This document shows, one piece after another, positions 1 through 64,000 of a DNA stretch of 64,000 nt (position 1 is its first letter; the number at the start of each line of letters is the position of its first letter). The notes below the pieces were generated by a model, which made no database searches, was not told the origin of the DNA, and saw only the letters and a list, made by a program, of their open reading frames with translations. The stretch covers positions 29 through 64,028 of the forward strand of contig PDQY01000100.1 in NCBI GenBank assembly GCA_002746795.1, read 5' to 3'. A program made the translations under genes and the position numbers. The DNA comes from Chloroflexota bacterium. Lineage in GTDB: Bacteria; Chloroflexota; Anaerolineae; Promineifilales; Promineifilaceae.

Positions 1-582
1 TTTGGCCTGGGTGGGCCAGGAAGCAGGATGGGCAAGTTTGTAGTGAGGACCGGCATCTTCTAAAATTTTCTCAATCCTGGCCACATCGGCTTCGGCTAAT
101 TGAGCATAGGTTTGGAAGCCGCCCGCCTTGAGCAATTCATCAATTTTAGGGCCAATACCTTCAATCTTTTTGAAATCGTCTGGCACCACCGGCACGGGTT
201 CAGGTTCTTCGGCAACCGGTGCTTCAACAACAGGTTCAGGTTCAGATGCTTCTTCTACAGCTTCAACAACGGCCGTTTCCGTTACAACAGGTTCTGCCGC
301 CACCACTTCCTCAGCCAACAAGGCAGAGCGAGTGGCTAAAGCATCTTCTTCTGCCTCAGCATATGCCACCGTCTCCTCTTCAGAAACAGCGGGGCCAGAA
401 ACTTGCCTGCTATCCTCTTCTTTCACTTCATCTAAATCTTCGTCACTAACGCCAAACCACCAACTGAAAAAGATGATAATGAAAAGAACAGCAATGATCA
501 AAAAGATGATAAGTAAGATGGGATCGACTGCTATGTCAGACTGTAAAGCGATAGAAAGCGAAATTGAATGTGCGGTCACCAT
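1..582 (-). CDS. membrane-anchored helix-hairpin-helix (DUF4332-like) protein; C-terminus runs off the window
   Basis: My own minus-strand translation; the ORF track omits it because it is open at the window edge. ATG at 582, with GGAGG at 586-590. Sequence: MVTAHSISLSIALQSDIAVD, then a TM helix PILLIIFLIIAVLFIIIFFSWWF, an acidic E/V/A linker, then DDFKKIEGIGPKIDELLKAGGFQTYAQLAEAD. The listed + ORF 128..625 is its low-complexity antisense shadow. Confidence 0.55.
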   Translation of the reverse strand, partial: MVTAHSISLSIALQSDIAVDPILLIIFLIIAVLFIIIFFSWWFGVSDEDLDEVKEEDSRQVSGPAVSEEETVAYAEAEEDALATRSALLAEEVVAAEPVVTETAVVEAVEEASEPEPVVEAPVAEEPEPVPVVPDDFKKIEGIGPKIDELLKAGGFQTYAQLAEADVARIEKILEDAGPHYKLAHPASWPTQAK

Positions 583-606
583 AAGCCTCCTGCAACAAAT
601 ATGTTT

Positions 607-672
607 CGTAAGGAACAGAAATTAAATAATACGACAAAGTCATTTCCTTACCGTTCCTTGAAACTGACAATG
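607..672 (-). repeat. structured intergenic repeat (SIR), A-type arm, inverted orientation
   Basis: The reverse complement reads CATTGTCAGTTTCAAGGAACGGTAAGGAAATGACTTTGTCGTATTATTTAATTTCTGTTCCTTACG. This aligns with the copies at 7446, 36433, 37614 and 61410. Confidence 0.7.
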
Positions 673-901
673 AACTTCCGTATTTTAGGGCATCGTTAAG
701 CCTAAGCGTATCAAATCATACCATTGACCAGAGAAAATTTCATCCTGAATTTGGGCAAGGGATTCGCCAGCCGGCAAGCACCAAGCATTCCATATTTTAG
801 TCTGACGAGACAGCAGCAGGGGCACTTTGGGCAAATCCACCAAAAAGAAGCATTAAGATTAAGGCCAGCAACCCTCGCTTCAGCCAATTTGTGTGGCGTT
901 T

Positions 902-1942
902 TTAGGTGGCGACAGCCTGGTAGGTGAAAGGTTCCAGATAAGCGTCAAAACCATCTTCCACCCCTTTGACAATCACGCTAATGGCATCGTGGGAGTGCAA
1001 GGACTCTTTATGCGAAGCAAACACGCGAAAATCATGGATGCGTTCGTCATTGTCCAACCCTTCATAGAGTAAACGCACCGCGTCCTCCACAAATTTCAAG
1101 TTAGCCGCATTAAGTTCGGCAAACGCTTGCTCATCTTCCCGTTTGACAATGACCTGGGTCTCCGTTTGCAAAGTTTCCCGGGCGATGTCGATCACATCTT
1201 CAATGCGCAGATCGCCATCATGCTCTATAGAGATTTTGGCGACGGAACGCTGGCTATGGGGCACAGCTGCCACACCACGCTTCAAGTTGGCATGGATGCT
1301 TAACTCATAGCTGCATGGGCAAGCAGAAGAGTACACAAAATCCAGATGCAAAAATTGACGCACGCCTTTTTCTGGGGTCACCACCGTTTCTAACACCACC
1401 GGATAATATTGGTAACCGGACAATCCGCTGCGCAAACTATTTTGTTTGAGGGGATAATCAAAAGCAATGGCAATACGCGCCGAGGAACTTTCCAAGTTTT
1501 CCAAATAACTATGGACGATATTCTGCAAGGTCACTGGATTGAGTTCGCTTTCGTCATATTCGTAGAATGTGCGCATGATACGGCTCATGTTGATGCCTTT
1601 CCTGTGAGCATCAAGGGAAACTGTGCCTGTTACTGAACAATGAACCGACAATAAATCTCCAGCGCGAGTGACGATTTTCATCGGAATTTTGAAATTGTGA
1701 ATGCCCACATGCTGAATGGCAATGTTAGCCCCACGGTTGTCAGCTGTGTTCTGCATATCGGGTAATGATGCTTTGTACGTAGGCGTGACCACAAATTCCC
1801 CATCGTAACGTTGTTGTAGATCGGTAACAAGGCGTGTTCCGGCAATTTTATCTGATTCTGTTGCGGTCACAGCGTGATCGGCATTGGTATCACGGCCGTT
1901 TCCGTTGACGGCTGAAGCAACCCCATTTATTAGCCTGTGCAT
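902..1942 (-). CDS. folE2: GTP cyclohydrolase IB (FolE2/MptA family)
   Basis: 346 aa with family-typical segments HSQRSVAKISIEH, VKREDEQAFAE and SLHSHDAISV. Confidence 0.8.
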   Translation of the reverse strand: MHRLINGVASAVNGNGRDTNADHAVTATESDKIAGTRLVTDLQQRYDGEFVVTPTYKASLPDMQNTADNRGANIAIQHVGIHNFKIPMKIVTRAGDLLSVHCSVTGTVSLDAHRKGINMSRIMRTFYEYDESELNPVTLQNIVHSYLENLESSSARIAIAFDYPLKQNSLRSGLSGYQYYPVVLETVVTPEKGVRQFLHLDFVYSSACPCSYELSIHANLKRGVAAVPHSQRSVAKISIEHDGDLRIEDVIDIARETLQTETQVIVKREDEQAFAELNAANLKFVEDAVRLLYEGLDNDERIHDFRVFASHKESLHSHDAISVIVKGVEDGFDAYLEPFTYQAVAT

Positions 1943-1992
1943 AATTTGTCTCCTATTGTTTGTGCTTTACATGCAGCTTTCACCTCTTTTCC

Positions 1993-2046
1993 CTTAAGGA
2001 GTGACGATGAAATAAATGGGGACTCATTTTTAGACGGTCATTAATG
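1993..2046 (+). repeat. SIR, short hybrid copy (A-type left end plus B-type right end)
   Basis: CTTAAGGAGTGACGATGAAATAAATGGGGACTCATTTTTAGACGGTCATTAATG. The left end matches 61410 and the right end matches 11940/63120. Confidence 0.6.
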
Positions 2047-2121
2047 AAAAGCACAATTCACATTTATTCCAATTATTTAGCTACCTGTTCCTTCACAACC
2101 TATTTTGGAGCAAAACATGAA

Positions 2122-3090
2122 TCATTTCCAATGTCGGCTTTGCCACCAAAATGCCGGTAACATCTTCAATTTATCCCACTTGGACACAAAAGCACGATAA
2201 TGAAACACATCATAATCATTCGCTTCAATACGCTTCAAAATACCACGATACAAACCAGCGGCAGCAGCAATGGCAAAACGGCCGTCTTTGTGCAGCATCT
2301 TAATACCTGGCCACGCCTCTTCATACAGTTGACGGGTGCGGTCAATTTGGAAACGCATAAATTCACGCCACTTCTCCGTGACCACCCCGGCCGCAATATC
2401 AGCTTCGGTGAGGCCAAAGGTGGCTAACTCTTCTTTGGGCAAATAGAGGCGACCACGCCGCCAATCCTCGCCGACATCCCGCAAGATATTGGTCATTTGC
2501 AAAGCTAAACCCAGTTTAACAGCATAGGAAATCGCTTTAGGAGCCGAGAAACCGATGATGTGCATACTCATCAACCCCACGGTCGAGGCCACACCATAGC
2601 TGTAAGTGGCCAACTCGGCAAAGGTTTCGTAACGGTTCTGGTACAAATCACGAGAAACCCCGCCTATCAGTTGTTCTGCATAACGAACTGGAATCCGGTA
2701 CCGCTGTCGGGTGTCAGCCCAAGCCAGAGCAACCCATTCTTGCTGCGGGGGATTATCTGAGAAAGCATGCCGGTGCCACTGAAGCAGGTTTTGCTGCACA
2801 TTCCCCTCAGGATTGTCAACAATATCATCCGTAATACGACAAAAAGCATACAAAGCTCTAACTGCCTGCCGTTTCTCTTCTGGCAGTAAACGTGACGCCA
2901 TATAAAAGGAAAGGCTGTGTTCAGCAGTGATGTCTTTGCACAAGGCATAAGCTTTTTGTAACAGATGATCTTCGGCGATAGGTTGGATAGCAACGGCCGT
3001 TTCCATATGCCAGGCATCTCCAGCCAACGATAACAACTGATTCTCCCAAGTTCGTGTTTGTGCCACTATAACTATCTCTCCTCGCACCAT
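2122..3090 (-). CDS. crtB: phytoene synthase
   Basis: Squalene/phytoene synthase motifs [13 protein letters not shown] and [18 protein letters not shown]. Divergent from crtI. Confidence 0.85.
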
Positions 3091-3168
3091 CCAAAATGAA
3101 ATTGAGCGTATCTGTCCAGCCTGAAAATAGGTTGAAATTTGTAATCAAGCCTGCTTTGGATGAAATTC

Positions 3169-3245
3169 AGCATAACAGAATAAAATGGTTTTGTCAATAT
3201 ATACCTGTACAAAATATTGACATTTCTAAGAAATCATGTTATTCT
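3169..3245. promoter_or_regulatory. back-to-back sigma70-like promoters for crtB (-) and crtI (+)
   Basis: + strand: TTGACA 3217-3222, 17-nt spacer, TATTCT 3240-3245. - strand: TTGACA (complement of 3192-3197), 17-nt spacer, TATGCT (complement of 3169-3174). The two -35 boxes form the inverted repeat TTGTCAATAT..ATATTGACA around a central TGTACA. Confidence 0.45.
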
Positions 3246-3295
3246 CGTGAGCATGGTAACACCTAACTCCCAGCAGGAATTAAAGGAAGAGACTC

Positions 3296-4822
3296 ATGTC
3301 CCAAAAAATCATCGTCATCGGCAGTGGGTTTGGCGGCTTGGGTGCCGCTGCTCGTTTAGCCGCTCACGGTTACAACGTTGAAATCTTTGAAAAACGAGAC
3401 AAACTCGGTGGTCGTGCCTACGTCTACGAAATAGACGGCTTTAAGTTCGACGGCGGGCCAACGGTAGTCACCGCCCCATTCATGTTCGATGACATCTTTG
3501 AACAAGCTGGCCGCAAACGGGAAGATTACATCGAGTTTGTACAACTTGACCCATTTTACCGCATCTTCAACCATGAAGGTCGTCATTTTGACTACAATGA
3601 TAATCCTGATTTCATCAAGAGCGAAATCGAAAAGTGGAACCCAGCAGATAAAGCGGGTTACGACAGGTTTATGTCAACCACACAAGCGATCTTTGAAAAA
3701 GGATTCATCGAACTGGCCGACAAGCCTTTTTTAAGCATTAAAGATATGCTCAAAGTGGCACCCGACTTGATCAAGTTACAATCCTACAAATCAGTTTACA
3801 AATACGCTTCGCAATTCATTGAGAATGATTTTCTGCGTCAAGTCTTCTCATTTCATCCCTTACTCATTGGTGGCAACCCCTTTGATTCATCATCGATTTA
3901 CGCCATGATCCATTACCTGGAGCGAGAGTGGGGCATTCATTTTGCGATGGGAGGCACAGGCACCATTGTCGATGGGCTGGCCAAACTCATTACAGAACTG
4001 GGCGGCACATTCCACTTGAATGCAGAAGTTGAAGAGATACTGGTAAACGGCCGTTCTGCCACCGGTATTCGTCTCGCTGATGGCACCATTCATCGAGCCG
4101 ATCACATCATCTCCAACGCCGACATCGCCTGGACCTACCTCAACATGATCCCGTCCAAAGCTCGCAGCCTGCGCAACTCAGACACCCGCTACAAGAAACT
4201 GACCAAATACTCCATGTCCTCCTTCGTCATCTACTTTGGCACAAAAAAACGGTACCTCGACTCCGAACTGATGCAGCACAACATCATCCTCGGCCCCCGC
4301 TACAAAGGTTTGCTCACAGACATCTTCAACAAGAAAATTTTAGCCAACGATTTCTCACTCTATCTCCACATGCCCACCATCACCGACCCCTCCCTGGCGC
4401 CCGAAGGACATGAAACATTCTACGCCCTCTCCCCAGTGCCCCACCTGGGAGCCGACATCGACTGGACAAAAGCCGCCAAACCCTACCGGGATGCCATCAT
4501 GCAATTCCTGGAAGACAACTACCTGCCCGACCTGCAAGCCAATATCGTGGTAGAACACACCATCGACCCGCTCCACTTCCAAAACGACCTAAACAGCCAC
4601 CTGGGTGCCGGTTTCTCCATCCAGCCAGTGCTAACCCAATCAGCCTGGTTCCGCCCCCATAACCGTTCAGAAGATTTTGACAACCTCTATTTTGTGGGTG
4701 CTGGCACCCACCCTGGCGCCGGCTTACCTGGCGTCCTCTCTTCCTCAAAAATTGCTGAAGAGCTCATCATCAACACCAAGCCGCTGCCCGTTCCCAACCA
4801 CACAGTAAACAGTGGCCAATGA
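3296..4822 (+). CDS. crtI: phytoene desaturase (CrtI family)
   Basis: N-terminal FAD fold [18 protein letters not shown] and C-terminal [15 protein letters not shown]. 508 aa. Confidence 0.85.
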
Positions 4823-4911
4823 CCACAGATAGCCTAACTGACCCCTAATGACTGATTATCGTTCAGTGAACACCCATCTGTTCAGTGAACACCGATTACT
4901 AAAAAAACATC

Positions 4912-6312
4912 ATGTCCAAAAACAAACCCTCTTGCCCACTCCCCATTGCTGAAGGCAAACAAGGCTTGACGATACTCAAAGGATTGCTGAAAGATCGCTC
5001 CCTGTTAACGGCTTTATCGCTGATGCGGAAACATGTGGGGCCGATCTTCCAGATTACGCTACCCAAATTCAAACCAGCAGTCGCTATCGGGTCAAAACCG
5101 AACCGCGAACTACTGGTTAGTAACCGGCACGCATACAGTTGGCGCAACGAACAGGATCCAGTAGTCAAACTACTGCGTCAAGGCATTCTCGTTGTGGATG
5201 GCGAAGAACACGACCAACTCCGCGCACTCATGGATCCACCGCTGCACCGCCGCAATGTCATCCCCCATATTCCCGATTTCTGGCGTTATACCAATGCTGT
5301 GATTGACACCTGGGAAGATGGCGGCACAGTTGACATGCTGGTAGAAATGCGCAAAGTAGCGCTGCTCATTCTCATGGGCACTTTATTTCACATCGACTTT
5401 GCGCCAGACATGGACCGCTTGTGGCAGCCCATCCTCAAAGCCATTGCCTACATCTCACCCGGCTTTTGGATTGTGGCGCCCAATTTGCCCCGTCCAGGCT
5501 ACCAAAAACACCTTAACGTATTAGATGACTATCTGTACCAAATCATCAAACAACGGCGCACTGAGCTGGAAAACAGTTCCAGCGCAACTGATGGTGACCT
5601 GCTCGCCAAACTCATCAACGAAGGATTGGATGACGACCTCATCCGTGACCAACTACTGACTATGCTCATCGCTGGTCACGATACCAGCACCGCCCTCCTG
5701 TCCTGGGTGTGGTATCTGTTGGGCACGAATCCTGAAGCGATGGCACAGGCGAAGGCGGAAGTTGATTCACTATTCAGTCAGCCAGATTCAGCAAACAGTA
5801 AACCGATGACCGAGCCCCAATCACCGACCACCGCTCACGCCCCCACCATTAAGCAGCTCAATCAACTCACCTACCTCGATATGGTCATCAAAGAAGCGCT
5901 GCGGCTGTATCCACCAATTCATGTGGGCAACCGGCGTGCCATTGAAGACATGAAGCTGTTGGATTATGACATCGCGCAAGATACGCGGGTGATGTATTCT
6001 ATCTACCTGTCGCATCGGGATGAACGGTATTGGGAGGAGCCAGAGAAGTTTTGCCCCTATCGGTTTGATAAAAACCAGATGCGGGCAGGGAAACGCCCGC
6101 CGTTGACTTATGTGCCATTTGGTGGAGGTCCGCGCAACTGTATTGGCGCAGCTTTTGCCCAGGTTGAGAGCAAGGTGGTACTAGCTCGTATCCTGCAATG
6201 CTTCGACCTGGAACTGCTCAATGGTGACAAAATTAAGCCTTACATGGGAGCAACATTAGAACCTAAACCAGGGGTTCTTATGCGGGTGAGCCGCCGGGAA
6301 GGTCATCGATGA
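4912..6312 (+). CDS. cytochrome P450, probable carotenoid hydroxylase
   Basis: Heme loop FGGGPRNCIGAAFA and I-helix AGHDTST. It sits inside the carotenoid cluster. The stop overlaps the next start (ATGA). Confidence 0.8.
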   Translation: MSKNKPSCPLPIAEGKQGLTILKGLLKDRSLLTALSLMRKHVGPIFQITLPKFKPAVAIGSKPNRELLVSNRHAYSWRNEQDPVVKLLRQGILVVDGEEHDQLRALMDPPLHRRNVIPHIPDFWRYTNAVIDTWEDGGTVDMLVEMRKVALLILMGTLFHIDFAPDMDRLWQPILKAIAYISPGFWIVAPNLPRPGYQKHLNVLDDYLYQIIKQRRTELENSSSATDGDLLAKLINEGLDDDLIRDQLLTMLIAGHDTSTALLSWVWYLLGTNPEAMAQAKAEVDSLFSQPDSANSKPMTEPQSPTTAHAPTIKQLNQLTYLDMVIKEALRLYPPIHVGNRRAIEDMKLLDYDIAQDTRVMYSIYLSHRDERYWEEPEKFCPYRFDKNQMRAGKRPPLTYVPFGGGPRNCIGAAFAQVESKVVLARILQCFDLELLNGDKIKPYMGATLEPKPGVLMRVSRREGHR

Positions 6313-7436
6313 GCCATTTTGAACGCTGGCAGAAGACGTTTATGTTATCGCTTTTGGCACCAGCGCTAGGTTTCTATGCAGAGCGCAGGTACCAATCATT
6401 GCCACCGCTGTCACCGGCAAACGGAATGAGGCTTCACCGGGATGTCTCAGGCGATAAACCATTACCATCGCTTTCGATTATCGTTCCTGCCCGGAATGAA
6501 GCGGCCAACTTGCAATATTTACTGCCTTCACTACAGGCAGTGGCGTATGCCGGGCCGATTGAGGTGATTGTGGTGGATGATAATTCTGAGGATGAAACGG
6601 CCGTTATCGCGCAAGCATATCGCACCAAAGTCATTCGTCTCACAGAATTGCCTCCTGGGTGGGTGGGCAAGCCCCATGCCATGTATCACGGGGCAGCCGC
6701 CGCCAAGGGGGAGTGGCTCCTCTTCACAGATGCAGACACCATTCACGCTCCATCCGGTCCAGAAGAAGCGGTGCGCTATGCAATCAAACACAATCTTGAC
6801 GGTTTAAGTTTATTCCTGGAGCAGGAGTGCCACAGCATGGGAGACCGGTTGGCATTGATGGCAGCTTTTGCCGGGCTGTTCACCGCCTGGCCGCGAGATT
6901 CCGCTTATCTCAACGGCCAATATCTGCTCATCCGGCGGGATGTATACGAGGAAAGTGGTGGCATAACGACCGTTCGCCATGAAACATTAGAAGACCTCGC
7001 CCTGGGAAAGCACCTGAGAAAATCCGGCTACAACGTGCCCATGATGCGCGGCGAGAACGCCGCCAAAGTGCGCATGTACCACAACAATCAGGAAATGTGG
7101 CACGGCATGAACCGGCTTGGTTCCCAATCATTGCGCTTCTCTGGTCTGCGTTCACTCATCACCATCTTTTTTATCACCATTGCCATGAATCCGTTGTTAG
7201 TGCTTTTTGCCGTCATGTCTGGCAAGGTTCGCCGCCGCTGGCTGCCTCTCACCTGGGGTGCTGTCTTCATCGGCTTTTTGCCCTGGGCTAAACGGTACGG
7301 TTCCCTCGCTTATGCCGCCTTGTCTCCCATCGGAGCCCTCATCGTACAAATCGCTAGTTTCTGGGGAATTATCCGCCACGTATTCAAAAAAGGTATCCAC
7401 TGGAAAGGCAGAATCGTTCAACAAAACGATGTCTGA
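6309..7436 (+). CDS. family 2 glycosyltransferase with C-terminal membrane domain (CruC-like carotenoid glycosyltransferase candidate)
   Basis: IIVPARNEAANL, VVDDNSEDET and FTDADT motifs. The C-terminal third is hydrophobic. Translationally coupled to the P450. Confidence 0.7.
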   Translation: MSHFERWQKTFMLSLLAPALGFYAERRYQSLPPLSPANGMRLHRDVSGDKPLPSLSIIVPARNEAANLQYLLPSLQAVAYAGPIEVIVVDDNSEDETAVIAQAYRTKVIRLTELPPGWVGKPHAMYHGAAAAKGEWLLFTDADTIHAPSGPEEAVRYAIKHNLDGLSLFLEQECHSMGDRLALMAAFAGLFTAWPRDSAYLNGQYLLIRRDVYEESGGITTVRHETLEDLALGKHLRKSGYNVPMMRGENAAKVRMYHNNQEMWHGMNRLGSQSLRFSGLRSLITIFFITIAMNPLLVLFAVMSGKVRRRWLPLTWGAVFIGFLPWAKRYGSLAYAALSPIGALIVQIASFWGIIRHVFKKGIHWKGRIVQQNDV

Positions 7437-7445
7437 TAAATGGCC

Positions 7446-7540
7446 AGGAGTGACAATGAAAGGCGACATTGTATCGTCAGTTTCAAGGAACGGTAAGGGA
7501 ACGACTTCGTCGTCTTATTTATTTAATTCCCGTTCCTAAG
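7446..7540 (+). repeat. SIR, A-type
   Basis: GGAGTGACAATGAAAGGCGACATTGTATCGTCAGTTTCAAGGAACGGTAAGGGAACGACTTCGTCGTCTTATTTATTTAATTCCCGTTCCTAAG, lying between the GT2 stop and the cyclase start. Confidence 0.75.
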
Positions 7541-7550
7541 TGATGAACCT

Positions 7551-7571
7551 GTTCATCGTTCATCGTTCATC
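7551..7571 (+). repeat. tandem heptanucleotide repeat (GTTCATC)x3
   Basis: Three perfect direct units immediately upstream of the cyclase start. Confidence 0.8.
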
Positions 7572-7573
7572 AT

Positions 7574-8410
7574 TTGGATCTTCTTATGACTTACTTTGGT
7601 TTTCTCGCAAGCTTTGTTGGTACGCCCATTATCATTTTGTTGATTTTAGCGTGGCAAGATAAAAAACGGGGCATCGGGTTCCCCAAGCGTTTCAATTCTT
7701 ATTCACCCTGGCTCGTGCTGCTGCTCCACATCGCCATCGCCGTGGTTTATACCACGCCATGGGACAATTATTTGGTGGCAACTCGCGTCTGGTGGTATGA
7801 CCCGAGCTTGGTCACAGGCATTGTCATCGGCTGGGTGCCAATTGAAGAGTATACCTTCTTCATCGCCCAAACCATCATGACCGGCCTCTGGCTCCTCTTC
7901 TGGATGCGGCGTACTCGTCCTTCATCCTTCATCCTTCATCCGTCACCATTTAAAGAAAGCTCGCGCTTGCGCTTGATAGTAACGGGGATAACGGCCGTTT
8001 TCTGGGCAATGATGGTGGGCATTCTTATCTTGGGCTGGCAACCAGGTACATATCTGGCTTTAGAGCTATCCTGGGCACTCATTCCCATCATGATCCAGCT
8101 CGCCTTTGGCTGCGACATTTTATGGCATTATCGTCGGTTAGTGCTGTTGGGAATCATCCCCCCCACCCTGTACCTTTCCTTTGCCGATGTCCTGGCCATC
8201 AACTCCGGTACCTGGACCATTGATCCAGCCCAGTCCCTCAACATCTTCATCGGCAGCCTGCCAGTCGAAGAACTCATCTTCTTCTTGCTGACCAACACCT
8301 TACTCATGTTTGGTATGACGCTCGCTCTAGCGGCCGAAAGCCAACCGCGCCTCCAGCATTTCAAAGCCATGATCACCGGTAAATCTGATCCACAAAGAGC
8401 AGTTGACTGA
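7574..8410 (+). CDS. lycopene cyclase, fused CrtYc/CrtYd type
   Basis: Two polytopic halves, each with the PxEE motif (PIEEYTFF and PVEELIFF), plus WDNYLVATRVWWY. The track start is TTG 7574; ATG 7586 is an alternative start. Confidence 0.7.
   Translation: MDLLMTYFGFLASFVGTPIIILLILAWQDKKRGIGFPKRFNSYSPWLVLLLHIAIAVVYTTPWDNYLVATRVWWYDPSLVTGIVIGWVPIEEYTFFIAQTIMTGLWLLFWMRRTRPSSFILHPSPFKESSRLRLIVTGITAVFWAMMVGILILGWQPGTYLALELSWALIPIMIQLAFGCDILWHYRRLVLLGIIPPTLYLSFADVLAINSGTWTIDPAQSLNIFIGSLPVEELIFFLLTNTLLMFGMTLALAAESQPRLQHFKAMITGKSDPQRAVD
7921..7941 (+). repeat. in-frame tandem heptanucleotide repeat (TTCATCC)x3 inside the cyclase gene
   Basis: 21 nt encoding SSFILHP in the linker between the two cyclase halves. 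Confidence 0.75.
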
Positions 8411-8446
8411 TTTCAGAAAAAATCAATGGGGTGCCTTCATTTTCAT

Positions 8447-8550
8447 CTTGTTGAGTGACCGTCTAGAAATAATATCCCTGTTTACAGATGGTCAGGTCGC
8501 TTGAAACACATCCAGCAATTCCGTATTTTATTTCACCGTCACTCCTTAAG
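8447..8550 (-). repeat. SIR, hybrid copy, inverted orientation
   Basis: The reverse complement reads CTTAAGGAGTGACGGTGAAATAAAATACGGAATTGC...ATTTCTAGACGGTCACTCAACAAG. Its terminal CTTAAG contains the kinase stop codon. Confidence 0.65.
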
Positions 8551-11500
8551 GGCAAGCAGGCCAATCGACGCCTTGCCAGGTATCAGCCGCCACAGAATCA
8601 CCGTCCGGCGGCCATATCGCCAATTCACCCGACAAAGCTTGCACCATCATGCCATATGGATTAGACAATGAGGGCATTTCAAGACCAACATCGATGTTCA
8701 TTTCAACCACCCACTGATTGGTGCCAGGTTCCCCAATAACGGCCGTCCAGTTGCTGCTAGTGTAGCCTGGGTTCCAGTTCAAACCATCTGCATTATTGCC
8801 AATACCAGCCTGCACCGTCACAGTCTCATCCCGCACAACCTGGAAGAATCGATCCGCGGTGTCTGGATCCCCCCTATTACTGATCGTATCAAAATAAAGC
8901 CGCAGCGAATCACTAGGATTATCCGTCACATCATTCAGCAACCAGGCAGAATAAAGATTATCGCCCTGGCGCACCAGATAACCTTGCACCAAAGCACTGG
9001 GATTTCCTTCTGGCGAAAATTGAATTTGCGGTGAGGCTGGCCATTCCGTTATATCAAACACACCATCAATGGTCGGGGGTGTTTCCTGACAGGCCACCTC
9101 GGGATTCGGCATGGGTGTGTTGGTCGGGGTGCTGGTATCAACGGGCGTATTGGTCATCGTTGGCGTCGGCGAAACAGGTGTTTCTGAAGGTGTGGGGGTG
9201 AAAGTCGGCGTCCCCGAGGCTGTCGGTGTGGCTGATGGCGTGAAGGTCCAGCTTGGCTCCAGCGTAGGCGTAAGCGAAGCTGTGACCGCAGGTGGCGTAT
9301 GGGTGGCTGTGGGCGAAACGCCCGATGTGGCTGTGGCCGAAGGTACCGGCGAAATCGTTGGTGTGGCCGTTTGCCTGAGCAGGGGATCCCAACCGTTTGC
9401 CACAGCTTGACCATCCGATATGCCGTCACCAGAAGTATCCCATTGCACAGGATTGGTGCCCCAAGTTCTGATTTCATCCCCATCAACCAGGGCATCTTTA
9501 TCGGTATCTCGATCCAAGGGGTTGGTGCCATAGCTCAGCACCTCTTCACCATCTAACAACAAATCAAGATCTGTATCTGGCTTACTGGGATCGGTGCCAA
9601 TATGCTGTTCTTGCTCGTCACTGAGGCCATCCCCATCTGTGTCTTGACCGGGAGCAGGAGTCAGGGTAACGGCCGTTACATCAAGCGTGGGTGTGTGAGC
9701 GATAACTGTTTGCGTTTCTTGAATCGGGGCGGAGGTGGATGTGTTAAAGGGCATACCGCCGCCACCAAAGATATTGTCCCTGCCAAAAATAGCCACTGCA
9801 AGCGCCACAGTAATGCAAAAAACAACCACAAACAACAAAACATACAGCAAAGCTGGGGGAATCGCCATCCCCGTTTTCGCCTCGCCATTCAAAGTCGCCT
9901 GCCTCCCATTAGCGGCAGAAACCACAACAGAAAACGGATACATATCACTGCTGCCGCGCCAAACTCGCTGCCGCGCCGCCAGTTTCAACTCAACCGTTCT
10001 GGCACGTCCATTCTCAATGGAGATTCTACCTCTTTGCCCTTGAACTTTGAGAGCTTTATGTGGATCATCCACCATGACACTAAAATCAGCTCTGGTGTTG
10101 CCAATGTTTTGGATAGTCACGCTCACATGCTCAGGCAATCGCACTTGCGTGTTGCTGAGGCTCGCTTCAAAAGCCACAAATCCAGCCACTTGTAAGGTGA
10201 CGCTCTTGCCAACGTTCAGCTCTCTGAACTGCTGCGAGCGGAGTTGTATGTACATTTTCTGCCGACCGCTTGGTGTCCTCGCTGTACGCCGCGGATTTAC
10301 AGCAATCGCCACCTGTATCGTCTCACCCGCAGGCACCGAAATGTATTCGTTCGGGACAATGACCCAGGAGTCTGGAATGCCTTGCACCCGCACAGTCACC
10401 CGATCATCCTGCATGGTATGATTGACGATTTCAACATTGATTGAGCAGCGACGCCCCGGTTCGACTGTAAAAGAGTTTTGAGCAAGGAACATTTCCAGCG
10501 GGGGTTTTTCTGGCACCCCAATTTCGGTGGCAGGGGCTGTGTGTCCCAGGGAAACGGCCGATTTCCCCCCTGCCATTGTCGCCACTAAATCAGACTCATA
10601 AGGTGTCACCTGTGGTCCTTGCAAAACCAGTTCATAGGGACCAATCCGCAGCCGTTCGCCCGGCGTCATCGGCGTGTGATCATTGGCACGCAGGCGATGA
10701 TCATTGACGAAGGTGCCATTGATGCCCCCCAAATCCAAGACTTCCCAACCTAGTGACGTTGCTTGCACACGCGCATGATGGCGCGATACGCCTTCTGCTG
10801 GCAAGACAATGTCGTTATCAGCATTGCGCCCCAGGGTCACAGTCGCTTGTGTCAGAGGCACGTGGCTGGCAGGATGCCCGGGGGTATTGATGACAAGAAA
10901 AAACCCTTCTGGCGCTTCGGTGACGTTGGCTAAAATATCTGATTCCTGCGACATCACCTGGGTGGGTGCCCCTTCCAATGACAACAAAGCACTGCGCAGC
11001 GCCTTCACCAAGTCGCCACCAGTTGGGTAACGTTCATTAGCATTTTTCGCCAACAATTTGAGCAGGATCACGTCAATGATTTGGGGCAAGTCGGGGCGCA
11101 CCTCTCTGGCCAGCTGCGGCATCGTCCCACGTTGATGCACAGCAATGGCATCCGACAAGCTCTGGAAGGCAAAAGGCAAGCGGTTGGTGAATAGTTCATA
11201 CAGCACCACGCCAAGGCTGTAAAGATCAGAACGGCGGTCTACAGGGTTCCCTTGGCACTGCTCAGGCGACATGTACGTGGGCGTTCCCAATGTCATGCCG
11301 CTTTCAGTCATGTTGGAACCTTCTGTGAGTTTGACCAAGCCAAAATCGGTGAGAATGGCACGGAAAGGCTGCTCACTCGGTTCATCAGAACAGGCTAATC
11401 GTTTGAGGATGATATTGCCCGGTTTCACATCCCGATGCACAATGTCGCGTCGGTGTGCGTAATCTAAAGCCGCCGCCATATGAATGCCAATCTGCAAGCT

Positions 11501-11848
11501 TTGCGCTAACGGCAGGAACTTGCCTTCCTGCTGCAAGCGGCGTAGATGGGCACGCAAACTGCCCCCATCCACATACTCCATCGTGATGAACAACCCTTCG
11601 GGAGAGTCGCCAAAATCAAAGATACGCACGATGGAAGGATGGTCGAGCTTGGCAGCCACCCGCGCTTCTTGGATGAGTCGGTTTCTAAACTCCTGGCGAC
11701 GGGCATAATGGGGGTGCATCAATTTTATCGCCACTTGTCGATTCAAGTTGCGATCTTGGGCCCGGTAGACGGTGCCCATTCCCCCATCACCCAAGAGTGA
11801 TTGCAGTTCGTATCGATCATTGATAATGTGGCCGATCATATTGCTCAT
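8546..11848 (-). CDS. Ser/Thr protein kinase with FHA domain, one TM helix and a large extracellular region (TSP3-like Ca-binding repeats, PT-rich linker, carbohydrate-binding-like domain)
   Basis: Kinase motifs HRDVKPGNIIL and DFGLVK. FHA segment TLGRNADNDIVLPAEGVSRHHARV. TM helix LLYVLLFVVVFCITVALAVAIF. DTDGDGLSDEQE and DTDKDALVDGDE repeats. Long P/T/S tract. Confidence 0.85.
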   Translation of the reverse strand: MSNMIGHIINDRYELQSLLGDGGMGTVYRAQDRNLNRQVAIKLMHPHYARRQEFRNRLIQEARVAAKLDHPSIVRIFDFGDSPEGLFITMEYVDGGSLRAHLRRLQQEGKFLPLAQSLQIGIHMAAALDYAHRRDIVHRDVKPGNIILKRLACSDEPSEQPFRAILTDFGLVKLTEGSNMTESGMTLGTPTYMSPEQCQGNPVDRRSDLYSLGVVLYELFTNRLPFAFQSLSDAIAVHQRGTMPQLAREVRPDLPQIIDVILLKLLAKNANERYPTGGDLVKALRSALLSLEGAPTQVMSQESDILANVTEAPEGFFLVINTPGHPASHVPLTQATVTLGRNADNDIVLPAEGVSRHHARVQATSLGWEVLDLGGINGTFVNDHRLRANDHTPMTPGERLRIGPYELVLQGPQVTPYESDLVATMAGGKSAVSLGHTAPATEIGVPEKPPLEMFLAQNSFTVEPGRRCSINVEIVNHTMQDDRVTVRVQGIPDSWVIVPNEYISVPAGETIQVAIAVNPRRTARTPSGRQKMYIQLRSQQFRELNVGKSVTLQVAGFVAFEASLSNTQVRLPEHVSVTIQNIGNTRADFSVMVDDPHKALKVQGQRGRISIENGRARTVELKLAARQRVWRGSSDMYPFSVVVSAANGRQATLNGEAKTGMAIPPALLYVLLFVVVFCITVALAVAIFGRDNIFGGGGMPFNTSTSAPIQETQTVIAHTPTLDVTAVTLTPAPGQDTDGDGLSDEQEQHIGTDPSKPDTDLDLLLDGEEVLSYGTNPLDRDTDKDALVDGDEIRTWGTNPVQWDTSGDGISDGQAVANGWDPLLRQTATPTISPVPSATATSGVSPTATHTPPAVTASLTPTLEPSWTFTPSATPTASGTPTFTPTPSETPVSPTPTMTNTPVDTSTPTNTPMPNPEVACQETPPTIDGVFDITEWPASPQIQFSPEGNPSALVQGYLVRQGDNLYSAWLLNDVTDNPSDSLRLYFDTISNRGDPDTADRFFQVVRDETVTVQAGIGNNADGLNWNPGYTSSNWTAVIGEPGTNQWVVEMNIDVGLEMPSLSNPYGMMVQALSGELAIWPPDGDSVAADTWQGVDWPACP

Positions 11849-11862
11849 GGTGCCTGTTCCTT

Positions 11863-11959
11863 CTAGTGCGCATCCATAAATAAGTGATGTAATTGATGGA
11901 TGCGCTTCCAGTGACCTTTCCCCTGAAAAACGGGGAGTAGTTTTTAGACGGTCACTAAG
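11863..11959 (+). repeat. SIR, B-type
   Basis: CTAGTGCGCATCCATAAATAAGTGATGTAATTGATGGATGCGCTTCCAGTGACCTTTCCCCTGAAAAACGGGGAGTAGTTTTTAGACGGTCACTAAG. Nearly identical to 63047-63139. Confidence 0.8.
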
Positions 11960-11969
11960 CAGTAGGGTC

Positions 11970-13019
11970 TTATCTGGCTCGTTTCAAGATAGCCCGGAGC
12001 GTATCAAGGTATTGCTGTATTTCTGTGTCGCCTATCCAATAATGGGTGACAGCTCGAAACGCTTTGCCACCTAAATCACCAGCCCAAATATTGGCTTCTT
12101 GCCGCATGGCAGCACCAATTTCGGCTGCATTTATTTCAATATTTTCTGCTAAACTGAAAAATACGAGGTTTGTTTTTACGTTTTGCGGCTCGATCACCAC
12201 TCCTGGAATTTCTGCCAGGCCTTGCGCCAACGTTTGCGCATGTTGGTGATCCTCATGCAGCCGCTCTACCATGTCTGTTAGCGCAATCAGGCCAGCAGCG
12301 GCCAGGATGCCCGCCTGGCGCATGCCGCCCCCTACCAATTTTCGATTGCGGCGTGCCTTTTTGATAAATTCGGTGGAGCCACACAAAAGGGAGCCTACTG
12401 GCGCACACAAACCTTTGCTCAAACAAATGGAGACGGAGTCTACATGTTTGGTGATCTCGCGTGCATCGATGTTTTGAGCAACGGCCGCATTGAACAGCCG
12501 TGCCCCGTCCATATGCAGAGCCAGGCCATGCTTGTCGGCGATGGCTCTCATATCGGCGAAGTAGGCGGGAGGCAGGGGATACCCATGCTTGCTGCCATAG
12601 CTGTTTTCAACTAACAAAAGGGTGGTATGGGGAGAGTGAAAATCGTCTGGGGAAACGGCCGTTTCCACCACCGCTGAATCCATTCGGCCGTACTCGTCTG
12701 TGGGCAATACCGTAGGCACAATGCCACCCAGCACCGCCATGCCCCCAGCTTCATAACAATAGGTATGGGCGTCATGGCCCACAATGGCAGCATCACCCCG
12801 AGTGGCATGGCTGAGAATGCCAAGCAAATTCCCCATGGTGCCGCTGGCTGCAAAGAGCGCCGCTTCCATCCCTGTTTTCTCAGCCGCCAGCGCTTCCAGC
12901 TCGTTTACGGTGGGGTCTTCGCCATAAACATCATCGCCCACGACAGCACGGGCCATCGCCTCCCGCATTTCCGGGGTAGGCCAAGATACGGTGTCGGACC
13001 GGAAATCGATTCTATCCAT
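11970..13019 (-). CDS. ltaE: low-specificity L-threonine aldolase
   Basis: N-terminus DFRSDTVSWPTPEMREAMARAVVGDDVYGEDPTVNELE is typical of the beta-eliminating lyase / threonine aldolase family. Confidence 0.8.
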   Translation of the reverse strand: MDRIDFRSDTVSWPTPEMREAMARAVVGDDVYGEDPTVNELEALAAEKTGMEAALFAASGTMGNLLGILSHATRGDAAIVGHDAHTYCYEAGGMAVLGGIVPTVLPTDEYGRMDSAVVETAVSPDDFHSPHTTLLLVENSYGSKHGYPLPPAYFADMRAIADKHGLALHMDGARLFNAAVAQNIDAREITKHVDSVSICLSKGLCAPVGSLLCGSTEFIKKARRNRKLVGGGMRQAGILAAAGLIALTDMVERLHEDHQHAQTLAQGLAEIPGVVIEPQNVKTNLVFFSLAENIEINAAEIGAAMRQEANIWAGDLGGKAFRAVTHYWIGDTEIQQYLDTLRAILKRAR

Positions 13020-13134
13020 GGGATAAGTTTACGTAATATTAGGCAAGGTTGCAAGGTTGCCAAGGGGCAAAATAGCTAGGTAGCAGCCTCTTCGTTCCCC
13101 AAATACGCTGCAACTTTGCCACTGCGCCCCTTTT

Positions 13135-13737
13135 TTACGCTGCTATTGCCTTGCGCAGCAAGGGTTCAACCGCTCTCAACGCCTGTCCCCGATGGCTAAT
13201 TTGATGCTTCACACTGGATGGCACTTGCGCCATTGTCATTCCCCGATCCGGCAAAAAGAAGACTGGATCATAGCCAAAGCCGCCATCTCCAACTGGTGCT
13301 TCTGCAATGCGTCCTGCACACACGCCAACGGCCGTTCCCACCAAACCAGCAGGCGCAGCCAGAGCAATCACACATTGAAACCGCGCTGAGCGGTCAGCTT
13401 CGGGCACACCCGCCAACTTTTCAAGCAGCAGCCGGTAACGTCCTTCATGATCGAGGCCAGCTCCCCCGTATCGGGCTGTGTAAATGCCAGGCTCCCCATT
13501 CAACGCATCCACTTCGAGGCCTGAATCATCTGCCAACGTGAGATAGCCTGTTTCTTGGGCATAGGTTTCTGCTTTTAAGATGGCGTTCTCCGTGAAAGTC
13601 TGACCCGTCTCCGCCACATCCTTTTCCAGGCCAATATCATCTAAACTCAGCCATGCCAAATCCAGGTCTGCCAACATTTCTGCAAACTCTTTCACTTTGC
13701 CCTGATTGTGGCTGGCTACTAGCAAGGTTTGTGTCAT
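13135..13737 (-). CDS. rdgB: non-canonical purine NTP pyrophosphatase (RdgB/HAM1)
   Basis: ASHNQGKVKEF, GFGYDPVF and ISHRGQAL motifs. 200 aa. Confidence 0.85.
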   Translation of the reverse strand: MTQTLLVASHNQGKVKEFAEMLADLDLAWLSLDDIGLEKDVAETGQTFTENAILKAETYAQETGYLTLADDSGLEVDALNGEPGIYTARYGGAGLDHEGRYRLLLEKLAGVPEADRSARFQCVIALAAPAGLVGTAVGVCAGRIAEAPVGDGGFGYDPVFFLPDRGMTMAQVPSSVKHQISHRGQALRAVEPLLRKAIAA

Positions 13738-13881
13738 TTTTACTCCTTCAATTTTATAGCTGGGATGAGGGGATGCCAGGATTTTTGAAGCAAACGCTTA
13801 ACTCCCGCTCATATTTTTATCGCACCCCATTCTGCTCTATGTTATACTTTGCGCTTAATTCTACCCCAAAAGGAGGTTGTC

Positions 13882-14403
13882 ATGGATAAACAACATCCTT
13901 CGCGGTTGCGTTTCAACTTTGGCTTTTTGCTAGAAGCAAAGATCGGCACCAACCGCATCATCGAGCTAGAGTACCCGACTATCGATGTTGAAGATATTAC
14001 GCTTTCGCCCTTAACCGGCACGCTCAATGTTACGCGAACGTCCGAAGGGGTTTATTTGAGCGGAGAATTACAAACAGCAACGGCCGTTACCTGTGTGCGT
14101 TGTCTCATAGATGCCCTGGCCTCCGTCCAGGTCTCGTTGGATGAACTACTCTATTACCCGCCCAAAGCAGCACCGCCGGGAGAATTGTTCGTTGGTGAAG
14201 ATGGCTATATCGATCTGGGACCGCTTATTCGAGAGATGACCATTCTGGAGCTGCCCATTCGTCCCTTGTGCAAACCAGATTGCCAGGGATTATGCCAGGA
14301 ATGCGGCGCCAATCTCAACGAAACAGAGTGCGACTGCAAAATCGACGACATTGATCCACGGCTGGCCAAATTAAAAGAGCTGCTGGAAGAGGAGGAGCTT
14401 TAG
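13882..14403 (+). CDS. yceD: YceD/DUF177 family protein
   Basis: ATG 13882 follows AAGGAGG. Cys cluster CKPDCQGLCQECGANLNETECDC. The track ORF begins earlier, at 13849. Confidence 0.7.
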   Translation: MDKQHPSRLRFNFGFLLEAKIGTNRIIELEYPTIDVEDITLSPLTGTLNVTRTSEGVYLSGELQTATAVTCVRCLIDALASVQVSLDELLYYPPKAAPPGELFVGEDGYIDLGPLIREMTILELPIRPLCKPDCQGLCQECGANLNETECDCKIDDIDPRLAKLKELLEEEEL

Positions 14404-14408
14404 GGCTA

Positions 14409-15683
14409 ATGTTTTTTGACCAAGCAAAAATCTACGTGAGAAGCGGCAATGGTGGCGATGGCATGATCAGCTTTCGCCGCGAAAAATTTGTGCCGTATGG
14501 CGGCCCCGATGGTGGCGATGGTGGCAACGGTGGTGAAATCATCTTCTACGTAGACAAAAATATCAACAGCCTCGTTAAATACCATCGCAACGTCCATTAT
14601 CGCGCCGAACACGGCAAACATGGCGGCAAAGCTCGGCGCACTGGGGCTAGAGGCGAGACACTACGCCTACCAGTACCACCCGGCACCATGATCCGGAATG
14701 CGGAAACGGGCGATCTCCTGGCAGATCTAACCCGCAGCGACCAAGAAGCCATCGTGCTTACCGGCGGGCGCGGTGGACGAGGAAACATTCACTACACCAG
14801 CAGCCGCAACCAGGCTCCCCGTCTCGCAGAACGGGGTGAGCCAGGTGAAGAACTTTGGCTCAATCTGGAACTTAAACTGATTGCAGATGTTGGATTAGTC
14901 GGGCTGCCCAATGCAGGCAAATCAACTTTGCTGTCAGTTATCTCTGGCGCCAAGCCCAAAATCGCAAACTACCCCTTCACAACCCTGCAACCAAGTTTGG
15001 GCGTGGTGAATCTGGATGGCTATGAAACGATGATTGTCGCTGACATTCCCGGTTTAATCGAAGGAGCCGCCGAGGGTATTGGCCTGGGACATGAGTTTTT
15101 GCGCCACATCGAGCGCTGCCGGGTTCTCATTCATCTGCTCGATGGATCAGCTAAGGAACCACTGGAAGATTGGGCAACGATCAACCAGGAATTAGCCCTA
15201 TACCACACCACGCTAGGTATCAGTTTAGACGAACGACCACAGCTAGTTGTCTTGAACAAAATGGATCTCGACAATGCTATCGCGTGGGAACCACTGGTGA
15301 AGGAGGAAATTGAGAAAGCAGGGTACGAGTTTAAAGCGATCTCCGCCTTAACCAAACAAAACGTGCGCGAGATGCTCTACCAGGTCAAACAAATGCTCGA
15401 CAAAGCACCGGAACCGCTCATGATTGAAGATGAAGAGATCGTCATTCGGGCAGAAGAAGATGAGGATTCCTTTACTATCGAACGTGTGCAAGGTGGATGG
15501 CGTGTACAGGGCAAGAAGATTGAGCGTATCGCCGCCATGACTTATTTTGAGTTTGAACCCACGGCCAACCGCTTCTCCCAAACGTTGGAAAGTATGGGGA
15601 TTAGCAAAGCGTTGGAAGAGGCAGGTGTGCAAGTGGGGGATCTCGTTTTCATTGGCGAAGAAGAATTAGAGTGGATAGAGTAG
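14409..15683 (+). CDS. obg: GTPase Obg/CgtA
   Basis: Obg fold FFDQAKIYVRSGNGGDGMISFRREKFVPYGGPDGGDGGNGG and G1 motif GLPNAGKSTLL. Confidence 0.9.
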   Translation: MFFDQAKIYVRSGNGGDGMISFRREKFVPYGGPDGGDGGNGGEIIFYVDKNINSLVKYHRNVHYRAEHGKHGGKARRTGARGETLRLPVPPGTMIRNAETGDLLADLTRSDQEAIVLTGGRGGRGNIHYTSSRNQAPRLAERGEPGEELWLNLELKLIADVGLVGLPNAGKSTLLSVISGAKPKIANYPFTTLQPSLGVVNLDGYETMIVADIPGLIEGAAEGIGLGHEFLRHIERCRVLIHLLDGSAKEPLEDWATINQELALYHTTLGISLDERPQLVVLNKMDLDNAIAWEPLVKEEIEKAGYEFKAISALTKQNVREMLYQVKQMLDKAPEPLMIEDEEIVIRAEEDEDSFTIERVQGGWRVQGKKIERIAAMTYFEFEPTANRFSQTLESMGISKALEEAGVQVGDLVFIGEEELEWIE

Positions 15684-15756
15684 TGTGGCCAGGTGTCATG
15701 GCGATGCGTTACCTTGACATCTTGCCTTTTGGCTCCTTTATCCCTTTTTCTTTGAC

Positions 15757-16374
15757 ATGATGAAGCAACGAATTGGCTTGCTGGGTGGCACGTTTGATCC
15801 GCCGCATATGGGGCATTTGTGGTTGGCGGAGGCGGCGCGGGATCAGCTGCTGCTAGACAAAGTGCTGTTTTTACCGGTGGGTGAGCCACCACATAAACAA
15901 GAGCGGGAGATAACGGCCGTTTCTCACCGCCTGACGATGCTCCAACACACAATTACAAACAACCCCGCCTTCGCCATCGACACCACCGACATGGAACGAC
16001 CGCCCCCACACACCACCGTCACCCTGATTCCTCGTTTGCAGCGCGCGTATCCGCAAGCCACCTTTTGGCTTATCATGGGCGCAGATTCGCTTGTGAATTT
16101 ACCCCATTGGGTGGAGCCAGGGCAGATCATCCAACAGTGCCGCCTGGCGGTGCTGCCCCGTCCTGGATTTGAGATTGATTGGCTGGCTCTGGAAACGGCC
16201 GTTCCCGGTGTCACTCAAGTCGTTGATATGCTGGAAGGCCCCTCGATCAACATATCGTCCACGGGCATACGTGCCTGGGCAAAACGGGGGCGTTCGCTGA
16301 ATTATTTGGTGGCAACGGCCGTTTTGCCTTACATCAAGCAGCAGAAACTCTATTCTTCATCTGCCGTAGGTTGA
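15757..16374 (+). CDS. nadD: nicotinate-nucleotide adenylyltransferase
   Basis: GLLGGTFDPPHMGHL motif. 205 aa. Confidence 0.85.
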   Translation: MMKQRIGLLGGTFDPPHMGHLWLAEAARDQLLLDKVLFLPVGEPPHKQEREITAVSHRLTMLQHTITNNPAFAIDTTDMERPPPHTTVTLIPRLQRAYPQATFWLIMGADSLVNLPHWVEPGQIIQQCRLAVLPRPGFEIDWLALETAVPGVTQVVDMLEGPSINISSTGIRAWAKRGRSLNYLVATAVLPYIKQQKLYSSSAVG

Positions 16375-16553
16375 GCGGGTTTGGGCACAAAGCGGCGCAT
16401 CTGCTTGACGGAAACCTTATTGATCTTGCGACATTTGGGGCACTCAAGGGCACAATATTTCTGCCGTTTTTCATCTGCCTCAGCTACAGCTTGGCTCATA
16501 AAATCCCGCCCCACATTAAACGAGTGACGACAAAATTGACAATGGACATTCAT
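16350..16553 (-). CDS. small zinc-ribbon protein (hypothetical)
   Basis: ATG 16553 follows AGGAG. Two CxxC pairs (CQFCRHSF ... CPKCRKINKV). Convergent, with a 25-nt overlap of the nadD 3' end. Confidence 0.4.
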   Translation of the reverse strand: MNVHCQFCRHSFNVGRDFMSQAVAEADEKRQKYCALECPKCRKINKVSVKQMRRFVPKPAQPTADEE

Positions 16554-17005
16554 AAATCCTGCTCCTAATGTTGATAACCTACATTCTAACCGCTCATCAC
16601 ACATTACGTCAACTACGCGCCATCACCCACAATGCCCGGCACCTTCATCCATTATTCTTTACCGGACAGTAGCGATTGAACAAAATAACCAATAGAAAAA
16701 ATGTCGGTCACGGGTAAACTCCTAAGTCTTCGACAACCAAAACAGGAGAATACGCATCACCGACAAGAGGAACGTTTACACGAAAGTAATGCAAAAGCTC
16801 AAGAAAATGATGTCCACTGTTCCGCAAAACCAGATAATAACCATAGCCATGATGATGAATGGATTAGAGTTTATTGTTGCCTTTCACCTATTTGCGCAGC
16901 CTGCACAACTTTAGGTGTCTGGTAAAGAAATAGTCGATTAACCATCCATAAGAACATGTCTCATTCTCCTGCAAAATTAATCTGGCTGTTCTAAAATTCT
17001 GACAC

Positions 17006-17569
17006 ATGACCCATATCGATTCATCCACCCTGCGCCCCATGCTGCAAGATAGTCTGGCTAAAGGCCAAAAACCACGGCTAACCGTCACCAGCAACAGCAT
17101 GGCACCGCTCTTCCGGGCAGGCGATCAGGTCATTTTAGAGGCGGCAACGCCCAACCAGCTTCATCCAGGTGACATTGTCACCATCTCTGACAACACGGGG
17201 CTGCTCACACATCGCATTTGGACAATTGAAGCAGATGGCTTTCTCACTCGCGGCGATCATTTGCTTGTTTTTGACGCCCTTTCTCCACCGGAAGCGGTGT
17301 TGGGACGTGTCGTGGGTTGCGCCACCCAAAAGCGAATCTTGTCACTGCAAACTGGCAGCGGGAAATGGCTCAATCGGCATTTGGCCGCATTAGCCCGCAA
17401 AGAATATCGTTGGTTAAGCCACGCAAAAGGGACTCCAACCGAAAATGAGCAGGTGCCATTCACTGCGAAAGCAAAGATCATTCATCGCTTCGTTTTTGCA
17501 TGGGCGGTGGCAGTCACTTTTATCATCAAATTGGCGACTCGTATAAAAACCGGGGAAACGACAATTTAA
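17006..17569 (+). CDS. S26 signal peptidase I-like protein (SipW/archaeal type)
   Basis: Catalytic-serine box SNSMAPLFRAGD, GDIVT..THRI and TRGDH. C-terminal TM helix. Confidence 0.5.
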   Translation: MTHIDSSTLRPMLQDSLAKGQKPRLTVTSNSMAPLFRAGDQVILEAATPNQLHPGDIVTISDNTGLLTHRIWTIEADGFLTRGDHLLVFDALSPPEAVLGRVVGCATQKRILSLQTGSGKWLNRHLAALARKEYRWLSHAKGTPTENEQVPFTAKAKIIHRFVFAWAVAVTFIIKLATRIKTGETTI

Positions 17570-17924
17570 GCAAGGCTGTGGGTTTCAGTGAACAGTGGAC
17601 AGTGAACAATAAACTGATTACCCAAAACCACAGGGCAATCAGGACAAGTTTATGCGTGTATATCGTTGGGTTATTCTGACAATTCTGGCTGGTTTGACGG
17701 CTCTTTTGTTGGGAACGGCCGTTTCTCTCTCACACGTCAGGGCAGAAGTGGGTCACAATGAAATTAGGGACAGGTGAACCACCACATCCGACGATATAGA
17801 TGTCACCCTGTCAATTGACCGCAACCCAAGCCTTTGTCCACGATGAGGTTGCATGGACAACGGACTGAGCCATCCAACCTGCAGGGTTCCTGGCCTGCTC
17901 CCCTTCACGTGATTCAATACACTT

Positions 17925-18380
17925 TTACAGCTTTCGGGCTTCGGCTAAAATGTTAGCTGCCCGCCCGGCTGAGATATTCAACTGCTTAGCCAGGTCTGCG
18001 GGAGAAACGGCCGTTAAAGCGGCTGTTGAGCGAATGCCTACATCCAATAACTTAGCGGCAAAGATAGGACCAATCCCCTTGACCCGTTGCAAATCCTCTG
18101 GCGCCCCGGCCACATGAGCAGACTTCGTTCTATTTTTGTCTAAAAATGGGGGCAGCTGTTCATCTTGAGGTTCAAGAGTGATGTAACTCTCCACTGATTC
18201 CGACGCCAGTTTATGTTTTAAATCTCGCAACCTTACATCGGTAGCTGCCATTCGATCCAATAATTCCAAGGCTCCATTTTCAGCAGACGTTGACTTATAC
18301 CAATACCAAACAAGCAGCCCGACCAAGGTGCCAAACAGCAAACCAAAAAAGAAAGTTGACAGTCCTTTAAGTTTTTTCAT
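17925..18380 (-). CDS. membrane-anchored helix-hairpin-helix protein
   Basis: ATG 18380 follows GGAGG. Sequence MKKLKGLSTFFFGLLFGTLVGLLVWYWY, then a C-terminal VKGIGPIFAAKLLDVGIRSTAALTAVSPADLA. Same architecture as the partial gene at 1-582. Confidence 0.55.
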   Translation of the reverse strand: MKKLKGLSTFFFGLLFGTLVGLLVWYWYKSTSAENGALELLDRMAATDVRLRDLKHKLASESVESYITLEPQDEQLPPFLDKNRTKSAHVAGAPEDLQRVKGIGPIFAAKLLDVGIRSTAALTAVSPADLAKQLNISAGRAANILAEARKL

Positions 18381-18524
18381 TTTCACGCCTCCATGAACGT
18401 CGCATCTTATACCTATATTATGTAAATGGTGTACGAAAAAGCAAGTTTCGGAGGTGGACAGCGGGCAGCGGGTCGTCAGCCGCCAGTGAATGGGGTTGCT
18501 GGCCACCAGTACCTCACGGCAAAT

Positions 18525-20297
18525 TTACCGTGAAATGAGAATCGGTTGCGGGAACTCACGCAGCATTTGATCGACTAAACTGCCTAAAACAATCCGCCAA
18601 AACGGCCGTCTACCAAAGCCCCCCATAATGAGCATATTACAATCGTATTGCTGAGCCGTTTCCAGAATTAAACGACCTGCATCATGGCTCACCTTAACGA
18701 TAATCTCATAATTTTCAACGCCATGCCTATCCAGGTATTCACGCGCTTTCTCGCCAGTATCTACAGTCACTCGTTCATCAGAAACGACTAGGACAACCAA
18801 CGAATGACCATATTTCATGGCACGATAGGCGGCTATAAACAGCCCCTCTTCAGATTTTGGGCTGCCATCATACGCCAGCAGCATTTTATCCAGATTACTA
18901 TGCGCAGTGGATGGCACCGCCAATAACGGCCGTGAACAACTTTGCAGCAAGGGCGTCAGTCCAGAACGAAGCCGGGCTACAGCTTTATCGCTGGGTGGAT
19001 GCGTCATGCTAAACACAACTAAATCAGCCCAAACAGAACGACGCAAAATCGCATCAGCTGGTGTGCCCCAATCCACGGCAAATTCATAGCGCACACCAGC
19101 CTCTTCACAGCGCCGGTTAAACTCATTTTTAATGGCATCAATCAAGCCACCCTGCGCCAATTGCTCTTCTGGTGTCAGTTCATCTTGCGGCCAGGCCACA
19201 TACAAGCCGAGTACACGCCCTTCAGAACGTCTGGCAAGGGTTAAGGCATGTTCTAAGGTTTGCCAATGGGATTCTTCGCCCCCCAACGCCACGAGCAGAT
19301 CTTTGAATATAGAGGTCGATGTAATCGATTCAAGCCGTTCTTCCCGCCAAATGCCTGGTTTAGGGCCAGGTTCTAGTTCGTGAGGAATGACGACATCGGC
19401 TAGACGATCACTGACACGAGTGATGACACTCCCCGTGCTTTCCCCTTTGTCTTCAGATAGTTTGGAAACGGCCGTTTCTGCATCCATCTGCCAGCCCAAC
19501 TGTTCACCCAGTTCCCGCCGGTAATCCGCTAACAGCGCATACAAATCTGCTTCAGTTCGGCCAGGAAATTGGTGAAACAAACCGCGTTCATAAAGCAAAC
19601 TGAGAACCGGCAGAAACACGTTATCATACCAACTGCCAACTGCTTCTGCATACGGAATCTCTCGCTGCTGCTCAATCCCCATAAAATAGCGATGCACATC
19701 AATTTCCTCCAGCAGCAAATAATAATAACCGGGCCAGGTCATCTTCAAATCAGCTCCTGGTCGTAAGTTATCAATATCTGTCATTTCCAGGAAATTTGCA
19801 TAGCGTTCCTTCAAGATAATCTCTTTTGGATCATCATCCGCAGATAAAGGCACGCGGGTTCGCACTTCAGTCACATACGCTTCAATGGCTTCATTTCCCA
19901 ACTGTCGCGCCACCGAAACACGATGATTGCCATCCTTCACAAAATAAGCATCACCAATCTGATACACTTCAATCGGCGGGACACCAACCTGGCTGACAAA
20001 TGCGGCTTTGACTGTGGCCCAGCGGTATTCATCGCTATCTTGCGTCGGCATAAAATCTCGGGTGTAGTCACTGGAACGACCGACACTACCCACAATAGCA
20101 TCCAAGGGGATTTCCTGAATACCTTGCTCAACAACCCCTGTCACTTTCAATTTTTTGCGCACCTCGTCATATTTCAAAAGTTCAGAAGGCTCGCCACGCA
20201 GCCTGGCAAGCGTTTGTTGTAAAGCGGCTTGACGACGTGCTCGTTCAAAATCCTTTAAGGCCGCATGGTAATCATACCTGGTTATCTCATTCATCAA
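18525..20297 (-). CDS. ParB/sulfiredoxin-like N-terminal domain fused to tandem universal stress protein domains
   Basis: IVGSVGRSSDYTRDF...YQIGDAYFVKDGNHRVSVARQLG (DGNHR ParB-like box). Two USP-like C-terminal modules ending LGSLVDQMLREFPQPILI. Confidence 0.7.
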   Translation of the reverse strand: MMNEITRYDYHAALKDFERARRQAALQQTLARLRGEPSELLKYDEVRKKLKVTGVVEQGIQEIPLDAIVGSVGRSSDYTRDFMPTQDSDEYRWATVKAAFVSQVGVPPIEVYQIGDAYFVKDGNHRVSVARQLGNEAIEAYVTEVRTRVPLSADDDPKEIILKERYANFLEMTDIDNLRPGADLKMTWPGYYYLLLEEIDVHRYFMGIEQQREIPYAEAVGSWYDNVFLPVLSLLYERGLFHQFPGRTEADLYALLADYRRELGEQLGWQMDAETAVSKLSEDKGESTGSVITRVSDRLADVVIPHELEPGPKPGIWREERLESITSTSIFKDLLVALGGEESHWQTLEHALTLARRSEGRVLGLYVAWPQDELTPEEQLAQGGLIDAIKNEFNRRCEEAGVRYEFAVDWGTPADAILRRSVWADLVVFSMTHPPSDKAVARLRSGLTPLLQSCSRPLLAVPSTAHSNLDKMLLAYDGSPKSEEGLFIAAYRAMKYGHSLVVLVVSDERVTVDTGEKAREYLDRHGVENYEIIVKVSHDAGRLILETAQQYDCNMLIMGGFGRRPFWRIVLGSLVDQMLREFPQPILISR

Positions 20298-20316
20298 TTC
20301 TCTCTCTCTGGTCGTG

Positions 20317-22053
20317 CTATCGGCAAATCAATATTGGCTGTTTACATTCCCGCAGCATCAGATCGACCGTGCTGCCCAATACTAAATGAGGTACAGGGCG
20401 AAAACCACCCCCCCCCATGATCACCAAATCACAGTGATGGAGGGCAACTGTTTCCAACACCGCCTTCCCAATATAGCCTTCCCGTAACACAAAATTCGCG
20501 GCAATATTATATTTAGCCAGATACTCTTGAGCCAACAACATCGACTCAGCCGACGTGTACCTGGTTTCTACGGTTAAGATGGTGAGCGACACACACCAAC
20601 GGACTGCCAAATATGCCGCCACAAATAAAGCCTCACTCGCTTTTGGGCTGCCATCATAAGCCAAAAGCGCATGTTTCATATTAGACCCGCGCCCCCCCGG
20701 TAAAACGAACACCGGACGTGGGCTGCGTTGTATCAACATGTTACATCCCGAGCCCAGGCGGCGCAACGGCGTCTTGGCTGGTGGATACATCAAGTTAACC
20801 ATGACCAAATCTGCCCAGGCTGCCCGTTCAGTGATAGTGCGTGCGACTTTGCCAGTCGTCACAACCAACTCACCCTGAACACCAGCATTTTCACATCGCT
20901 TGTCGAAAACATGCTTGATCTGGCTTGCCACCACGCCCTCTTTTTGGGCAGTCTCGGTTACGATATGCAGCCCCATGAGCCGACCTTGTTCACGGCGCGC
21001 AACAGCTAATGCCGCTTGAACCATCAGCCAATCTTCAGGAATACCCCGTATAGGCACCAATATCTTGGCAAATAATCGGTCATAATGACGAACTGCCAAC
21101 ATACGCCGCCGCCATTCACCTGTCTGCGGCCCATCTTCCAGGCTTAAGGGGGTCAAGGCCCCTCTTAAGCGAACACCTACCCCTGCCCCTCGCCATGTTT
21201 GGCTGCGTTTAACCAGATCGGTAACGGCCGTTTCCGTATCCAACGACCAGCCCAACGCATCTTCCAACTGTGCCCGCCGCTCAGACAGCAGCACATACAT
21301 ATCCGCTTCTGTGCGCTCAGGAAAATTGTGCAAAATCCCCTGTTCCCGGATAATGCGGATTACTGGCAGGTACACATCGTCATACCAGGCGGTAACAGCT
21401 TGAACATCGGGCACTGGTGCGCCCTGCCGTTCCGCCATACTGGCCTGGTGTGCTTCGATTTGCTCCCGCAGATTGCGATAATGTCCGGCAAAGGTCATGC
21501 TCAAGTTGGCACCATCACGTAACGTATCCAGATTCGTCTTCTCAAGAAATTCCAGGTAGCGCTCTTTGCAAATCAACTCGTCAGGATCAGCGTGATCGGT
21601 AAGCGGAACCCGGCTCACTACTTCGGTGACATAAGCCGCGATAGTCTTGCTGCCCAACTGCCGCGCCACAGAGACACGATGGTTGCCATCATTAACAAAG
21701 TAAGCATCACCCACTTTATACACATCAATGGGGGGCATACCAACCATATCATTAACGGCCGTTTTCACCCCAACCCAGCGCGTTTCAGCCTGATCATTTT
21801 TCGGCATAAAGCTGCGCGTAAAATCCTTGTAACGTCCGACACTGCCCACAATGGCATCCAAGGCAATCTCCTGCACCCCTAAATCCATAGAGTCAGACAC
21901 CTTTAAGCGCGCGCACACCTCGTTATAAGCCAACAAATCAGCCGATTTACCAGTGATACGCGCCATCAACTGCTGCATCGACGCCTCACGCCGCGCTCGT
22001 TTAAAATCACGCACAGCCACTTGATGTCTCAAAGTTTCAGGATCAGCAACCAC
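20317..22053 (-). CDS. paralog of the preceding gene (ParB-like plus tandem USP)
   Basis: Collinear with 18525..20297 over its full length: IVGSVGRYKDFTRSF, VGDAYFVNDGNHRVSVARQLG, LGSTVDLMLRECKQPILI. Confidence 0.7.
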   Translation of the reverse strand: MVADPETLRHQVAVRDFKRARREASMQQLMARITGKSADLLAYNEVCARLKVSDSMDLGVQEIALDAIVGSVGRYKDFTRSFMPKNDQAETRWVGVKTAVNDMVGMPPIDVYKVGDAYFVNDGNHRVSVARQLGSKTIAAYVTEVVSRVPLTDHADPDELICKERYLEFLEKTNLDTLRDGANLSMTFAGHYRNLREQIEAHQASMAERQGAPVPDVQAVTAWYDDVYLPVIRIIREQGILHNFPERTEADMYVLLSERRAQLEDALGWSLDTETAVTDLVKRSQTWRGAGVGVRLRGALTPLSLEDGPQTGEWRRRMLAVRHYDRLFAKILVPIRGIPEDWLMVQAALAVARREQGRLMGLHIVTETAQKEGVVASQIKHVFDKRCENAGVQGELVVTTGKVARTITERAAWADLVMVNLMYPPAKTPLRRLGSGCNMLIQRSPRPVFVLPGGRGSNMKHALLAYDGSPKASEALFVAAYLAVRWCVSLTILTVETRYTSAESMLLAQEYLAKYNIAANFVLREGYIGKAVLETVALHHCDLVIMGGGGFRPVPHLVLGSTVDLMLRECKQPILICR

Positions 22054-22502
22054 GTTTGTTCCTCGATAACCTGACCAAAGACAAAGGATACACGACCAAC
22101 AGAAAGCACCCTTCAGCAGTCATCATAGGTCATTGGTCAGATGCCGCAAAAATTTTTTAACGTCCAAATTATAACATTTTCAGTTGACCATGGATCATAT
22201 GTTGCACTTTCCGCTCAGAAAAGTAGCCTAACCACGCTTGGAGCAGACGGACGAGATCAGAGCTTTTTCAACTATGTGGTGAATCCAAACATACACTCTC
22301 AACCCGCCCAGCACTCAAGCCAGCGTTAGCCTGACACTTCCCTCAACAACCTAAAGACAAACATTACTTCCACAGGTTTGCTTCACATTTGCTCCAGATT
22401 CAGCATCTAAACTGACAACAAATTAAGAGATAAACATCTGAAACAGTTCATACAAAATACTGATGACAATGCGCCTCTCAAACTATTATTCTGGAGCAAA
22501 AA

Positions 22503-23306
22503 ATGAAAAAAATTCTTCTTATCCTACTTGTGTGTGCGTTTGCACTTGGGTTGATCGCCTTCCTCTTGGCGCGAGGTGGTAAAAACACCGCCGGCGCACA
22601 GGGCTGTCCCAGTGGTTTTGACAAATCGTCCGTTATCTTCAACGCTCTCACCATCTGCGCCACCCCCGACGTGTCGCAAGAGAAATTAACCCACGCCGCT
22701 AACGTCGCGGCCGAATGGCTCGACAACGATGGCGATGGCATCGCCGACGAACCCCGTCTCATCGAAACGCTCATGGCCAACAATCCCGTCGTTATGATGA
22801 CTGGCGAGCGCGGGAACCTGCTTCAGCAGGGGGCAACAATGACTCAGTTTGGCGACCGTATCCTGCAAGATTTGAGCGCAGCCGAAACAAACCCTGGCGG
22901 CAATGAACGAGACGCTTCGCAAGAGGAAATTCACCATATCATCATGAATGCGGGTTGGATTCAGCTTTTCCCCGACATCTTTAGCGATCAGGCGAGCCAA
23001 AACAGCAAGCTCTATCAGGCGTGGCAACTGGCCAACACCAACCAACTTTACGTCTACAACGACCCAACTTGCAACGATAGCTGCAAAGTGACTGAGTTTG
23101 TCTATCTGGCAACGGCCGCTTATTTTGGTGACGTGCGCGATTTGCAAACGGACGAAATCCGCCTCTATACTCGTGACGAGCTGCAGCAATCAATTCCGGC
23201 TGTCGTAGAGATTTTTGAATCGGCCGATTACAACTACCCCACCAACCATTGGCCAACCGGCAGCTACAACTTCTCAGAAAACGTGACGTTCCACAACGTA
23301 CAATAA
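22503..23306 (+). CDS. secreted or lipid-anchored hypothetical protein
   Basis: Signal-like N-terminus MKKILLILLVCAFALGLIAFLLA. I recognise no family. Contains a DNDGDGIADE Ca-binding-like loop. Confidence 0.5.
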   Translation: MKKILLILLVCAFALGLIAFLLARGGKNTAGAQGCPSGFDKSSVIFNALTICATPDVSQEKLTHAANVAAEWLDNDGDGIADEPRLIETLMANNPVVMMTGERGNLLQQGATMTQFGDRILQDLSAAETNPGGNERDASQEEIHHIIMNAGWIQLFPDIFSDQASQNSKLYQAWQLANTNQLYVYNDPTCNDSCKVTEFVYLATAAYFGDVRDLQTDEIRLYTRDELQQSIPAVVEIFESADYNYPTNHWPTGSYNFSENVTFHNVQ

Positions 23307-23413
23307 GCATCCACAATAGACTAGTTGATTTTTCTTGGCTATAAATCTCCTTGTTCCCCGGGCTGGTCGCCCGTGCCCGTGCCGACAGGATAAGAGCATG
23401 ATTGATATTCAGA

Positions 23414-23441
23414 GTAGGGTCAAGGCAGACCTTGACCCTAC
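23414..23441 (+). terminator. perfect 12-bp stem hairpin (possible terminator or protein site)
   Basis: GTAGGGTCAAGG-CAGA-CCTTGACCCTAC. There is no U-tract on either strand. Confidence 0.3.
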
Positions 23442-23647
23442 CAAAAATAAGGGTTAAATTGATGAAAAAGATAACGATTTTTGCACAGGCAAAGGCTCCC
23501 TATAATAATAGAGGCGAGCGCATCGTTCGCCATGCAGACAACAGCATCTTTCTCGGCAGCGGCAACCAGACAATACTCAACATACAGCAAACAGGCGACA
23601 GATATGCCGCAACATTCAACGTGACGCTTGATTTATCATAACCATCC

Positions 23648-24331
23648 ATGACCCACAAAATCCTTGTCGTCGATGACGACCCAACCATTCGCCAAGTAAT
23701 ACGCGGCTATCTGGAGCAAAATGGGTTCACCGTTTTGCTGGCAGCCGATGGCAATACGGCGTTACACATGCTGCGTGCCGAATCCCCCGACCTGCTAGTA
23801 CTCGACCTGATGCTGCCCGACAAAGACGGCTGGGAGATTACCCGCACCATCCGTGCCGACCGACGGTTAGCCGCGCTGCCGATTATCATGCTCACGGCGC
23901 GGATTGATGACATGGACAAAGTAATCGGTCTTGAGCTAGGGGCAGACGACTACGTGACAAAGCCATTCAACGGACGCGAAGTGGTGGCGCGAGTGCGGGC
24001 ACTTTTGCGGCGGCGCGAATTAGATCAGCCGCAGCGCACCATTCTGCAAGTAGGTACAGTTGAACTCGACACCGCCAGCCGCACCCTGCGCGTCGATGGC
24101 AAAGTTGTGGACATCACGGGGACAGAATACAACATCCTGCACGCCCTAATGGAAAACGCCAACTACACCTTCACCCGTGAAGAACTGCTGGAGCGCGGCA
24201 TGGGGTATGGGTATGAGGGGATGGGACGCGCACTCGATACACACATCAAAAATTTGCGCCGCAAGCTGGGCAATCCCGCATGGATCGAGACAATGTATGG
24301 GGTTGGCTACCGTTTTGTGGAGGCAGCATGA
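23648..24331 (+). CDS. OmpR-family response regulator
   Basis: Receiver domain [20 protein letters not shown] and winged-helix C-terminus VYGVGYRF. Confidence 0.85.
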
Positions 24332-25566
24332 ATCGTTTTTGGGTGCGTCTGAGCGGAGCATTTGTCGGCGTTACGGCACTGACAGTGCTGTTTGTATTCA
24401 GCCTCTTTTTTGCCTTGAGCTTGGGAGAATCTGACACGTCTAAGTTGGTAATGGAATATGAGTACCACTATGCTGATACAACGAGACCCGTCATTGAGGC
24501 ACTCGTTGTGGATGGATATAACGATGCGGAGATTATCGCGCTTTTGGGGGATGGCAGACGGCTAGAGCGGCTGCTGGCGGAAGTGCGAGTGGATGGATTT
24601 GCACCGGGAGTGGACGTGACGGAGTGGGGTTTCGGCCACATTGCCACCGACTACATCCGCGAACTGCTCACCTTTGATTCATTTATCGTCCTCAGCATCG
24701 GCTCAATGTTTGGCATCATCGCCAGCGTATTGATCAGCCGCCAGCTTGTGCAGCCGCTGGCACAGTTGACGCAGGCAAGCCAAGCACTTGGTGCCGACCT
24801 CAGCCAGCGTGTAGCAGTCAACGGCAGTGACGAAATCAACAAATTGGCAGCCACATTTAACAAAATGGCAGGGCAGCTCGAACAAAACGAAACGGTGCGC
24901 CAAAATATGCTCGCCGACATCTCGCACGAACTGCGCACGCCGTTGGCTGGGCTGGAAGGGACGCTGCGCGGCACGCTCGATGGCGTGTTTGCGCTTGACC
25001 AGCAGCAGATCAGCAACCTGTACGGGCAAACGCGTCATCTTTCACGACTGGTCGATGATTTGCATCTGCTGGCTCGCGCTGATGCCCACCGCCTCACGCT
25101 AGACAAAACAGAGATCAACCTTGCCACTATGCTGCACAGTTTGGCAGATGTTTTTCGCGTGTTAGCAGACGAGGCAGCCATCACGCTGCGGCAGGAAATT
25201 GAGACAGTTGCGCCTATTGATGTGGACGAGGGACGACTGCGGCAGGTGGTGTCGAACCTGCTCAACAACGCGCTGCGCCATACGCCTGCTGGTGGCACTA
25301 TCACGCTGTCACTGCAACAAGCGTCCGATTCGGTTATCATTAGCGTGCAGGACACAGGAGAAGGGATTGCCGCCGATAAGTTGCCGCACATCTTCAACCG
25401 CTTCTATCGAGCCGACCCATCGCGCAGTCGGGATCGGGGTGGCTCAGGGCTGGGGTTGGCGATTGCAAAGGCACTGGTGGAGGCGCACGGAGGGGAAATA
25501 TCTGCCAAAAGTGACGGTCTCGGCAAAGGGTCAACGTTTGCCATACAATTGCATCAGCAAAGCTAA
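24328..25566 (+). CDS. sensor histidine kinase (TM-HAMP-HisKA-HATPase)
   Basis: ATGA overlap with the regulator's stop. H-box [12 protein letters not shown]-box [11 protein letters not shown]-boxes DTGEGI and GGSGLGLAI. Confidence 0.8.
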
Positions 25567-25616
25567 CATAGCTTTCCGCAGAAAATCTAACACCTAAATT
25601 AGACAGTGCTTTTCAT

Positions 25617-28289
25617 TTAAGAAAAGAAGCCCGTTTTCCGATTCCGCTTTTTAACAACATCAACCAAGCGCTGACTTTTTTCTTGCATGGGCTCATCACC
25701 TATACTGGCATAGAGAACCTGGGCAATCTGCGCACTTTCCAACACCTTATCCCACTTTCCTTGCCGATATGCGATTAACGCCACATGATAATGGGCTCTA
25801 GCCAAAGCTTTCTTTTTCCGGCTTTTTTGCGCCAATCTCACTGATTTATCACCCGAGCGAGAGGCTTGCCACTGTTTACCCATCTGCTCGTAAGCTATGC
25901 TCAAATTGCCATGCGTCCAAGATTCACCAACTAAATCGTTATTATCTTGAGCAATATCTAACGCCTTTTTATATAAGTCAATGGCATTTTTGACGTTATG
26001 TCCATCCCGGGACACATTGCCCATCTGATTTAAACCATCAACAACGGCTTCCTGGTTTCCTGCCCTATCCATCAGGGACACATATTCCTCAAATGAATGA
26101 TAGGCTGGAACCAATTGCTTGATTTTCCGGTAACGTTCACCTAACACATAAAGCATATCGGCTACCCCCAGCCAATCCTTTTGTTTACGTGAAATTTCTA
26201 AATATTTCTCAAAATAGTCAATCGCCCTGGTGGGATCCCCCCATAGCTCATAAGATTCCCCAATGCCCACCAAAGCTTTCTTGCCAGCGTCCCTGTCCCC
26301 TAAATCACGGGAGATTGATAGCTGTCGCTTGTAAAAACTGGCAGCCTGCATTGAATCTCCAATTACCATGTAGACATCACCAAGTTTACCCAACAGCTCC
26401 ATCTCGCTTGCCTGCGTACTAATTTGCTTGGCTACCGCCAGAGCCTCCCGATAGTATGTTTCTGCCAGGGACAACTCGTTTGATTGAAAATGTAAATCAC
26501 CTAATCGACCCAGATTGTGAACTTCACGAATGCCGTTATTGCTTTCCCGGGCAATTTTTAAAGCGAGTTTATACAATTCAATAGCCCGATCTGTTTGTGC
26601 CATTGATAAATACAAATCGCCTAAATCGCTAAAGGATTCTCCTTCTCCTATGCGATCACCTAATTGGCGAGATTGCTCTAAACTCTGCTTAAATAAAGCT
26701 AATGCCTCTTGTGTATTGCCGCCATCCAAATAGATGCGGCCCATGTGGCTAAGCACACTTTTAATGCGCACCTGATCGCCAATATCTGTGGCCACGGCAA
26801 GGGTTTGCTTGTTCAGGTCAACAGCTTTATCAACCTGACCTAATTGATGATAGCTCAAGGCCATGCTATCCAAGGCGGCCGCTTCTTTATAGCGATCTGC
26901 TAGTTCCTTGGCGATGGCTAGTTGCTGTTCATGAAAGCGGACGGCGCGACGCGGGTCTTTTAAGGAGCGATAGGCTTGACCCAGTTCTCCCAAGGCATGT
27001 CCCTGCTCGGCTCTATTCCCTGTTTCATGGGCAATGGTCAGTTGTTCTTCATGGAACTCGACGGCGCGTTTGCCATATCCCATCGCGCGATATACTTGCC
27101 CTAAATTCCCCAATCCGGCACATTCTAATTTCAATGATTTTTCATTGCGGGCAATAATGACAGCTTGCTCAAAATACATGACTGCCACATCCAGTTTGCC
27201 AATATCCAGGTAAGACAGCCCCATGCTGTTATAGGATTCGCCCAAAGCGATTCTATCTTCTGAAGTTATGTCTCCGGCAACTCTCTCTGTGGGAACATCT
27301 TTGGAAATAACATGTTTGTACACTTCGACGAGCGCTTTTTCCATGGTGCGCCAATCACGGAAACGCTGGTCGGGATTGACCATGAGACAGTTCAGCAGGA
27401 AACGAATGACTTCTTTGGGCAGCAGGGATGGCGGTGGTTTTATGGCACCAGATAGGTGAATATCTTGAATTTCCTGCCGGGTTTCCCCATCTGCGGCAAA
27501 ACGGCCGCTCACCATCTCATACAAAATACAGCCTAAGGCATACATGTCGGTACGAGCGTCTAATGGTTGATGCTGCCATTGCTCTGGTGCCATGTATAAG
27601 GGGGTCCCCACCACGCCGCGAGTGACTTGCGTGCGTGTTGAATGCTCCCGACCAGGAGGAAAGGTGACGAGATCTGCGCCCATGCCTGTTAAGGTGCCCG
27701 CCAGGCCAAAGTCTGTGACCCGAGCCACGCCATCATGACCGATCAGCACATTTTCAGGTTTGAGATCGCGGTGGACAAGCCCCGCAATTTTGCTGGTGGC
27801 GTATTTCATGCCACGAATGATGTGGAGTGTGAAAAGTAATGCTTGTTTTAAAGGCAAGGGGCGTCCACGACGCATCCATGACCGCAGTGCCGGGCTGTTT
27901 TTCCCTTCTGGCTGCACGATCCATTCAAGCACTAAGTAAACTTCACGCCCATCTCCAATTCGCTCTACTCGATTGGCTCTTACGATATTGGGATGGCTGC
28001 CAAGTTCTACCCACATGGTGCCTTCACGCAAGAATAAATCTCGAGCCATGCGGTGAGATAGGTATTCAGGTTTGAATGTTTTAAGGGCAACTAATTCGTT
28101 TGTGGGGATGTCCAGGCACAAGTAGACTAACCCCATGCCACCAACCAATTTGTGTATAACCTCATACCGCTCTGCCAGAATGGGTTTCTGTGAGAAGGTT
28201 TCTGGTTCTATAGAAATGCCGGGCTTCTCCGACGGTCGGTCAAGTAAGTCTGTCATGGTAGCGATCTTATTATAGGCAATTGGCACCAC
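25617..28289 (-). CDS. Ser/Thr protein kinase with long TPR-repeat C-terminal region
   Basis: HRDLKPENVLI, DFGLAG and GTPLYMAPE, followed by more than ten TPR-like units (ALGELGQAYRSL and similar). Confidence 0.8.
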   Translation of the reverse strand: MVPIAYNKIATMTDLLDRPSEKPGISIEPETFSQKPILAERYEVIHKLVGGMGLVYLCLDIPTNELVALKTFKPEYLSHRMARDLFLREGTMWVELGSHPNIVRANRVERIGDGREVYLVLEWIVQPEGKNSPALRSWMRRGRPLPLKQALLFTLHIIRGMKYATSKIAGLVHRDLKPENVLIGHDGVARVTDFGLAGTLTGMGADLVTFPPGREHSTRTQVTRGVVGTPLYMAPEQWQHQPLDARTDMYALGCILYEMVSGRFAADGETRQEIQDIHLSGAIKPPPSLLPKEVIRFLLNCLMVNPDQRFRDWRTMEKALVEVYKHVISKDVPTERVAGDITSEDRIALGESYNSMGLSYLDIGKLDVAVMYFEQAVIIARNEKSLKLECAGLGNLGQVYRAMGYGKRAVEFHEEQLTIAHETGNRAEQGHALGELGQAYRSLKDPRRAVRFHEQQLAIAKELADRYKEAAALDSMALSYHQLGQVDKAVDLNKQTLAVATDIGDQVRIKSVLSHMGRIYLDGGNTQEALALFKQSLEQSRQLGDRIGEGESFSDLGDLYLSMAQTDRAIELYKLALKIARESNNGIREVHNLGRLGDLHFQSNELSLAETYYREALAVAKQISTQASEMELLGKLGDVYMVIGDSMQAASFYKRQLSISRDLGDRDAGKKALVGIGESYELWGDPTRAIDYFEKYLEISRKQKDWLGVADMLYVLGERYRKIKQLVPAYHSFEEYVSLMDRAGNQEAVVDGLNQMGNVSRDGHNVKNAIDLYKKALDIAQDNNDLVGESWTHGNLSIAYEQMGKQWQASRSGDKSVRLAQKSRKKKALARAHYHVALIAYRQGKWDKVLESAQIAQVLYASIGDEPMQEKSQRLVDVVKKRNRKTGFFS

Positions 28290-28313
28290 CTACACAAAAT
28301 AGTGGAAATGGGT

Positions 28314-29234
28314 TTAGGCGTGGAGCCAGTTTTGGAGTTGATCTATCACGGCCGTTTTTATACCCGCTGCTCCTAAATCAAACCAGGTGATACGGGGGTC
28401 GTCTTGCCGAAACCAGGTGTTTTGCTGCCGGGCAAACCGATGCGTCTCAAATTTGATGCGTTCTACCGCTTCCGCTAACGTCATCTCGCCCTCTAAATAG
28501 GCCCATAACTGCCGATAACCCAAACCACTCATCGCTGGCCAAGAACGGCGGCAGCCTGCCTGCCGCAACGATTCCAATTCGGCCAACAAACCATCTGCCA
28601 TCATCTGGTCTACCCGTTGATCGATGCGCTGATACAACACCTCCCGCTCTCGAATCAGCCCCAGCATAAAAATGTCATAAGGAGGCGGTGTTTTTCGTTG
28701 CAAATGGGAAATTGGGTGGCCAGAAACCAATGTGACTTCCAAGGCGCGAATGACCCGGCGCACGTTACGGGGATCGATTCTGGCCGCTGCATCGGGGTCT
28801 AAATGCTGTAACCAACGGGCTAACTCGGAACCATCCAGGGTTGCTAAAATGTGCCGTAAATCATGATGCGGTGGCACTTCGGGAATGCCCCACCCTTCTA
28901 CGACGGCTTTCACATATTGGCCTGTCCCCCCAACCAGAATGGGTAAACGGCCGTTCTGCACCACAGTGGCTATCGTTTGGTAGGCTAACCTTTGATACGC
29001 GCCCAACGTCAACGTTTCATCTGGATCGCAAATGTCGATCAGGTGGTGGGGCACCAATGATTGTTCAGCCAAGGAGGGTTTAGCTGTGCCGATGTCCATG
29101 CCGCGGTAAAAGAGGCGGGAATCGGCTGAAATGATTTCACCATGAAACTGGTCTGCAATTTGTAGGGAAAGGGCTGTTTTGCCAACGGCCGTTGGCCCCA
29201 AAATCACGAGCAGTTTATCTGCTGCCTTGTTCAT
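28314..29234 (-). CDS. miaA: tRNA dimethylallyltransferase
   Basis: P-loop GPTAVGKTALS. Collinear with the MiaA family. Confidence 0.9.
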   Translation of the reverse strand: MNKAADKLLVILGPTAVGKTALSLQIADQFHGEIISADSRLFYRGMDIGTAKPSLAEQSLVPHHLIDICDPDETLTLGAYQRLAYQTIATVVQNGRLPILVGGTGQYVKAVVEGWGIPEVPPHHDLRHILATLDGSELARWLQHLDPDAAARIDPRNVRRVIRALEVTLVSGHPISHLQRKTPPPYDIFMLGLIREREVLYQRIDQRVDQMMADGLLAELESLRQAGCRRSWPAMSGLGYRQLWAYLEGEMTLAEAVERIKFETHRFARQQNTWFRQDDPRITWFDLGAAGIKTAVIDQLQNWLHA

Positions 29235-29240
29235 CGCCGC

Positions 29241-29612
29241 TTACCACCCTAAAACCACATTGGGAATATGTTCGCAGCGGATGAGTTTGCCCTTTTTATC
29301 CAACTCCACTGCGACCAGATCAATGCGCCAATCAACATCCAAATCATGTTCAGCCACATAAATTTGAGCCAATGTCAACAGCTTCTTCTGCTTCGCTGGT
29401 GTCAGCGCCTCCTCCGGCGTCCCCATCTCTTGTCCTCGCCGGGCTTTCACTTCGATAAATACAAGTTCATCAAGCGCAGCTTGCGCGATCAGGTCTACCT
29501 CACCTTGAGAACAGCGCCAATTACGGGCAACAATTTTGTATCCCTTGGCCTCTAAATGGTGGGCAGCGACAGACTCTCCCCAAGCACCTAAACGCTTACG
29601 ATGGCTACTCAT
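29241..29612 (-). CDS. yraN: YraN (UPF0102) endonuclease-like protein
   Basis: Start set at ATG 29612. This gives an 8-nt ATGAGTAG overlap with the stop of the upstream GT4 gene. GEVDLIA and FIEVKAR motifs. Confidence 0.7.
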   Translation of the reverse strand: MSSHRKRLGAWGESVAAHHLEAKGYKIVARNWRCSQGEVDLIAQAALDELVFIEVKARRGQEMGTPEEALTPAKQKKLLTLAQIYVAEHDLDVDWRIDLVAVELDKKGKLIRCEHIPNVVLGW

Positions 29613-30918
29613 TGCCCTCCAATTCACGAACGGATGATTCCTCTTCTTCGTTTGTATTGGCAAACCATTTCAAGTTTAAAGGAGCTATCCCTCCTTTTTC
29701 ACTGCGAATCAAAGCTGAAAGCTGGTCTAACAAAGGCAGCCATTTTTCTTGCTGACGCAGCCAGCGACCGTGCCGTTTCTCTCGTGATAAATCGGGGCGC
29801 GTTCCTTGTAATTGTTGATACAAAGCCAGGGTACGCTGCACTGTGTTTTTGATGTCATATTTCAGACTGGCAACTTTAGCACTCTCACTCATTTGCTGCC
29901 GTTGTGTTTCATCCAAAGCTAAACCAACCATGGCTGCTGCCAATCCGTCATGGGGGTCTTGTACCAAGAAACCGGATTCTCCTGGCACAACAGAATCGAT
30001 AATTCCGGGAGAGGCAGGTGCCGCCACCGGCAAACCGATTGCCATGGCTTCTATCACGGTTAAGGGATGCACTTCTGTGGTTGAGGCTGTCACAAACATA
30101 TCAGCAGCAGCCAGGTAATTCGGAACCTCTTCATATTTCAAGGCACCCCAAAAGTGGACAAATTCGGAAATATGCAAACATTCAGCATAGTGGCGTAATG
30201 CTTGTTCTAAGGCACCACGCCCCCCCAAACCTAGATGCAGATTGGGCACAATATCGTGGGCCACAGCCAGTTGGTCTAACAGGGTAAACAGGTTTTTCTC
30301 GGGTGCTATCCGACCAATATACACCGCCAAAACGGCCGTTTCTGGAATCCCCAGCTCTGTTTTAGTTTTGGGCGCGGGTGGGTTTTGGAAAGGAACCAGG
30401 TCTACCCCATTTTCGATGACCTTTATGGGACGACGCACGCCAAAATCCAACATAACCTGGCGCACACTTTCAGAGGGAGTGATCACCACATCAGCAAAAT
30501 CAGAAAACTCCGGCCAAATCTGGCGCATCAGGGCGTCTGCTGCTGGCTGCGGAATCGATGCCTTGCTGTTGACATATAAATCATAACGGGTGTGGTTAGT
30601 GTAAACGATAGGGCAGTTGGCATAGCGATGAGCTAATTCCACGCTCATAATAAGATGGTGACAATGCAAAATTTCCATCTGATACATGAGCTTCTGAGCC
30701 TCCCGGCTGTAACGCAAGCTCATGTAATAACCTTCTTTAAAAGGGATCGCTGGAGAGCGGATGACATTCTCCTCTTCCCCCGCCGGATCAGGCTGCCCTA
30801 ATGTAAATACATAGACCTCGTGCCCCCATGATTCCAACTCTTTTTTATACATGGAAATCATGTGAGTGACCCCATTGACAACAGGTTTATAACAAGATGT
30901 CACCATGCCAATTTTCAT
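29605..30918 (-). CDS. GT4-family (group 1) glycosyltransferase
   Basis: GT-B fold signature: MKIGMVTSCYKPVVNGV N-terminus and a C-terminal E..G.P.. region with VTASTTEVHPLTVIEAMAIGLPV. Confidence 0.75.
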   Translation of the reverse strand: MKIGMVTSCYKPVVNGVTHMISMYKKELESWGHEVYVFTLGQPDPAGEEENVIRSPAIPFKEGYYMSLRYSREAQKLMYQMEILHCHHLIMSVELAHRYANCPIVYTNHTRYDLYVNSKASIPQPAADALMRQIWPEFSDFADVVITPSESVRQVMLDFGVRRPIKVIENGVDLVPFQNPPAPKTKTELGIPETAVLAVYIGRIAPEKNLFTLLDQLAVAHDIVPNLHLGLGGRGALEQALRHYAECLHISEFVHFWGALKYEEVPNYLAAADMFVTASTTEVHPLTVIEAMAIGLPVAAPASPGIIDSVVPGESGFLVQDPHDGLAAAMVGLALDETQRQQMSESAKVASLKYDIKNTVQRTLALYQQLQGTRPDLSREKRHGRWLRQQEKWLPLLDQLSALIRSEKGGIAPLNLKWFANTNEEEESSVRELEGNE

Positions 30919-30953
30919 CTGTCTATTCTACAGCTAACGTCACGCCCTCCATA

Positions 30954-32108
30954 TTACGCCTGAGTCAGGTGAACTGAATGAGCCAACAACCAGCGATGCA
31001 AATGAGACAATCCCAGCATACAAGCCCACTGGTTAATATTCTCTGGATATCCGCCAAATGAACGCTGTGTCACAGATACACCCTGTTCTGACGATAAAAA
31101 GGAGCTGATCTGCACCCCACCAGAGTTGATTTGATTATGCAAAAATAAACTCAAATTCACCTTTTGTTTTAAGCGCAGCTGTTCCGTTGCCTGACGGCTC
31201 CATGCGGTGAAATCCTCTTGAGACTCAAAGGGAGAGATGTTCAGGTATTCTGCAAACGTTTCGATTTGATCGAAAGGAAAGGCCTCCACCACAGCCCCAT
31301 AATCCAACACTTGAGCCATGGCTCTCGATAAGAAACGGCTGGTGTTACATTCAACAATGGCCAGACGATACCCACTTTTCCGCAGCATGTTGAGAATAAC
31401 CGCCTCCAAACGATCACTGCCTTCTCCATAAACGTGATCCCCCAAACGACTGCGCACTTGCTGATTTAGAGCAGTTAATTGTGATTCAATGTCTTGCTCA
31501 TTGTCACCTTCTACAGACAATCGAATATTGGTTTGCCCTGCATAAGAGTCAAAAGAAATGGTGTGATTCAATTCCTTCGCAATGTCGGAGAGCATCTGAC
31601 GAATGCTGCTCTCCATCAACCCCACTGTGCGCAATAAAACCCAGCCGGATTTCAATTGTTGCTGACACTGAAGATAAGGGAAAACGGCCGTTTCCAACAC
31701 ATAGGCCATTTCGCGCCGGTTACTGGGCAAACAGAACAGCAAGCTGCCATTGCTTTCAATATAAAACGCATTGGATTGCACCGGGCAGATGTCTATTTGA
31801 GTAGCGCCAATCACAACATTTTTGTCGGGATCAAACGTTAATCCTGTTGCAGCTGCCGCGGCGGCCCTCGTGAAATCGTTAACGGCCGTTCCCAAACCAC
31901 CAATAGCAAACACCACATCAGCCCGATCTAAAGCCACCAACAACGCTTCCGTAATCCGTTCCAGATTATCGCCAACCGTCACTTTATAAATGAGTTCTGC
32001 ATCAATCGTCTGCAAACTGCGGGAAATATACGCAGAGTTCGTATCGAGTACATCACTCATGAGCAGTTCAGCACCAATGCTTACGACTTCGACCTTCATC
32101 ACTGCCAT
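30954..32108 (-). CDS. CinA-like molybdopterin-binding (MoCF) domain protein
   Basis: VVSIGAELLMSDVLDTNSAYISRSL N-terminus is typical of CinA/MoCF_biosynth proteins. Confidence 0.6.
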   Translation of the reverse strand: MAVMKVEVVSIGAELLMSDVLDTNSAYISRSLQTIDAELIYKVTVGDNLERITEALLVALDRADVVFAIGGLGTAVNDFTRAAAAAATGLTFDPDKNVVIGATQIDICPVQSNAFYIESNGSLLFCLPSNRREMAYVLETAVFPYLQCQQQLKSGWVLLRTVGLMESSIRQMLSDIAKELNHTISFDSYAGQTNIRLSVEGDNEQDIESQLTALNQQVRSRLGDHVYGEGSDRLEAVILNMLRKSGYRLAIVECNTSRFLSRAMAQVLDYGAVVEAFPFDQIETFAEYLNISPFESQEDFTAWSRQATEQLRLKQKVNLSLFLHNQINSGGVQISSFLSSEQGVSVTQRSFGGYPENINQWACMLGLSHLHRWLLAHSVHLTQA

Positions 32109-32197
32109 TCCAACATCACATATCCGTCAAAAAAAACGGCTGGTATCACCCAACCGGCACAGACAAATATAGATTAAACAGACCTCTTCATCACGAC

Positions 32198-32710
32198 TCA
32201 ACCTGACACTTTTTTAGATTGGGATAACATCAATTGCAATTGCCGAATGGTCAAGTCTGAACTCCGAATCTTAAAAGCAAGATCTCCTGCCAAATTCTTC
32301 ATCAGCTTGTACCCCAATTCTGGATATGTATCACACAATAACATCAGATGGTCATGAGGGATTTCCAACAGATAAGTATTATCTTCACTCGCCTTCACAG
32401 TGGCCAGGCGCAAGCCTTCATCAACAAAAGCCATTTCACCAGTGATCTGCCCTTGCCCTAACTCCACCAGCACCACAGAAGCGGCACCTTGTTGCTCCAC
32501 ATCGCCCGCCAAATCAGGATTCATCACAATTTCCACCCCTCCACGACCAATCACAAAAAGTGCCTTAGACCCGTCGTGTGCTGGCACCACCACCTCACCT
32601 TTTTGATAGGTGTTTGGTTTGCAAATGGCAGCAACCATCTCTAATTGCTTTTGACCAAAACCATGAAATATCTCTATGACAGACAGAATTGCTACTATAT
32701 TGGGCTGCAT
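32198..32710 (-). CDS. cyclic-nucleotide-binding domain protein
   Basis: cNMP phosphate-binding cassette GEMAFVDEGLRLATVKA. Confidence 0.65.
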   Translation of the reverse strand: MQPNIVAILSVIEIFHGFGQKQLEMVAAICKPNTYQKGEVVVPAHDGSKALFVIGRGGVEIVMNPDLAGDVEQQGAASVVLVELGQGQITGEMAFVDEGLRLATVKASEDNTYLLEIPHDHLMLLCDTYPELGYKLMKNLAGDLAFKIRSSDLTIRQLQLMLSQSKKVSG

Positions 32711-32944
32711 AACTTCCTCATTCTAAGCCACGCCAATCATACATCAAAATTCTAGCATAATCGAGCTGATTCATCCACGACAAGAGGGTCACAATCCTAA
32801 ACAGATAGGCAAAAAAGGGCTTCCCCACAAATGCTCGCCTACCGGCAATAAAAGGAACGGCACCATTCACATTGATCCAGGTTAATCCATTGCCGTTCTT
32901 TAATTTAATCGTCAAAAACCAGAGGAATGGCTCCCAATTGATCT

Positions 32945-33928
32945 TCAACTACTTTGTTGTTTATAAGCGTTGGCTCCCACAGACAGAACACCATGTTTTT
33001 GAGGCTTTTGGGAAACAGTATATTCCTTCGAGAGCATGCCATAACGCGGCCCCCCAGCTACTAAGGAGGTAATGGATATTTTGGCTTGAGCAGGTAAATG
33101 GCTGCGAGCATATTGGTAAATTGCATTGACATCCACTTTAACCGGATCCAGCAGCAAGCCAAGCACACTGCCACAATGTGTTCGACATATTCCCAAAGCA
33201 GACACAGATTTGGCAAATTTTAATGTTTTATCCAGAAAAGGGTTAAACACTATCTTTTGTTGAGCTGTCGCGCTCAACGTGGACGCTCTACCGACCATTT
33301 CCCAATCTCTGAAAAGTAGACCTTGTTTCAAAAAAGCAAAAGCGATTTGATGGGTGGGAGCCAACTCTTTTAAGGTGTTTTGGTAATCTTGTTTGTGGTA
33401 TTTGATTGGATCCACAACCTTGCCCGGGTCAATGACGATGACGATTAACGGCGGGGTTTCGGGAAACGATTCGATTAAATGACCATTGATAGGGTCAAAC
33501 ATCGCTAAACCAGAAAACAAGGTGCTGTCAGTTGACTCGATTTGGGTGGCAAGAAGCGAAGCCTGGTTTGGCGGTAACGGCCGTTCACAAGCCTGAGCCA
33601 AGGCATACAAAACAGCACCAATATCAGCCGTACTAGAGCCATATCCACGACTCCTGGGAATCGCCGTATCAATGGAAAAACGGCCGTGACTTTGTTCACG
33701 ACCCAACCAAGCCAGGCCAGCTAATAAAGCCTGGTTCGCTTTCAAAAATTGAGGCTGCTGTTGCGCGCGCAGTTTAGCCCGAGAAACTGTAACCGTAGCC
33801 GTACTATACTGATCAATAGGGCAAGACACCAAACAAGGCCGTCCTTGCCAGGTTCCCTGCACAAGTTCGCCACACGCTGCCGGAATAGCAGCAACGGCCG
33901 TTTTCTGGATGCTGTTTATCGTATTCAT
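32945..33928 (-). CDS. pduX: L-threonine kinase (PduX, GHMP family) for the cobalamin aminopropanol linker
   Basis: IPAACGELVQGTWQGRPCLVSCPIDQYSTATV resembles the N-terminal PduX signature as I recall it (from memory, unchecked). GHMP box PRSRGYGSSTAD. Confidence 0.7.
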   Translation of the reverse strand: MNTINSIQKTAVAAIPAACGELVQGTWQGRPCLVSCPIDQYSTATVTVSRAKLRAQQQPQFLKANQALLAGLAWLGREQSHGRFSIDTAIPRSRGYGSSTADIGAVLYALAQACERPLPPNQASLLATQIESTDSTLFSGLAMFDPINGHLIESFPETPPLIVIVIDPGKVVDPIKYHKQDYQNTLKELAPTHQIAFAFLKQGLLFRDWEMVGRASTLSATAQQKIVFNPFLDKTLKFAKSVSALGICRTHCGSVLGLLLDPVKVDVNAIYQYARSHLPAQAKISITSLVAGGPRYGMLSKEYTVSQKPQKHGVLSVGANAYKQQSS

Positions 33929-33949
33929 GATTAATTTGAATGCGCCCTC

Positions 33950-33980
33950 AAAACAAAAAACCCCTGTTATTTGACAGGGG
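33950..33980 (-). terminator. intrinsic terminator (expression platform of the riboswitch)
   Basis: The minus strand reads CCCCTGT-CAAATA-ACAGGGG followed by TTTTTTGTTTT. It lies between the riboswitch and the pduX start. Confidence 0.6.
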
Positions 33981-34039
33981 TAAGATCACCTTGGCTCCAA
34001 GGGTCACATATCCACCTCTCTATCCTCGAAGAAAATGGT

Positions 34040-34185
34040 TACATAAATCAGGCGGGCGACCTGGCTTTCAGCAGTATTTTCTCCTGCCGACTACAGTTGC
34101 GGGACAGCGCCGGACTGCAAAAAAATTGTTACCGGCTTCGCCTTTCAGCCTTCCCATCCGGGGGTGTAGGCACCTTGATTTATCA
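34040..34185 (-). promoter_or_regulatory. cobalamin (B12) riboswitch
   Basis: The minus strand reads AAGGTGCC..GGGAAGGCTGAAAGGCGAAGCCGGT..TCCGGCGCTGTCCCGCAACTGTAG..AAAGCCAGGTCGCCCGCC. The conserved GCTG.CCCGCAACTGT core and a B12-box-like AGCCAGG.C.CC.GCC are present in the right order. Confidence 0.75.
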
Positions 34186-34257
34186 AATTGGTTTATAAAG
34201 TACAACTGGGTGATAAATTATCACCCACTTCATCACAACTGATGTTTGTCATCAATT

Positions 34258-36171
34258 TTATGACGGTTCCACTCTGGGGCCATACCCTACTTCCGCCAAC
34301 GAATCTGTGATTTCATCCAAAATCAAGGGATCATCAATCGTCGCTGGCATCTTCCACTCTTGTTGATCCGCAATGCGCTTCATCGTACCGCGTAGCACTT
34401 TGCCAGAGCGCGTTTTGGGCAGTCGTTCAACGACAACCGCCTTCTTGAAAGCAGCGACCGGTCCAATCTCCCTCCGCACCATTTGCACCACTTCCTGCGT
34501 AATCTCATCGTGATCCCGATCCACGCCTGCTTTAAGAACAAGCAGCCCCAACGGCAAAGCGCCCTTCAAGTCATCGTTCACACCAATAACAGCACATTCA
34601 GCAACATCTGGATGCGCAGAAATAACCCCTTCTATGCCCCCAGTCGATAAGCGGTGCCCAGCCACATTGATAATATCGTCAGTGCGACTCATGATAAAAA
34701 TATATCCATCGGCATCCTTATACCCTGCATCAGCCGTTAGATAATACCCTCGATAAGCCTGCAAATAAGATTGCTCAAAGCCCAAATCATTCTGCCATAA
34801 CGTGGGTAGCGTGCCTGGAGGCAGCGGCAATTTCACCACAATATCACCAATTTCATCTGGTGCGGCTTCTTCATTATTGAGATTGAGGATCTGCACATCA
34901 TAACCAGGAACTGGTTTACTGGCAGAGCCAAGTTTGACCGGTAAACGTTCAATTCCCAACGGATTTGCAACCATAGGCCAGCCCGTTTCCGTCTGCCACC
35001 AATGGTCGATAACCGGCACATTGAGCAAATCTTCAGCCCATTTCAAGGTATCAGGATCGCAACGTTCACCTGCCAGGAATAACGCCTTGAAACAACTGAG
35101 ATCATAGTTTTCTTTATAGGTGCCATGGGGGTCTTCCCGTTTGATAGCCCGGAAGGCAGTGGGAGCCGTAAACAAGGTTTTAACACCGTGATCAGAAATG
35201 ACCCGCCAAAAGGCACCAGGGTCTGGCGTGCCGATAGGTTTGCCCTCATACAAAATAGTCGTACAACCATGAAACAGGGGACCATAAACGATATAGGAGT
35301 GACCCACCACCCAGCCTACATCTGATGCCGCCCAATAAACGTCACCAGGATCGGCGTCGTAAATATTTTTCATGCTCCATTTAAGCGCCACTAAATGACC
35401 GCCATTGTCGCGCACCACACCTTTGGGAACCCCAGTCGTGCCCGAGGTGTAGAGGATGTACAGGGGATCCGTAGCCGCCACCGGGACACAAGCAACAGGA
35501 TCAGCTTTGGCAACGGCCGTTTTCCAATCCAAATCTCGCCCCAATACCAAACTCACCGTCAACTGCGGCCGCTGCAAAATGAGGCATTTCTCCGGTTTTG
35601 AGTCCGCAATCTCAATCGCCTGATCTAACAGAGGTTTATACTCTACGATTCGGGTTGGTTCAATGCCACAAGATGCCGACAAAATCGCCTTTGGCTTGGC
35701 GTCATCAATACGGGTTGCCAGCTCATTGGCCGCAAAGCCCCCAAACACCACCGAATGGATCGCGCCGATCCGGGCACAAGCCAGCATGGCCATCGCCGCC
35801 TCAGGCACCATCGGCATATAAATGATAACCCGATCCCCTTTGCCCACCCCCATGTTGACCAATACCCCCGCCAGCCTGGCGACCTCATCTCTGAGTTCCT
35901 GGTAGGTAAATTCTTGCACCGAGTTTGTCACAGGGCTGTCATAGATAAGCGCTAACTGGTCAGAACGGCCGTTTTCCACATGAAGATCCAGCGCGTTGTA
36001 GCAACTATTCACCTCTGCACCAACAAACCAACGATACAATGGCGCCCGGGAATCATCTAAAACCTTGTCCCAGCTCTTGTACCAATGAACATCCTGGGCT
36101 GCTTCAGCCCAAAATGCTTCTGGATCAGCCTTCCAATTCATATAAACAGTTTCATAGGTGTGTGCAGTCAT
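34258..36171 (-). CDS. prpE: propionate--CoA ligase (PrpE-like acyl-CoA synthetase)
   Basis: ATG 36171 follows AAGGAG. YTSGTTGVPKG, VVFGGFAANELATRIDDAKP and GHSYIVYGPL, collinear with PrpE/Acs. Confidence 0.8.
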   Translation of the reverse strand: MTAHTYETVYMNWKADPEAFWAEAAQDVHWYKSWDKVLDDSRAPLYRWFVGAEVNSCYNALDLHVENGRSDQLALIYDSPVTNSVQEFTYQELRDEVARLAGVLVNMGVGKGDRVIIYMPMVPEAAMAMLACARIGAIHSVVFGGFAANELATRIDDAKPKAILSASCGIEPTRIVEYKPLLDQAIEIADSKPEKCLILQRPQLTVSLVLGRDLDWKTAVAKADPVACVPVAATDPLYILYTSGTTGVPKGVVRDNGGHLVALKWSMKNIYDADPGDVYWAASDVGWVVGHSYIVYGPLFHGCTTILYEGKPIGTPDPGAFWRVISDHGVKTLFTAPTAFRAIKREDPHGTYKENYDLSCFKALFLAGERCDPDTLKWAEDLLNVPVIDHWWQTETGWPMVANPLGIERLPVKLGSASKPVPGYDVQILNLNNEEAAPDEIGDIVVKLPLPPGTLPTLWQNDLGFEQSYLQAYRGYYLTADAGYKDADGYIFIMSRTDDIINVAGHRLSTGGIEGVISAHPDVAECAVIGVNDDLKGALPLGLLVLKAGVDRDHDEITQEVVQMVRREIGPVAAFKKAVVVERLPKTRSGKVLRGTMKRIADQQEWKMPATIDDPLILDEITDSLAEVGYGPRVEPS

Positions 36172-36432
36172 CAAAAACTCCTTTATAGGGTTTCGTAGGT
36201 GGGCATTGAGGCGACCAAAGCTCAATGGCAAATGACAAACTTTGATCCCCGATCATTCATCTTTCATCAACACTCATTCTACTCACAAAAAAAACATCAG
36301 ATCAACCGTATAAATAGAGCTGCCCTGGATATACGTCCAGTCATACCCAGGGCAAACGGCTGCTTTCTAGGATAAATACCCAAGAAAAAACTATCTGCCA
36401 AATTACACTATGTGCGCCTCCATAAACAAGTC

Positions 36433-36498
36433 GCGGAATTGCATCGTTAGTTTCAAAGAACAGTTAAAGAAACGACTTCGTCGTATTATTTAATTTCC
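36433..36498 (+). repeat. SIR, A-type, truncated copy overlapping the gldA stop
   Basis: GCGGAATTGCATCGTTAGTTTCAAAGAACAGTTAAAGAAACGACTTCGTCGTATTATTTAATTTCC. The last 9 nt are the final codons of gldA (GGA AAT TAA on the minus strand). Confidence 0.65.
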
Positions 36499-37584
36499 TT
36501 TGCGCTGCCGTCCTTCAGCATCAGCAGCCTTCAGAGCCGCAAAAACCATCTCTGGTGTCACCGGAATCGGTTCATTGTAAATCGTTTCCCCTTCCGCACA
36601 TGCTTGTTTGGCCACGACCATCAAATCCTCATCCGAAACATTCTCCAAACCAATTTCAGCTAACGTGGTAGGCAAACCAACTTCTTCACAGAACGTATAC
36701 ACTTCATCAATCAAATCGGCTGGCTTGTCAGTTAAGAACAACGAAGAGACCACCCCGATAGCCACTTTTTCCCCGTGCCAATAATGGTGAGTATCTGCCA
36801 GAGCCGTCAACCCATTATGAATGGCATGGCAAGCAGCCAAGCCCCCACTTTCAAAGCCCAAACCACTCAACAACGTATTCGCCTCAATCACTCGTTCCAA
36901 AGCAGGCGTCACCACCTTGGCTTCACATGACGCTTTCGCCACTGCACCATATTCCAAAATGGTCTCATAGCAAAAACGAGCCAAATTGCGGGCAGTCATG
37001 GAGCCAACATCGCCAGTCATATTGCCACCATAGCTGCGTTCGCAAGCATCAGCTTCAAACCAGGTAGAGAGTGCGTCACCAATACCCGCAACCAAGAAGC
37101 GTACTGGCGCCTCCGCAACAATACGAGAGTCAACCAACACAACATCAGGATTCTTGGGCAGAATAAGGTAACGTTTAAAGACACCTTCTGGCGTGTAAAT
37201 GACAGAAAGCGCACTGGTGGGAGCATCTGTAGAGGCAATAGTGGGCACAATAATGACAGGCAGCCCCAGCGCATGCGCCGTGCCTTTAGCTGTATCTAAT
37301 GCCTTCCCGCCACCAATGCCAACAACCACTTTCGCATCAGCTTCTTTCACCATTTTAGACAGACGTCCGATTTCTTCATCAGAACATTCTCTGTTAAACG
37401 ATTCAACAACAATTTTGACCTCCGCTTCCACATCACTCTGAAAACGAGGTAACAATTCTTCATTTACAAATGGATCTACAATCAGAAAAGCAGTATCGCC
37501 AAAACGAGCCGCTTCTTTTCCTAAACGTTTGGTCGCTTCATATCCTTGAATATAGCGTCCAGGGAATATAGTTGTGCTAATCAT
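36490..37584 (-). CDS. gldA: glycerol dehydrogenase (Fe-ADH family III)
   Basis: Collinear with E. coli GldA: GIGGGKALDTAKG, PTIASTDAPTSALSVIYT, GIGDALSTWFEA, HYWHGEKVA. Confidence 0.85.
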   Translation of the reverse strand: MISTTIFPGRYIQGYEATKRLGKEAARFGDTAFLIVDPFVNEELLPRFQSDVEAEVKIVVESFNRECSDEEIGRLSKMVKEADAKVVVGIGGGKALDTAKGTAHALGLPVIIVPTIASTDAPTSALSVIYTPEGVFKRYLILPKNPDVVLVDSRIVAEAPVRFLVAGIGDALSTWFEADACERSYGGNMTGDVGSMTARNLARFCYETILEYGAVAKASCEAKVVTPALERVIEANTLLSGLGFESGGLAACHAIHNGLTALADTHHYWHGEKVAIGVVSSLFLTDKPADLIDEVYTFCEEVGLPTTLAEIGLENVSDEDLMVVAKQACAEGETIYNEPIPVTPEMVFAALKAADAEGRQRKGN

Positions 37585-37613
37585 TTTTATCTCCTAAAAA
37601 CTTTAAACTGATA

Positions 37614-37709
37614 AAGACTGACGATGAAATAAAATGCAGAATTGCATCGTCAGTTTCAAAGAACGGTAAGGGCACGACTTCGTCGTATGATTTAATTTCC
37701 GTTCCTCAG
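37614..37709 (+). repeat. SIR, A-type, full copy
   Basis: AAAGACTGACGATGAAATAAAATGCAGAATTGCATCGTCAGTTTCAAAGAACGGTAAGGGCACGACTTCGTCGTATGATTTAATTTCCGTTCCTCAG. Confidence 0.8.
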
Positions 37710-37963
37710 CAAGCATCTAGCAAAGCTTGCTCAAAACAACGAATAAAACACAGATTAACATAGATTATCACAGATTACAATGCCCCTAGCTACGTCATCT
37801 ATGTTGCGCTGTGAGCCTACTGAAAAAAAGGGTCACAAAGGCCAAAATGGGATGCTTTGCCAGCGAACTGGTAACGATATCCAGGCTCTTGGACAACCCA
37901 GATTTTTTTCTTTTATCTTGGTAAAGTGCTATCAGGTTTTTAGCTAAGAAACAACAACCACAG

Positions 37964-38563
37964 TTACAGTAATTTTTCAATCAAATCTTTGTGGGGCGAG
38001 GAAATCACTTCAAATGAGTCAATCACACCCTCGTCTCTGAGCCGTTCCGCAGCGGTGTTCACAGCACTGCGCACGGCACTCACTTCTCCAGTAAATACCG
38101 TAAAAGCCTTACCCCCCATGGCAAACGGCAAACGAATTTCAATTAAATCAACTGGAGCCGCTTTCACGGCCAGGTCAGCCGCGACGATGGAGGCCGCCAG
38201 AGTGAAAGTCTCAATGACACCAATCGCTTTTACCTTTTCAATCTCGGTTGTAGCTGTCAATGCCGGGAAAACGCTGGGGTGGACGTTGGATAGGATGAAA
38301 TGGTCTACCACTACCTCTGGCGCCACTTCTTGCCCAATGGTCACAGCACTCTTAACATGACTAACGGTACCTGCCACTAAGATGATATATTTGCCTGGGC
38401 AAACCACGTGAGCCCGGAGCAGTTCCACGTCGGCGGCTTTCAGGATAACATCGGTGGTCTTCATCCCCCGGGCGATGCTGCGCAGTTCGATTAAACCGAT
38501 AGCTCGTTTTACGGATGTAGGTCTTTGGATTACGGTTTGTGGCATCATATCAATTCGCCTCAA
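37964..38563 (-). CDS. pduT: tandem-BMC shell protein PduT (Fe-S type BMC-T)
   Basis: Two BMC domains. VCPGKYIILVAG and LSNVHPSVFPAL match the Salmonella PduT segments ICPGKFLLMLGG and LANIHPSVLPAI. Confidence 0.85.
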   Translation of the reverse strand: MRRIDMMPQTVIQRPTSVKRAIGLIELRSIARGMKTTDVILKAADVELLRAHVVCPGKYIILVAGTVSHVKSAVTIGQEVAPEVVVDHFILSNVHPSVFPALTATTEIEKVKAIGVIETFTLAASIVAADLAVKAAPVDLIEIRLPFAMGGKAFTVFTGEVSAVRSAVNTAAERLRDEGVIDSFEVISSPHKDLIEKLL

Positions 38564-39878
38564 TAATTATTTCCTGATCAGTTATTGTTTGCACGGTGCC
38601 GTCGATGCTGGCATGGATAGGCGCCCCTAATGCCCCTTCTGGAATCTTGCCTACCATGTCACCGACTTTGACTTTATCGCCCACGGCGACAATGGGTTGA
38701 GCAGGCGCACCAATGTGTTGGCTGAGTTTGAGGGTGACGCGGGCAGGTTGGGGATTAACGGCCGTTAACGGAGCCAACACATCATACTTAATCAAGCCCA
38801 GTCGGTTGACCAGCCTCGTCATCGGCACCCGCCGGTAATCTCGGTACGGATTTGCTTCCGTCTGCCGGTGATACGGATTCTTCAAGCCCGCTTTCACCAG
38901 ATCCCGCTTAATTTGCAAAGCCACATCTCCAGGCAGCAAATGCACCGGACAGGCATAATTACAGGTGCGGCACTCGCAGCAGAGCATAGCTCCTGCCATT
39001 TGCGCATCTGTCAGCGGCACACCAGAGGCTAACAACAAGATCAATTTATGAGGTTCAATGGCATGACCCTGCGCGTGGCGCGGACAGTAATCAGTGCAGT
39101 AGTAACATTGGTCACAAGCCGCCAGCGCATGTTTGTCAATGATAGTGCGCGGCGTGCGTCGTTTAACACTCAGTTGATGGTCATAAGGCAGCACCAACAA
39201 CATCTTGGAGCGCTTAGTCGTCGCCTGGCTAAAATCAGTGACCACTTTACCCATCATTGCCCCGCCATCTAAAATGACCGGGTCTGGGGTCGTCACGCTG
39301 CCAGCTAAATCCAGCACTTCTCGGATAGTGATGCCGATGGGCACCCGCACAGACATAGGCTGCGCCACCGCCCCAATCACCGTGATGTATTTATGCGTAA
39401 GCGGTTTGCCTTCAACCGCTGCCTGGATGTTGTAGAGCGTCTCGATATTCTGCACCACACAACCCACATCGATAGGAATACCACCTTCAGGCACAATTCG
39501 ACCTAAAATATCATAAACCATCACTTGTTCATCACCAGCCGGGTAAAAATTGCCCAGTTCAGAGATGGTGATGTCGTCTTGGTCACCAATGGCTTCCTGC
39601 ACAGCAGCGATCACGTGCTTATACTTGCCTTTGATGCCAAAAATGCCTTGTTTGGCACCCGTTGCCTGCATTGCCAAGCGCATGCCAGCCACCACCTCTG
39701 CGGCATGATGGATCATCAACTGCTTGTCAACATGAGTCAGCGGTTCACATTCGGCACCATTGGCCAACACATATTCCGCTTGCGCTTGCAGCTTAACGTG
39801 CGTGGGGAAACCGGCACCACCAGCTCCGGTTACTCCTGCCTCTTTCACTGCATTAACAATATCTGCTGTTTTCTCCAC
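38550..39878 (-). CDS. pduS: cobalamin reductase PduS (RnfC/NuoF-like, 2x[4Fe-4S])
   Basis: GAGGAGFPTHVKL plus two ferredoxin motifs, CDQCYYCTDYCP and CCECRTCNYACP. Confidence 0.85.
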   Translation of the reverse strand: MEKTADIVNAVKEAGVTGAGGAGFPTHVKLQAQAEYVLANGAECEPLTHVDKQLMIHHAAEVVAGMRLAMQATGAKQGIFGIKGKYKHVIAAVQEAIGDQDDITISELGNFYPAGDEQVMVYDILGRIVPEGGIPIDVGCVVQNIETLYNIQAAVEGKPLTHKYITVIGAVAQPMSVRVPIGITIREVLDLAGSVTTPDPVILDGGAMMGKVVTDFSQATTKRSKMLLVLPYDHQLSVKRRTPRTIIDKHALAACDQCYYCTDYCPRHAQGHAIEPHKLILLLASGVPLTDAQMAGAMLCCECRTCNYACPVHLLPGDVALQIKRDLVKAGLKNPYHRQTEANPYRDYRRVPMTRLVNRLGLIKYDVLAPLTAVNPQPARVTLKLSQHIGAPAQPIVAVGDKVKVGDMVGKIPEGALGAPIHASIDGTVQTITDQEIIIEAN

Positions 39879-39934
39879 AATGATCTCCTGACGAAAAGGA
39901 ATAAAGATTAAGGATGAAAGAGTGACAATCTGAT

Positions 39935-39955
39935 GAATCTTGAATCTTAAGTCTT
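39935..39955 (+). repeat. tandem heptanucleotide repeat (GAATCTT GAATCTT AAGTCTT)
   Basis: Direct units in the pduP-pduS spacer. Confidence 0.7.
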
Positions 39956-39968
39956 CAACCTTTGTACC

Positions 39969-41396
39969 TTAGACTGCCGAAAACGCCCCAACCAAGGTAC
40001 AGCGCCGGATACGAGTGAACGTACGAGCCGTGGTCATGCCCTCGCCGGTGCGACCCGCAATAGTGAAACTGGTGTGACCTTCGCCGCCGAAACCAAGCCC
40101 GGCATAGGAGGGTGCATTTTTCACAAAAACAGTGGTGTTGACAGCACGGCCGTATTCACTCATGTGGTAAATGTTGGCGGAATGAATAATGGCGGAATGA
40201 TGTAAACCTGCTTCAACTTCAACGGCCGTTTCCACCCCTTCCTCAAAATCCCGCACCCGAACCACACCCAACACAGGCATCATCAACTCATGTCGCACAA
40301 AGGGATGATCCTTGTCTACCTCCACAATGATAGCCCGCATATTTTCGTCAGCAGCGATCCCCAGTTCAGCCAAAATCACACACGCATTTTTGCCTACATA
40401 CTTGCGATTTAGACCCGAACGCTTTTCATTAAGCACAACCTGTTCCAGCTGAGGCAGCATCGCAGGATCAAGAACATGGGCATTTTCAGCTTTGCGGAAA
40501 GCATTCATCAAGGCATCCGCAATACCAGCGGTGACAATGACCTCTTTTTCAGAAGTGCAAGGCATATTGTTATCAAAAGAGTGACCCAAAATAATATCAC
40601 GAGCCGCTTTTTCAGGATCAGCAGTATCGTCAACCAACACTGGCGGATTGCCAGCCGCAGCCCCAATAGCACGTTTACCACAAGACAGCGCCGCATCGAC
40701 AACGCCAGGTCCCCCTGTGGTGCAGATCAACGGAATCAGCGGATGATGCATCAACTCTTGTGCCACTTTGATAGTGGCCTCTTGTGCCGCTGTTAATAAA
40801 TTAGGGGGCCCCCCCGCGCTTTCAATGGCTTCGTTCAGCAAATCCATCGTCGTCAGAGAAGTCTTTTGGCTGGCGGGATGCGGGGCAAAAACCACAGCAT
40901 TTCCAGCCGCCACCATGCTGATGGCATTGTTGATAACAGTCGCTGTCGGATTGGTGACAGGGGTGATGGCGAGGATGACACCAAAGGGGGCACACTCTTC
41001 CAAGGTAAGGCCATCGTCACCCACATAAGCGTCATTTGGCAAAACTTCCACGCCTGGGGTTTTTTCAGCGACAAGCAAGTTCTTCAACACCTTGTCCGAA
41101 ACACGCCCCATGCCAGTTTCATCTGCCGCAAGCTGTGCCAAATTTTGCGCGTTTTCAATCGTGATTTCACGCATTGCTTGGATGATGGCTTTGCGCTGAG
41201 TCAGGCTCACACGCCGGAATTTCGCTAACGCCGCGTGCGCCGCCTGAACCGCCTCATCTGGCGTGGGAAAAACGCCACGATATTGGCTAGCTCGAGGCAT
41301 TTCACCCTGGCTGCCATTATTATTTACTTGATTTACTTGAGCCAACACTTGCTGAATGATGGCTTCAATTTGTGAGTCTTGAATCTGTACAGTCAT
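39969..41396 (-). CDS. pduP: CoA-acylating propionaldehyde dehydrogenase
   Basis: ALDH fold with catalytic-Cys segment NNMPCTSEKE. N-terminal amphipathic helix SQIEAIIQQVLAQV (encapsulation-peptide-like). Confidence 0.85.
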   Translation of the reverse strand: MTVQIQDSQIEAIIQQVLAQVNQVNNNGSQGEMPRASQYRGVFPTPDEAVQAAHAALAKFRRVSLTQRKAIIQAMREITIENAQNLAQLAADETGMGRVSDKVLKNLLVAEKTPGVEVLPNDAYVGDDGLTLEECAPFGVILAITPVTNPTATVINNAISMVAAGNAVVFAPHPASQKTSLTTMDLLNEAIESAGGPPNLLTAAQEATIKVAQELMHHPLIPLICTTGGPGVVDAALSCGKRAIGAAAGNPPVLVDDTADPEKAARDIILGHSFDNNMPCTSEKEVIVTAGIADALMNAFRKAENAHVLDPAMLPQLEQVVLNEKRSGLNRKYVGKNACVILAELGIAADENMRAIIVEVDKDHPFVRHELMMPVLGVVRVRDFEEGVETAVEVEAGLHHSAIIHSANIYHMSEYGRAVNTTVFVKNAPSYAGLGFGGEGHTSFTIAGRTGEGMTTARTFTRIRRCTLVGAFSAV

Positions 41397-41475
41397 GAGA
41401 TTCTCCTAAAACAAAAGATTGACAATTGAGATGACACCATCAAGCGTTCATCGTCAGTCTCCAATCATCGCTCAT

Positions 41476-42477
41476 TTAATATGCAGCTACCATCGCTTCC
41501 GCCACAGCCATATCTTGCTCTACCGAGCCGCCACTGACGCCAACAGCGCCCACAACTTTGCCATTTTTGTGTAGGGGGAACCCCCCGCCAATCAGAGTGA
41601 TTTTGGGCAAATTGACATCTATGCTGTAGAGAGATTCGCCAGGTTGAGCCGCTTTGGCCAATTCATGCGTGGCTAACCGTACCGTGGCTGCAGTGTAGGC
41701 TTTGTGGGGAGCCAGGGTAACGCTGACAATAAGGGCATTGTCCATGCGTCGAGATTCGATCACATCTCCGTTTTGGTCCACAACGGATAACACCATCGGG
41801 CAGCCAATGTCTTGTGCTTTTTTCATACCAGCTTCGACCATACGGTCGCAATCAGTGAGGGTAAGAGTCATGTCAGGTTCTCCTTGACCGCTTGGGTGAG
41901 AAACGGCCGTTTTCATCTCCAGCGGTAAATTGTCAACAATCGTCTGAATGAGGGTTCGCTGCTCGTCAATTCGAGCCAATACATACAACAAGTCAGACAA
42001 GCGGTTGATATATTTAATAAGGTTGGGATTAAGTGCCTCTTGCCGGTGCAACGAAACCAAACGCCGTTCAGCCCGTCGGAACACAGCCCGAGCCATATCC
42101 AGCATCGCTGATGCTTGCGAGCCACCCGGCCGTACAAACTGCCCCGTTTGGATCCATTCCTTATTGAAAAAATCAATAATTCCCTCCAGACGGGTAACTT
42201 GCTCCGGCTTCACTCGGGGCACTTCATATTTCAGGTCTTTTTGACCTTGGGCAAAGGCAACTTCAGCCATGATGGGAATCAATTCGCCCTGCAGATCAAT
42301 AATGTGGCGGCAGAGATCATCAAATTGAGTAGTGGCACGAGCCATCCCCAGCATAGACGTGCCTTCATCTATCGTGCCATAAGCCTCAATCTGGACATCA
42401 TCCTTATCGACGCGAACCCCACCAAGCAAAGAAGTTTGACCAGCGTCGCCACCGCGCGTATAAACCTTGCCACCCAT
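41476..42477 (-). CDS. pduO: ATP:cob(I)alamin adenosyltransferase PduO with C-terminal DUF336/GlcG-like domain
   Basis: YTRGGDAGQTSLLGG N-terminus. C-terminal heme-binding-like domain ...GGGFPL..NGKVVGAVGVSGG. Confidence 0.85.
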   Translation of the reverse strand: MGGKVYTRGGDAGQTSLLGGVRVDKDDVQIEAYGTIDEGTSMLGMARATTQFDDLCRHIIDLQGELIPIMAEVAFAQGQKDLKYEVPRVKPEQVTRLEGIIDFFNKEWIQTGQFVRPGGSQASAMLDMARAVFRRAERRLVSLHRQEALNPNLIKYINRLSDLLYVLARIDEQRTLIQTIVDNLPLEMKTAVSHPSGQGEPDMTLTLTDCDRMVEAGMKKAQDIGCPMVLSVVDQNGDVIESRRMDNALIVSVTLAPHKAYTAATVRLATHELAKAAQPGESLYSIDVNLPKITLIGGGFPLHKNGKVVGAVGVSGGSVEQDMAVAEAMVAAY

Positions 42478-42749
42478 CAGACCACATCCACTTCATCAAC
42501 AATGCCCACAATAGCCGCGTCAACTGGAGCATGACGATCAACCTTGCTCAGCACACGAGCGGCACCACCGCGTACCCAAATCACCGTATCACCCACACCG
42601 GCACCGAGCGTATCAACCGCCACTAACCGATCATCCTTGGCCTTTTCAGTTTGGGCATCAATTTCTTCAATGACCAGCAGTTTTAATCCGATGAGCGCTT
42701 CTTCTTTTTGGGTGGCAACCACGTTACCAATGACTTTCGCTAAACGCAT
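42477..42749 (-). CDS. pduN: BMC pentamer vertex protein (EutN/CcmL/PduN)
   Basis: MRLAKVIGNVVATQKEEALIGLKLLVI. 90 aa. TGATG junction with pduO. Confidence 0.85.
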   Translation of the reverse strand: MRLAKVIGNVVATQKEEALIGLKLLVIEEIDAQTEKAKDDRLVAVDTLGAGVGDTVIWVRGGAARVLSKVDRHAPVDAAIVGIVDEVDVV

Positions 42750-42758
42750 AATGTCACC

Positions 42759-43625
42759 TCAGTTTTCAAATAGCAGCATCAAGCTTTGCTTTCTGGCAAA
42801 ATCTTGCGCTAAGGGTGTTAGCCGGGTCTTGGCTGGTAGTTTCAAAGTTGTGCCCGGGAGGTAATTGAGTAAGTCAGATTTGGTGAGGACAGCATTCCCG
42901 GAAAGCGATAAAACAGGCAAAGATGGTGAGCTTGGAGGTTCGGATATATCAGTCTGCATCTGACGAATAACCTGGTTGACAAATCTCTCCTCTTCCACCA
43001 AATTAACGCCAAACTCAATGAGGGTGCCTAAATTATCTGCCATCTTTGCCCGTAATACGGGAGAACCAGCAAAATCTTCACTAAAAATCAGGCCGCCATT
43101 ACCATATGGATTAGCACCATCACATACCGCAATAACCGGTTTGTTTGCCAGCAACGCGCCCAATACCAGCGTAGAAAACAGCGAATCCATCAAGCCTAAA
43201 GCCAGGCGAGCAGCCGTGTTCATCGACAATGTCGGAACCAATACCAGGTCCGTTTCCCGCACTAACCCAGGTGTGTTGACCCACTGCAGCGGAGTAATGA
43301 TTTCCTTAGCCCCAGCTTGCTGCACATTCTCCTCTCCGATGACATGCCTGGCTGATGCTGTCATGAAAACGGTCAGATCATGATTTGCCTGGGTGAGCAT
43401 GCGGATAGTGTCCATGCCCACCACATAGCCTGTGCTGGCACCACTAAACAGCATCAAGACGCGCTGTTTTGGCACAGCCGCGATCATCTTCGCCTGCACC
43501 ACCCTCACTACCTTAGCTACAATTTCGTCAATGATTGCTTGTTCCACAATTTCTTCCTCTAGAGAGTGAAGATTAGAGACGGGCAATTGAGCAACTCTTG
43601 CGTCTCCAATCGCCAGATTTTTCAC
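42759..43625 (-). CDS. flavoprotein-family (PF02441-like) protein with N-terminal encapsulation-peptide-like helix
   Basis: GTG start in a GTGA overlap with the pduL stop. RVLMLFSGASTGY..., and DLVLVPTLSMNTAARLALGLMDS matches the flavoprotein P-x-T-x-N-T-x-A-K-x-A-x-G-x-x-D signature. N-terminal helix LEEEIVEQAIIDEIVAKVVRVV. Confidence 0.65.
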   Translation of the reverse strand: MKNLAIGDARVAQLPVSNLHSLEEEIVEQAIIDEIVAKVVRVVQAKMIAAVPKQRVLMLFSGASTGYVVGMDTIRMLTQANHDLTVFMTASARHVIGEENVQQAGAKEIITPLQWVNTPGLVRETDLVLVPTLSMNTAARLALGLMDSLFSTLVLGALLANKPVIAVCDGANPYGNGGLIFSEDFAGSPVLRAKMADNLGTLIEFGVNLVEEERFVNQVIRQMQTDISEPPSSPSLPVLSLSGNAVLTKSDLLNYLPGTTLKLPAKTRLTPLAQDFARKQSLMLLFEN

Positions 43626-44389
43626 TTCTTGGGCACAATAATGGTGCCAGTTTGGCCACTGCGCACTCCCACAGCATTACCTTCATCGGTGTCCAAATGC
43701 ACCTCGGTGAACCATCCAGCCTTCACCCGTACCAAAATGTCATGCAGCGTAGTGGGACGAGGGCCATCGATATGTAAATCAAGCAAGTCACCAGCTTCCA
43801 CTCCCAACTTGTCGGCCATCACATCACTCATATGAATATGACGCCGGGCAATGAAGGCGCCACCACCACCGTTGCCAGGGAGCGTCACCGCGCCCACAGG
43901 GCCCACGATTGTAATCGGTTGGCAAGCTGGGTCAGCGCCGTTGGTTGCAATGGGCAGCTTCATGCCAATGACCAGCGCATCAGTTTGCGAGAGTTCGACC
44001 TGCGAGTAGGGGCGTGTCGGCCCCAAAACACGTACTTTTTCGATGCAGCGTTTTCGACCCACCACCATCACTTGCTCACGAGCAGCGTAGTAACCTTTCT
44101 GATACAGCTCGTTGTAAACGCTTAGATCATGCCCTTTGCCAAACAAGATTTCGACATGTTCCTGGCAAAGATGGACGTGTCTAACAGAGACACCGATGGG
44201 GGTTTCCAATTCCAAATGGCCGTTTTTAGCCACAGGGACGGGCTCGCCATTGTCGGAAACATCTGCTGGCTGCATCTCAGCCAGACGCCGCATCACCTCT
44301 TGTGAGATGCGTTCCAGGTTGAACGCATTGCCATTTAGGTTTCGCGTAGATTGATTGGTAATCGTAGTCACAGATACCGTTCCTTTCAT
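43622..44389 (-). CDS. pduL: phosphate propanoyltransferase
   Basis: Duplicated PduL motifs VSVRHVHL and ARRHIHMS. N-terminal extension with LERISQEVMRRLAEM. Confidence 0.85.
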   Translation of the reverse strand: MKGTVSVTTITNQSTRNLNGNAFNLERISQEVMRRLAEMQPADVSDNGEPVPVAKNGHLELETPIGVSVRHVHLCQEHVEILFGKGHDLSVYNELYQKGYYAAREQVMVVGRKRCIEKVRVLGPTRPYSQVELSQTDALVIGMKLPIATNGADPACQPITIVGPVGAVTLPGNGGGGAFIARRHIHMSDVMADKLGVEAGDLLDLHIDGPRPTTLHDILVRVKAGWFTEVHLDTDEGNAVGVRSGQTGTIIVPKK

Positions 44390-44485
44390 TTTTAATGATA
44401 AAGTGCATCGAAGGCTGCGCCGGCTTTAGTCTGATTTTGCTTTCGACCAGTTTAGGCTGCACCTGGCTACTTTATCTTTGAGGTA

Positions 44486-44956
44486 TTACTCTTCAGCCTG
44501 ATTCCTATGAACAAAGCAGTATTGGGTGCCAGGTTGAGCAGGCAATTTGCACGGTTCGCCAGATTTGGTGATAGCAGCACACGGGGTTTTGTCTGCTGGA
44601 GCAGATTCTGGCTTATCTTCTGGAAGAGAAACGGCCGTTTCCATAGCAACCTTCTTCTCCTCTGACAAGCCACGTCCCCGATCCAAATTGCGGATCAGCG
44701 CATCAATTTCATCATGGGGACGAGGAATAACACGCTGTCCATACACCTGCCCAACACGGGCAGCAGCAGCCACACCAGCAGCCACACCAGCCTTCACCGC
44801 GCCCACATGGCCTGCCATTTTGACAGTAATCTTGCCCGCGCCCCTGGTATTTTCATACCCCAGAAGAACAATGTCAGCCGCTTTGACAGCCGCGTCAGCA
44901 GCCTCAATCGCACCGACTAAACCAATTGTTTCTATCAGTCCCAATGCTTTTTTCAT
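44486..44956 (-). CDS. BMC-H shell protein with Cys/His-containing C-terminal tail (PduK-like position)
   Basis: BMC domain ALGLIETIGLVGAIEAADAAVKAADI, then a 65-aa tail ending C-x9-C-x10-C-x2-H (PCAAITKSGEPCKLPAQPGTQYCFVH). 4-nt overlap with pduH. Confidence 0.75.
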   Translation of the reverse strand: MKKALGLIETIGLVGAIEAADAAVKAADIVLLGYENTRGAGKITVKMAGHVGAVKAGVAAGVAAAARVGQVYGQRVIPRPHDEIDALIRNLDRGRGLSEEKKVAMETAVSLPEDKPESAPADKTPCAAITKSGEPCKLPAQPGTQYCFVHRNQAEE

Positions 44957-45597
44957 TGGATACCTCTCTCTTGTAATTTCCGTATAACCATAGCCACAAT
45001 CTTTGCAACTTGCGCTGGATCCACAGTCAAATTAGGCGCCGCTTCCGCTGCCGGAGCGTCATCTCCCTGAGGAAGCTGATCCGGCACATCATCAACCAGA
45101 GTCTGATTTCCGCCAAAATTTTCACGCCGCTCAGACCGTATCTCACTCGCAAAAGGCCGCTTTTCGCCCGTGCCCGGGTCGCTCGGCTTAGTGGCCGACA
45201 GCAGCAAGGACGAGGTCTGTCCACTTTCAAACGGTTCTGGCTCATCATCAAAGCGGAACGGTTTGCGAATAATCATGCGAGCAGCATTGGCACCCATCAA
45301 TCGACACAAGTAGTCTGCCTGGCCAGCATATTGAAATATTATTACCGGCTTTTCTGGTGGCATATGCATCTCGTGCAGAACCACCTCTGATGCTGATACA
45401 CCCACCCCAATGTTAAATTTTGAACTTTTGGAGGCAGCATAAGCCAAAGCCACCACAGTATTAGCTCGTTCGCTAACCAATTGGCAAGGCACACCTTCCT
45501 CCTCAGCGCCGATCTCCACCCAGCGATACAGAGAGTCATCAGCACCGGGCAAAAGGGCAACGTGGATACACGGCCGTTCTTGGGCAAAGGGAGCCAT
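44953..45597 (-). CDS. pduH: diol dehydratase reactivase small subunit with ~100-aa C-terminal extension
   Basis: ERPCIHVALLPG...IGAEEEGVPCQLV core of about 115 aa, then a low-complexity linker and terminal helix DPAQVAKIVAMVIRKLQERG. Confidence 0.8.
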   Translation of the reverse strand: MAPFAQERPCIHVALLPGADDSLYRWVEIGAEEEGVPCQLVSERANTVVALAYAASKSSKFNIGVGVSASEVVLHEMHMPPEKPVIIFQYAGQADYLCRLMGANAARMIIRKPFRFDDEPEPFESGQTSSLLLSATKPSDPGTGEKRPFASEIRSERRENFGGNQTLVDDVPDQLPQGDDAPAAEAAPNLTVDPAQVAKIVAMVIRKLQERGIQ

Positions 45598-45599
45598 CT

Positions 45600-47444
45600 C
45601 TAACCTGCCTTCTGCCTTTCCATATAGCTCAATACCAGACCAGTCGCTACCGCATTGACCGTGCCCAGCTTGCCACGAATATTGGCTGCTCCCACCACCG
45701 TGCCAAACTCCGCCAGCTTATTCATCAACATTTGCGCCAACTCAAAATCCAGACCCGATCCGCCCACAATCGCCACAAACGCGATGTTGCGAATATTGCC
45801 CAAAGGCGCCACCGTCTTGAGCGCCCGCAAGCTGTTACGCAGAAAAACACGCCGTTTGGCCTCGCGCCGTACTGTCCGGATACGCTCCACCGTGTGTTCC
45901 GTGGGGACGGGAATGAGCCCCCCTTCCGTAACCAACGCCACCCGCCCAAACAAACGCGGATCTAAAGGATCATCAAAGAAGCGAACTGAGTTGTCTTCAT
46001 TGCGGATGTGGAACAAGCTCTCAACCTTCGCCAGCGGATAACGCTTAATTTGTTCCGCCACATCGACATTGGTGCCTGTAGGCAAATCCAGTTCCCGTTG
46101 AATGAGCAAGGAAACCATATTGCCTGCACCCGCCAGATGAATGCTTTGCACCTTTCTTTCTTTAGTCATTAACGCCGCATCGGTAGAACCAGCACCCAAA
46201 TCAAGGATGGCCAACGGGACATCAATGCCAGGTGTAGTCAGCGTTCCCAGGATAGCCATGTTGGCTTCCACACCACCCAGTTCCACACGCACGCCAATTT
46301 CCTGCGCCAGCGCCAGCGCCAGCCGCTCCATGAGCAGTTGATCTGTGTTGACCATGGCAGCCAAACCAACCGCGTTTTCCATCGAGAATTCGTGGGCAAG
46401 ACCGCCTGCAACCTGCTGCGGCACCAGGCAATCTACAGCCAAAATATCGCGGATTTTGACATCTTTGATAGGCTTCTCAGTGACATCGCTCATGGTTTGG
46501 CGCACACGCTCAACCATGCCGCCCACATTGGTTCCGGGTTCACCATTGACGTCTTGTAAACGCCCTACCTGGCTTAATCCATCCATGATGGCATCAGCAC
46601 CACCGTCAAGTTCGACAACGGCCGTTCTCGTGTCCCCAATCAGCTTCAACGTGCCCGCCGGAATATGCCGGGTCTGCACATCACCAGCCGGCGTGCGAAT
46701 AACCACAGCCGAACGCAGCCCGATCAACGCCTTAGCAATCGGAATCACCATCTGCGTCTCCTGAGGCGTCAGGTCAAAAAGCGTGGCAATGCCATAAGGA
46801 TTACACAATTGGCGAATCACTTGCCCATGCTCACCCACCTCAACGGCCGCCAGCATGTTCAATGGCACCTGCTCAATCAGGCCAACCTCATCCACAAACG
46901 GAATGATCTTAGGCAAACGGTTAGCGATGAGCACACCATCATCAGACTGCACAATGCCACCCTGCACATCCACCCCCGCCTCCAAGGCTCGTTTCAGCAG
47001 CGAAGCCGCTACCGCAAAATCATAACCTTTGGGGATAACAACAATCACCGGTTCGCCCCGTTTCACCGAAACCAAGTGGTCGATGTGGGTCGTCATGCCC
47101 ACACCAATCCCCATGCCGCCTGGTGAACCAGGATTGTGACCGATCATCGTAGATTCCGTGATGATGGTTTCCGTGATAGTTTCCATGGCAATATCACCGA
47201 TCACTGGCGTGGCTTCATTCAGCAAAACCAAGTCAATGTCGCTGATATTGATGCCCGCATCTTCAGCCGCATGTCGCAAGGCCAGTTTCATCCCAGGAAT
47301 ATTGCTTAGGGTGCCTTTGATACCAGTCGTCGGCACCCGGCTGGCACCTAAAAACCTGGGCGGGCTGTAAGCATTACTGATTTGAGCAATGGCAACTTCT
47401 GTGGTGGAATTACCCACATCAATGCCGGCAATCATACTAGTCAC
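45600..47444 (-). CDS. pduG: diol dehydratase reactivase large subunit
   Basis: IAGIDVGNSTTEVAIA actin-like N-terminus. 614 aa, collinear with DdrA/PduG. Confidence 0.9.
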   Translation of the reverse strand: MTSMIAGIDVGNSTTEVAIAQISNAYSPPRFLGASRVPTTGIKGTLSNIPGMKLALRHAAEDAGINISDIDLVLLNEATPVIGDIAMETITETIITESTMIGHNPGSPGGMGIGVGMTTHIDHLVSVKRGEPVIVVIPKGYDFAVAASLLKRALEAGVDVQGGIVQSDDGVLIANRLPKIIPFVDEVGLIEQVPLNMLAAVEVGEHGQVIRQLCNPYGIATLFDLTPQETQMVIPIAKALIGLRSAVVIRTPAGDVQTRHIPAGTLKLIGDTRTAVVELDGGADAIMDGLSQVGRLQDVNGEPGTNVGGMVERVRQTMSDVTEKPIKDVKIRDILAVDCLVPQQVAGGLAHEFSMENAVGLAAMVNTDQLLMERLALALAQEIGVRVELGGVEANMAILGTLTTPGIDVPLAILDLGAGSTDAALMTKERKVQSIHLAGAGNMVSLLIQRELDLPTGTNVDVAEQIKRYPLAKVESLFHIRNEDNSVRFFDDPLDPRLFGRVALVTEGGLIPVPTEHTVERIRTVRREAKRRVFLRNSLRALKTVAPLGNIRNIAFVAIVGGSGLDFELAQMLMNKLAEFGTVVGAANIRGKLGTVNAVATGLVLSYMERQKAG

Positions 47445-47468
47445 GATCTTTTTCCACTTTTCCAGTAA

Positions 47469-47496
47469 CCGGTATTCGGCAATCGGTAATCGGCAA
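47469..47496 (+). repeat. tandem heptanucleotide repeat (CCGGTAT TCGGCAA TCGGTAA TCGGCAA)
   Basis: Four direct units in the pduE-pduG spacer. Confidence 0.65.
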
Positions 47497-47531
47497 ACGG
47501 ATCACTAATTACCGATCGCTGATTACCAAAC

Positions 47532-48038
47532 TTACTTCAAAACATCACGGGCCTCGTACACGTCGGCTGCTTCACGAACAAAGTTGGCGCATACTTTGGC
47601 TCCGTATTCGGTTTCCAGCTCATCAGCGATGGCTAATAGTTCTGCTTTAGTCGAACGGTTGGGTCGCAGAGCATTATACATTTCCAAAACGCGGGCGTCG
47701 GGAACATTGGTCAATTCACCAGCGCGGCGCATATTGTTCGCCAACTGCGGCCGGGAGATACTGTCAGCAATTTGAGCCTGATAATCCAGAGTCTGCGGCG
47801 TGATGCGAATTTCTTCAGCTTTGACCTCGCCAGACATGACAGCATCCAGGGTGATATCATTCAGGCTTTTACCAGTAGCTGTTTTCACCAGTTCTGGCCG
47901 CTTTTCAGACAGCGGATAATCAGTTTTGTAGCTCAAAGTGTTTCCGCTTGCCGCTGGGGCAGGCGTATGCTCATTCCCACCATTCAACTCCGAGAGAACC
48001 TCTTTCACGATTGCAGCAATCATATCTTGTTGTGACAT
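47532..48038 (-). CDS. pduE: diol dehydratase small (gamma) subunit
   Basis: 168 aa with SGEVKAEEIRITPQTLDYQAQIA. N-terminal helix QQDMIAAIVKEVLSEL. Confidence 0.85.
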   Translation of the reverse strand: MSQQDMIAAIVKEVLSELNGGNEHTPAPAASGNTLSYKTDYPLSEKRPELVKTATGKSLNDITLDAVMSGEVKAEEIRITPQTLDYQAQIADSISRPQLANNMRRAGELTNVPDARVLEMYNALRPNRSTKAELLAIADELETEYGAKVCANFVREAADVYEARDVLK

Positions 48039-48049
48039 CTTTATTCTCC

Positions 48050-48727
48050 TTAGTTGAATTGGATATCCAGATCCATCGGCGGCTTGTCCTTGTCAACAAA
48101 CTCAGTTTCCCGAATGTGGTAGACAGCGGCGATAGCTTGATACTTGGGGCGAGCCATTTGGTCACTGTATTGCTCAACCGGTGGCGGCGAATCACCTTTA
48201 GCATAACGTGCCGCGTTCCGACCAATGTCACGGTAAGTTTCCAGCGAGATGACAGGAGCCTGCGGGAACAACTCAATATTCTGCAACGGCTGCAAGTCAC
48301 GTTGGTGGATAACCGTTGTGCCCCGTGATTGGATGGATATAGCAATGCCCGAGCCGCTCAACTCTGCACCACATTTGCCCACAAAAGCCACATCAGAGGT
48401 ATGCCACACGCGAAGGATGCGGGGCTTTACACCCTCCTCTTCGATACCAGCCATCAGTTCACGGAGAACGGCCGCATGGGGAATACCCGTAATCGTGCGT
48501 CTCTTCAATTTATCGCCAAAAGCAGGTGCCAGCGCGATCACAACCTCGTCAGAAGAAGTGCCTTGCTGTGCTTCGCCGACTTCACGAATCGTCATGTCAG
48601 CAACAGCATAATCCTCCTTGGCAGCGGGTACAGCAGGAGCTGCTGGGGCAGCATCGTTGCCATTGGCAACTTGCGCCAAAATCTCTTTTACAACTTCCCG
48701 CACGACAGCTTCAGATATTTGTGCCAT
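48050..48727 (-). CDS. pduD: diol dehydratase medium (beta) subunit
   Basis: 225 aa. N-terminal encapsulation-type helix [16 protein letters not shown]. Core [10 protein letters not shown]...[10 protein letters not shown]. Confidence 0.9.
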
Positions 48728-48736
48728 TAGAACCTC

Positions 48737-50404
48737 CTAAATGTCCTCTGGGCTAATCGCATGACGGATATTGGATAGTTGTTTCCAACGTTCGCCTTCC
48801 AGACGATAGCCAGTACCCGGCCCCTGGTAATCATTCAAGTCATTGATGGCTGCAACCACATTGAAATCTTTATCCAGGACTGCGGACGTATGCAAATAGT
48901 CACCCGAAACGCGCTGTTTTTGCACATTCAGAATCGCTTCGGCCACTTCGGGATAACCATTCTTTGCCAATGCTTTGATTACATCCACCCCGGTGATACC
49001 ACGCTTCACAATGTCCTGCGCGGCTTTCGTGTCTTGCACCTTGTCACGCGGCGGCATATCGTGGCTGCCATGAGCGTAGGTGGCTGCTTCCACTTCTTCA
49101 TCAGTGATGGCTGGTAACCCTAATTCAATGAAAACCACTTGTAAGGCTTTGGCCGCTTTGTTACGAATGGCGATGATTTCATCTTCACTCACAGGGCGTA
49201 ACCCACCATCCACTTTCAGGTCGCGCTGGAGCGTGAGGAAATCGTCATAGTCATCGGAATCAAAGTTAGACCCGGCAAACACGTTGTCATAGTTAGGCAC
49301 AGCGCTGTAACCAGAGAAAATGAAGTCGGTGCCGGGCAAGAACTGCCCCATCAACCGCGCTGTGCGGCGGAATGGGGAGTGAGAAAAAGTTTGGTCGTTG
49401 CCGGATGCTACCTCCAGGTCAAGGCAGGTGGTCACCAGGTTTTCAGCCACAACCGCGCGGATACCGCCAGGCACGCCAGCGGGCACACCAATGCAGCTAA
49501 TGGAACCATTCTGCAAACCTTGTACACCGGCTGCTTTGGTAATCATGATGCATTTGATTTCCAGGTAGAGCATCGACTTGCCATCGGCATAAGCCATTTG
49601 GACTTCGGAACCGGTACCAGAGGTGAAGCGCATCTTCAAACCACGAGAAGCGTAAGCCGAGGCCAGGAATGCTTTCGACCAGGGAGTGTCATCCCCATCT
49701 TTGAAAACTTGTTCAGTGCCATAAACGGAGACGGTTTCAGCATAAGCGGTTAGGCCAAGCATGCCAAGCTGCAATTCTGTCGCTTCCTCCAAAGCATCCT
49801 GGCTCAACGCACCAGGACGGCCTGTTTGACCGCCAACCAGCAAACAAACTGCATTCATCGGGCCGTAGTTGAACACAGCAACAGTGGTTTCAATTTCATC
49901 AAAGCCGTAGTAGGTGGCTTCGGCAGCGTCTGCTGCCAGCAGAACGGGGTTGTCTTGAATGTTGGTAACATGAGCCTGGTTGCCAGGGGTACGACGCGCA
50001 CGCATTTTTTGCATGCCCATCATCATTTCGACAACGTTCAACTCATCCATAACGGCCGCAATTTTTGCTGGGGTCAAACCGGAGAAAACTTTGATTACTT
50101 CGGTGCGTGGTACGTTGATATCTACAATTTTACGAGCGATCTCCACACAGGGAATCGCCATCATTTCTTCAGCGCGACTTGTGTTGATGGCGTAATTGGC
50201 GATGAAGAGTTCGTTGAAATCGAATTCTTCGCGCTTCTTGCCATCCATCTCCACAATGACACCATTTTGCACTTTGACGCTGGGTGTGGGATCGTTAGGG
50301 CTGCCCATGGCAATCAAGCCAACGTCAGCCCATTCGGTGACGTAGCCATCTTTGTTGACTGCCCGTTCATCCATCACTTCAAATCTTTTTTGTCGTCTAG
50401 CCAT
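48737..50404 (-). CDS. pduC: B12-dependent diol/glycerol dehydratase large (alpha) subunit
   Basis: 555 aa. N-terminus MARRQKRFEVMDERAVNKDG. Collinear with PduC/DhaB1. Strong RBS GGAGGAGGTGG. Confidence 0.95.
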   Translation of the reverse strand: MARRQKRFEVMDERAVNKDGYVTEWADVGLIAMGSPNDPTPSVKVQNGVIVEMDGKKREEFDFNELFIANYAINTSRAEEMMAIPCVEIARKIVDINVPRTEVIKVFSGLTPAKIAAVMDELNVVEMMMGMQKMRARRTPGNQAHVTNIQDNPVLLAADAAEATYYGFDEIETTVAVFNYGPMNAVCLLVGGQTGRPGALSQDALEEATELQLGMLGLTAYAETVSVYGTEQVFKDGDDTPWSKAFLASAYASRGLKMRFTSGTGSEVQMAYADGKSMLYLEIKCIMITKAAGVQGLQNGSISCIGVPAGVPGGIRAVVAENLVTTCLDLEVASGNDQTFSHSPFRRTARLMGQFLPGTDFIFSGYSAVPNYDNVFAGSNFDSDDYDDFLTLQRDLKVDGGLRPVSEDEIIAIRNKAAKALQVVFIELGLPAITDEEVEAATYAHGSHDMPPRDKVQDTKAAQDIVKRGITGVDVIKALAKNGYPEVAEAILNVQKQRVSGDYLHTSAVLDKDFNVVAAINDLNDYQGPGTGYRLEGERWKQLSNIRHAISPEDI

Positions 50405-50468
50405 TGTGTTTCCACCTCCTCCAGAGGGGAGAGTAAAGTTAGTAGGTGACTTTGTCGTTGATGACTGT

Positions 50469-50585
50469 TCGAGATTAACAAAAGAAACGAGATACCCTCA
50501 CGCTATTTTTACGCGCTAAAGCGTGTACGACAAACGTTCGTAATGCAAAAATACCTGTGGAAGTATCTACATTCATTTGTCAAGT
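50469..50585 (-). promoter_or_regulatory. conserved leader element, copy 1 (one palindrome unit), upstream of pduC
   Basis: The reverse complement reads CTTGACAAATGAATGTAGATACTTCCACAGGTATTT...ACGAACGTTTGTCGTACACGCTTTAGCGCGTAAA...GGGTATCTCGTTTCTTTTGTTAATCTCGA. It aligns end to end with 54400-54666. Confidence 0.6.
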
Positions 50586-50644
50586 TTCAAAAGTCCTCAT
50601 TGCAAACAAAGCATACAAACAGAACCTACAAACAAAATCTGAGT

Positions 50645-51430
50645 CTAAATGTAGGGTTCGCCCAACCCTTCGGGGGCTTCACCTAAGGTGCCTAATAGTT
50701 TCACACCTACCTCGCGGGCGGTGAGAATGGCCTGACGCACAGCACCGGCGTCACCACTGAAGAAACCGATGACTTCGTTGGTCATAGATGTGCCAGCGGC
50801 AGGGCTGGCGTAACCAATCATGTCTACGTCTGCGGATTTCACAGCAGCATCAACCATAATCACACCAATACCAGCGGGGGCACCAACGCAGAGGCCAAAG
50901 GCACGGCCAATGGGAGCGCCGAAGGCTTTTTCGCAGGCGTAGCTGGCGCGAGCGGTGTATTGCAGCTCGATGTGACCAGCGTCGTTAGCGTAAACGTCGC
51001 CGAAGGTGCGTGCCAGATCTTTCAGGGCTACTTCGATGGCGCGGCGAGCGTCGGAAACTTCTTCAGCACCGAAGATGATGAGGGAACCGTGGCCTGCGCC
51101 ACCTTTGGTGTCACGGGGGAGTTCCACCACGACTAGTTCGGTGTTGGTCGCTTTAACGGCTTCATCAGCAGCCATAATTTGGGGGCCAGCACCGGTGCGA
51201 GCGCTTAGAACACCGATGGAACGGTATTTTTTATCCAGGCCCATTTTTTCATGTACAACAGGGTCCAAGTTGGCGATGACGATACCAATAGTGTCACCAA
51301 TGGCGGTGCCTACAAATTCTGTCATGCCAGGGTTGGCAAACGCAGCGGCCGGCGCAGCGGGGGCATCACTATTACCACCAACTTTGTCCATCACTTGTGC
51401 GACAATCATGTCTAAAACTTTGTCATCCAT
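50645..51430 (-). CDS. pduB: tandem-BMC shell protein PduB
   Basis: 261 aa with two permuted BMC domains. N-terminal helix DDKVLDMIVAQVMDKV followed by an Ala/Pro linker. Confidence 0.85.
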   Translation of the reverse strand: MDDKVLDMIVAQVMDKVGGNSDAPAAPAAAFANPGMTEFVGTAIGDTIGIVIANLDPVVHEKMGLDKKYRSIGVLSARTGAGPQIMAADEAVKATNTELVVVELPRDTKGGAGHGSLIIFGAEEVSDARRAIEVALKDLARTFGDVYANDAGHIELQYTARASYACEKAFGAPIGRAFGLCVGAPAGIGVIMVDAAVKSADVDMIGYASPAAGTSMTNEVIGFFSGDAGAVRQAILTAREVGVKLLGTLGEAPEGLGEPYI

Positions 51431-51573
51431 TGAGTCTTGCTCCTCTTAGAAAACTTTTTTCAGTTTCCATATCCGGGTTAATTTTTTGTCTCGATATTGT
51501 GATTTGTGAGGGCGCAGACGTTGCCATCTGCGCCCGATCACGGAGACTCCGGTCAATCCTGTGAAGGGATTTG

Positions 51574-51861
51574 TTATTCCTTCGCGGGCAGCAATGCTTC
51601 GGTGTCGGCATGCGGGCGCGGAATGACGTGAATGGAAACTACTTCGCCAACTCGTTTGGCGGCAGCAGCACCAGCATCAGTTGCAGCTTTAACTGCCCCA
51701 ACGTCACCACGAACCATGACAGTCACCAAACCGGAGCCGATTTTTTCCATGCCTACCAACGACACATTTGCCGCCTTAACCATGGCGTCAGCAGCTTCGA
51801 TCATTGCTACCAGGCCGCGGGTTTCTACTAAACCCAATGCTTCTCCTTGTGGTTTTGCCAT
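51574..51861 (-). CDS. pduA: BMC-H shell protein PduA/PduJ type
   Basis: [27 protein letters not shown]...HVIPRPH. 95 aa. Confidence 0.9.
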
Positions 51862-51926
51862 TTGATTCTCCTTATAAAAATAATTTCCGGTTCAGACTAT
51901 GAAGGGCCGAAACCGGAGTTGACAAA

Positions 51927-52421
51927 CTAAAATTTTCCAGTTAACAAGAAATCCCGAAGGTCAGAGACTCCGTATCCTGTTAAGGCTGATACACAAAAGA
52001 TTTTCCCCTTAACACCGGCGTCGGAGAGGGAAGCTTTGGCCAGAGCGGCATTGGCTTCTTTGTGATCCATTTTGGTGATGACGCCGATGACGGGTTGGGA
52101 AAATATTGAAAAGTAATTGGGCTGAAAAATGGAATCGTGGCGCGTGGCATCTTGCACGGCAATGAGCAGTTGCGCATCAAAGGCTGTGGAGGCAAGAACA
52201 CGGCGATAATGCCCCATTTCGATGAATTCGCCCGGCGTGTCAATGCCCCAACCGCTATAATCGATCATTTGGGTTTTGGCGGCGAGTTGGGGAGATTTGC
52301 CTTCTAAGGCTTTCTTTAGGGTTGTTTTGCCAGCACCAACGCCGCCGAAAAGCATGAAACGCCAGGGTTTGGCTTCTGTTGTGTTTACCATTTGTGGAAA
52401 TACGACCTTTTGTTGAATCAT
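51927..52421 (-). CDS. pduV: EutP/PduV-family small GTPase
   Basis: P-loop GGVGAGKTTL. 164 aa. Positioned in the shell gene block. Confidence 0.8.
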   Translation of the reverse strand: MIQQKVVFPQMVNTTEAKPWRFMLFGGVGAGKTTLKKALEGKSPQLAAKTQMIDYSGWGIDTPGEFIEMGHYRRVLASTAFDAQLLIAVQDATRHDSIFQPNYFSIFSQPVIGVITKMDHKEANAALAKASLSDAGVKGKIFCVSALTGYGVSDLRDFLLTGKF

Positions 52422-52431
52422 GCTGCTTGTC

Positions 52432-52809
52432 TCAAGTGCGCGTAATAGCTGCTGGGTGGAATCCTAAAATGTCGGCCATGCCGCTGTTGGCAGCTTCTAA
52501 GGCGGACTGCACACTGGATAAACGGCCGTTTATCACCAATGTCCCGCTAAACCTATCCAGGAACCCAATTTCTACATCGGCTGCTTTTAGAGCCAGGTCG
52601 CCAGCGATAATTGCGCTTTCACCGGGGGTAATGGTCATGATGCCAATCGCCTCTGCGTCACCCAATCCTATTCGTTGACATAACGGCTTGTCCGGGTTGG
52701 CGATGATGTGAGCAATGGTAACCTGCCGACCAGGGACGTATTCTTGAATGATGCGGGAAGACGCATGATCCAACTCTTGGTTGTGATGCGCTGCATACGG
52801 ATCCGTCAT
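52432..52809 (-). CDS. pduU: circularly permuted BMC shell protein PduU/EutS
   Basis: Start moved to ATG 52809. RIIQEYVPGRQVTIAHIIANP...EIGFLDRFSGTLVINGRLSSV matches Salmonella PduU ([20 protein letters not shown]...EIGFLDRFTG). Confidence 0.85.
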   Translation of the reverse strand: MTDPYAAHHNQELDHASSRIIQEYVPGRQVTIAHIIANPDKPLCQRIGLGDAEAIGIMTITPGESAIIAGDLALKAADVEIGFLDRFSGTLVINGRLSSVQSALEAANSGMADILGFHPAAITRT

Positions 52810-53232
52810 AATGTTCCCAGCATAACAACAGCAAATATTTGCCACAATTGACTTTTCGATGGAGTGTGTACACAAATCAACGGTGTTTTGTTTTGGTTAA
52901 TTTGTACACCTACGCCTTGATGTTTGGTTATGTTTAGTCGATTGTCTGTTGGGGTAACATAACGTTGGGAAGCGGGCGGTCGGGGAAATGTGCCAGCGTT
53001 AATTGCGACAAATTTTATGTACGAATACAAAAAACACCGTGGAAAAGTGCATATCCGACATCGCTTTGGTCATTGCTCTGATATGCGAGGCAATCTATGA
53101 TGAAACGTAAACCAAAAGTAATGTATGTTGGCGTGTCTGGGCTGCAACAAGAGTGCGGTGTGTGTGCAGGGCAGTTGAACGCCTGATCCTCGTCTCACGA
53201 CATGGATATAACCCACAACAGGAGAACTGTGA

Positions 53233-54366
53233 ATGAAAGCTGTTGTATATCAGGGGCCGAATAAGATCGCCCTACAGGAAATGCCGAAACCTTCCTTATT
53301 AGAAGAGACGGATGCCATTGTGCGTATCACGAAGACGACTCTTTGTGGCACGGATATGGCTATTTTGAAAGGCGGTGTCAAAAGCGTTGAGGCTGGTCGG
53401 ATTATCGGCCATGAAGGTGTCGGTGTGGTAGAAGCAGTGGGCGCAGGTGTGCGCCATTTCAAACCGGGTGATGCTGTCATCATTGCATGCATTACATCGT
53501 GCGGCACCTGCGAGAACTGCCGTCGTGGCATTCCCTCGAATTGTGTTGATGGCGGTTGGATTCTGGGCAATACTATTGATGGTTGCCAGGCTGAGTATGT
53601 TCGGGTGCCTTTTGCTGACAATGGTTTGTATAAGATTCCTGAACGTATGTGTGAAGAAGTGGCTTTGATGCTTTCCGATATTGTGCCTACTGGTTTAGAG
53701 GTGGGTGTCATGAACGGAGAGGTGCAGTTTGGGGATGTGGTGGCTGTGGTGGGCGCCGGTCCGGTTGGTTTGGCGGCCGTTTTGGCAGTGCAGTTTTTCT
53801 CACCCGCGGAAGTGATTGTGGTTGATTTAGATGAGCATCGTCTGAACTTGGCCAAGCAAATCGGGGCGACAGTGACGATTAACAATCAAGATGGGGATGC
53901 GGTTGAGCAGATTCTTGAGTTGACGAATGGTCGCGGGGTGGATGTTGCTATTGAAGCGGCTGGTCATCCGCTGACCTGCAAGGTGGTGCAGTCGATCATT
54001 GGAATTGGCGGCCGTATTGCCAATATTGGCGTGTACAGTCAAAGCGCGGAACTCCACAAGGAGTCTCTCTGGATCAAAAATGTGACGATTCGCATGGGAG
54101 TGGTCAATACTACGTCGATCCCCCTGCTGCTTAAGACGGTTTTGAGTGGCAAACTCGATCCGAGCCCATTGATTACTCACCGGTTCCCGTTTGAGGATAT
54201 TTTGCTGGCCTATGATGTTTTTGCTGAGGCAGGTCGGGAACATGCGGTTAAAATTGTTATCGATATGGGAGCCTCTGTGAAGGATGAGCCTGTCCCGGCC
54301 AAAACGTATGGTGAAGAGGAGTTGGTTGATTTGATTGTGCAGCAGGTGATGGCAAAGGCAAAATAA
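53233..54366 (+). CDS. zinc-dependent (MDR) alcohol dehydrogenase with C-terminal encapsulation-peptide-like helix
   Basis: GHEGVGVVEAVGAGV, structural-Zn loop CGTCENCRRG and GAGPVGL. After the fold ends (AVKIVIDM) there is a 30-aa tail: GASVKDEPVPAKTYGEEELVDLIVQQVMAKAK. Confidence 0.8.
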   Translation: MKAVVYQGPNKIALQEMPKPSLLEETDAIVRITKTTLCGTDMAILKGGVKSVEAGRIIGHEGVGVVEAVGAGVRHFKPGDAVIIACITSCGTCENCRRGIPSNCVDGGWILGNTIDGCQAEYVRVPFADNGLYKIPERMCEEVALMLSDIVPTGLEVGVMNGEVQFGDVVAVVGAGPVGLAAVLAVQFFSPAEVIVVDLDEHRLNLAKQIGATVTINNQDGDAVEQILELTNGRGVDVAIEAAGHPLTCKVVQSIIGIGGRIANIGVYSQSAELHKESLWIKNVTIRMGVVNTTSIPLLLKTVLSGKLDPSPLITHRFPFEDILLAYDVFAEAGREHAVKIVIDMGASVKDEPVPAKTYGEEELVDLIVQQVMAKAK

Positions 54367-54399
54367 ATTTGATATGTGATTTGTGATACGTAATTGGCA

Positions 54400-54666
54400 C
54401 TTAACAAATGAATGCAGATGCTTCAATGGGTATTTACATCCGTGTGCGTTCTACGAATGTTTGTAGTACGTGCTTTAGCACGTAAAGGCGCACTAAAGTA
54501 TGCTCGAATGTTTGTAGTACGTGCTTTAGCACGTAAAAGTGCACTAAAGTGCACACTACGAACTTTGTGGTATGTGCTTTAGCACGTAAAGGCGCACTAA
54601 AGTGCGCACTACGAACTTTGGCGGGCTTTAGTGCAAGGGTATCTGGTCTCTTTTGTTAATCTCGAA
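54400..54666 (+). promoter_or_regulatory. conserved leader element, copy 2 (three to four palindrome units), upstream of ackA
   Basis: CTTAACAAATGAATGCAGATGCTTCAATGGGTATTT. Then repeated units ACGAATGTTTGTAGTACGTGCTTTAGCACGTAAAGGCGCACTAAAGTGCGC. Then GGGTATCTGGTCTCTTTTGTTAATCTCGA. Confidence 0.6.
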
Positions 54667-54713
54667 AAACGTATCGTCACCCATGGTATTTTACGCATAA
54701 TGAAGGGATTTTT

Positions 54714-55907
54714 ATGATTTTAACGATTAACTGCGGCAGCTCAACATTAAAATATCAGCTTTTTTCAACGGATGTCGATCAGGTATTGGCAACGGGGATT
54801 GTGGCTCGGATTGGAGAGGATGGGTCTTATTTTAAGCAGGACGCAAACGGCCGTTCTCATCACGAACTCCATGTTATCAACAGCCACCACGAGGCCTTTA
54901 ATGCTTGCATCAACAGCTTACTACACCCAGAATATGGTGCCATTCAGTCAATTGACGAAATCAAAGCGGTGGGACACCGCGCCGTTCATGGGGCGGATTT
55001 GTTTATCGAATCAACGTTGATTGATGATGATGTCATTGCCAAGATGGAAGAATGTATCCCCCTGGCACCACTGCATAATCCACCCAATTTAATCGGTATC
55101 AAGGAGGCGCAAAGTTTGCTGCCCAATGTGCCGCACGTGGCGGTGTTTGACACGGCCTTTAACCAAACGTTGGCACCCAGAGCGTATATTTACTCGCTGC
55201 CTTATGCTTTGTATGAAAATCATAAAATTCGCAAATATGGCTTTCATGGCACATCGGTACGCTATGTTAGTAGACGAGCTGCGGCGGTATGGAAACGGCC
55301 GTTATCAACGCTAAAGATGGTTGTTTTTCACCTGGGCAACGGCGTCACCATGACGGCCGTTTCCGGAGGGAAAGCAGTGGATACCAGCATTGGGTTTGCC
55401 ACCTTCTCAGGCGTGATGATGGGCACTCGTTCCGGGGACATCGACCCAGGCTTAATATTCCACATGTACCGTGAAATGGACATGTCGATGGCAGAAATTG
55501 AGCAAATGGTCTACAAGGAAAGTGGGTTTCTGGGCATTTCTGGCGTGAGCAACGACGTGCGCGTCGTTGAGCAAGAAGCAGCCAAGGGCAACGAACGTTG
55601 TCAACTGGCGCTCGAGAAATTCGCGTTTATGGCCAAGAAGTATTGCGGTTCCTTTGCGGCAGCGATGGGAGGCCTGGATGCGCTTGTTTTCACGGCTGGT
55701 ATCGGTGAAAACAGCCCCACTATACGCCAAATGATCTGTGATGATTTGCAGTTCCTGGGCGTTGAGGTGGACGCAGAACTGAACGCAAAAGCAATTGGGG
55801 GCAAGGCTGAAATGGAGATTGGTTGTGGGCAAACGGCCGTTCTCGTCATCCCGACCAATGAAGAGAAAATGATCGCTCTCGATACGAAAGAGATAGCAAA
55901 AATATAG
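54714..55907 (+). CDS. ackA: acetate/propionate kinase
   Basis: ILTINCGSSTLKYQLF N-terminus and FHGTSVRYV. 397 aa. Functional equivalent of PduW. Confidence 0.85.
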   Translation: MILTINCGSSTLKYQLFSTDVDQVLATGIVARIGEDGSYFKQDANGRSHHELHVINSHHEAFNACINSLLHPEYGAIQSIDEIKAVGHRAVHGADLFIESTLIDDDVIAKMEECIPLAPLHNPPNLIGIKEAQSLLPNVPHVAVFDTAFNQTLAPRAYIYSLPYALYENHKIRKYGFHGTSVRYVSRRAAAVWKRPLSTLKMVVFHLGNGVTMTAVSGGKAVDTSIGFATFSGVMMGTRSGDIDPGLIFHMYREMDMSMAEIEQMVYKESGFLGISGVSNDVRVVEQEAAKGNERCQLALEKFAFMAKKYCGSFAAAMGGLDALVFTAGIGENSPTIRQMICDDLQFLGVEVDAELNAKAIGGKAEMEIGCGQTAVLVIPTNEEKMIALDTKEIAKI

Positions 55908-55929
55908 AGAGCCGCAGTTAACATAAAAC

Positions 55930-56748
55930 ATGAATCCAGGAATCAACCATATTCTCGAGCAAGCAGCAACCATTTTCAACCACAAACCAGCCGTGGCAAA
56001 CTATACCGGTACGGTACATGTAGGTGTCGATTTAGGAACAGCGTATACCGTGTTAGCAGTGTTGGATGAGGAGAAACGGCCGTTAGCCGGACGCTATCAG
56101 TTTGCCCAAATCGTACGGGATGGTCTCGTTGTCGATTTTATTGGTGCTATTCAACTGCTCAAGCAAATGAAGGCAGAGGTTGAAGCTGAATTGGGATTTC
56201 AACTAGAACATGCCGCCACGACCTACCCCCCCGGCGTGCCCCTGGCTGAAGTAAAAGCAACGCAAAATGTACTCATTGGGGCTGGGCTAGAATGCAGCCA
56301 ATTTGTGGACGAACCAACTGGCGCCAACGCCCTGTTGAACATCGCAGATGGCGCCATCGTAGATATTGGCGGCGGCACAACAGGTATCGCCATCGTCGAA
56401 CAGGGCAAAGTTATCTACACAGCCGACGAAGCCACAGGCGGCACCCATTTCTCACTAGTCGTGGCTGGCGCCATGAATGTGCCCTTCATTGAAGCCGAAA
56501 AAATCAAGAAAGATGCCACCCAGGCGCGTATGGTCTCCTCGCTGGTGCATCCTGTGATGCAAAAAGTGGGCAGTATTGTCGCCCGCCACATCGAAAAATT
56601 TAACGTGGGCACAATTTACCTGGTGGGTGGCACAAGCAGCCTGTTGGGGATTGATGAGGTCATTCACGAGATCACTGGGGTGAAAACAATCACGCCATCC
56701 CATCCTATGTTTGTCACACCGCTTGGCGTAGCCATGGTGGATCGATGA
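55930..56748 (+). CDS. eutJ: EutJ-family actin/Hsp70-fold protein
   Basis: VGVDLGTAYTVLAV and IVDIGGGTTGIAIVEQGKVIYTADEATGGTHF. Confidence 0.8.
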   Translation: MNPGINHILEQAATIFNHKPAVANYTGTVHVGVDLGTAYTVLAVLDEEKRPLAGRYQFAQIVRDGLVVDFIGAIQLLKQMKAEVEAELGFQLEHAATTYPPGVPLAEVKATQNVLIGAGLECSQFVDEPTGANALLNIADGAIVDIGGGTTGIAIVEQGKVIYTADEATGGTHFSLVVAGAMNVPFIEAEKIKKDATQARMVSSLVHPVMQKVGSIVARHIEKFNVGTIYLVGGTSSLLGIDEVIHEITGVKTITPSHPMFVTPLGVAMVDR

Positions 56749-56783
56749 ACGGAGGTCAGGGGAGCGATGACTGACGAGGGCTT

Positions 56784-58229
56784 ATGGCGGAAAAGTTAAT
56801 CATCATTGGTGGCGTTGCGGCGGGAATGAGTGCCGCCGCGAAGGCACGACGAGTCAATCCCGATTTGGAGATTGTGGTTTATGAGCAGTCGGGCTACATC
56901 AGCTATGGCGCTTGTGGATTCCCCTACTTCATCAAGGGTGATATTCCTGCCGTTGATGATTTGATTTCGCGTACCCCAGCGCAAATGGCAAAACAAGGGA
57001 TTACGGCGTTGGTTCACCATGAAGTGACAGCTATCCATCCTGCCCAGCAAACAGTGCGTGTTTTGAATCACAAGACGGGAGCCGAATTCACAGATCGGTG
57101 GCACAAATTGATTTTGGCAACAGGTGCCAGAGTGACAAAGCCGCCCATTCCCGGGATCCAACTGCCGGGTGTATTTACGCTGCGCACGGTTGAAGATGCT
57201 GTGGCAATACGGAAGTGGCTGGTTGAGGAAAAACCGAAGCAGGGTGTTATTGTCGGCGCGGGTTATATCGGCCTGGAGATGGCGGAAGCGCTGCGTGCCC
57301 ACGGGGTGGATGTCACGATTGTCGATATGGCAGCACAGGTGATGCCAACGCTAGATGCTGACATGGCTGAGTTTGTGCGCGATGAATTAGCAGCAAATGG
57401 TGTGAAGATTTGTTTGCAGCAGCCTGTAAAGTCATTTGTGGGACCGGCGCAAGTAGAAGATGTGGTGCGGCAGGTGACAACCCACGTGCAAAACCATGGC
57501 GACACGCTCAGCAGCCACAAGCTTAACGGCCGTTTTCGCATCCGTGAAGTGGTGACCCCAAACCATGTGTTCCCTGCTGACATCGTGATCTTTGGAGTAG
57601 GCAGCCGACCCAATACAGCCATAGCGGAAGCGGCGGGCATACGCCTCGGTACTACAGGTGCTGTGGCGGTAGATGTGGAACAGCGAACCAGCATACCACA
57701 CATTTGGGCGGCAGGGGCGGTTGCGGAAGTTTTCCATCTGCCATTGCAAACTCACACGTATATCCCGCTGGCGCTAACGGCGAACAAGCAAGGGCGAATT
57801 GCAGGCAACAACGCAGCAGGAGGAGCTGTGGTTCGATTTGGCGGCGTGGTGGGAACGGCCGTTGTCAAAGCCTTCGATCTCACCATTGCCCATGCCGGTC
57901 TCACAGAAAAATATGCAGCGATGCATGGCCTGGAAGCGGAGAGCGTCTTGATCAAAGCTTCATCTCGCGCTCACTACATGCCAGGCAGCGAGCCGATTCA
58001 TGTCAAGCTCGTTTACGAGAAGAACACACAGCGGCTTTTAGGGGCACAGATGATCGGCAAAGATGGCGTGGCAAAACGTATCGATGTCGTTGCGGCGGCT
58101 CTCAAATCGGCCTGGACTGTGCGTGACATCGCCAACCTTGATTTGGCGTATGCGCCGCCGTTTGCCCCCGTCTGGGATCCGCTTCTCGTCGCTGCAAATG
58201 TGGCTTTGCGTCAGGCAAAGTCGCCATGA
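56784..58229 (+). CDS. FAD-dependent pyridine-nucleotide-disulfide oxidoreductase (CoA-disulfide reductase / NADH oxidase family)
   Basis: IIGGVAAGMSAAAKARR, single redox-Cys segment ISYGACGFPYF, second Rossmann fold VIVGAGYIGLEMAE. Confidence 0.75.
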   Translation: MAEKLIIIGGVAAGMSAAAKARRVNPDLEIVVYEQSGYISYGACGFPYFIKGDIPAVDDLISRTPAQMAKQGITALVHHEVTAIHPAQQTVRVLNHKTGAEFTDRWHKLILATGARVTKPPIPGIQLPGVFTLRTVEDAVAIRKWLVEEKPKQGVIVGAGYIGLEMAEALRAHGVDVTIVDMAAQVMPTLDADMAEFVRDELAANGVKICLQQPVKSFVGPAQVEDVVRQVTTHVQNHGDTLSSHKLNGRFRIREVVTPNHVFPADIVIFGVGSRPNTAIAEAAGIRLGTTGAVAVDVEQRTSIPHIWAAGAVAEVFHLPLQTHTYIPLALTANKQGRIAGNNAAGGAVVRFGGVVGTAVVKAFDLTIAHAGLTEKYAAMHGLEAESVLIKASSRAHYMPGSEPIHVKLVYEKNTQRLLGAQMIGKDGVAKRIDVVAAALKSAWTVRDIANLDLAYAPPFAPVWDPLLVAANVALRQAKSP

Positions 58230-58303
58230 TTTTTATAACTGCGGAGATACAGGGAACGTGGCGCGTTGTCTGGTTTCCTCTGCGGTAAAAAAAGGGGGTT
58301 CCC

Positions 58304-59737
58304 ATGTTTAACGCATCCTCGAAACCATTTGCCGCGAAAACGCCAGGGACCATTGACCTGGAGATTTCAGACCCTGTCTTGATGCTCAATGAAATTGCCA
58401 AGCGGTATGAAACGACCGAACGGGTCTTGATGGAGTATGTGGACAATGCCTTGGATGACGCTGAGGCTTTGTTTCGTGAAGGCGGACAGGCGTATCCATA
58501 CCCCATTCGCCTTGACATCACCATTGACCGCGCCCGCCGCGCGGTCTCCATCCAAGATAACTGCCGGGGGATGACGCGAAGAACATTGGAGCGCGTGGTG
58601 AGCCATATTGGTGAATCTCAAAAGCGGGGACAAACATGGGTAAACGGCCGTTTCGGTTTTGGTGTTCACGCCTTCAGAGCTGCGGCCACGTCAGTCAGCT
58701 TCCAAACCAGGCACGAACTTAGCTCGCACCACACCTTGACTGTGCCGCGCGACCAGCACCGTGGCATCAAAGAAGCCAAACGAGTTGATGCGCCGTTTCC
58801 CACCGACCGTGGTACCGGCTGCATCGTGACGGTGGCTGGTTTTGCCTCGGATTGGTTTCAGTCAGTAACGGTTGGCTCCATTCGTGCGGAAATTGAGCAT
58901 CATTTTGAGCGGCTCATAGCTCGACCAAACCTACACATCGCCGTCCATGAGCCAAATCAACCATCCCAGGTTTGCATGGCATTTGACTATGCCGCCATCG
59001 ACGGCATTTCTATCCAGCACGTTTTACATGTGAATTATAAAGATGGTGATTTTCCGGTGGTAGTCTATTGCAAAATCGCAGCAGAGCCCCCGGCAAAGCG
59101 TCCGGTTAGCTTTTTTGCTCGGGATCGCCGCATTGGGGATGTAGCGGAAATCAAATCATTCATGCGGAAATCACGGCACAAGACCAGCGTGTGGAGCCAT
59201 CCCAACTTGTTGGGCTATATCGAAGTAGGGAATTTGGTGCAGCCCATCATCAATCGAGATGATTTTGTGCGCAGCCGCAGCCGCACGCTGCTTTATGAGA
59301 CGTTGCTGCCCATTGAGGCGGAAATCAAGAAAAAGCTGCAAGGGGTCAATGAGCAACAGCGCGAGCAAACATTTGGTCAATTTGAAGAAGTGGTGCAGCA
59401 AGCATTAGCTGAAGTGGTGGCCGATTCTAATTTAGATGTAGCGTTTGTCACCGGCGGGGAAGAGAGACGAGTGACAGTGGAAAACGGCCGTTTAGCCATC
59501 AACACCATGCATCCAGATTTTCAAGCCAGATTACGCATCACGCGCCAAGGCAATCCCCGCCCATCTGATCGTTTGTATGCTTACCTGGCCAGTATTTTGT
59601 CGGTGTATGGCATCAGCCAACAAACAGCTCACACCAAGAAGCTAAACCCAGAAACCAAGATTGACCTTCAAATTGAAATGATGTTAGCTTTGGAAATGCA
59701 GCTGCGGCAATTGCAGAAAAAAGCGCAAAGAGGATAG
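58304..59737 (+). CDS. GHKL-superfamily ATPase (Hsp90/MORC-like HATPase_c_3 type), function unknown
   Basis: Bergerat-fold motifs in order: LMEYVDNALDDAE (N box), SIQDNCRGMT (G1) and NGRFGFGVHAF (G2). C-terminal helical region. No obvious partner gene. Confidence 0.6.
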   Translation: MFNASSKPFAAKTPGTIDLEISDPVLMLNEIAKRYETTERVLMEYVDNALDDAEALFREGGQAYPYPIRLDITIDRARRAVSIQDNCRGMTRRTLERVVSHIGESQKRGQTWVNGRFGFGVHAFRAAATSVSFQTRHELSSHHTLTVPRDQHRGIKEAKRVDAPFPTDRGTGCIVTVAGFASDWFQSVTVGSIRAEIEHHFERLIARPNLHIAVHEPNQPSQVCMAFDYAAIDGISIQHVLHVNYKDGDFPVVVYCKIAAEPPAKRPVSFFARDRRIGDVAEIKSFMRKSRHKTSVWSHPNLLGYIEVGNLVQPIINRDDFVRSRSRTLLYETLLPIEAEIKKKLQGVNEQQREQTFGQFEEVVQQALAEVVADSNLDVAFVTGGEERRVTVENGRLAINTMHPDFQARLRITRQGNPRPSDRLYAYLASILSVYGISQQTAHTKKLNPETKIDLQIEMMLALEMQLRQLQKKAQRG

Positions 59738-59774
59738 ACCGGCGCCCTCTTCATTGGGTGGAGGTAAAGCTGTG

Positions 59775-61400
59775 CTAAACGGTGACGTTTTTTTTCTTTT
59801 GGCGATATGTGGCGGGAGTCATGCCTGTATGTTTTTGGAAATGGCGGTAAAAGTTGGTGGTGTTCGGGTAACCCACCATTTCTGAGATACTAGCAACGCT
59901 CTTATCCGTGGTGCGCAGCAGCTTTTTCGCATTGTCCATGCGTATCGCCGTTAAATACTTAACATAACTAGTGCCAGTTCGTGACTTGAACTGCGAACTC
60001 AAATGAGATTGGCTCAAATTCACTTCATCTGCGACTTGCTGTAGTGAAATATTTGACCTTTGATAATTTTCCTGGATGTAGGTAATCGCCAATTGAATGG
60101 GATCCTGGCGTTGTGAACGAGCTGGCACGAGCGCCATCAGTTCTGTCAGGCTATTGAGTGTCCACGCGCGCAGATCAGGCACCGTTTTCCAAGAACTCAG
60201 AACCCGCACTTGTTGGTGCAGCAGCGCCAGCACAGTTGGCTCATTCGTGCCCGCGCCAATGACACCCCAGGCCACCAGCGTTACCAGCTCTGCACAATGG
60301 TTGCGCATGACATCTGGCCGTGTGTAATATCGCTGGGAAAGGTAATCGACTATTTCGTTGATAAGCCGCTGCGCTTTCTTCATCTGGTTAGACTCCACAA
60401 CTTGCACCAGTTCACGCTCTTTTTGCACCAGATAACGGGCGCTACTCTCTCCTTGCGGCTGTTCTTCGACGGTATCACTCAAGTCAACGACACGATTACC
60501 TGGCGAACGGCTGTGGTAACGCCGAGCCAAGTTTGCTTCTGCGTAGGAAAGGGGAATCGATTCATACCCCATGTAGCGTTTGCCCATACCAATGGTGACG
60601 GTAAAAGGCAGGTTATCAGCGATGGTCTGACGCAGTTGCTCACAAAATGTGCGAATTTGGTCTGGTTTTGCCAACGATTGTTCCGTTGAGACGATAGCGA
60701 CGACACGGCCTGGGTTGCTGTATCCCACCAGCGCTCTATTTGCATCAGGAAGCTGCCTGCGAATCAACTGAGCCAGATCGGCATACACTTGTTTTGGCGC
60801 TACTTGAGGATAGGTTTGCGTGAATTGATCAAAGTTATCAATTTTGGTCACAAGGACAACAGGCCACACCAACCGCTTGCCCAAATAACCGAGTGATTCA
60901 TCGACTGTCGAACCTTCTGGGTTAGTGCCTCGAATGAGATTTTCCACGAGATTGGTCTCAATGACAGGCATTGTTTTTTGCAAGGAATCTTTGACGATTT
61001 CTACGGTGCGCATCTCACGTTTTTCAGTCTGGATTTCCTGACGGATTTCAGCCAGCAGCTGCAATAGTTTTTGAGGACGAACTGGTTTCAAAATGTAATC
61101 ACGAGCGCCCAGTTTAAGTGCTCTTTGGACGTAGGCAAATTCGTTGTAAGCTGTGAGCATGACGATTTTAACATCAGGCTGTTCTTGCTGGATGATGCTA
61201 GTGGCTTGCAGCCCAGTCAGCCCAGGCATTTTGATGTCCATCAGGATGATGTCTGGCTTGTGATTGCGTGCCAGGGAAACAGCTTCCTCCCCATTGGCAG
61301 CTTCTAAGACGGGAGAAAAAAGATCTTTTTGTTGAGAGATGATGCGGGTCAAAGTGGACCGGATTACCGGCATATCATCAACAAGTAAAATGCTAGTCAT
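59775..61400 (-). CDS. response regulator with AraC-type HTH output (YesN-like)
   Basis: Receiver domain ILLVDDMPVIR..DIILMDIKMPGLTG. C-terminal AraC HTH ISEMVGYPNTTNFYRHFQKHTGMTPATYR. Confidence 0.85.
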   Translation of the reverse strand: MTSILLVDDMPVIRSTLTRIISQQKDLFSPVLEAANGEEAVSLARNHKPDIILMDIKMPGLTGLQATSIIQQEQPDVKIVMLTAYNEFAYVQRALKLGARDYILKPVRPQKLLQLLAEIRQEIQTEKREMRTVEIVKDSLQKTMPVIETNLVENLIRGTNPEGSTVDESLGYLGKRLVWPVVLVTKIDNFDQFTQTYPQVAPKQVYADLAQLIRRQLPDANRALVGYSNPGRVVAIVSTEQSLAKPDQIRTFCEQLRQTIADNLPFTVTIGMGKRYMGYESIPLSYAEANLARRYHSRSPGNRVVDLSDTVEEQPQGESSARYLVQKERELVQVVESNQMKKAQRLINEIVDYLSQRYYTRPDVMRNHCAELVTLVAWGVIGAGTNEPTVLALLHQQVRVLSSWKTVPDLRAWTLNSLTELMALVPARSQRQDPIQLAITYIQENYQRSNISLQQVADEVNLSQSHLSSQFKSRTGTSYVKYLTAIRMDNAKKLLRTTDKSVASISEMVGYPNTTNFYRHFQKHTGMTPATYRQKKKNVTV

Positions 61401-61409
61401 ATCTGTTTC

Positions 61410-61507
61410 TTAAGGACTAACGATGACATAAATAGGGATTTGCATCGTCAGTCTCAAGGAACGGTAAGGAAACGACTTGGTCGTATGATCGAATTCCCGT
61501 TCCTAAG
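61410..61507 (+). repeat. SIR, A-type, full copy
   Basis: CTTAAGGACTAACGATGACATAAATAGGGATTTGCATCGTCAGTCTCAAGGAACGGTAAGGAAACGACTTGGTCGTATGATCGAATTCCCGTTCCTAAG, lying between the kinase stop and the regulator start. Confidence 0.8.
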
Positions 61508-61580
61508 CGTCACCGCTCAGACTTGACTGGCTTCTCCTAGAGGGATGGCCTGTGGGTCTTGCGGGACTGAACGTTTATTT

Positions 61581-62942
61581 TTAGCCTAGTGGTGTTAAGA
61601 GTTTGTTATCATGGTTTACTGGGGTGGTTTTGTTGATTTGAATGTGGGACAGGTTGATTTGATTGCCCAATGTTTGTGAGATAGCGGATTCTCTCTCTGC
61701 CTCCCCATTGATACTAGACTCTGATTCTGAATCTAAATCAATGTTAAGGCGCAAGCGGGTGCCGAGGTTAGCGAAGCTGGTAACATGACAGCTAAACTGG
61801 CTGCCATATTCACTTTGTAGTCGTTGAAAGACATTATGAATGCCCAAAGATTGACCATCATCCTCAAAATGCCCAGATTCGATGGTTTCAACAACATCTG
61901 GCGGCATACCAACACCATCATCATGAACTTCGAGTGTTAAACGGCCGTTTTCCTGGTAGGCGTTGACGGTAATCGTGACAGGACGCATCAATGGTTCTGC
62001 TCCATGAATAACTGCGTTTTCCACAAGTGGTTGCAAGACCATGCAAGGAATTTCAAAGTGAGCCAGACCAGGCGCTAAATTGATCACCTTGTTCAAGCGA
62101 TCTCCAAATCGAATTTTTTGAATTGTCAGGTATTGATCAATCATCTCAATTTCTTCACCCAGTTCTACAACAGAAGACATATTGCGCAAGCTGTATCGTA
62201 ACAAATCGCTGAGGGTATAGGCAATCTCTTCAGTCCGTGGTGCGCCTTCTTCCAGCGCAGTATATCCAAGCAAAGTCAACGAGTTGAAGAGAAAATGAGG
62301 ATTGATTTGTGCTTTTAAGGCCTTAATTTGGGTTTCTTGCAAAGCAGCTTGCAGGGCAGCGCGTTCCTGGGCTTCTTTTAAGAGTTGTTTTTGAGCCATG
62401 TTGGCGGCGCTATTTTGCATGATGTTATTCGCTGTCAGGGATAACATCTCTACAGCAGACTCAAACCGTTCACGGGAGAGCGGCTCCATCTTGCGTACTT
62501 CTGCTTCAAATGCTTCTGCCGGCAGGCCAAGGGGAAGATTTCGTTCCACAATGTCTTGAATGAACGCTTCTCTTTCATCAGTGGGAATCACTTGCCCACA
62601 CAATATACAGCCCACGTATTCACCATCAATGATGATCGGGGCAGCGGCATCTAATAAGCCACCAGCACATTTGTAAGCGTAGGGCTTTTCAAGTTCATGG
62701 GCAATACGTCCCCCCTCAGCATCACACCGCTGGCAGCGTGCTAATCCAGTTTTAGTGGATCGGATCATATTACACACGGTGCAAAAGTTACTGGCTTCGG
62801 TAATGGTTTTGCCATTGCAATCTACTGTCACGGCAGCCACGCCCATGGCTTCAGCAAAGGAGTCTTGGAGTTGTTGGAGCAATTTGAGGTCGATGAGATC
62901 TGCGATCAGAATATTGGTTTCTTGTTCTTGCGGGTTTTTCAT
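61581..62942 (-). CDS. PocR-domain sensor histidine kinase (YesM/LytS-type His_kinase + HATPase)
   Basis: N-terminal PocR sensory domain LQQLQDSFAEAMGVAAVTVDCNGKTITEASNFCTVC...CQRCD. H-box region QINPHFLFNSL. HATPase ENAVIHG..DDGVGM. Confidence 0.85.
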   Translation of the reverse strand: MKNPQEQETNILIADLIDLKLLQQLQDSFAEAMGVAAVTVDCNGKTITEASNFCTVCNMIRSTKTGLARCQRCDAEGGRIAHELEKPYAYKCAGGLLDAAAPIIIDGEYVGCILCGQVIPTDEREAFIQDIVERNLPLGLPAEAFEAEVRKMEPLSRERFESAVEMLSLTANNIMQNSAANMAQKQLLKEAQERAALQAALQETQIKALKAQINPHFLFNSLTLLGYTALEEGAPRTEEIAYTLSDLLRYSLRNMSSVVELGEEIEMIDQYLTIQKIRFGDRLNKVINLAPGLAHFEIPCMVLQPLVENAVIHGAEPLMRPVTITVNAYQENGRLTLEVHDDGVGMPPDVVETIESGHFEDDGQSLGIHNVFQRLQSEYGSQFSCHVTSFANLGTRLRLNIDLDSESESSINGEAERESAISQTLGNQINLSHIQINKTTPVNHDNKLLTPLG

Positions 62943-63009
62943 GCGAGCCTCTTCCTGAAACGCGTCATCCGCTTAAAGCACATCCTTCCGCGAGGAATAT
63001 CACTTGCTT

Positions 63010-63250
63010 TTCAGAAAGGGGATCTGGCTTAGTCGTAGGCGTACGGGCGCATCCATCAATAAGTGATGGAATTGATAGATGCGCTTCAAGTGACCTTTCC
63101 CCAGGAAAAACGGAGATTCGTTTTTAGACGGTCACTAAGAAACGGCCATTTAGTAAATCGTAATTTACTCGACTTCACAGTTGCGGGACAGCGCCGGTAT
63201 TTTTGCCGCAGAGCAAAGCACCGGACTTCACCCTTTATTACCAATGGCTA
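63010..63250 (-). promoter_or_regulatory. cobalamin-riboswitch-like leader interrupted by a SIR-B repeat
   Basis: The minus strand reads GGTAATAAAGGGTGAAGTCCGGTG..ACCGGCGCTGTCCCGCAACTGTGAAGTCGAG, then about 125 nt, then ACGACTAAGCCAGATCCCCTTTCTG. The 21-nt core 63177-63197 is identical to 34093-34113. Confidence 0.55.
63047..63139 (+). repeat. SIR, B-type, inside the riboswitch-like leader
   Basis: GCGCATCCATCAATAAGTGATGGAATTGATAGATGCGCTTCAAGTGACCTTTCCCCAGGAAAAACGGAGATTCGTTTTTAGACGGTCACTAAG. Confidence 0.8.
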
Positions 63251-63537
63251 ACAAATAATGCCATCAGCGAATGTTCAATTACTTGCCATTATAAATGATC
63301 ATGATTGATTAAGACAATATTATCTTGATATGTTGATATTTGCTGCCTGCCGCCACCGTTCATGCCGCATACAGGCTGAATGGCGGGGATGTGTATCGGG
63401 AACAGGAATTGGCGGTTAAGAAATGAGTAAGAGTTGCCCTACGATAACGGCCGTTCTTTTGGTCATCTGCCCGTTTTAGCTATAATGCCCGACGTAGTTC
63501 GTAACACGGAGAAAACCCTAGACGCCTGGGAGGATAG

Positions 63538-64000
63538 ATGACAGGAAAGAAAAAGATGATGCTATTGATGCTATTCTTGGTGGGAACGGCCGTTGTGCTG
63601 CTCTTGCTGGCCACCCCCATGATGCTCAAAGCAATCCCGCCCCGCTACCTGTCCCGCTTACCCCAGCCCATTCAAGACCTGCGTACCCCCAAACAAGAAG
63701 TCGCCATTCTCCCCACCGTAGCTGTCCCCGCAGACCTGACCATTTTGTTCACGCCCACACCCACGGCCACAAAAATGCTGCCGCCAACCAACACATCGGT
63801 GCCAGCACCCCAAGAATATACGCCTACACCGCCGCCAACCTCCACCTCCATACCACCAACCTTCACCCCTATTCCGCCCAGCGCCACACCGGTGTCTATT
63901 CCCAACCAGGCCAGGCTAGAAGGCATCTCCCACATGTTCCAGGAATGGAACAACTGCGGCCCAGCCACCTTAGCCATGACCCTCACCTATTTTGACATCC
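63538..64000 (+). CDS. C39-like peptidase domain protein (N-terminal part; continues beyond window)
   Basis: My own translation; the track omits it because it is open at the window edge. ATG 63538 follows GGGAGGA. MTGKKKMMLLMLFLVGTAVVLLLLA TM helix, PT-rich linker, then FQEWNNCGPATLAMTLTYF (catalytic Cys box of the peptidase_C39-like family). Confidence 0.6.
   Translation, partial: MTGKKKMMLLMLFLVGTAVVLLLLATPMMLKAIPPRYLSRLPQPIQDLRTPKQEVAILPTVAVPADLTILFTPTPTATKMLPPTNTSVPAPQEYTPTPPPTSTSIPPTFTPIPPSATPVSIPNQARLEGISHMFQEWNNCGPATLAMTLTYFDI

Follow-up and report, generated by a model that had tools for sequence, protein, structure and literature searches.

We found that the 10-base palindrome AACGGCCGTT is written through a Chloroflexota genome in large excess over chance. 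The best explanation is that it is how an 8-bp highly iterated palindrome, ACGGCCGT, appears locally, lengthened to 10 bp; the 8-mer pervades one Chloroflexota clade and its associated tailed phages and prophages. We put the probability that it is an element of the HIP class, maintained at the DNA level, at roughly 0.85. The palindrome occurs about once per 1.2 to 1.5 kb across unrelated genes of this genome, its relatives, and their phages.

By direct count, the window (the whole 64-kb stretch of DNA analyzed) holds 43 exact copies of AACGGCCGTT. All 43 starts listed in a preliminary description of this DNA are present, with one coordinate corrected (61940 instead of 61939). The ten additional sites that it listed as keeping only the 8-bp core are likewise real, bringing ACGGCCGT to 53; CGGCCG totals 72. 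The large excess claimed for the 10-mer held, with 0.04 copies expected from dinucleotide-preserving shuffles of the window and 0.06 to 0.17 under Markov orders 0 to 3, while the runner-up 10-bp palindrome has 2 copies. Spacing between sites was Poisson-like, with no sign seen of selection for even spacing.

By our own ORF calls, with gene identities checked by Pfam, 41 of the 43 copies lie inside ORFs on both strands. Together with the core-only sites they are spread over 32 unrelated ORFs in all three frames, and two copies are intergenic (17714..17723 and 63446..63455), as had been described. Each peptide context quoted earlier (VNGRS, VENGRLA, DETAVI, LETAVP, EEKRPLA, and WKRPLS) was reproduced. 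Sites are given here without strand. T-A-V is read 29 times: at 268..277 in an unannotated edge ORF, 1-582(-) (ETAVV); 2992..3001 in phytoene/squalene synthase, 2122-3090(-) (ETAVA); 6596..6605 in a GT2 glycosyltransferase, 6309-7436(+) (ETAVI); 7990..7999 in a lycopene-cyclase-domain protein, 7574-8410(+) (ITAVF); 9668..9677 in a Ser/Thr kinase-FHA protein, 8546-11848(-) (VTAVT); 12654..12663 in a beta-eliminating lyase, 11970-13019(-) (ETAVS); 13327..13336 in Ham1, 13135-13737(-) (GTAVG); 14079..14088 in YceD, 13849-14403(+) (ATAVT); 15912..15921, 16194..16203, and 16314..16323 in a NadD-like protein, 15757-16374(+) (ITAVS, ETAVP, and ATAVL); 18006..18015 in an HhH protein, 17925-18506(-) (LTAVS); 19467..19476 in one Usp-domain protein, 18525-20297(-) (ETAVS); 21223..21232 and 21754..21763 in another, 20317-22053(-) (ETAVT and KTAVN); 29184..29193 in MiaA, 28314-29234(-) (PTAVG); 30331..30340 in a GT4 glycosyltransferase, 29605-30918(-) (ETAVL); 31683..31692 and 31881..31890 in a CinA-like protein, 30954-32108(-) (ETAVF and GTAVN); 33893..33902 in a GHMP-kinase-like protein, 32945-33928(-) (KTAVA); 35512..35521 in acetyl-CoA synthetase, 34258-36231(-) (KTAVA); 38757..38766 in a PduS-like protein, 38550-39878(-) (LTAVN); 40221..40230 in aldehyde dehydrogenase, 39969-41396(-) (ETAVE); 41902..41911 in a PduO-like protein, 41476-42477(-) (KTAVS); 44630..44639 in a BMC shell protein, 44486-44956(-) (ETAVS); 46617..46626 in diol dehydratase reactivase, 45600-47444(-) (RTAVV); 55832..55841 in acetate kinase, 54714-55907(+) (QTAVL); 57854..57863 in a Pyr_redox_2 oxidoreductase, 56784-58229(+) (GTAVV); and 63585..63594 in an edge ORF, 63538-63999(+) (GTAVV).

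The second frame, N-G-R, is used nine times: at 4046..4055 in a CrtI-like oxidase, 3296-4822(+) (VNGRS); 28946..28955 in MiaA (QNGRL); 35964..35973 in acetyl-CoA synthetase (ENGRS); 52521..52530 in a BMC shell protein, 52432-52875(-) (INGRL); 54846..54855 in acetate kinase (ANGRS); 57525..57534 in the Pyr_redox_2 oxidoreductase (LNGRF); 58643..58652 and 59483..59492 in a GHKL ATPase, 58304-59737(+) (VNGRF and ENGRL); and 61940..61949 in a PocR-His kinase, 61581-62942(-) (ENGRL). The remaining three copies read (K/E)-R-P-L, at 33576..33585 in the GHMP-kinase-like protein (CERPL), 55294..55303 in acetate kinase (WKRPL), and 56075..56084 in an EutJ-like protein, 55930-56748(+) (EKRPL). Core-only sites fall in the same three frames. 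T-A-V is read at 8739..8746 in the Ser/Thr kinase-FHA protein (WTAVI), 28348..28355 in MiaA (KTAVI), and 55353..55360 in acetate kinase (MTAVS). The x-G-R frame is read at 1892..1899 in FolE2 GTP cyclohydrolase, 902-1942(-) (GNGRD), 2278..2285 in phytoene/squalene synthase (KDGRF), 33680..33687 in the GHMP-kinase-like protein (SHGRF), and 40146..40153 in aldehyde dehydrogenase (EYGRA). The x-R-P frame is read at 18602..18609 and 18926..18933 in the first Usp-domain protein (GRRPF and CSRPL) and at 45570..45577 in a reactivase small subunit-like protein, 44953-45597(-) (QERPC).

Codon-aware nulls do not remove the excess. With codons shuffled inside genes, 0.07 copies of AACGGCCGTT were left there, and a synonymous-only shuffle, with proteins and codon pool unchanged, left 1.2, compared to 41 observed. 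T-A-V is the top tripeptide of the window (32 observed versus 8.8 expected), and 31 of the 32 are spelled ACGGCCGTT, for which 2.3% was expected; N-G-R occurs 14 times versus 2.8 expected. The uneven frame use of 29:9:3 matches the background peptide expectation of 8.8:2.8:1.0 and arises because the encoded peptides differ in background frequency. All frames are used, each as often as its peptide can be tolerated, and a protein motif is ruled out as the nature of the palindrome.

A mobile element is also ruled out. No longer repeat surrounds the motif in the window, where 16-mers containing it have at most three copies each, and information content stops 3 bp outside the 10-mer. The proposal that the symmetry extends into the flanks stood as to the preference itself, which is symmetric but weak (G-R-A 5' of the motif and T-Y-C 3'). 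The perfect 16-mer GGAAACGGCCGTTTCC is present once in the window, at 12651-12666, centered on the copy in the beta-eliminating lyase. Counts at Hamming distances of 0, 1, and 2 from AACGGCCGTT were 43, 15, and 30, versus 2, 3, and 29 in the null, meaning a sharp peak without a decaying halo. When clade DNA was compared, 8-mer variants were enriched at the outer position only, while those within the core were at background level or lower. Constraint therefore covers all eight duplex positions, with the outermost pair somewhat relaxed. A plain hexamer (EagI-type) site fails as an explanation, as CGGCCG bearing other flanks is not enriched.

Ortholog alignments showed that sites are held in place. 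In the alignment to relative L082, which is 79% identical in nucleotides, 10 of the 12 sites were kept, versus 9 to 13% of background 10-nt windows; compared to L085 (74% identity), 5 of 8 were kept, the remaining 3 retaining the 8-mer, over a background of 5 to 9%. Overall retention was thus 63 to 83% versus 5 to 13%. The place orthologous to 57525 in L082 lacks the motif (AGTGACCGTT), and that of 57854 reads AACGGCTGTT with the peptide unchanged. The L085 orthologs read TACGGCCGTT at 46617, CACGGCCGTT at 54846, and AACGGCCGTC at 61940, and L001 retains the 8-mer at the place of 35964. Where T-A-V was conserved, its codons were identical in 19 of 20 cases; control tripeptides made up of fourfold-degenerate residues reached 9.4%. 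Flanks within 90 nt of conserved sites were 71 to 78% identical per 10-nt distance bin, scattered about the 75.9% background. An existing site stays where it is in the ortholog, and both the sequence right next to it and synonymous sites elsewhere drift freely. Gains were both synonymous and nonsynonymous; sites originate in place through base substitution, including amino acid changes such as SAI to TAV, GSQ to NGR, and LAI to TAV.

The motif is confined neither to one protein domain nor to this window, being present in unrelated genes of relatives' DNA. In five related Chloroflexota assemblies, which are Ardenticatenaceae-like Anaerolineae, ACGGCCGT occurs at 0.85 to 1.65 per kb, the density of the sequences labeled L082-L085, L206, and L001; 182 kb of pooled clade DNA has 190 copies versus 4.9 expected. 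No motif sites were found in two more distant Anaerolineae, L207 and L208 (AckA 63 to 66% identical), and the 10-mer was absent from the Acs locus, the locus sampled, of all 79 other genomes. Sequence comparison indicates that the clade-wide unit is the 8-mer ACGGCCGT and that the 10-mer is a lineage-specific extension. Sublineages vary in how they extend the symmetry beyond the 8-mer, with A...T used in this genome. Here 0.9 of half-sites bear the A/T extension, versus 0.31 in L001, and L005 carries TCGGCCGA seven times versus 0.16 expected.

Phages of the clade carry the motif as well. Site density is 0.5 to 3.7 per kb in 29 of 120 IMG/VR matches and reaches 0.8 or more in 28 of the 29; these sequences encode terminase, portal, head, and tape-measure proteins. 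Prophage-like loci picked by terminase homology alone have 1.1 to 1.3 sites per kb. Density in clade-linked tailed phages and prophages is similar to, or above, that of the chromosome.

Taken together, the codon nulls, the use of three frames and both strands, conservation in place, and the lack of confinement to a single domain bear out the earlier reading that the palindrome is maintained at the DNA level and not by protein function. It is probably the footprint of a clade-encoded homodimeric sequence-specific protein, which would account for a strict symmetric site of 8 to 10 bp, weakly symmetric to 16 bp, with "dialects." The combined statement, a HIP-class element read by such a clade-specific protein, we regard as reasonably probable. 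By analogy with HIP1, the most likely reader would be a cytosine methyltransferase, orphan or not, recognizing CGGCCG/ACGGCCGT with GGCC nested within; it is the leading candidate because the nested GATC and CGATCG of HIP1 are methyltransferase targets. That methylation is the recognizing activity is a tentative suggestion, and some observations weigh against it. Given the lack of enrichment of CGGCCG in other flanking contexts, an EagI-type hexamer methyltransferase alone would not account for the 8-bp specificity. Among one-off variants, those expected from deamination of a methylated C show no clear depletion or enrichment compared with transversions, a pattern that does not point to methylation or very-short-patch repair. 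No convincing m5C or N4/N6 methyltransferase or Vsr came out of simple motif scans of the window, the relatives, and motif-rich DNA of viral (279 kb) and metagenome (112 kb) origin; these are small, nonrandom genome samples and provide absence of evidence only. With such an enzyme, sites would be gained and retained through methylation-linked repair bias, through selection because they serve the whole genome as a mark of "own DNA" in repair, recombination, or DNA exchange, or through both; selection and biased conversion are indistinguishable as the maintaining force with these data. A DNA uptake role was previously judged less likely, a view we find reasonable.

The parallel drawn earlier with cyanobacterial HIP1 is supported as the central reading. 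HIP1 occurs at 300 to 2,700 per Mb, has palindromic extensions and a TCGATCGA derivative, does not tolerate central deviations, and co-occurs with CGATCG and GATC methyltransferases (PMC4390886); it is retained by selection (PMC5861425). We found no published description of the Chloroflexota palindrome, which is apparently an undescribed second-phylum counterpart of the cyanobacterial "highly iterated palindromes," themselves still unexplained. The nesting of GGCC, CGGCCG, and ACGGCCGT here parallels that of GATC, CGATCG, and GCGATCGC in HIP1. This palindrome differs from HIP1 in sequence and phylum but behaves like it.

Across the 64 kb of the window, the palindrome AACGGCCGTT occurs 43 times, compared to 0.04 copies in dinucleotide-preserving shuffles and 0.06 to 0.17 copies expected from Markov models of orders 0 to 3. 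The runner-up 10-bp palindrome has 2 copies and the runner-up 8-bp palindrome has 6. A preliminary description had listed 43 starts by eye; its count and coordinates hold, except for one start, which lies at 61940 and not at 61939. The ten additional sites that it assigned to the 8-bp core ACGGCCGT only were all found. The window totals are 53 copies of ACGGCCGT (828 per Mb), 81% of which sit within the 10-mer, and 72 copies of the inner hexamer CGGCCG. For the 10-, 12-, 14-, and 16-mers, the maximal-order Markov expectation agrees with the observed count, which implies that the excess resides in the 8- to 10-bp core and not in a longer word. When the flanks of the window copies were symmetrized, a weak G-R-A ... 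T-Y-C preference was visible, with none past 3 bp. Weak symmetric preferences thus reach 16 bp in total (the long motif duplex is GGAAACGGCCGTTTCC, with a perfect 16-mer at 12651-12666), and no motif-containing 16-mer has more than 3 copies in the window, leaving no hidden longer repeat. In pooled DNA of the clade (182 kb, chromosomal), ACGGCCGT was observed 190 times and expected 4.9 times. These are the properties of a HIP: a short GC-rich perfect palindrome of about 8 bp, here lengthened to AACGGCCGTT in the lineage of the window; hyper-abundance of hundreds to thousands per Mb, at tens to hundreds of times expectation; and dispersal through coding and noncoding DNA without a longer repeat unit.

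Using a simple greedy ORF call, by which the window is 90% coding, we placed 41 of the 43 10-mer copies (95%) inside ORFs. Counting 8-mers, 32 distinct ORFs and 2 spacers are hit, and the previously noted use of both strands, all three frames, and spacers was confirmed. The genes have unrelated housekeeping and metabolic functions (carotenoid synthesis, an Obg-neighboring NadD, MiaA, Ham1, YceD, acetyl-CoA synthetase, acetate kinase, and others), and more of them lie in the Pdu microcompartment operon and in the neighborhood of two Ser/Thr kinases. By frame, the genic copies encode T-A-V (29), N-G-R (9), or (K/E)-R-P-L (3), while composition predicts 8.8, 2.8, and 1.0 of these peptides, respectively. 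Each frame is therefore used about threefold above background, as expected of a frame-blind process at the DNA level that is filtered by protein tolerance. T-A-V is the commonest tripeptide in the window proteins (32 compared to 8.8 expected), and 31 of the 32 are spelled ACGGCCGTT, one of 64 possible spellings and one that codon usage predicts at 2.3%.

The excess also persisted under the codon-aware null that had been called for, here run on the window. Shuffling codons within genes gave 0.07 genic copies, and shuffling synonymous codons only, with every protein unchanged, gave 1.2, compared to the 41 observed. Copies at Hamming distances of 0, 1, and 2 numbered 43, 15, and 30, compared to 2, 3, and 29 under the codon-shuffle null. 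An old mobile element would show the reverse of this sharp peak of exact copies with no decaying halo. Three ordinary causes come into question: protein-level selection for T-A-V or N-G-R, dispersal of a mobile element or of what is left of one, and artifacts of sequencing or assembly. Such a cause could draw on the 29 of 41 genic copies that encode T-A-V, on some copies in a 174-nt tandem protein repeat at L001 (a locus of another Chloroflexota MAG), and on the tandem repeats (n = 3) among the metagenome matches. It is opposed by the joint use of both strands, three frames, and spacers, by the single spelling of nearly all T-A-V, by the synonymous-shuffle null, by conservation that stops within ±3 bp, and by identical sites in independent assemblies from NCBI, ENA, JGI, and IMG/VR. 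For the window, the nulls, frames, flanks, and independent assemblies rule out the protein-motif, mobile-element, and artifact readings, to which we assign practically no probability. The nulls and frames, together with retention between orthologs, support the original proposal of a HIP-like element that acts on DNA and not on protein.

The preliminary description would have been contradicted by copies confined to one protein domain or to this window; instead, the motif is present in loci of relatives. Contig PDTT01000045.1 of GCA_002748985.1 matches a 21.7-kb part of the window at 99.5% identity. In relatives' Pdu/AckA loci that are syntenic with the window, the density of ACGGCCGT is 0.94 per kb in GCA_050303915.1 (L082; AckA identity of 82%), 0.90 per kb in an ENA contig (L083, ERZ25039527; 80%), 1.42 per kb in GCA_020634565.1, “Ardenticatenaceae bacterium” (L085; 75%), and 1.24 per kb in GCA_014879875.1 (L206; 71%). 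Away from this locus, another chromosomal region of GCA_050303915.1 holds the 10-mer 17 times in 21 kb, which implies that the motif is genome-wide. L001, with 74% amino acid identity in Acs, has 36 copies of ACGGCCGT in 21.9 kb compared to 0.43 expected, a count slightly inflated by positions 14571-15625, where the 8-mer recurs at an exact 174-nt period in a tandem 58-residue protein segment. ACGGCCGT was absent from two more distant AckA loci, L207 (66%) and L208 (63%; Anaerolineae GCA_020634855.1). Five related assemblies are thus positive and two more distant ones negative, and the lineage-wide occurrence comes with the sub-lineage extensions and derivatives typical of HIPs. DAOMOK01 counts among the motif-positive assemblies. 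In an Acs scan of the genome collection, the high conservation of the protein meant that only two of the 80 loci, L001 and L005, were informative; the other 78 belonged to unrelated phyla and served as negative controls. AACGGCCGTT occurred in none of the 79 other Acs loci from many phyla, and the top 8-bp palindromes of the other Acs loci were ordinary GC-rich words.

The unit common to the clade is the 8-mer ACGGCCGT. The A...T extension is present at a fraction of 0.9 per half-site in the window and its closest relatives, 0.64 to 0.70 in L085 and L206, and 0.31 in L001, with a range of 0.31 to 0.97 over all loci compared. When the flanks of CGGCCG were pooled over the clade, A...T was counted 190 times and each other combination at most 20 times. 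L005, a 21.9-kb locus of Anaerolineae bacterium SGMAG-70, has no excess of ACGGCCGT but has 7 copies of TCGGCCGA (0.16 expected), which keeps the hexamer core and changes the outer pair. TCGGCCGA may be a sister HIP dialect of another Anaerolineae lineage.

The motif is also carried by phages. Scanning IMG/VR with one motif-bearing 14-mer yielded 120 loci, 29 of which have at least five 8-mers, at 0.5 to 3.7 per kb. The larger ORFs of the motif-rich viral loci match the terminase large subunit, portal, major head or protease, tape-measure, and endolysin proteins; copies occur in spacers as well as within those genes, where the T-A-V frame predominates. For the terminase of phage L117, the closest named homologs are in MAGs labeled Anaerolineales, Chloroflexi, and Anaerolineae. 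Two prophage-like loci that were reached through terminase homology alone, unselected for the motif, have 19 copies in 14.8 kb (L329) and 23 copies in 21.7 kb (L330, with an integrase), a host-like density. In L330, all 23 copies lie in 4224-21704 with the integrase and phage structural genes; positions 1-4223 are motif-free and carry, besides a NACHT/FGE-sulfatase gene, a reverse transcriptase with an Avd-like gene, a pair that resembles a diversity-generating retroelement. When metagenomes were scanned for pairs of 8-mers 10 to 40 bp apart, about 22 more dispersed motif-rich contigs of 47 to 67% G+C came up. Three metagenome loci (L291, L294, and L319) are tandem repeats bearing the motif and were left out of this tally; L291 (2.3 kb) combines a 12-bp tandem array, (ACGGCCGTGTAC)n, with dispersed copies, for 15 8-mers. 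We make no claim that phages are denser than hosts, since seeding with the motif inflates the density in the viral and metagenome samples and the loci found by homology are host-like.

CGGCCG is the EagI site and GGCC is the HaeIII site. Avoidance of a type II restriction site would leave it underrepresented in host and phage, whereas this motif is strongly overrepresented in both, and its overrepresentation in phages implies that it does not behave as an active restriction enzyme target. A Chi-like signal would be read by a RecBCD/AddAB-type machine and copied by phages to protect their DNA ends, which would fit the overrepresentation in the host and a phage density at least equal to it. However, Chi is an asymmetric site that follows the direction of replication, whereas the palindrome carries no orientation, and its density is severalfold above that of known Chi sites. 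We regard a Chi-like role as very improbable.

Several other palindromes are rare in the window. Three 6-bp palindromes are absent (maximal-order Markov expectations in parentheses): TTCGAA (6.9), TCGCGA (6.9), and GTCGAC (8.2). CGATCG occurs once (11), CTGCAG 5 times (20.6), GATATC 5 times (16.3), and GGCC 239 times (387). These depletions, that of GGCC included, may represent restriction avoidance.

Codon alignments of 15 to 18 orthologous gene pairs between the window and relatives provided the ortholog comparison suggested at the outset and revealed both in-place retention and gains that change amino acids. Compared to L082 (79% nucleotide identity), the motif is preserved in place at 10 of 12 sites, while 9 to 13% of all 10-nt windows are conserved; compared to L085 (74% identity), 5 of 8 are intact over a background of 5 to 9%, and the other 3 keep the 8-mer and differ in the outer base alone. 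Retention of 63 to 83% of sites, compared to 5 to 13% of background windows, is a HIP property. In L083, 11 of 12 sites are intact. Conserved T-A-V in five genome pairs used identical codons in 19 of 20 cases, compared to 9.4% in fourfold-degenerate control tripeptides. Of the two sites in the Acs gene of the window, one is shared even with the more distant L001, as the 8-mer. In the flanks of conserved sites, out to 90 nt on both sides, identity was 0.71 to 0.78 by distance bin, scattering around the background of 0.759. The locally lowered divergence expected if sites improve repair was thus not seen, and flank identity at background places the constraint on the motif itself and not on its neighborhood.

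Lineage-specific sites face ungapped, ordinary coding sequence (SAI/TAV, GSQ/NGR, TSI/TAV, and LAI/TAV), which implies creation in place by substitution and not by insertion, as for HIPs. These gains differ from the orthologous sequence at 4 to 6 of 10 positions. We also examined one-off variants in 182 kb of chromosomal and 279 kb of viral DNA. The outer-position variants ACGGCCGC and ACGGCCGA were enriched 1.7- to 4.4-fold across the chromosomal and viral sets, ACGGCCGG was enriched 1.5-fold in the viral set only, and CCGGCCGT had an observed/expected ratio of 0.3 in the chromosomal set. Variants within the inner six positions (CGGCCG) stood at 0.2 to 1.1 of expectation, the central intolerance known from HIPs. 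The constraint on the duplex sequence covers all eight positions. Among the one-off variants of CGGCCG, transitions and transversions did not differ clearly, leaving no signature of deamination or very-short-patch repair.

These patterns bear on a purely mutational or repair ratchet that serves no function, in which a sequence-specific repair activity would convert near-cognate mismatches into ACGGCCGT, for example by a very-short-patch-type endonuclease with a methyltransferase or by Elhai's methyl-directed mismatch-repair ratchet. The motif would build up and endure as a by-product in whatever DNA replicates in such cells. Such a model, already proposed for HIP1 (PMC4390886; PMC5861425), would account for the sharply peaked count of exact copies, the scarcity of one-offs, the fixed synonymous sites, the drive of proteins toward T-A-V and N-G-R, and the host-like density in resident prophages. 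However, transition-type one-off precursors are not selectively depleted, flanks near sites are no better conserved, no Vsr or methyltransferase gene was seen in the DNA scanned, and 4 to 6 differing positions at gains exceed the reach of single-mismatch correction, although divergence is high. A ratchet is a live rival that we consider unlikely.

We looked for the regular or periodic spacing reported for HIP1 and did not find it: in the window and in nine other loci, the intervals have a coefficient of variation of about 1, and placement is Poisson-like and not distinguishable from random. The longest stretch without ACGGCCGT, at 21764-28347 (6.6 kb), is not significant alone (P of about 0.15). 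It holds a hypothetical gene, a two-component pair, and a Ser/Thr kinase-TPR gene, with the one-off form AACGGCCGC at 23111 and 27500. Random spacing counts against an abundant nucleoid-associated or chromosome-organizing homodimer that would compact or segregate the chromosome, or regulate genes globally, by binding ACGGCCGT at thousands of places. So do the tens to few hundred sites that known systems of this kind use, compared to about 1 per kb here, and a high density in phage structural genes for which such a role offers no obvious reason. The sub-lineage dialects and the symmetric site would suit such a protein, as would the weak symmetry to 16 bp, since a helix-turn-helix dimer more typically leaves a footprint of that span than a type II enzyme does. 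This array of sites is still a live rival, but a distinctly unlikely one.

The explanation that we favor, at a probability of roughly 0.6 as a whole, is a HIP-class element read by a clade-specific, sequence-specific protein. A site that is symmetric, clade specific, and dialect forming suggests that this protein would be a homodimer. By analogy only, it could be a cytosine methyltransferase, one that is coupled to biased repair or that marks own DNA. Since GATC is absent from the motif, a Dam-type adenine methyltransferase cannot take part. Motif scans of about 64 kb of this genome, the roughly 20-kb pieces of its relatives, and the motif-rich viral and metagenome DNA found no convincing m5C-, N4-, or N6-type methyltransferase or Vsr gene; the few SPPF/SPPY matches fell in ORFs without other signs of being methyltransferases.

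The third live rival is an uptake or “own DNA” sequence, in which a component for import or exchange would prefer DNA with ACGGCCGT, and uptake and recombination would spread the motif by molecular drive. The density of about 1 per kb is that of USS and DUS, and the copies are intragenic, frame preferring, retained in place, and divided into lineage dialects. On the other hand, the motif is perfectly palindromic, while the uptake sequences known to us are asymmetric. It is also as dense or denser in the structural genes of phages, which do not enter by transformation, although prophages could gain it by recombination. For HIP1, a methylation- and homology-dependent boost of natural transformation has been reported (preprint 10.1101/2024.09.10.611283), and a role as an uptake sequence has been proposed (preprint 10.64898/2026.06.24.733823). 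We hold an uptake-like role here to be doubtful, on a par with the ratchet.

Three other features of the window were recorded. An intergenic repeat of about 95 nt is dispersed in four copies, at ~610-700 (+), ~7445-7535 (−), ~37620-37710 (−), and ~61415-61505 (−), with the conserved core TAGGAACGGRAAT..ACGACGAAGTCGT..CCTTACCGTTCCTTGAAACTGACGATG...CATCGT. Three hairpins (21 pairs) are predicted in it, with no compensatory changes among the four copies; it had no match in Rfam, and the loci of relatives that were checked lack its 11-nt core CCTTACCGTTC. At 54451-54620, a 53-bp tandem repeat (3.2 copies, 87% matches), with short inverted repeats in each unit, sits between a Zn-alcohol dehydrogenase gene (53233-54366) and acetate kinase (54714-55907). 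At 34034-34193 (−), upstream of a GHMP-kinase-like gene (32945-33928), there is a cobalamin riboswitch (Rfam RF00174; 49.8 bits), which adjoins the B12-dependent diol dehydratase (Pdu) microcompartment operon (~38.5-52.9 kb).

We found no description of this palindrome in the full-text literature within reach, which excludes most subscription journals, and a prior mention is possible. The novelty is in the sequence of this HIP, in the phylum, and in the documented phage carriage; the kind of element was already known. HIP1 has been known for about three decades with its function still unsettled, and to our knowledge, its study has been limited to one phylum and essentially one sequence. The present motif offers a comparative handle, with a different sequence and phylum, a clear switch between presence and absence among close relatives, and dialects of sub-lineages, so that genes tracking presence or dialect can be sought. 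Tentatively, HIPs could be a convergent genome-wide system for which this Chloroflexota clade evolved its own nested 4/6/8-bp palindrome, with phages copying the dialect of the host, although we put this below even odds. Host machinery would then treat motif-bearing DNA as its own in modification, repair, recombination, or exchange, which would lead phages to copy the dialect. If so, the gene content of motif-positive and motif-negative Anaerolineae, together with that of cyanobacteria, should reveal common machinery and lead toward an answer to the 30-year-old question of what HIPs are for. Whatever the mechanism, it is constrained by the abundance in phage structural genes, which rules out an active restriction target. 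The motif measurably reshapes the proteome, with T-A-V as the commonest tripeptide, and it gives an inexpensive means of binning these uncultured Chloroflexota and of assigning phages to them.

Among known systems, REP/BIME and MITE-type repeats are likewise dispersed and palindromic, but they are 20 to 150 bp long, imperfect, and extragenic and spread as units, whereas this motif is 8 to 10 bp long, exact, and 95% intragenic and arises by substitution. The DUS of Neisseria and the USS of Pasteurellaceae also occur about once per kb, mostly within genes and with frame preferences, and form clade-specific dialects under a DNA-level maintenance force. They differ in being asymmetric 9- to 12-mers read by an uptake receptor, whereas the motif here is a palindrome and is abundant in phage genomes. 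In Escherichia coli, Dcm/Vsr very-short-patch repair exemplifies how a repair enzyme tied to methylation can shift genome-wide word frequencies toward its cognate site. That skew is modest and affects 4- to 5-mers, compared to the 40- to 700-fold excess of an 8- to 10-mer here, and no Vsr or Dcm homolog was seen in the DNA scanned.

The parallel with cyanobacterial HIP1 (GCGATCGC), drawn in the preliminary description, held for every HIP-class feature that was tested here. The differences lie in sequence (with CGATCG occurring once in the window, this is not HIP1 proper), in phylum (a Chloroflexota MAG compared to cyanobacteria), in the cognate methyltransferases known for HIP1 and not seen in the DNA scanned here, and in the phage carriage documented here, for which we found no discussion in PMC4390886 or PMC5861425. 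Both are 8-bp GC-rich perfect palindromes that lie within genes and spacers and are not part of a longer repeat, and the 828 per Mb of the 8-mer falls within the 300 to 2,700 per Mb of HIP1 (PMC4390886). Both retain their sites above background (PMC5861425 for HIP1) and tolerate no deviation at central positions (PMC4390886). Both have a palindromic 10-bp extension in some lineages, with 88% in one 10-mer in Synechocystis and 81% here, and both are nested at 4, 6, and 8 bp (GATC/CGATCG/GCGATCGC compared to GGCC/CGGCCG/ACGGCCGT). Alternate HIPs or HIP1 derivatives are described in cyanobacteria (TCGATCGA, GGCGCC, GCsGC, and rCCGGy; Elhai 2015, PMC4390886). These cases are all cyanobacterial, and none has a CGGCCG core. 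Like the present motif, they indicate that the phenomenon is not bound to one sequence, and the change of an outer pair on the same hexamer, from GCGATCGC to TCGATCGA, parallels that between ACGGCCGT and the TCGGCCGA of L005.

Follow-up and report, generated by a model that had tools for sequence, protein, structure and literature searches.

A cobalamin-riboswitch-type leader family with a predicted ON layout before PocR kinase/AraC regulator operons in Chloroflexi

The locus and its predicted transcript

The window analysed here, that is, the whole stretch of 64,000 nt, contains a complete B12-dependent pdu operon at about 36.5-52.9 kb, as well as a minus-strand operon whose 5' leader is the subject of this work. 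Domain matches bear out the earlier assignment of the gene downstream of the leader, which encodes a histidine kinase with a PocR domain, and of the next gene, which encodes a receiver/AraC regulator. The genes and the expression signals are located as follows:

59775-61400, minus strand: response regulator with AraC-type HTH, 541 aa
61581-62942, minus strand: PocR-domain sensor histidine kinase, 453 aa (PocR, 2.5e-49; His_kinase; HATPase_c)
62940-62962, minus strand: RBS region CGUUUCAGGAAGAGG (62962-62948), with GAGG at 62951-62948 and the start codon AUG at 62942-62940
62943-63281, minus strand: predicted 5' untranslated leader of the PocR kinase operon, about 339 nt including a repeat, with a predicted start site
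63288-63317, minus strand: sigma-70-like promoter, TTGTCT-18 nt-TATAAT, 10 of 12 matches

The -10 box (63293-63288, minus strand) places the predicted transcription start near 63281, and a perfect TATAAT is also present 5' of the aptamer core in most of the orthologous leaders, whose 5' regions were read by eye. No intrinsic terminator was found in the window leader. A short upstream open reading frame at 62981-62940, which begins right after GGAAGG, encodes MCFKRMTRFRKRLA followed by a stop and overlaps the kinase start by AUGA, was rejected as a mechanism because its Shine-Dalgarno spacing is too short and it is absent from L081 and from the other classes of leaders (L numbers denote leader sequences).

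Aptamer core and leader family

The sequence-only reading had proposed a cobalamin-riboswitch core in this leader, and the core is indeed present in 63259-62943: the minus strand at 63240-63171 reads UAAUAAAGGGUGAAGUCCGGUG...ACCGGCGCUGUCCCGCAACUGUGAAG, and its 21-nt segment CCGGCGCTGTCCCGCAACTGT (63197-63177) is identical to 34113-34093, which belongs to a canonical riboswitch of the same genome. The B12 box AAGCCAGATCCCC was also recognized correctly, but it occupies 63030-63018, so that the range 63018-63031 given before is one base too long. The elements of the aptamer are arranged as follows:

63231-63236, minus strand: P3 5' strand AAAGGG, pairing with 63020-63015 (CCCUUU)
63194-63230, minus strand: J3/4 UGAAG and the P4 hairpin, with CCGG 63224-63221 pairing with CCGG 63197-63194
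63181-63190, minus strand: P5 (U63190-A63182, G63189-C63183), capped by L5 UCCCG (63188-63184)
63140-63180, minus strand: 5' side of P6, with CUG 63180-63178, stem AGUCG 63174-63170, a sub-hairpin at 63169-63152 and the loop segment AUGGCCGUUU
63047-63139, minus strand: structured repeat of 93 nt in the distal part of P6, with two hairpins, folding alone at -36.3 kcal/mol
63018-63046, minus strand: 3' side of P6 (CGACU 63035-63031; CAG 63026-63024) and the B12 box AAGCCAGAUCCCC (63030-63018)
63007-63021, minus strand: P3 3' strand (63020-63015), extended to a 15-nt anti-RBS strand CCCCUUUCUGAAAAG

Within P4, the inner stem is formed by UUUGC 63217-63213 and GCAAA 63206-63202. The L5 of the window is the same as the published L5 consensus, UCCCG (PMC10327014). 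P1 and P2 are weak or variable across the family: P1 is clear in L085, L100, L104, L112 and L128. In the window it is uncertain, being short or ambiguous; 63259-63250 may pair with 63008-62999, and a duplex-folding search for P1 was noisy because promoter sequence was included.

In total, 21 leader sequences share these motifs, 20 of them distinct when the window and L103 are counted once, and an open reading frame for a PocR kinase follows each of them. The hosts are Anaerolineae-type Chloroflexi with orthologous PocR-kinase/AraC-regulator operons. The comparison with orthologous leaders that had been suggested found the same element in each, with the repeat absent from all except L103. The metagenome pattern scan returned 40 loci, namely 16 real leaders (11 distinct sequences) and 24 chance matches inside GC-rich coding sequence. 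The kinase-alignment scan of the genome collection, with patterns derived from a generic histidine-kinase core, returned no Chloroflexi orthologs and mostly unrelated Firmicute/Acidobacteria kinases, and no related leader precedes the ten Firmicute loci with a PocR domain among its matches (L001-L010).

The fold of P3, P4, P4b, P5 and P6 is backed by covariation. Among 19 aligned leaders, 92.3% of the cells are paired, compared with 39-51% in slid controls, and 14 pairs show changes on both sides, a number reached by none of 500 shuffles. For example, P3 occurs as GAGGG/CCCUC, CAGGG/CCCUG and AAGGG/CCCUU, all five pairs of the P4 inner stem are changed on both sides, and P5 appears in GC, AU and GU variants. 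The B12 box and the core GGUGAA, GCUG-YCCCG-CAACUG and AGCCAG are invariant across the alignment. An aptamer of cobalamin-riboswitch type that lies in sense orientation ahead of the PocR kinase and AraC regulator genes, within their 5' leader, is supported, as first proposed.

A match of the intact window leader to RF00174 was obtained (23.9 bits, E = 4e-4 on 551 nt), but it stays below the gathering score of 31.5. The insert makes Infernal misplace the B12 box of the window; this placement on GCGCCCGUACGCC, inside and next to the repeat, was rejected because the repeat-free orthologs align the box to AAGCCAGAUCCCC. L082, a natural repeat-free ortholog, reaches 27.8 bits, and its alignment puts the B12 box where it was first proposed. 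Sub-threshold matches were found in the window and four orthologs (20.7-27.8 bits), and no family member reaches the Rfam gathering threshold of 31.5 bits; therefore, routine annotation would miss the element. The family model R1 matches canonical cobalamin riboswitches at 49.6, 51.8 and 40.9 bits (E <= 2e-10), and all of its cross-matches are cobalamin riboswitches.

The canonical RF00174 copy in the same window (34034-34193) shares with the leader the B12 box, the P3-P6 four-way core, L5 UCCCG, the 21-nt identical segment and a downstream hairpin with a CG-N-GGA loop, whereas it scores 49.8 bits versus 20.7-27.8 for the leader family. Compared with this canonical type, the leader family has weak or variable P1/P2 and a short P6, it controls the regulator of a B12-using pathway rather than a B12 synthesis or uptake gene, and its terminator or RBS elements overlap helices predicted to be stabilized by the ligand, while those of the canonical type are 37-54 nt away.

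Downstream hairpin and expression platforms

Two further elements are found between the aptamer and the RBS region:

62984-62995, minus strand: 12-mer CCUCGCGGAAGG, the proposed P13 hairpin (CCU/AGG) with loop L13 CGCGGA, identical in 18 of 19 aligned leaders
62969-62979, minus strand: candidate segment GCUUUAAGCGG, pairing either with the 12-mer (UCGC-G-GAAG) or with the start-codon-adjacent CUCGC in free-energy folds of the window and L082

The hairpin CCU-CGCGGA-AGG is located 19-39 nt 3' of the B12 box across the family, and L5 UCCCG could pair with CGGA of L13 as U-A, C-G, C-G, a bulged C and G-C. By analogy with the validated activating corrinoid riboswitch, in which an L5-L13 kissing loop with a bulged C is formed and P13 excludes the terminator (PMC10327014), the 12-mer hairpin fits the P13/L13 kissing-loop partner of L5. 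P13 and the putative kissing loop are invariant within the family, hence show no internal covariation; between paralogous riboswitches, L5 and L13 covary (UCC:GGA versus UGC:GCA). The P4 terminal loop (UCUGCG and similar) was rejected as partner of CGCGGA, being unconserved and often not complementary.

The pairing of CCCCUUUCUG (63021-63012) with the RBS CAGGAAGAGG (62957-62948) at nine of ten positions, as reported earlier, is confirmed, and the complementarity extends to 13 of 15 positions (63021-63007 with 62962-62948). The window duplex amounts to -17.3 kcal/mol, versus -8.0 +/- 2.8 for shuffles. The anti-RBS strand pairs at 14 of 15 positions in L082 and at all 15 in L081; over these three closely related leaders, which constitute the evidence for the aptamer-3'-strand/RBS (R2-type) layout, the energies are -17.3, -18.3 and -19.4 kcal/mol in the window, L082 and L081, respectively (z = -3.4 to -5.5), and the pairs are present in minimum-energy folds. 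However, the translational-OFF layout that had been deduced from this pairing is not supported, since it is the aptamer itself that supplies the anti-RBS strand, as the 3' side of its closing helix P3 (AAAGGG 63236-63231 with CCCUUU 63020-63015). Because this strand is shared, RBS sequestration and the ligand-bound fold are mutually exclusive, which makes for an ON layout.

Seven other leaders have the RBS paired with the 12-mer (z = -2.0 to -3.2), and nine leaders carry an intrinsic terminator whose stem begins at -2 to +2 as counted from the 12-mer's 3' end. P13 and terminator overlap by 1-5 nt in seven of the eight terminator leaders with the standard 12-mer, and by 0 in L098; in L132, whose hairpin differs from the standard, the terminator stem starts inside the hairpin. 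Neither a metE-type antiterminator, with the P13 3' strand complementary to the terminator 5' arm, nor a spacer between P13 and terminator was found in the terminator-type leaders, which leaves no room for an antiterminator, while 37-54 nt separate the P13-like hairpin from the terminator in three canonical riboswitches of the same clade. P13 could itself serve as antiterminator, which is plausible but not compelling with so small an overlap (0-5 nt).

When aptamer and P13 are forced to form, the unpaired probability of the RBS goes up in nine of ten orthologs that have no terminator. For the window it climbs from 0.20-0.27 to 0.52, whether or not the repeat is included. The test leans toward ON, because locking part of an RNA tends to raise accessibility elsewhere. 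With only P13 forced, RBS accessibility of the window platform alone is unchanged (0.50 versus 0.51). As modelled, all three platform layouts imply that ligand binding would free expression, and the leader layout suggests that B12 turns the regulator on, not off. With an ON sign, the regulation no longer appears counter-intuitive, as it did when first described, since the regulator of a B12-requiring pathway would be made only with B12 present.

Proposed switch and alternatives

We moderately favour a genuine but atypical cobalamin (corrinoid) ON riboswitch, representing a family conserved before the PocR-kinase/AraC operon beside the pdu microcompartment genes. Its aptamer would consist of the four-way core P3-P6, with a short P6 lacking a long peripheral extension and with weak or variable P1/P2. 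Without B12, 63021-63007 (the P3 3' strand and the next bases) would pair with 62962-62948 and block translation of the kinase. With the corrinoid bound, the loop of CCU-CGCGGA-AGG would kiss L5 UCCCG, and formation of P3 and of the P13/L5 kissing complex would release the RBS, so that the kinase/regulator pair could be made. The two-component system would then induce pdu on its own signal, presumably 1,2-propanediol, and B12 availability would be a precondition for expressing the B12-dependent pathway.

A classical OFF switch, which we regard as unlikely, would have B12 stabilize P13 and the kissing loop, thereby freeing GCUUUAAGCGG to pair with CUCGC-AUG and the RBS, or letting the terminator form in the orthologs, with the kinase and regulator repressed. 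Reviews describe cobalamin riboswitches as OFF switches (PMC11477304), and the segment at 62979-62969 permits just such a three-element scheme: it pairs with the 12-mer in the fold of the window platform, and in L082 the same segment pairs with CCGC-AUGAA at the start codon. In addition, coaxial stacking of P13 on the terminator is conceivable in L098, where the two have no base in common. However, the RBS pairs most strongly with the P3 3' strand, which is not available to it in the bound fold, and in the seven leaders above the partner is the 12-mer itself. The terminator arm has no upstream complement, the spacer of canonical riboswitches is missing, and L081 is without an alternative partner near the start codon. 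Nor is there an evident benefit in repressing the activator of a B12 pathway while B12 is present.

The repeat bears on whether the favoured ON riboswitch still works in the window. As stated before, 63047-63139 is a repeat, about 90% identical to 11868-11959, and it sits in the variable P6 region: the stretch from CAACUGUGA to GCCAGA measures 146 nt, versus 18-52 nt in 17 orthologous leaders. In 14 leaders P6 comprises 18-35 nt, and the relatives of the window have a P6 of 47-52 nt bearing one side hairpin; the longest ortholog stretch from CAACUGUGA to GCCAGA is 87 nt, in L081. The window P6 reaches its length solely through the repeat and is otherwise the short, simple hairpin of class II. 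Among the orthologous leaders, the repeat occurs only in the window and in the near-identical strain L103 (99.57% identity). It contains a P13 look-alike, CCU-GGGGAA-AGG.

We consider it improbable that the leader is a disabled relic here, in which the repeat broke P6 folding or traps the linker and the 12-mer, leaving the kinase constitutive or constitutively low. The exceptional P6 length and the look-alike would favour such a loss, as would the unconstrained fold of the full leader, in which part of the repeat pairs with the linker and the 12-mer (UUUUUCCUGGGGAAAGGUCACUU of the repeat with AAGUGAUAUUCCUCGCGGAAGG), and the cost of the aptamer fold, which the insert raises from 6.2 to 13.6 kcal/mol for the aptamer domain alone. 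Yet all conserved motifs are intact, the cost with the repeat (14.2 kcal/mol) is inside the family range of 9-20, and P6 length varies naturally. The repeat hairpins are very stable and are transcribed before the linker, so that local folding should win. The insertion is common to two strains differing at 0.43% of positions, a divergence too low to judge decay. The repeat is probably tolerated as a branch of P6.

It is very unlikely that the leader, derived from a cobalamin aptamer, has switched to sensing an incomplete corrinoid such as cobinamide or a non-corrinoid, or that it binds a protein or the ribosome without a small-molecule role: the sub-threshold Rfam scores, the weak or variable P1/P2, the short P6 and the preference of the sole known activating corrinoid riboswitch for cobinamide would fit, but GGUGAAG, CCGGUG, GCUGUCCCGCAACUGUGA and AAGCCAGAUCCCC are cobalamin-riboswitch nucleotides, 21 nt are identical to the canonical riboswitch, the family model cross-matches exclusively cobalamin riboswitches and the genomic context is a B12-dependent pathway.

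Relation to known systems

The role usually given to cobalamin riboswitches is to switch off genes for B12 synthesis and uptake. To our knowledge, a single natural activating corrinoid riboswitch has been described (2023), and the RNA schemes that we know to control B12-dependent catabolism positively (AspocR, EutX) are all indirect.

A close counterpart of the preferred ON riboswitch is the activating cobT riboswitch of Alkalihalobacillus halodurans (Procknow et al. 2023, PMC10327014). The likeness lies in the L5-L13 kissing loop with its bulged C, here proposed, and in a P13 3' strand contiguous or shared with the terminator 5' arm, by which P13 would act as antiterminator, with ON predicted here. 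The leader family differs in that the shared stretch is merely 0-5 nt, in that 10 of 19 aligned leaders (among them that of the window) lack a terminator and apparently act on the RBS, and in that the controlled gene is a two-component regulator. A translational ON corrinoid switch was not found in the literature searched.

The distinction drawn earlier from the Listeria AspocR and the EutX/Rli55 arrangements is supported. In Listeria monocytogenes, B12 availability likewise gates the regulator of B12-dependent pdu genes, but there an OFF riboswitch terminates an antisense transcript from the pocR 3' end, while the window aptamer lies in sense orientation within the 5' leader and would act in cis; in addition, the target of AspocR is the one-component PocR, versus a PocR-domain kinase with an AraC-type response regulator in the window. 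The EutX/Rli55 sponge for EutV (Enterococcus, Listeria) also employs a B12 riboswitch for positive control of a two-component-regulated, B12-dependent microcompartment pathway, and its aptamer is of the short-P6 (class II-like) type, as in the window family. However, EutX sequesters the response regulator and so works in trans, whereas direct control of kinase/regulator synthesis is proposed for the window. Some class II cobalamin riboswitches lack J1/3 (PMC6158498). Indirect routes by which B12 activates pocR and eut are known to have been selected (PMC9943018).

A broader reading, quite possible and put forward tentatively, is that the leaders form a directly activating cobalamin riboswitch family, including the first translational ON corrinoid switches, and provide a cis-acting B12 licence for synthesis of the pdu regulator in Chloroflexi, functional here despite the repeat in P6. 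If the ON sign is true, direct B12 activation evolved independently, terminator and RBS platforms are both used on one conserved aptamer/P13 module, and the switch sits atop a regulatory cascade. A conserved clade of riboswitches in Chloroflexi escapes the Rfam thresholds, and its three platform types could be put to use in reporter tests and in building B12-inducible switches.

Finally, the repeat resembles REP/MITE-like small intergenic repeats in being a two-hairpin element of about 93 nt that recurs between genes at several places in the genome; neither a transposase nor terminal inverted repeats nor a target duplication was identified for it. The window copy differs from such repeats in being lodged inside a riboswitch helix, a natural experiment on the size of P6 insertion that an aptamer can tolerate. 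Its second module recurs as partial copies at 2027-2045 and 8451-8469, where none would be expected by chance.

Locus and leader family

The leader of the PocR kinase belongs, as judged from its sequence, to a conserved, sub-threshold family of cobalamin riboswitches, a variant of the known kind that would control a regulator, most likely as an ON switch. The kinase of the window is 100% identical to a protein from a Chloroflexi MAG, and a divergent intergenic region of 600 nt lies 5' of its gene. The features of the locus are listed below.

61581-62942, minus strand: PocR-domain sensor histidine kinase
59775-61400, minus strand: receiver/AraC-type response regulator, 3' of the kinase gene
-10 box 63293-63288, minus strand: sigma-70-like promoter TTGTCT-18 nt-TATAAT, inside the 600-nt intergenic region
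about 36.5-52.9 kb, minus strand: complete B12-dependent pdu operon

From the position of the promoter, a kinase leader of about 339 nt is predicted. The pdu operon encodes PduCDE (47532-50404), the reactivase, PduL, PduN, a PduO-type adenosyltransferase, PduP, PduS and shell proteins.

The sequence-only reading had described this leader as a riboswitch split by a structured repeat, and its sequence observation is confirmed throughout: the 5' half of the riboswitch is there, one and the same 21-mer stands at 63197-63177 and 34113-34093, a B12 box occupies 63030-63018, and 11868-11959 carries a copy, about 90% identical, of the 93-nt repeat at 63047-63139, whose second module also occurs at 2027-2045 and 8451-8469. 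The proposed search with Rfam RF00174 did give a match to the leader with the repeat, but at 23.9 bits (E = 4e-4 on 551 nt, relaxed search), under the gathering score of 31.5, and the Infernal alignment pushes the B12 box onto sequence adjoining the repeat. At the gathering score, the whole window contains one cobalamin riboswitch only, the canonical copy (34034-34193, 49.8 bits).

Leaders were collected by identity look-ups of kinase homologs and by a metagenome scan for GCCAGAKCCC-N15-42-CCTCGCGGAAGG; the loci from both carry L-numbers. Twenty-one sequences were recovered, 20 of them distinct when the window and the near-identical L103 are counted as one; L134, an additional leader, was read separately. 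The motif order in every leader is GGGUGAAG-nCCGGUG, GCUGUCCCGCAACUGUGA, a hairpin, AAGCCAGAUCCCC, and then the 12-mer CCUCGCGGAAGG 19-39 nt beyond, and a PocR kinase ORF follows every one. In our own reading of the 5' regions, a perfect TATAAT precedes the core in most leaders. One contig with an orthologous locus carries the label Promineofilaceae. The remaining matches of the metagenome scan were chance occurrences inside GC-rich coding sequence.

The element was absent from ten Firmicute PocR-kinase loci, from the 289 nt available for the ortholog L084, and from the region before the kinase in the Chloroflexaceae ortholog L133. There, a canonical riboswitch (L133:2622-2769, 54.2 bits) in the intergenic region upstream of the kinase points the opposite way, to the divergent cobT-cbiM-cbiQ. 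In L131, a canonical riboswitch (L131:7026-7167, 46.4 bits) lies in front of cobT, and the kinase-regulator pair is 2.6 kb upstream of it. In the literature searched, no report was found of a sense cobalamin riboswitch before a PocR-type two-component system or in Chloroflexi pdu loci.

Aptamer and invariant 12-mer

Nineteen leaders were aligned, with the window repeat excised, and scored against a hand-drawn structure comprising P3, P4, inner P4, P5, P6, P13 and a kissing loop. Standard pairs fill 92.3% of the alignment cells, compared with 39-51% when the partners are slid, and 14 pairs are changed on both sides, a number reached by none of 500 shuffles (5-7 in the slid controls). All five pairs covary in the inner P4 and likewise in P6, while P3 occurs as GAGGG/CCCUC, CAGGG/CCCUG and AAGGG/CCCUU, and P5 as G-C, A-U and G-U; P1/P2 are weak or variable. 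The family covariance model finds canonical cobalamin riboswitches in the window (34016-34147, 49.6 bits), L131 (7069-7191, 51.8 bits) and L133 (40.9 bits), all with E <= 2e-10; its 123 bits on the window leader, across a 100-nt insert, are a match by construction, since the window is in the training set. The Rfam scores of the family members are 20.7-27.8 bits, none over the 31.5 gathering threshold. By these comparisons, we place the leader element in the cobalamin clan, as a divergent member with putative corrinoid binding; its P6 is short, as in class II cobalamin riboswitches.

The 12-mer (62995-62984) is unchanged in 18 of the 19 leaders of the alignment, despite kinase identities of only 56-81%; the sole exception, L132, has CUUCUCGGAGAAAGG, in which CGGA is kept. 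It can form a hairpin of 3 bp (CCU/AGG, with 0-3 additional pairs) and a loop CGCGGA. The published consensus of L5, the loop of P5, is UCCCG, and in validated kissing loops four bases are paired with the C of L5 bulged (PMC10327014). In this bulged-C manner, L5 UCC(C)G of the leader can pair with L13 CGGA; both loops are invariant within the family, so the kissing loop has no internal covariation. In canonical riboswitches from this clade, a hairpin occupies the corresponding position, and its loop follows their own L5 (UCC with GGA in the canonical copy of the window, UGC with GCA in L131:7026), and on this ground we infer that the 12-mer is P13/L13.

Insertion of the repeat into P6

The P6 segment reaches 146 nt in the window, against 87 nt in L081 and 18-52 nt in 17 further orthologs. 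L082, whose kinase is 80% identical, reads ...GAACGGCCGUUU|CCCACGACCACGACUAAGCCAG, where the window reads ...AAAUGGCCGUUU[93-nt repeat]CCGUACGCCUACGACUAAGCCAG, and the window and L103 are the only repeat carriers among the leaders. At the sequence level, therefore, the repeat is an insertion into P6, and the claim of a switch split in this variable region was correct. The conserved motifs are all intact in the window despite the insert, but the two carrier strains are too alike for that to carry weight, the L103 contig being 99.57% identical to 56090-63927.

That the repeat disables the switch seems improbable. The isolated repeat folds as two hairpins (-36.3 kcal/mol), which stay as a P6 branch when the aptamer helices are enforced, and the repeat raises the aptamer-fold cost of the full leader from 10.6 to 14.2 kcal/mol, within the family range of 9-20. 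Against this, when the leader folds without constraints, a stretch of the repeat that includes a P13 look-alike (CCU-GGGGAA-AGG) pairs with the linker and the 12-mer. Toleration of the repeat by the switch is plausible.

The look-alike (63093-63104, RNA strand CCUGGGGAAAGG) resembles the 12-mer, and L5 could likewise pair with its G-rich loop (UCCC:GGGA); the look-alike might be a decoy, or else a coincidence. The repeat is inserted immediately after GGCCGTTT. The palindrome ACGGCCGT has 53 copies in 64 kb (e.g., 63447, 63586, 33894, 41903 and 44631), where base composition predicts about 1, and it resembles a highly iterated palindrome belonging to the lineage; most orthologous leaders also carry it in their P6 loop. 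AACGGCCGTT has 43 copies in 64 kb.

Expression platforms

In 18 of 19 leaders, the 12-mer is followed after 36-49 nt by the start codon. The leaders fall into three layouts.

Type T: L085, L087, L088, L095, L097, L098, L130, L131, L132
Type R1: L100, L102, L104, L112, L128, L116, L083
Type R2: window, L082, L081

In type T, an intrinsic terminator (GC-rich hairpin plus U run) begins at -2 to +2 from the 12-mer end. By our own count, it overlaps P13 by 1-5 nt in seven of the eight leaders with the standard 12-mer and by 0 in L098; in L132, the stem begins within the differing hairpin. A spacer between P13 and the terminator is never present, whereas the corresponding distance is 37, 48 and 54 nt in three canonical same-clade riboswitches. 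Such a gap allows an antiterminator, as does the space in the validated OFF model, and no antiterminator candidate sequence was found in PocR-type leaders. In the validated activating cobT riboswitch of A. halodurans, P13 itself is the antiterminator; type T leaders have the same architecture, but the shared stretch is short. The terminator of the canonical copy (ACCCCUGU...ACAGGGGU-U6) begins 37 nt past its P13-like hairpin, unlike in PocR-type leaders. Downstream of this riboswitch (region 33926-34193, 49.8 bits) lies the gene of a GHMP-family kinase (32945-33928), which we suggest is a PduX-like L-threonine kinase.

In type R1, the RBS (GCGAGG, CCGUGAGG, CGAGG, UUGUGAGG) is complementary to CCUCGCGG within the 12-mer, and GGAAGGA to a UCCUU further downstream; duplex energies run from -11.6 to -16.3 kcal/mol and z from -2.0 to -3.2. 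By the same energy comparison, complementarity of the 12-mer to the RBS is not seen in most type T leaders. In type R2, the RBS partner is part of the aptamer: its P3 3' strand with the bases that follow (CCCCUUUCUGARAAG) is complementary to CKUUUCRGRAAGAGG at 13/15 positions in the window, 14/15 in L082 and 15/15 in L081 (-17.3, -18.3 and -19.4 kcal/mol, respectively; z = -3.4 to -5.5). The RBS pairing noticed previously is a shorter form of this one.

A uORF of 14 codons (62940-62981, MCFKRMTRFRKRLA*) begins right past the 12-mer, and its UGA overlaps the kinase AUG (AUGA). Like uORFs end the same way in L082 and L116, but not in L081 or the other platform classes.

Sign of the switch

The sequence-only interpretation holds for the aptamer, its splitting by the repeat and the RBS pairing, now extended to 13/15, but not for the OFF sign. 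Whichever the layout, expression is blocked by, or the terminator depends on, a strand that the ligand-bound fold would use, which gives the logic of an ON switch. When the aptamer and P13 are forced, the unpaired probability of the RBS rises in 9 of 10 terminator-less orthologs, and in the window from 0.20-0.27 to 0.52, with the repeat in or out; this calculation is biased to ON, since locking part of the RNA takes away the partners of the remainder. With P13 forced alone, RBS accessibility in the window is unchanged (0.50 vs. 0.51). We lean, with modest confidence, toward an ON switch in which B12 would free kinase/regulator expression.

An OFF switch, in which B12 represses kinase expression by a three-element scheme, is rather unlikely. 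In the window and L082, GCUUNAAGCGG (62979-62969) has alternative partners, the 12-mer or (C/U)CGC-AUG by the start codon, but L081 is without the second partner.

The EutX/Rli55 sRNA sponge is a route of B12-dependent activation of pdu/eut regulators; to our knowledge, such activation is known only via this sponge and via antisense RNA (AspocR). The AspocR route has been described (PMC9943018). Reviews describe cobalamin riboswitches as OFF switches of B12 synthesis and transport (PMC11477304), and an activating corrinoid riboswitch was first reported in 2023, in front of the A. halodurans cobT gene (PMC10327014).

Other elements of the locus

A HATPase_c_3 protein (477 aa, 58304-59737), convergent to the response-regulator gene, is kept in L081, L082, L084, L085, L088, L130 and L132, indicating conserved synteny. 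A second small repeat family, of about 79 nt, has one copy between the kinase and regulator genes (61430-61508) and others at 7459-7537 and 37632-37710, with shorter ones at 36424-36508 and an inverted one at 611-685. The kinase and regulator genes are separated by 180 nt in the window; the gap is 0-20 nt in most of the orthologs, and L085 has 99 nt. The operon has thus been struck twice by small repeats. Between the alcohol dehydrogenase and acetate kinase genes, three tandem units of 51-53 nt each (54460-54616), with internal inverted repeats GTGCTTTAGCAC and GCGCACTAAAGTGCGC, could be candidate regulator binding sites.
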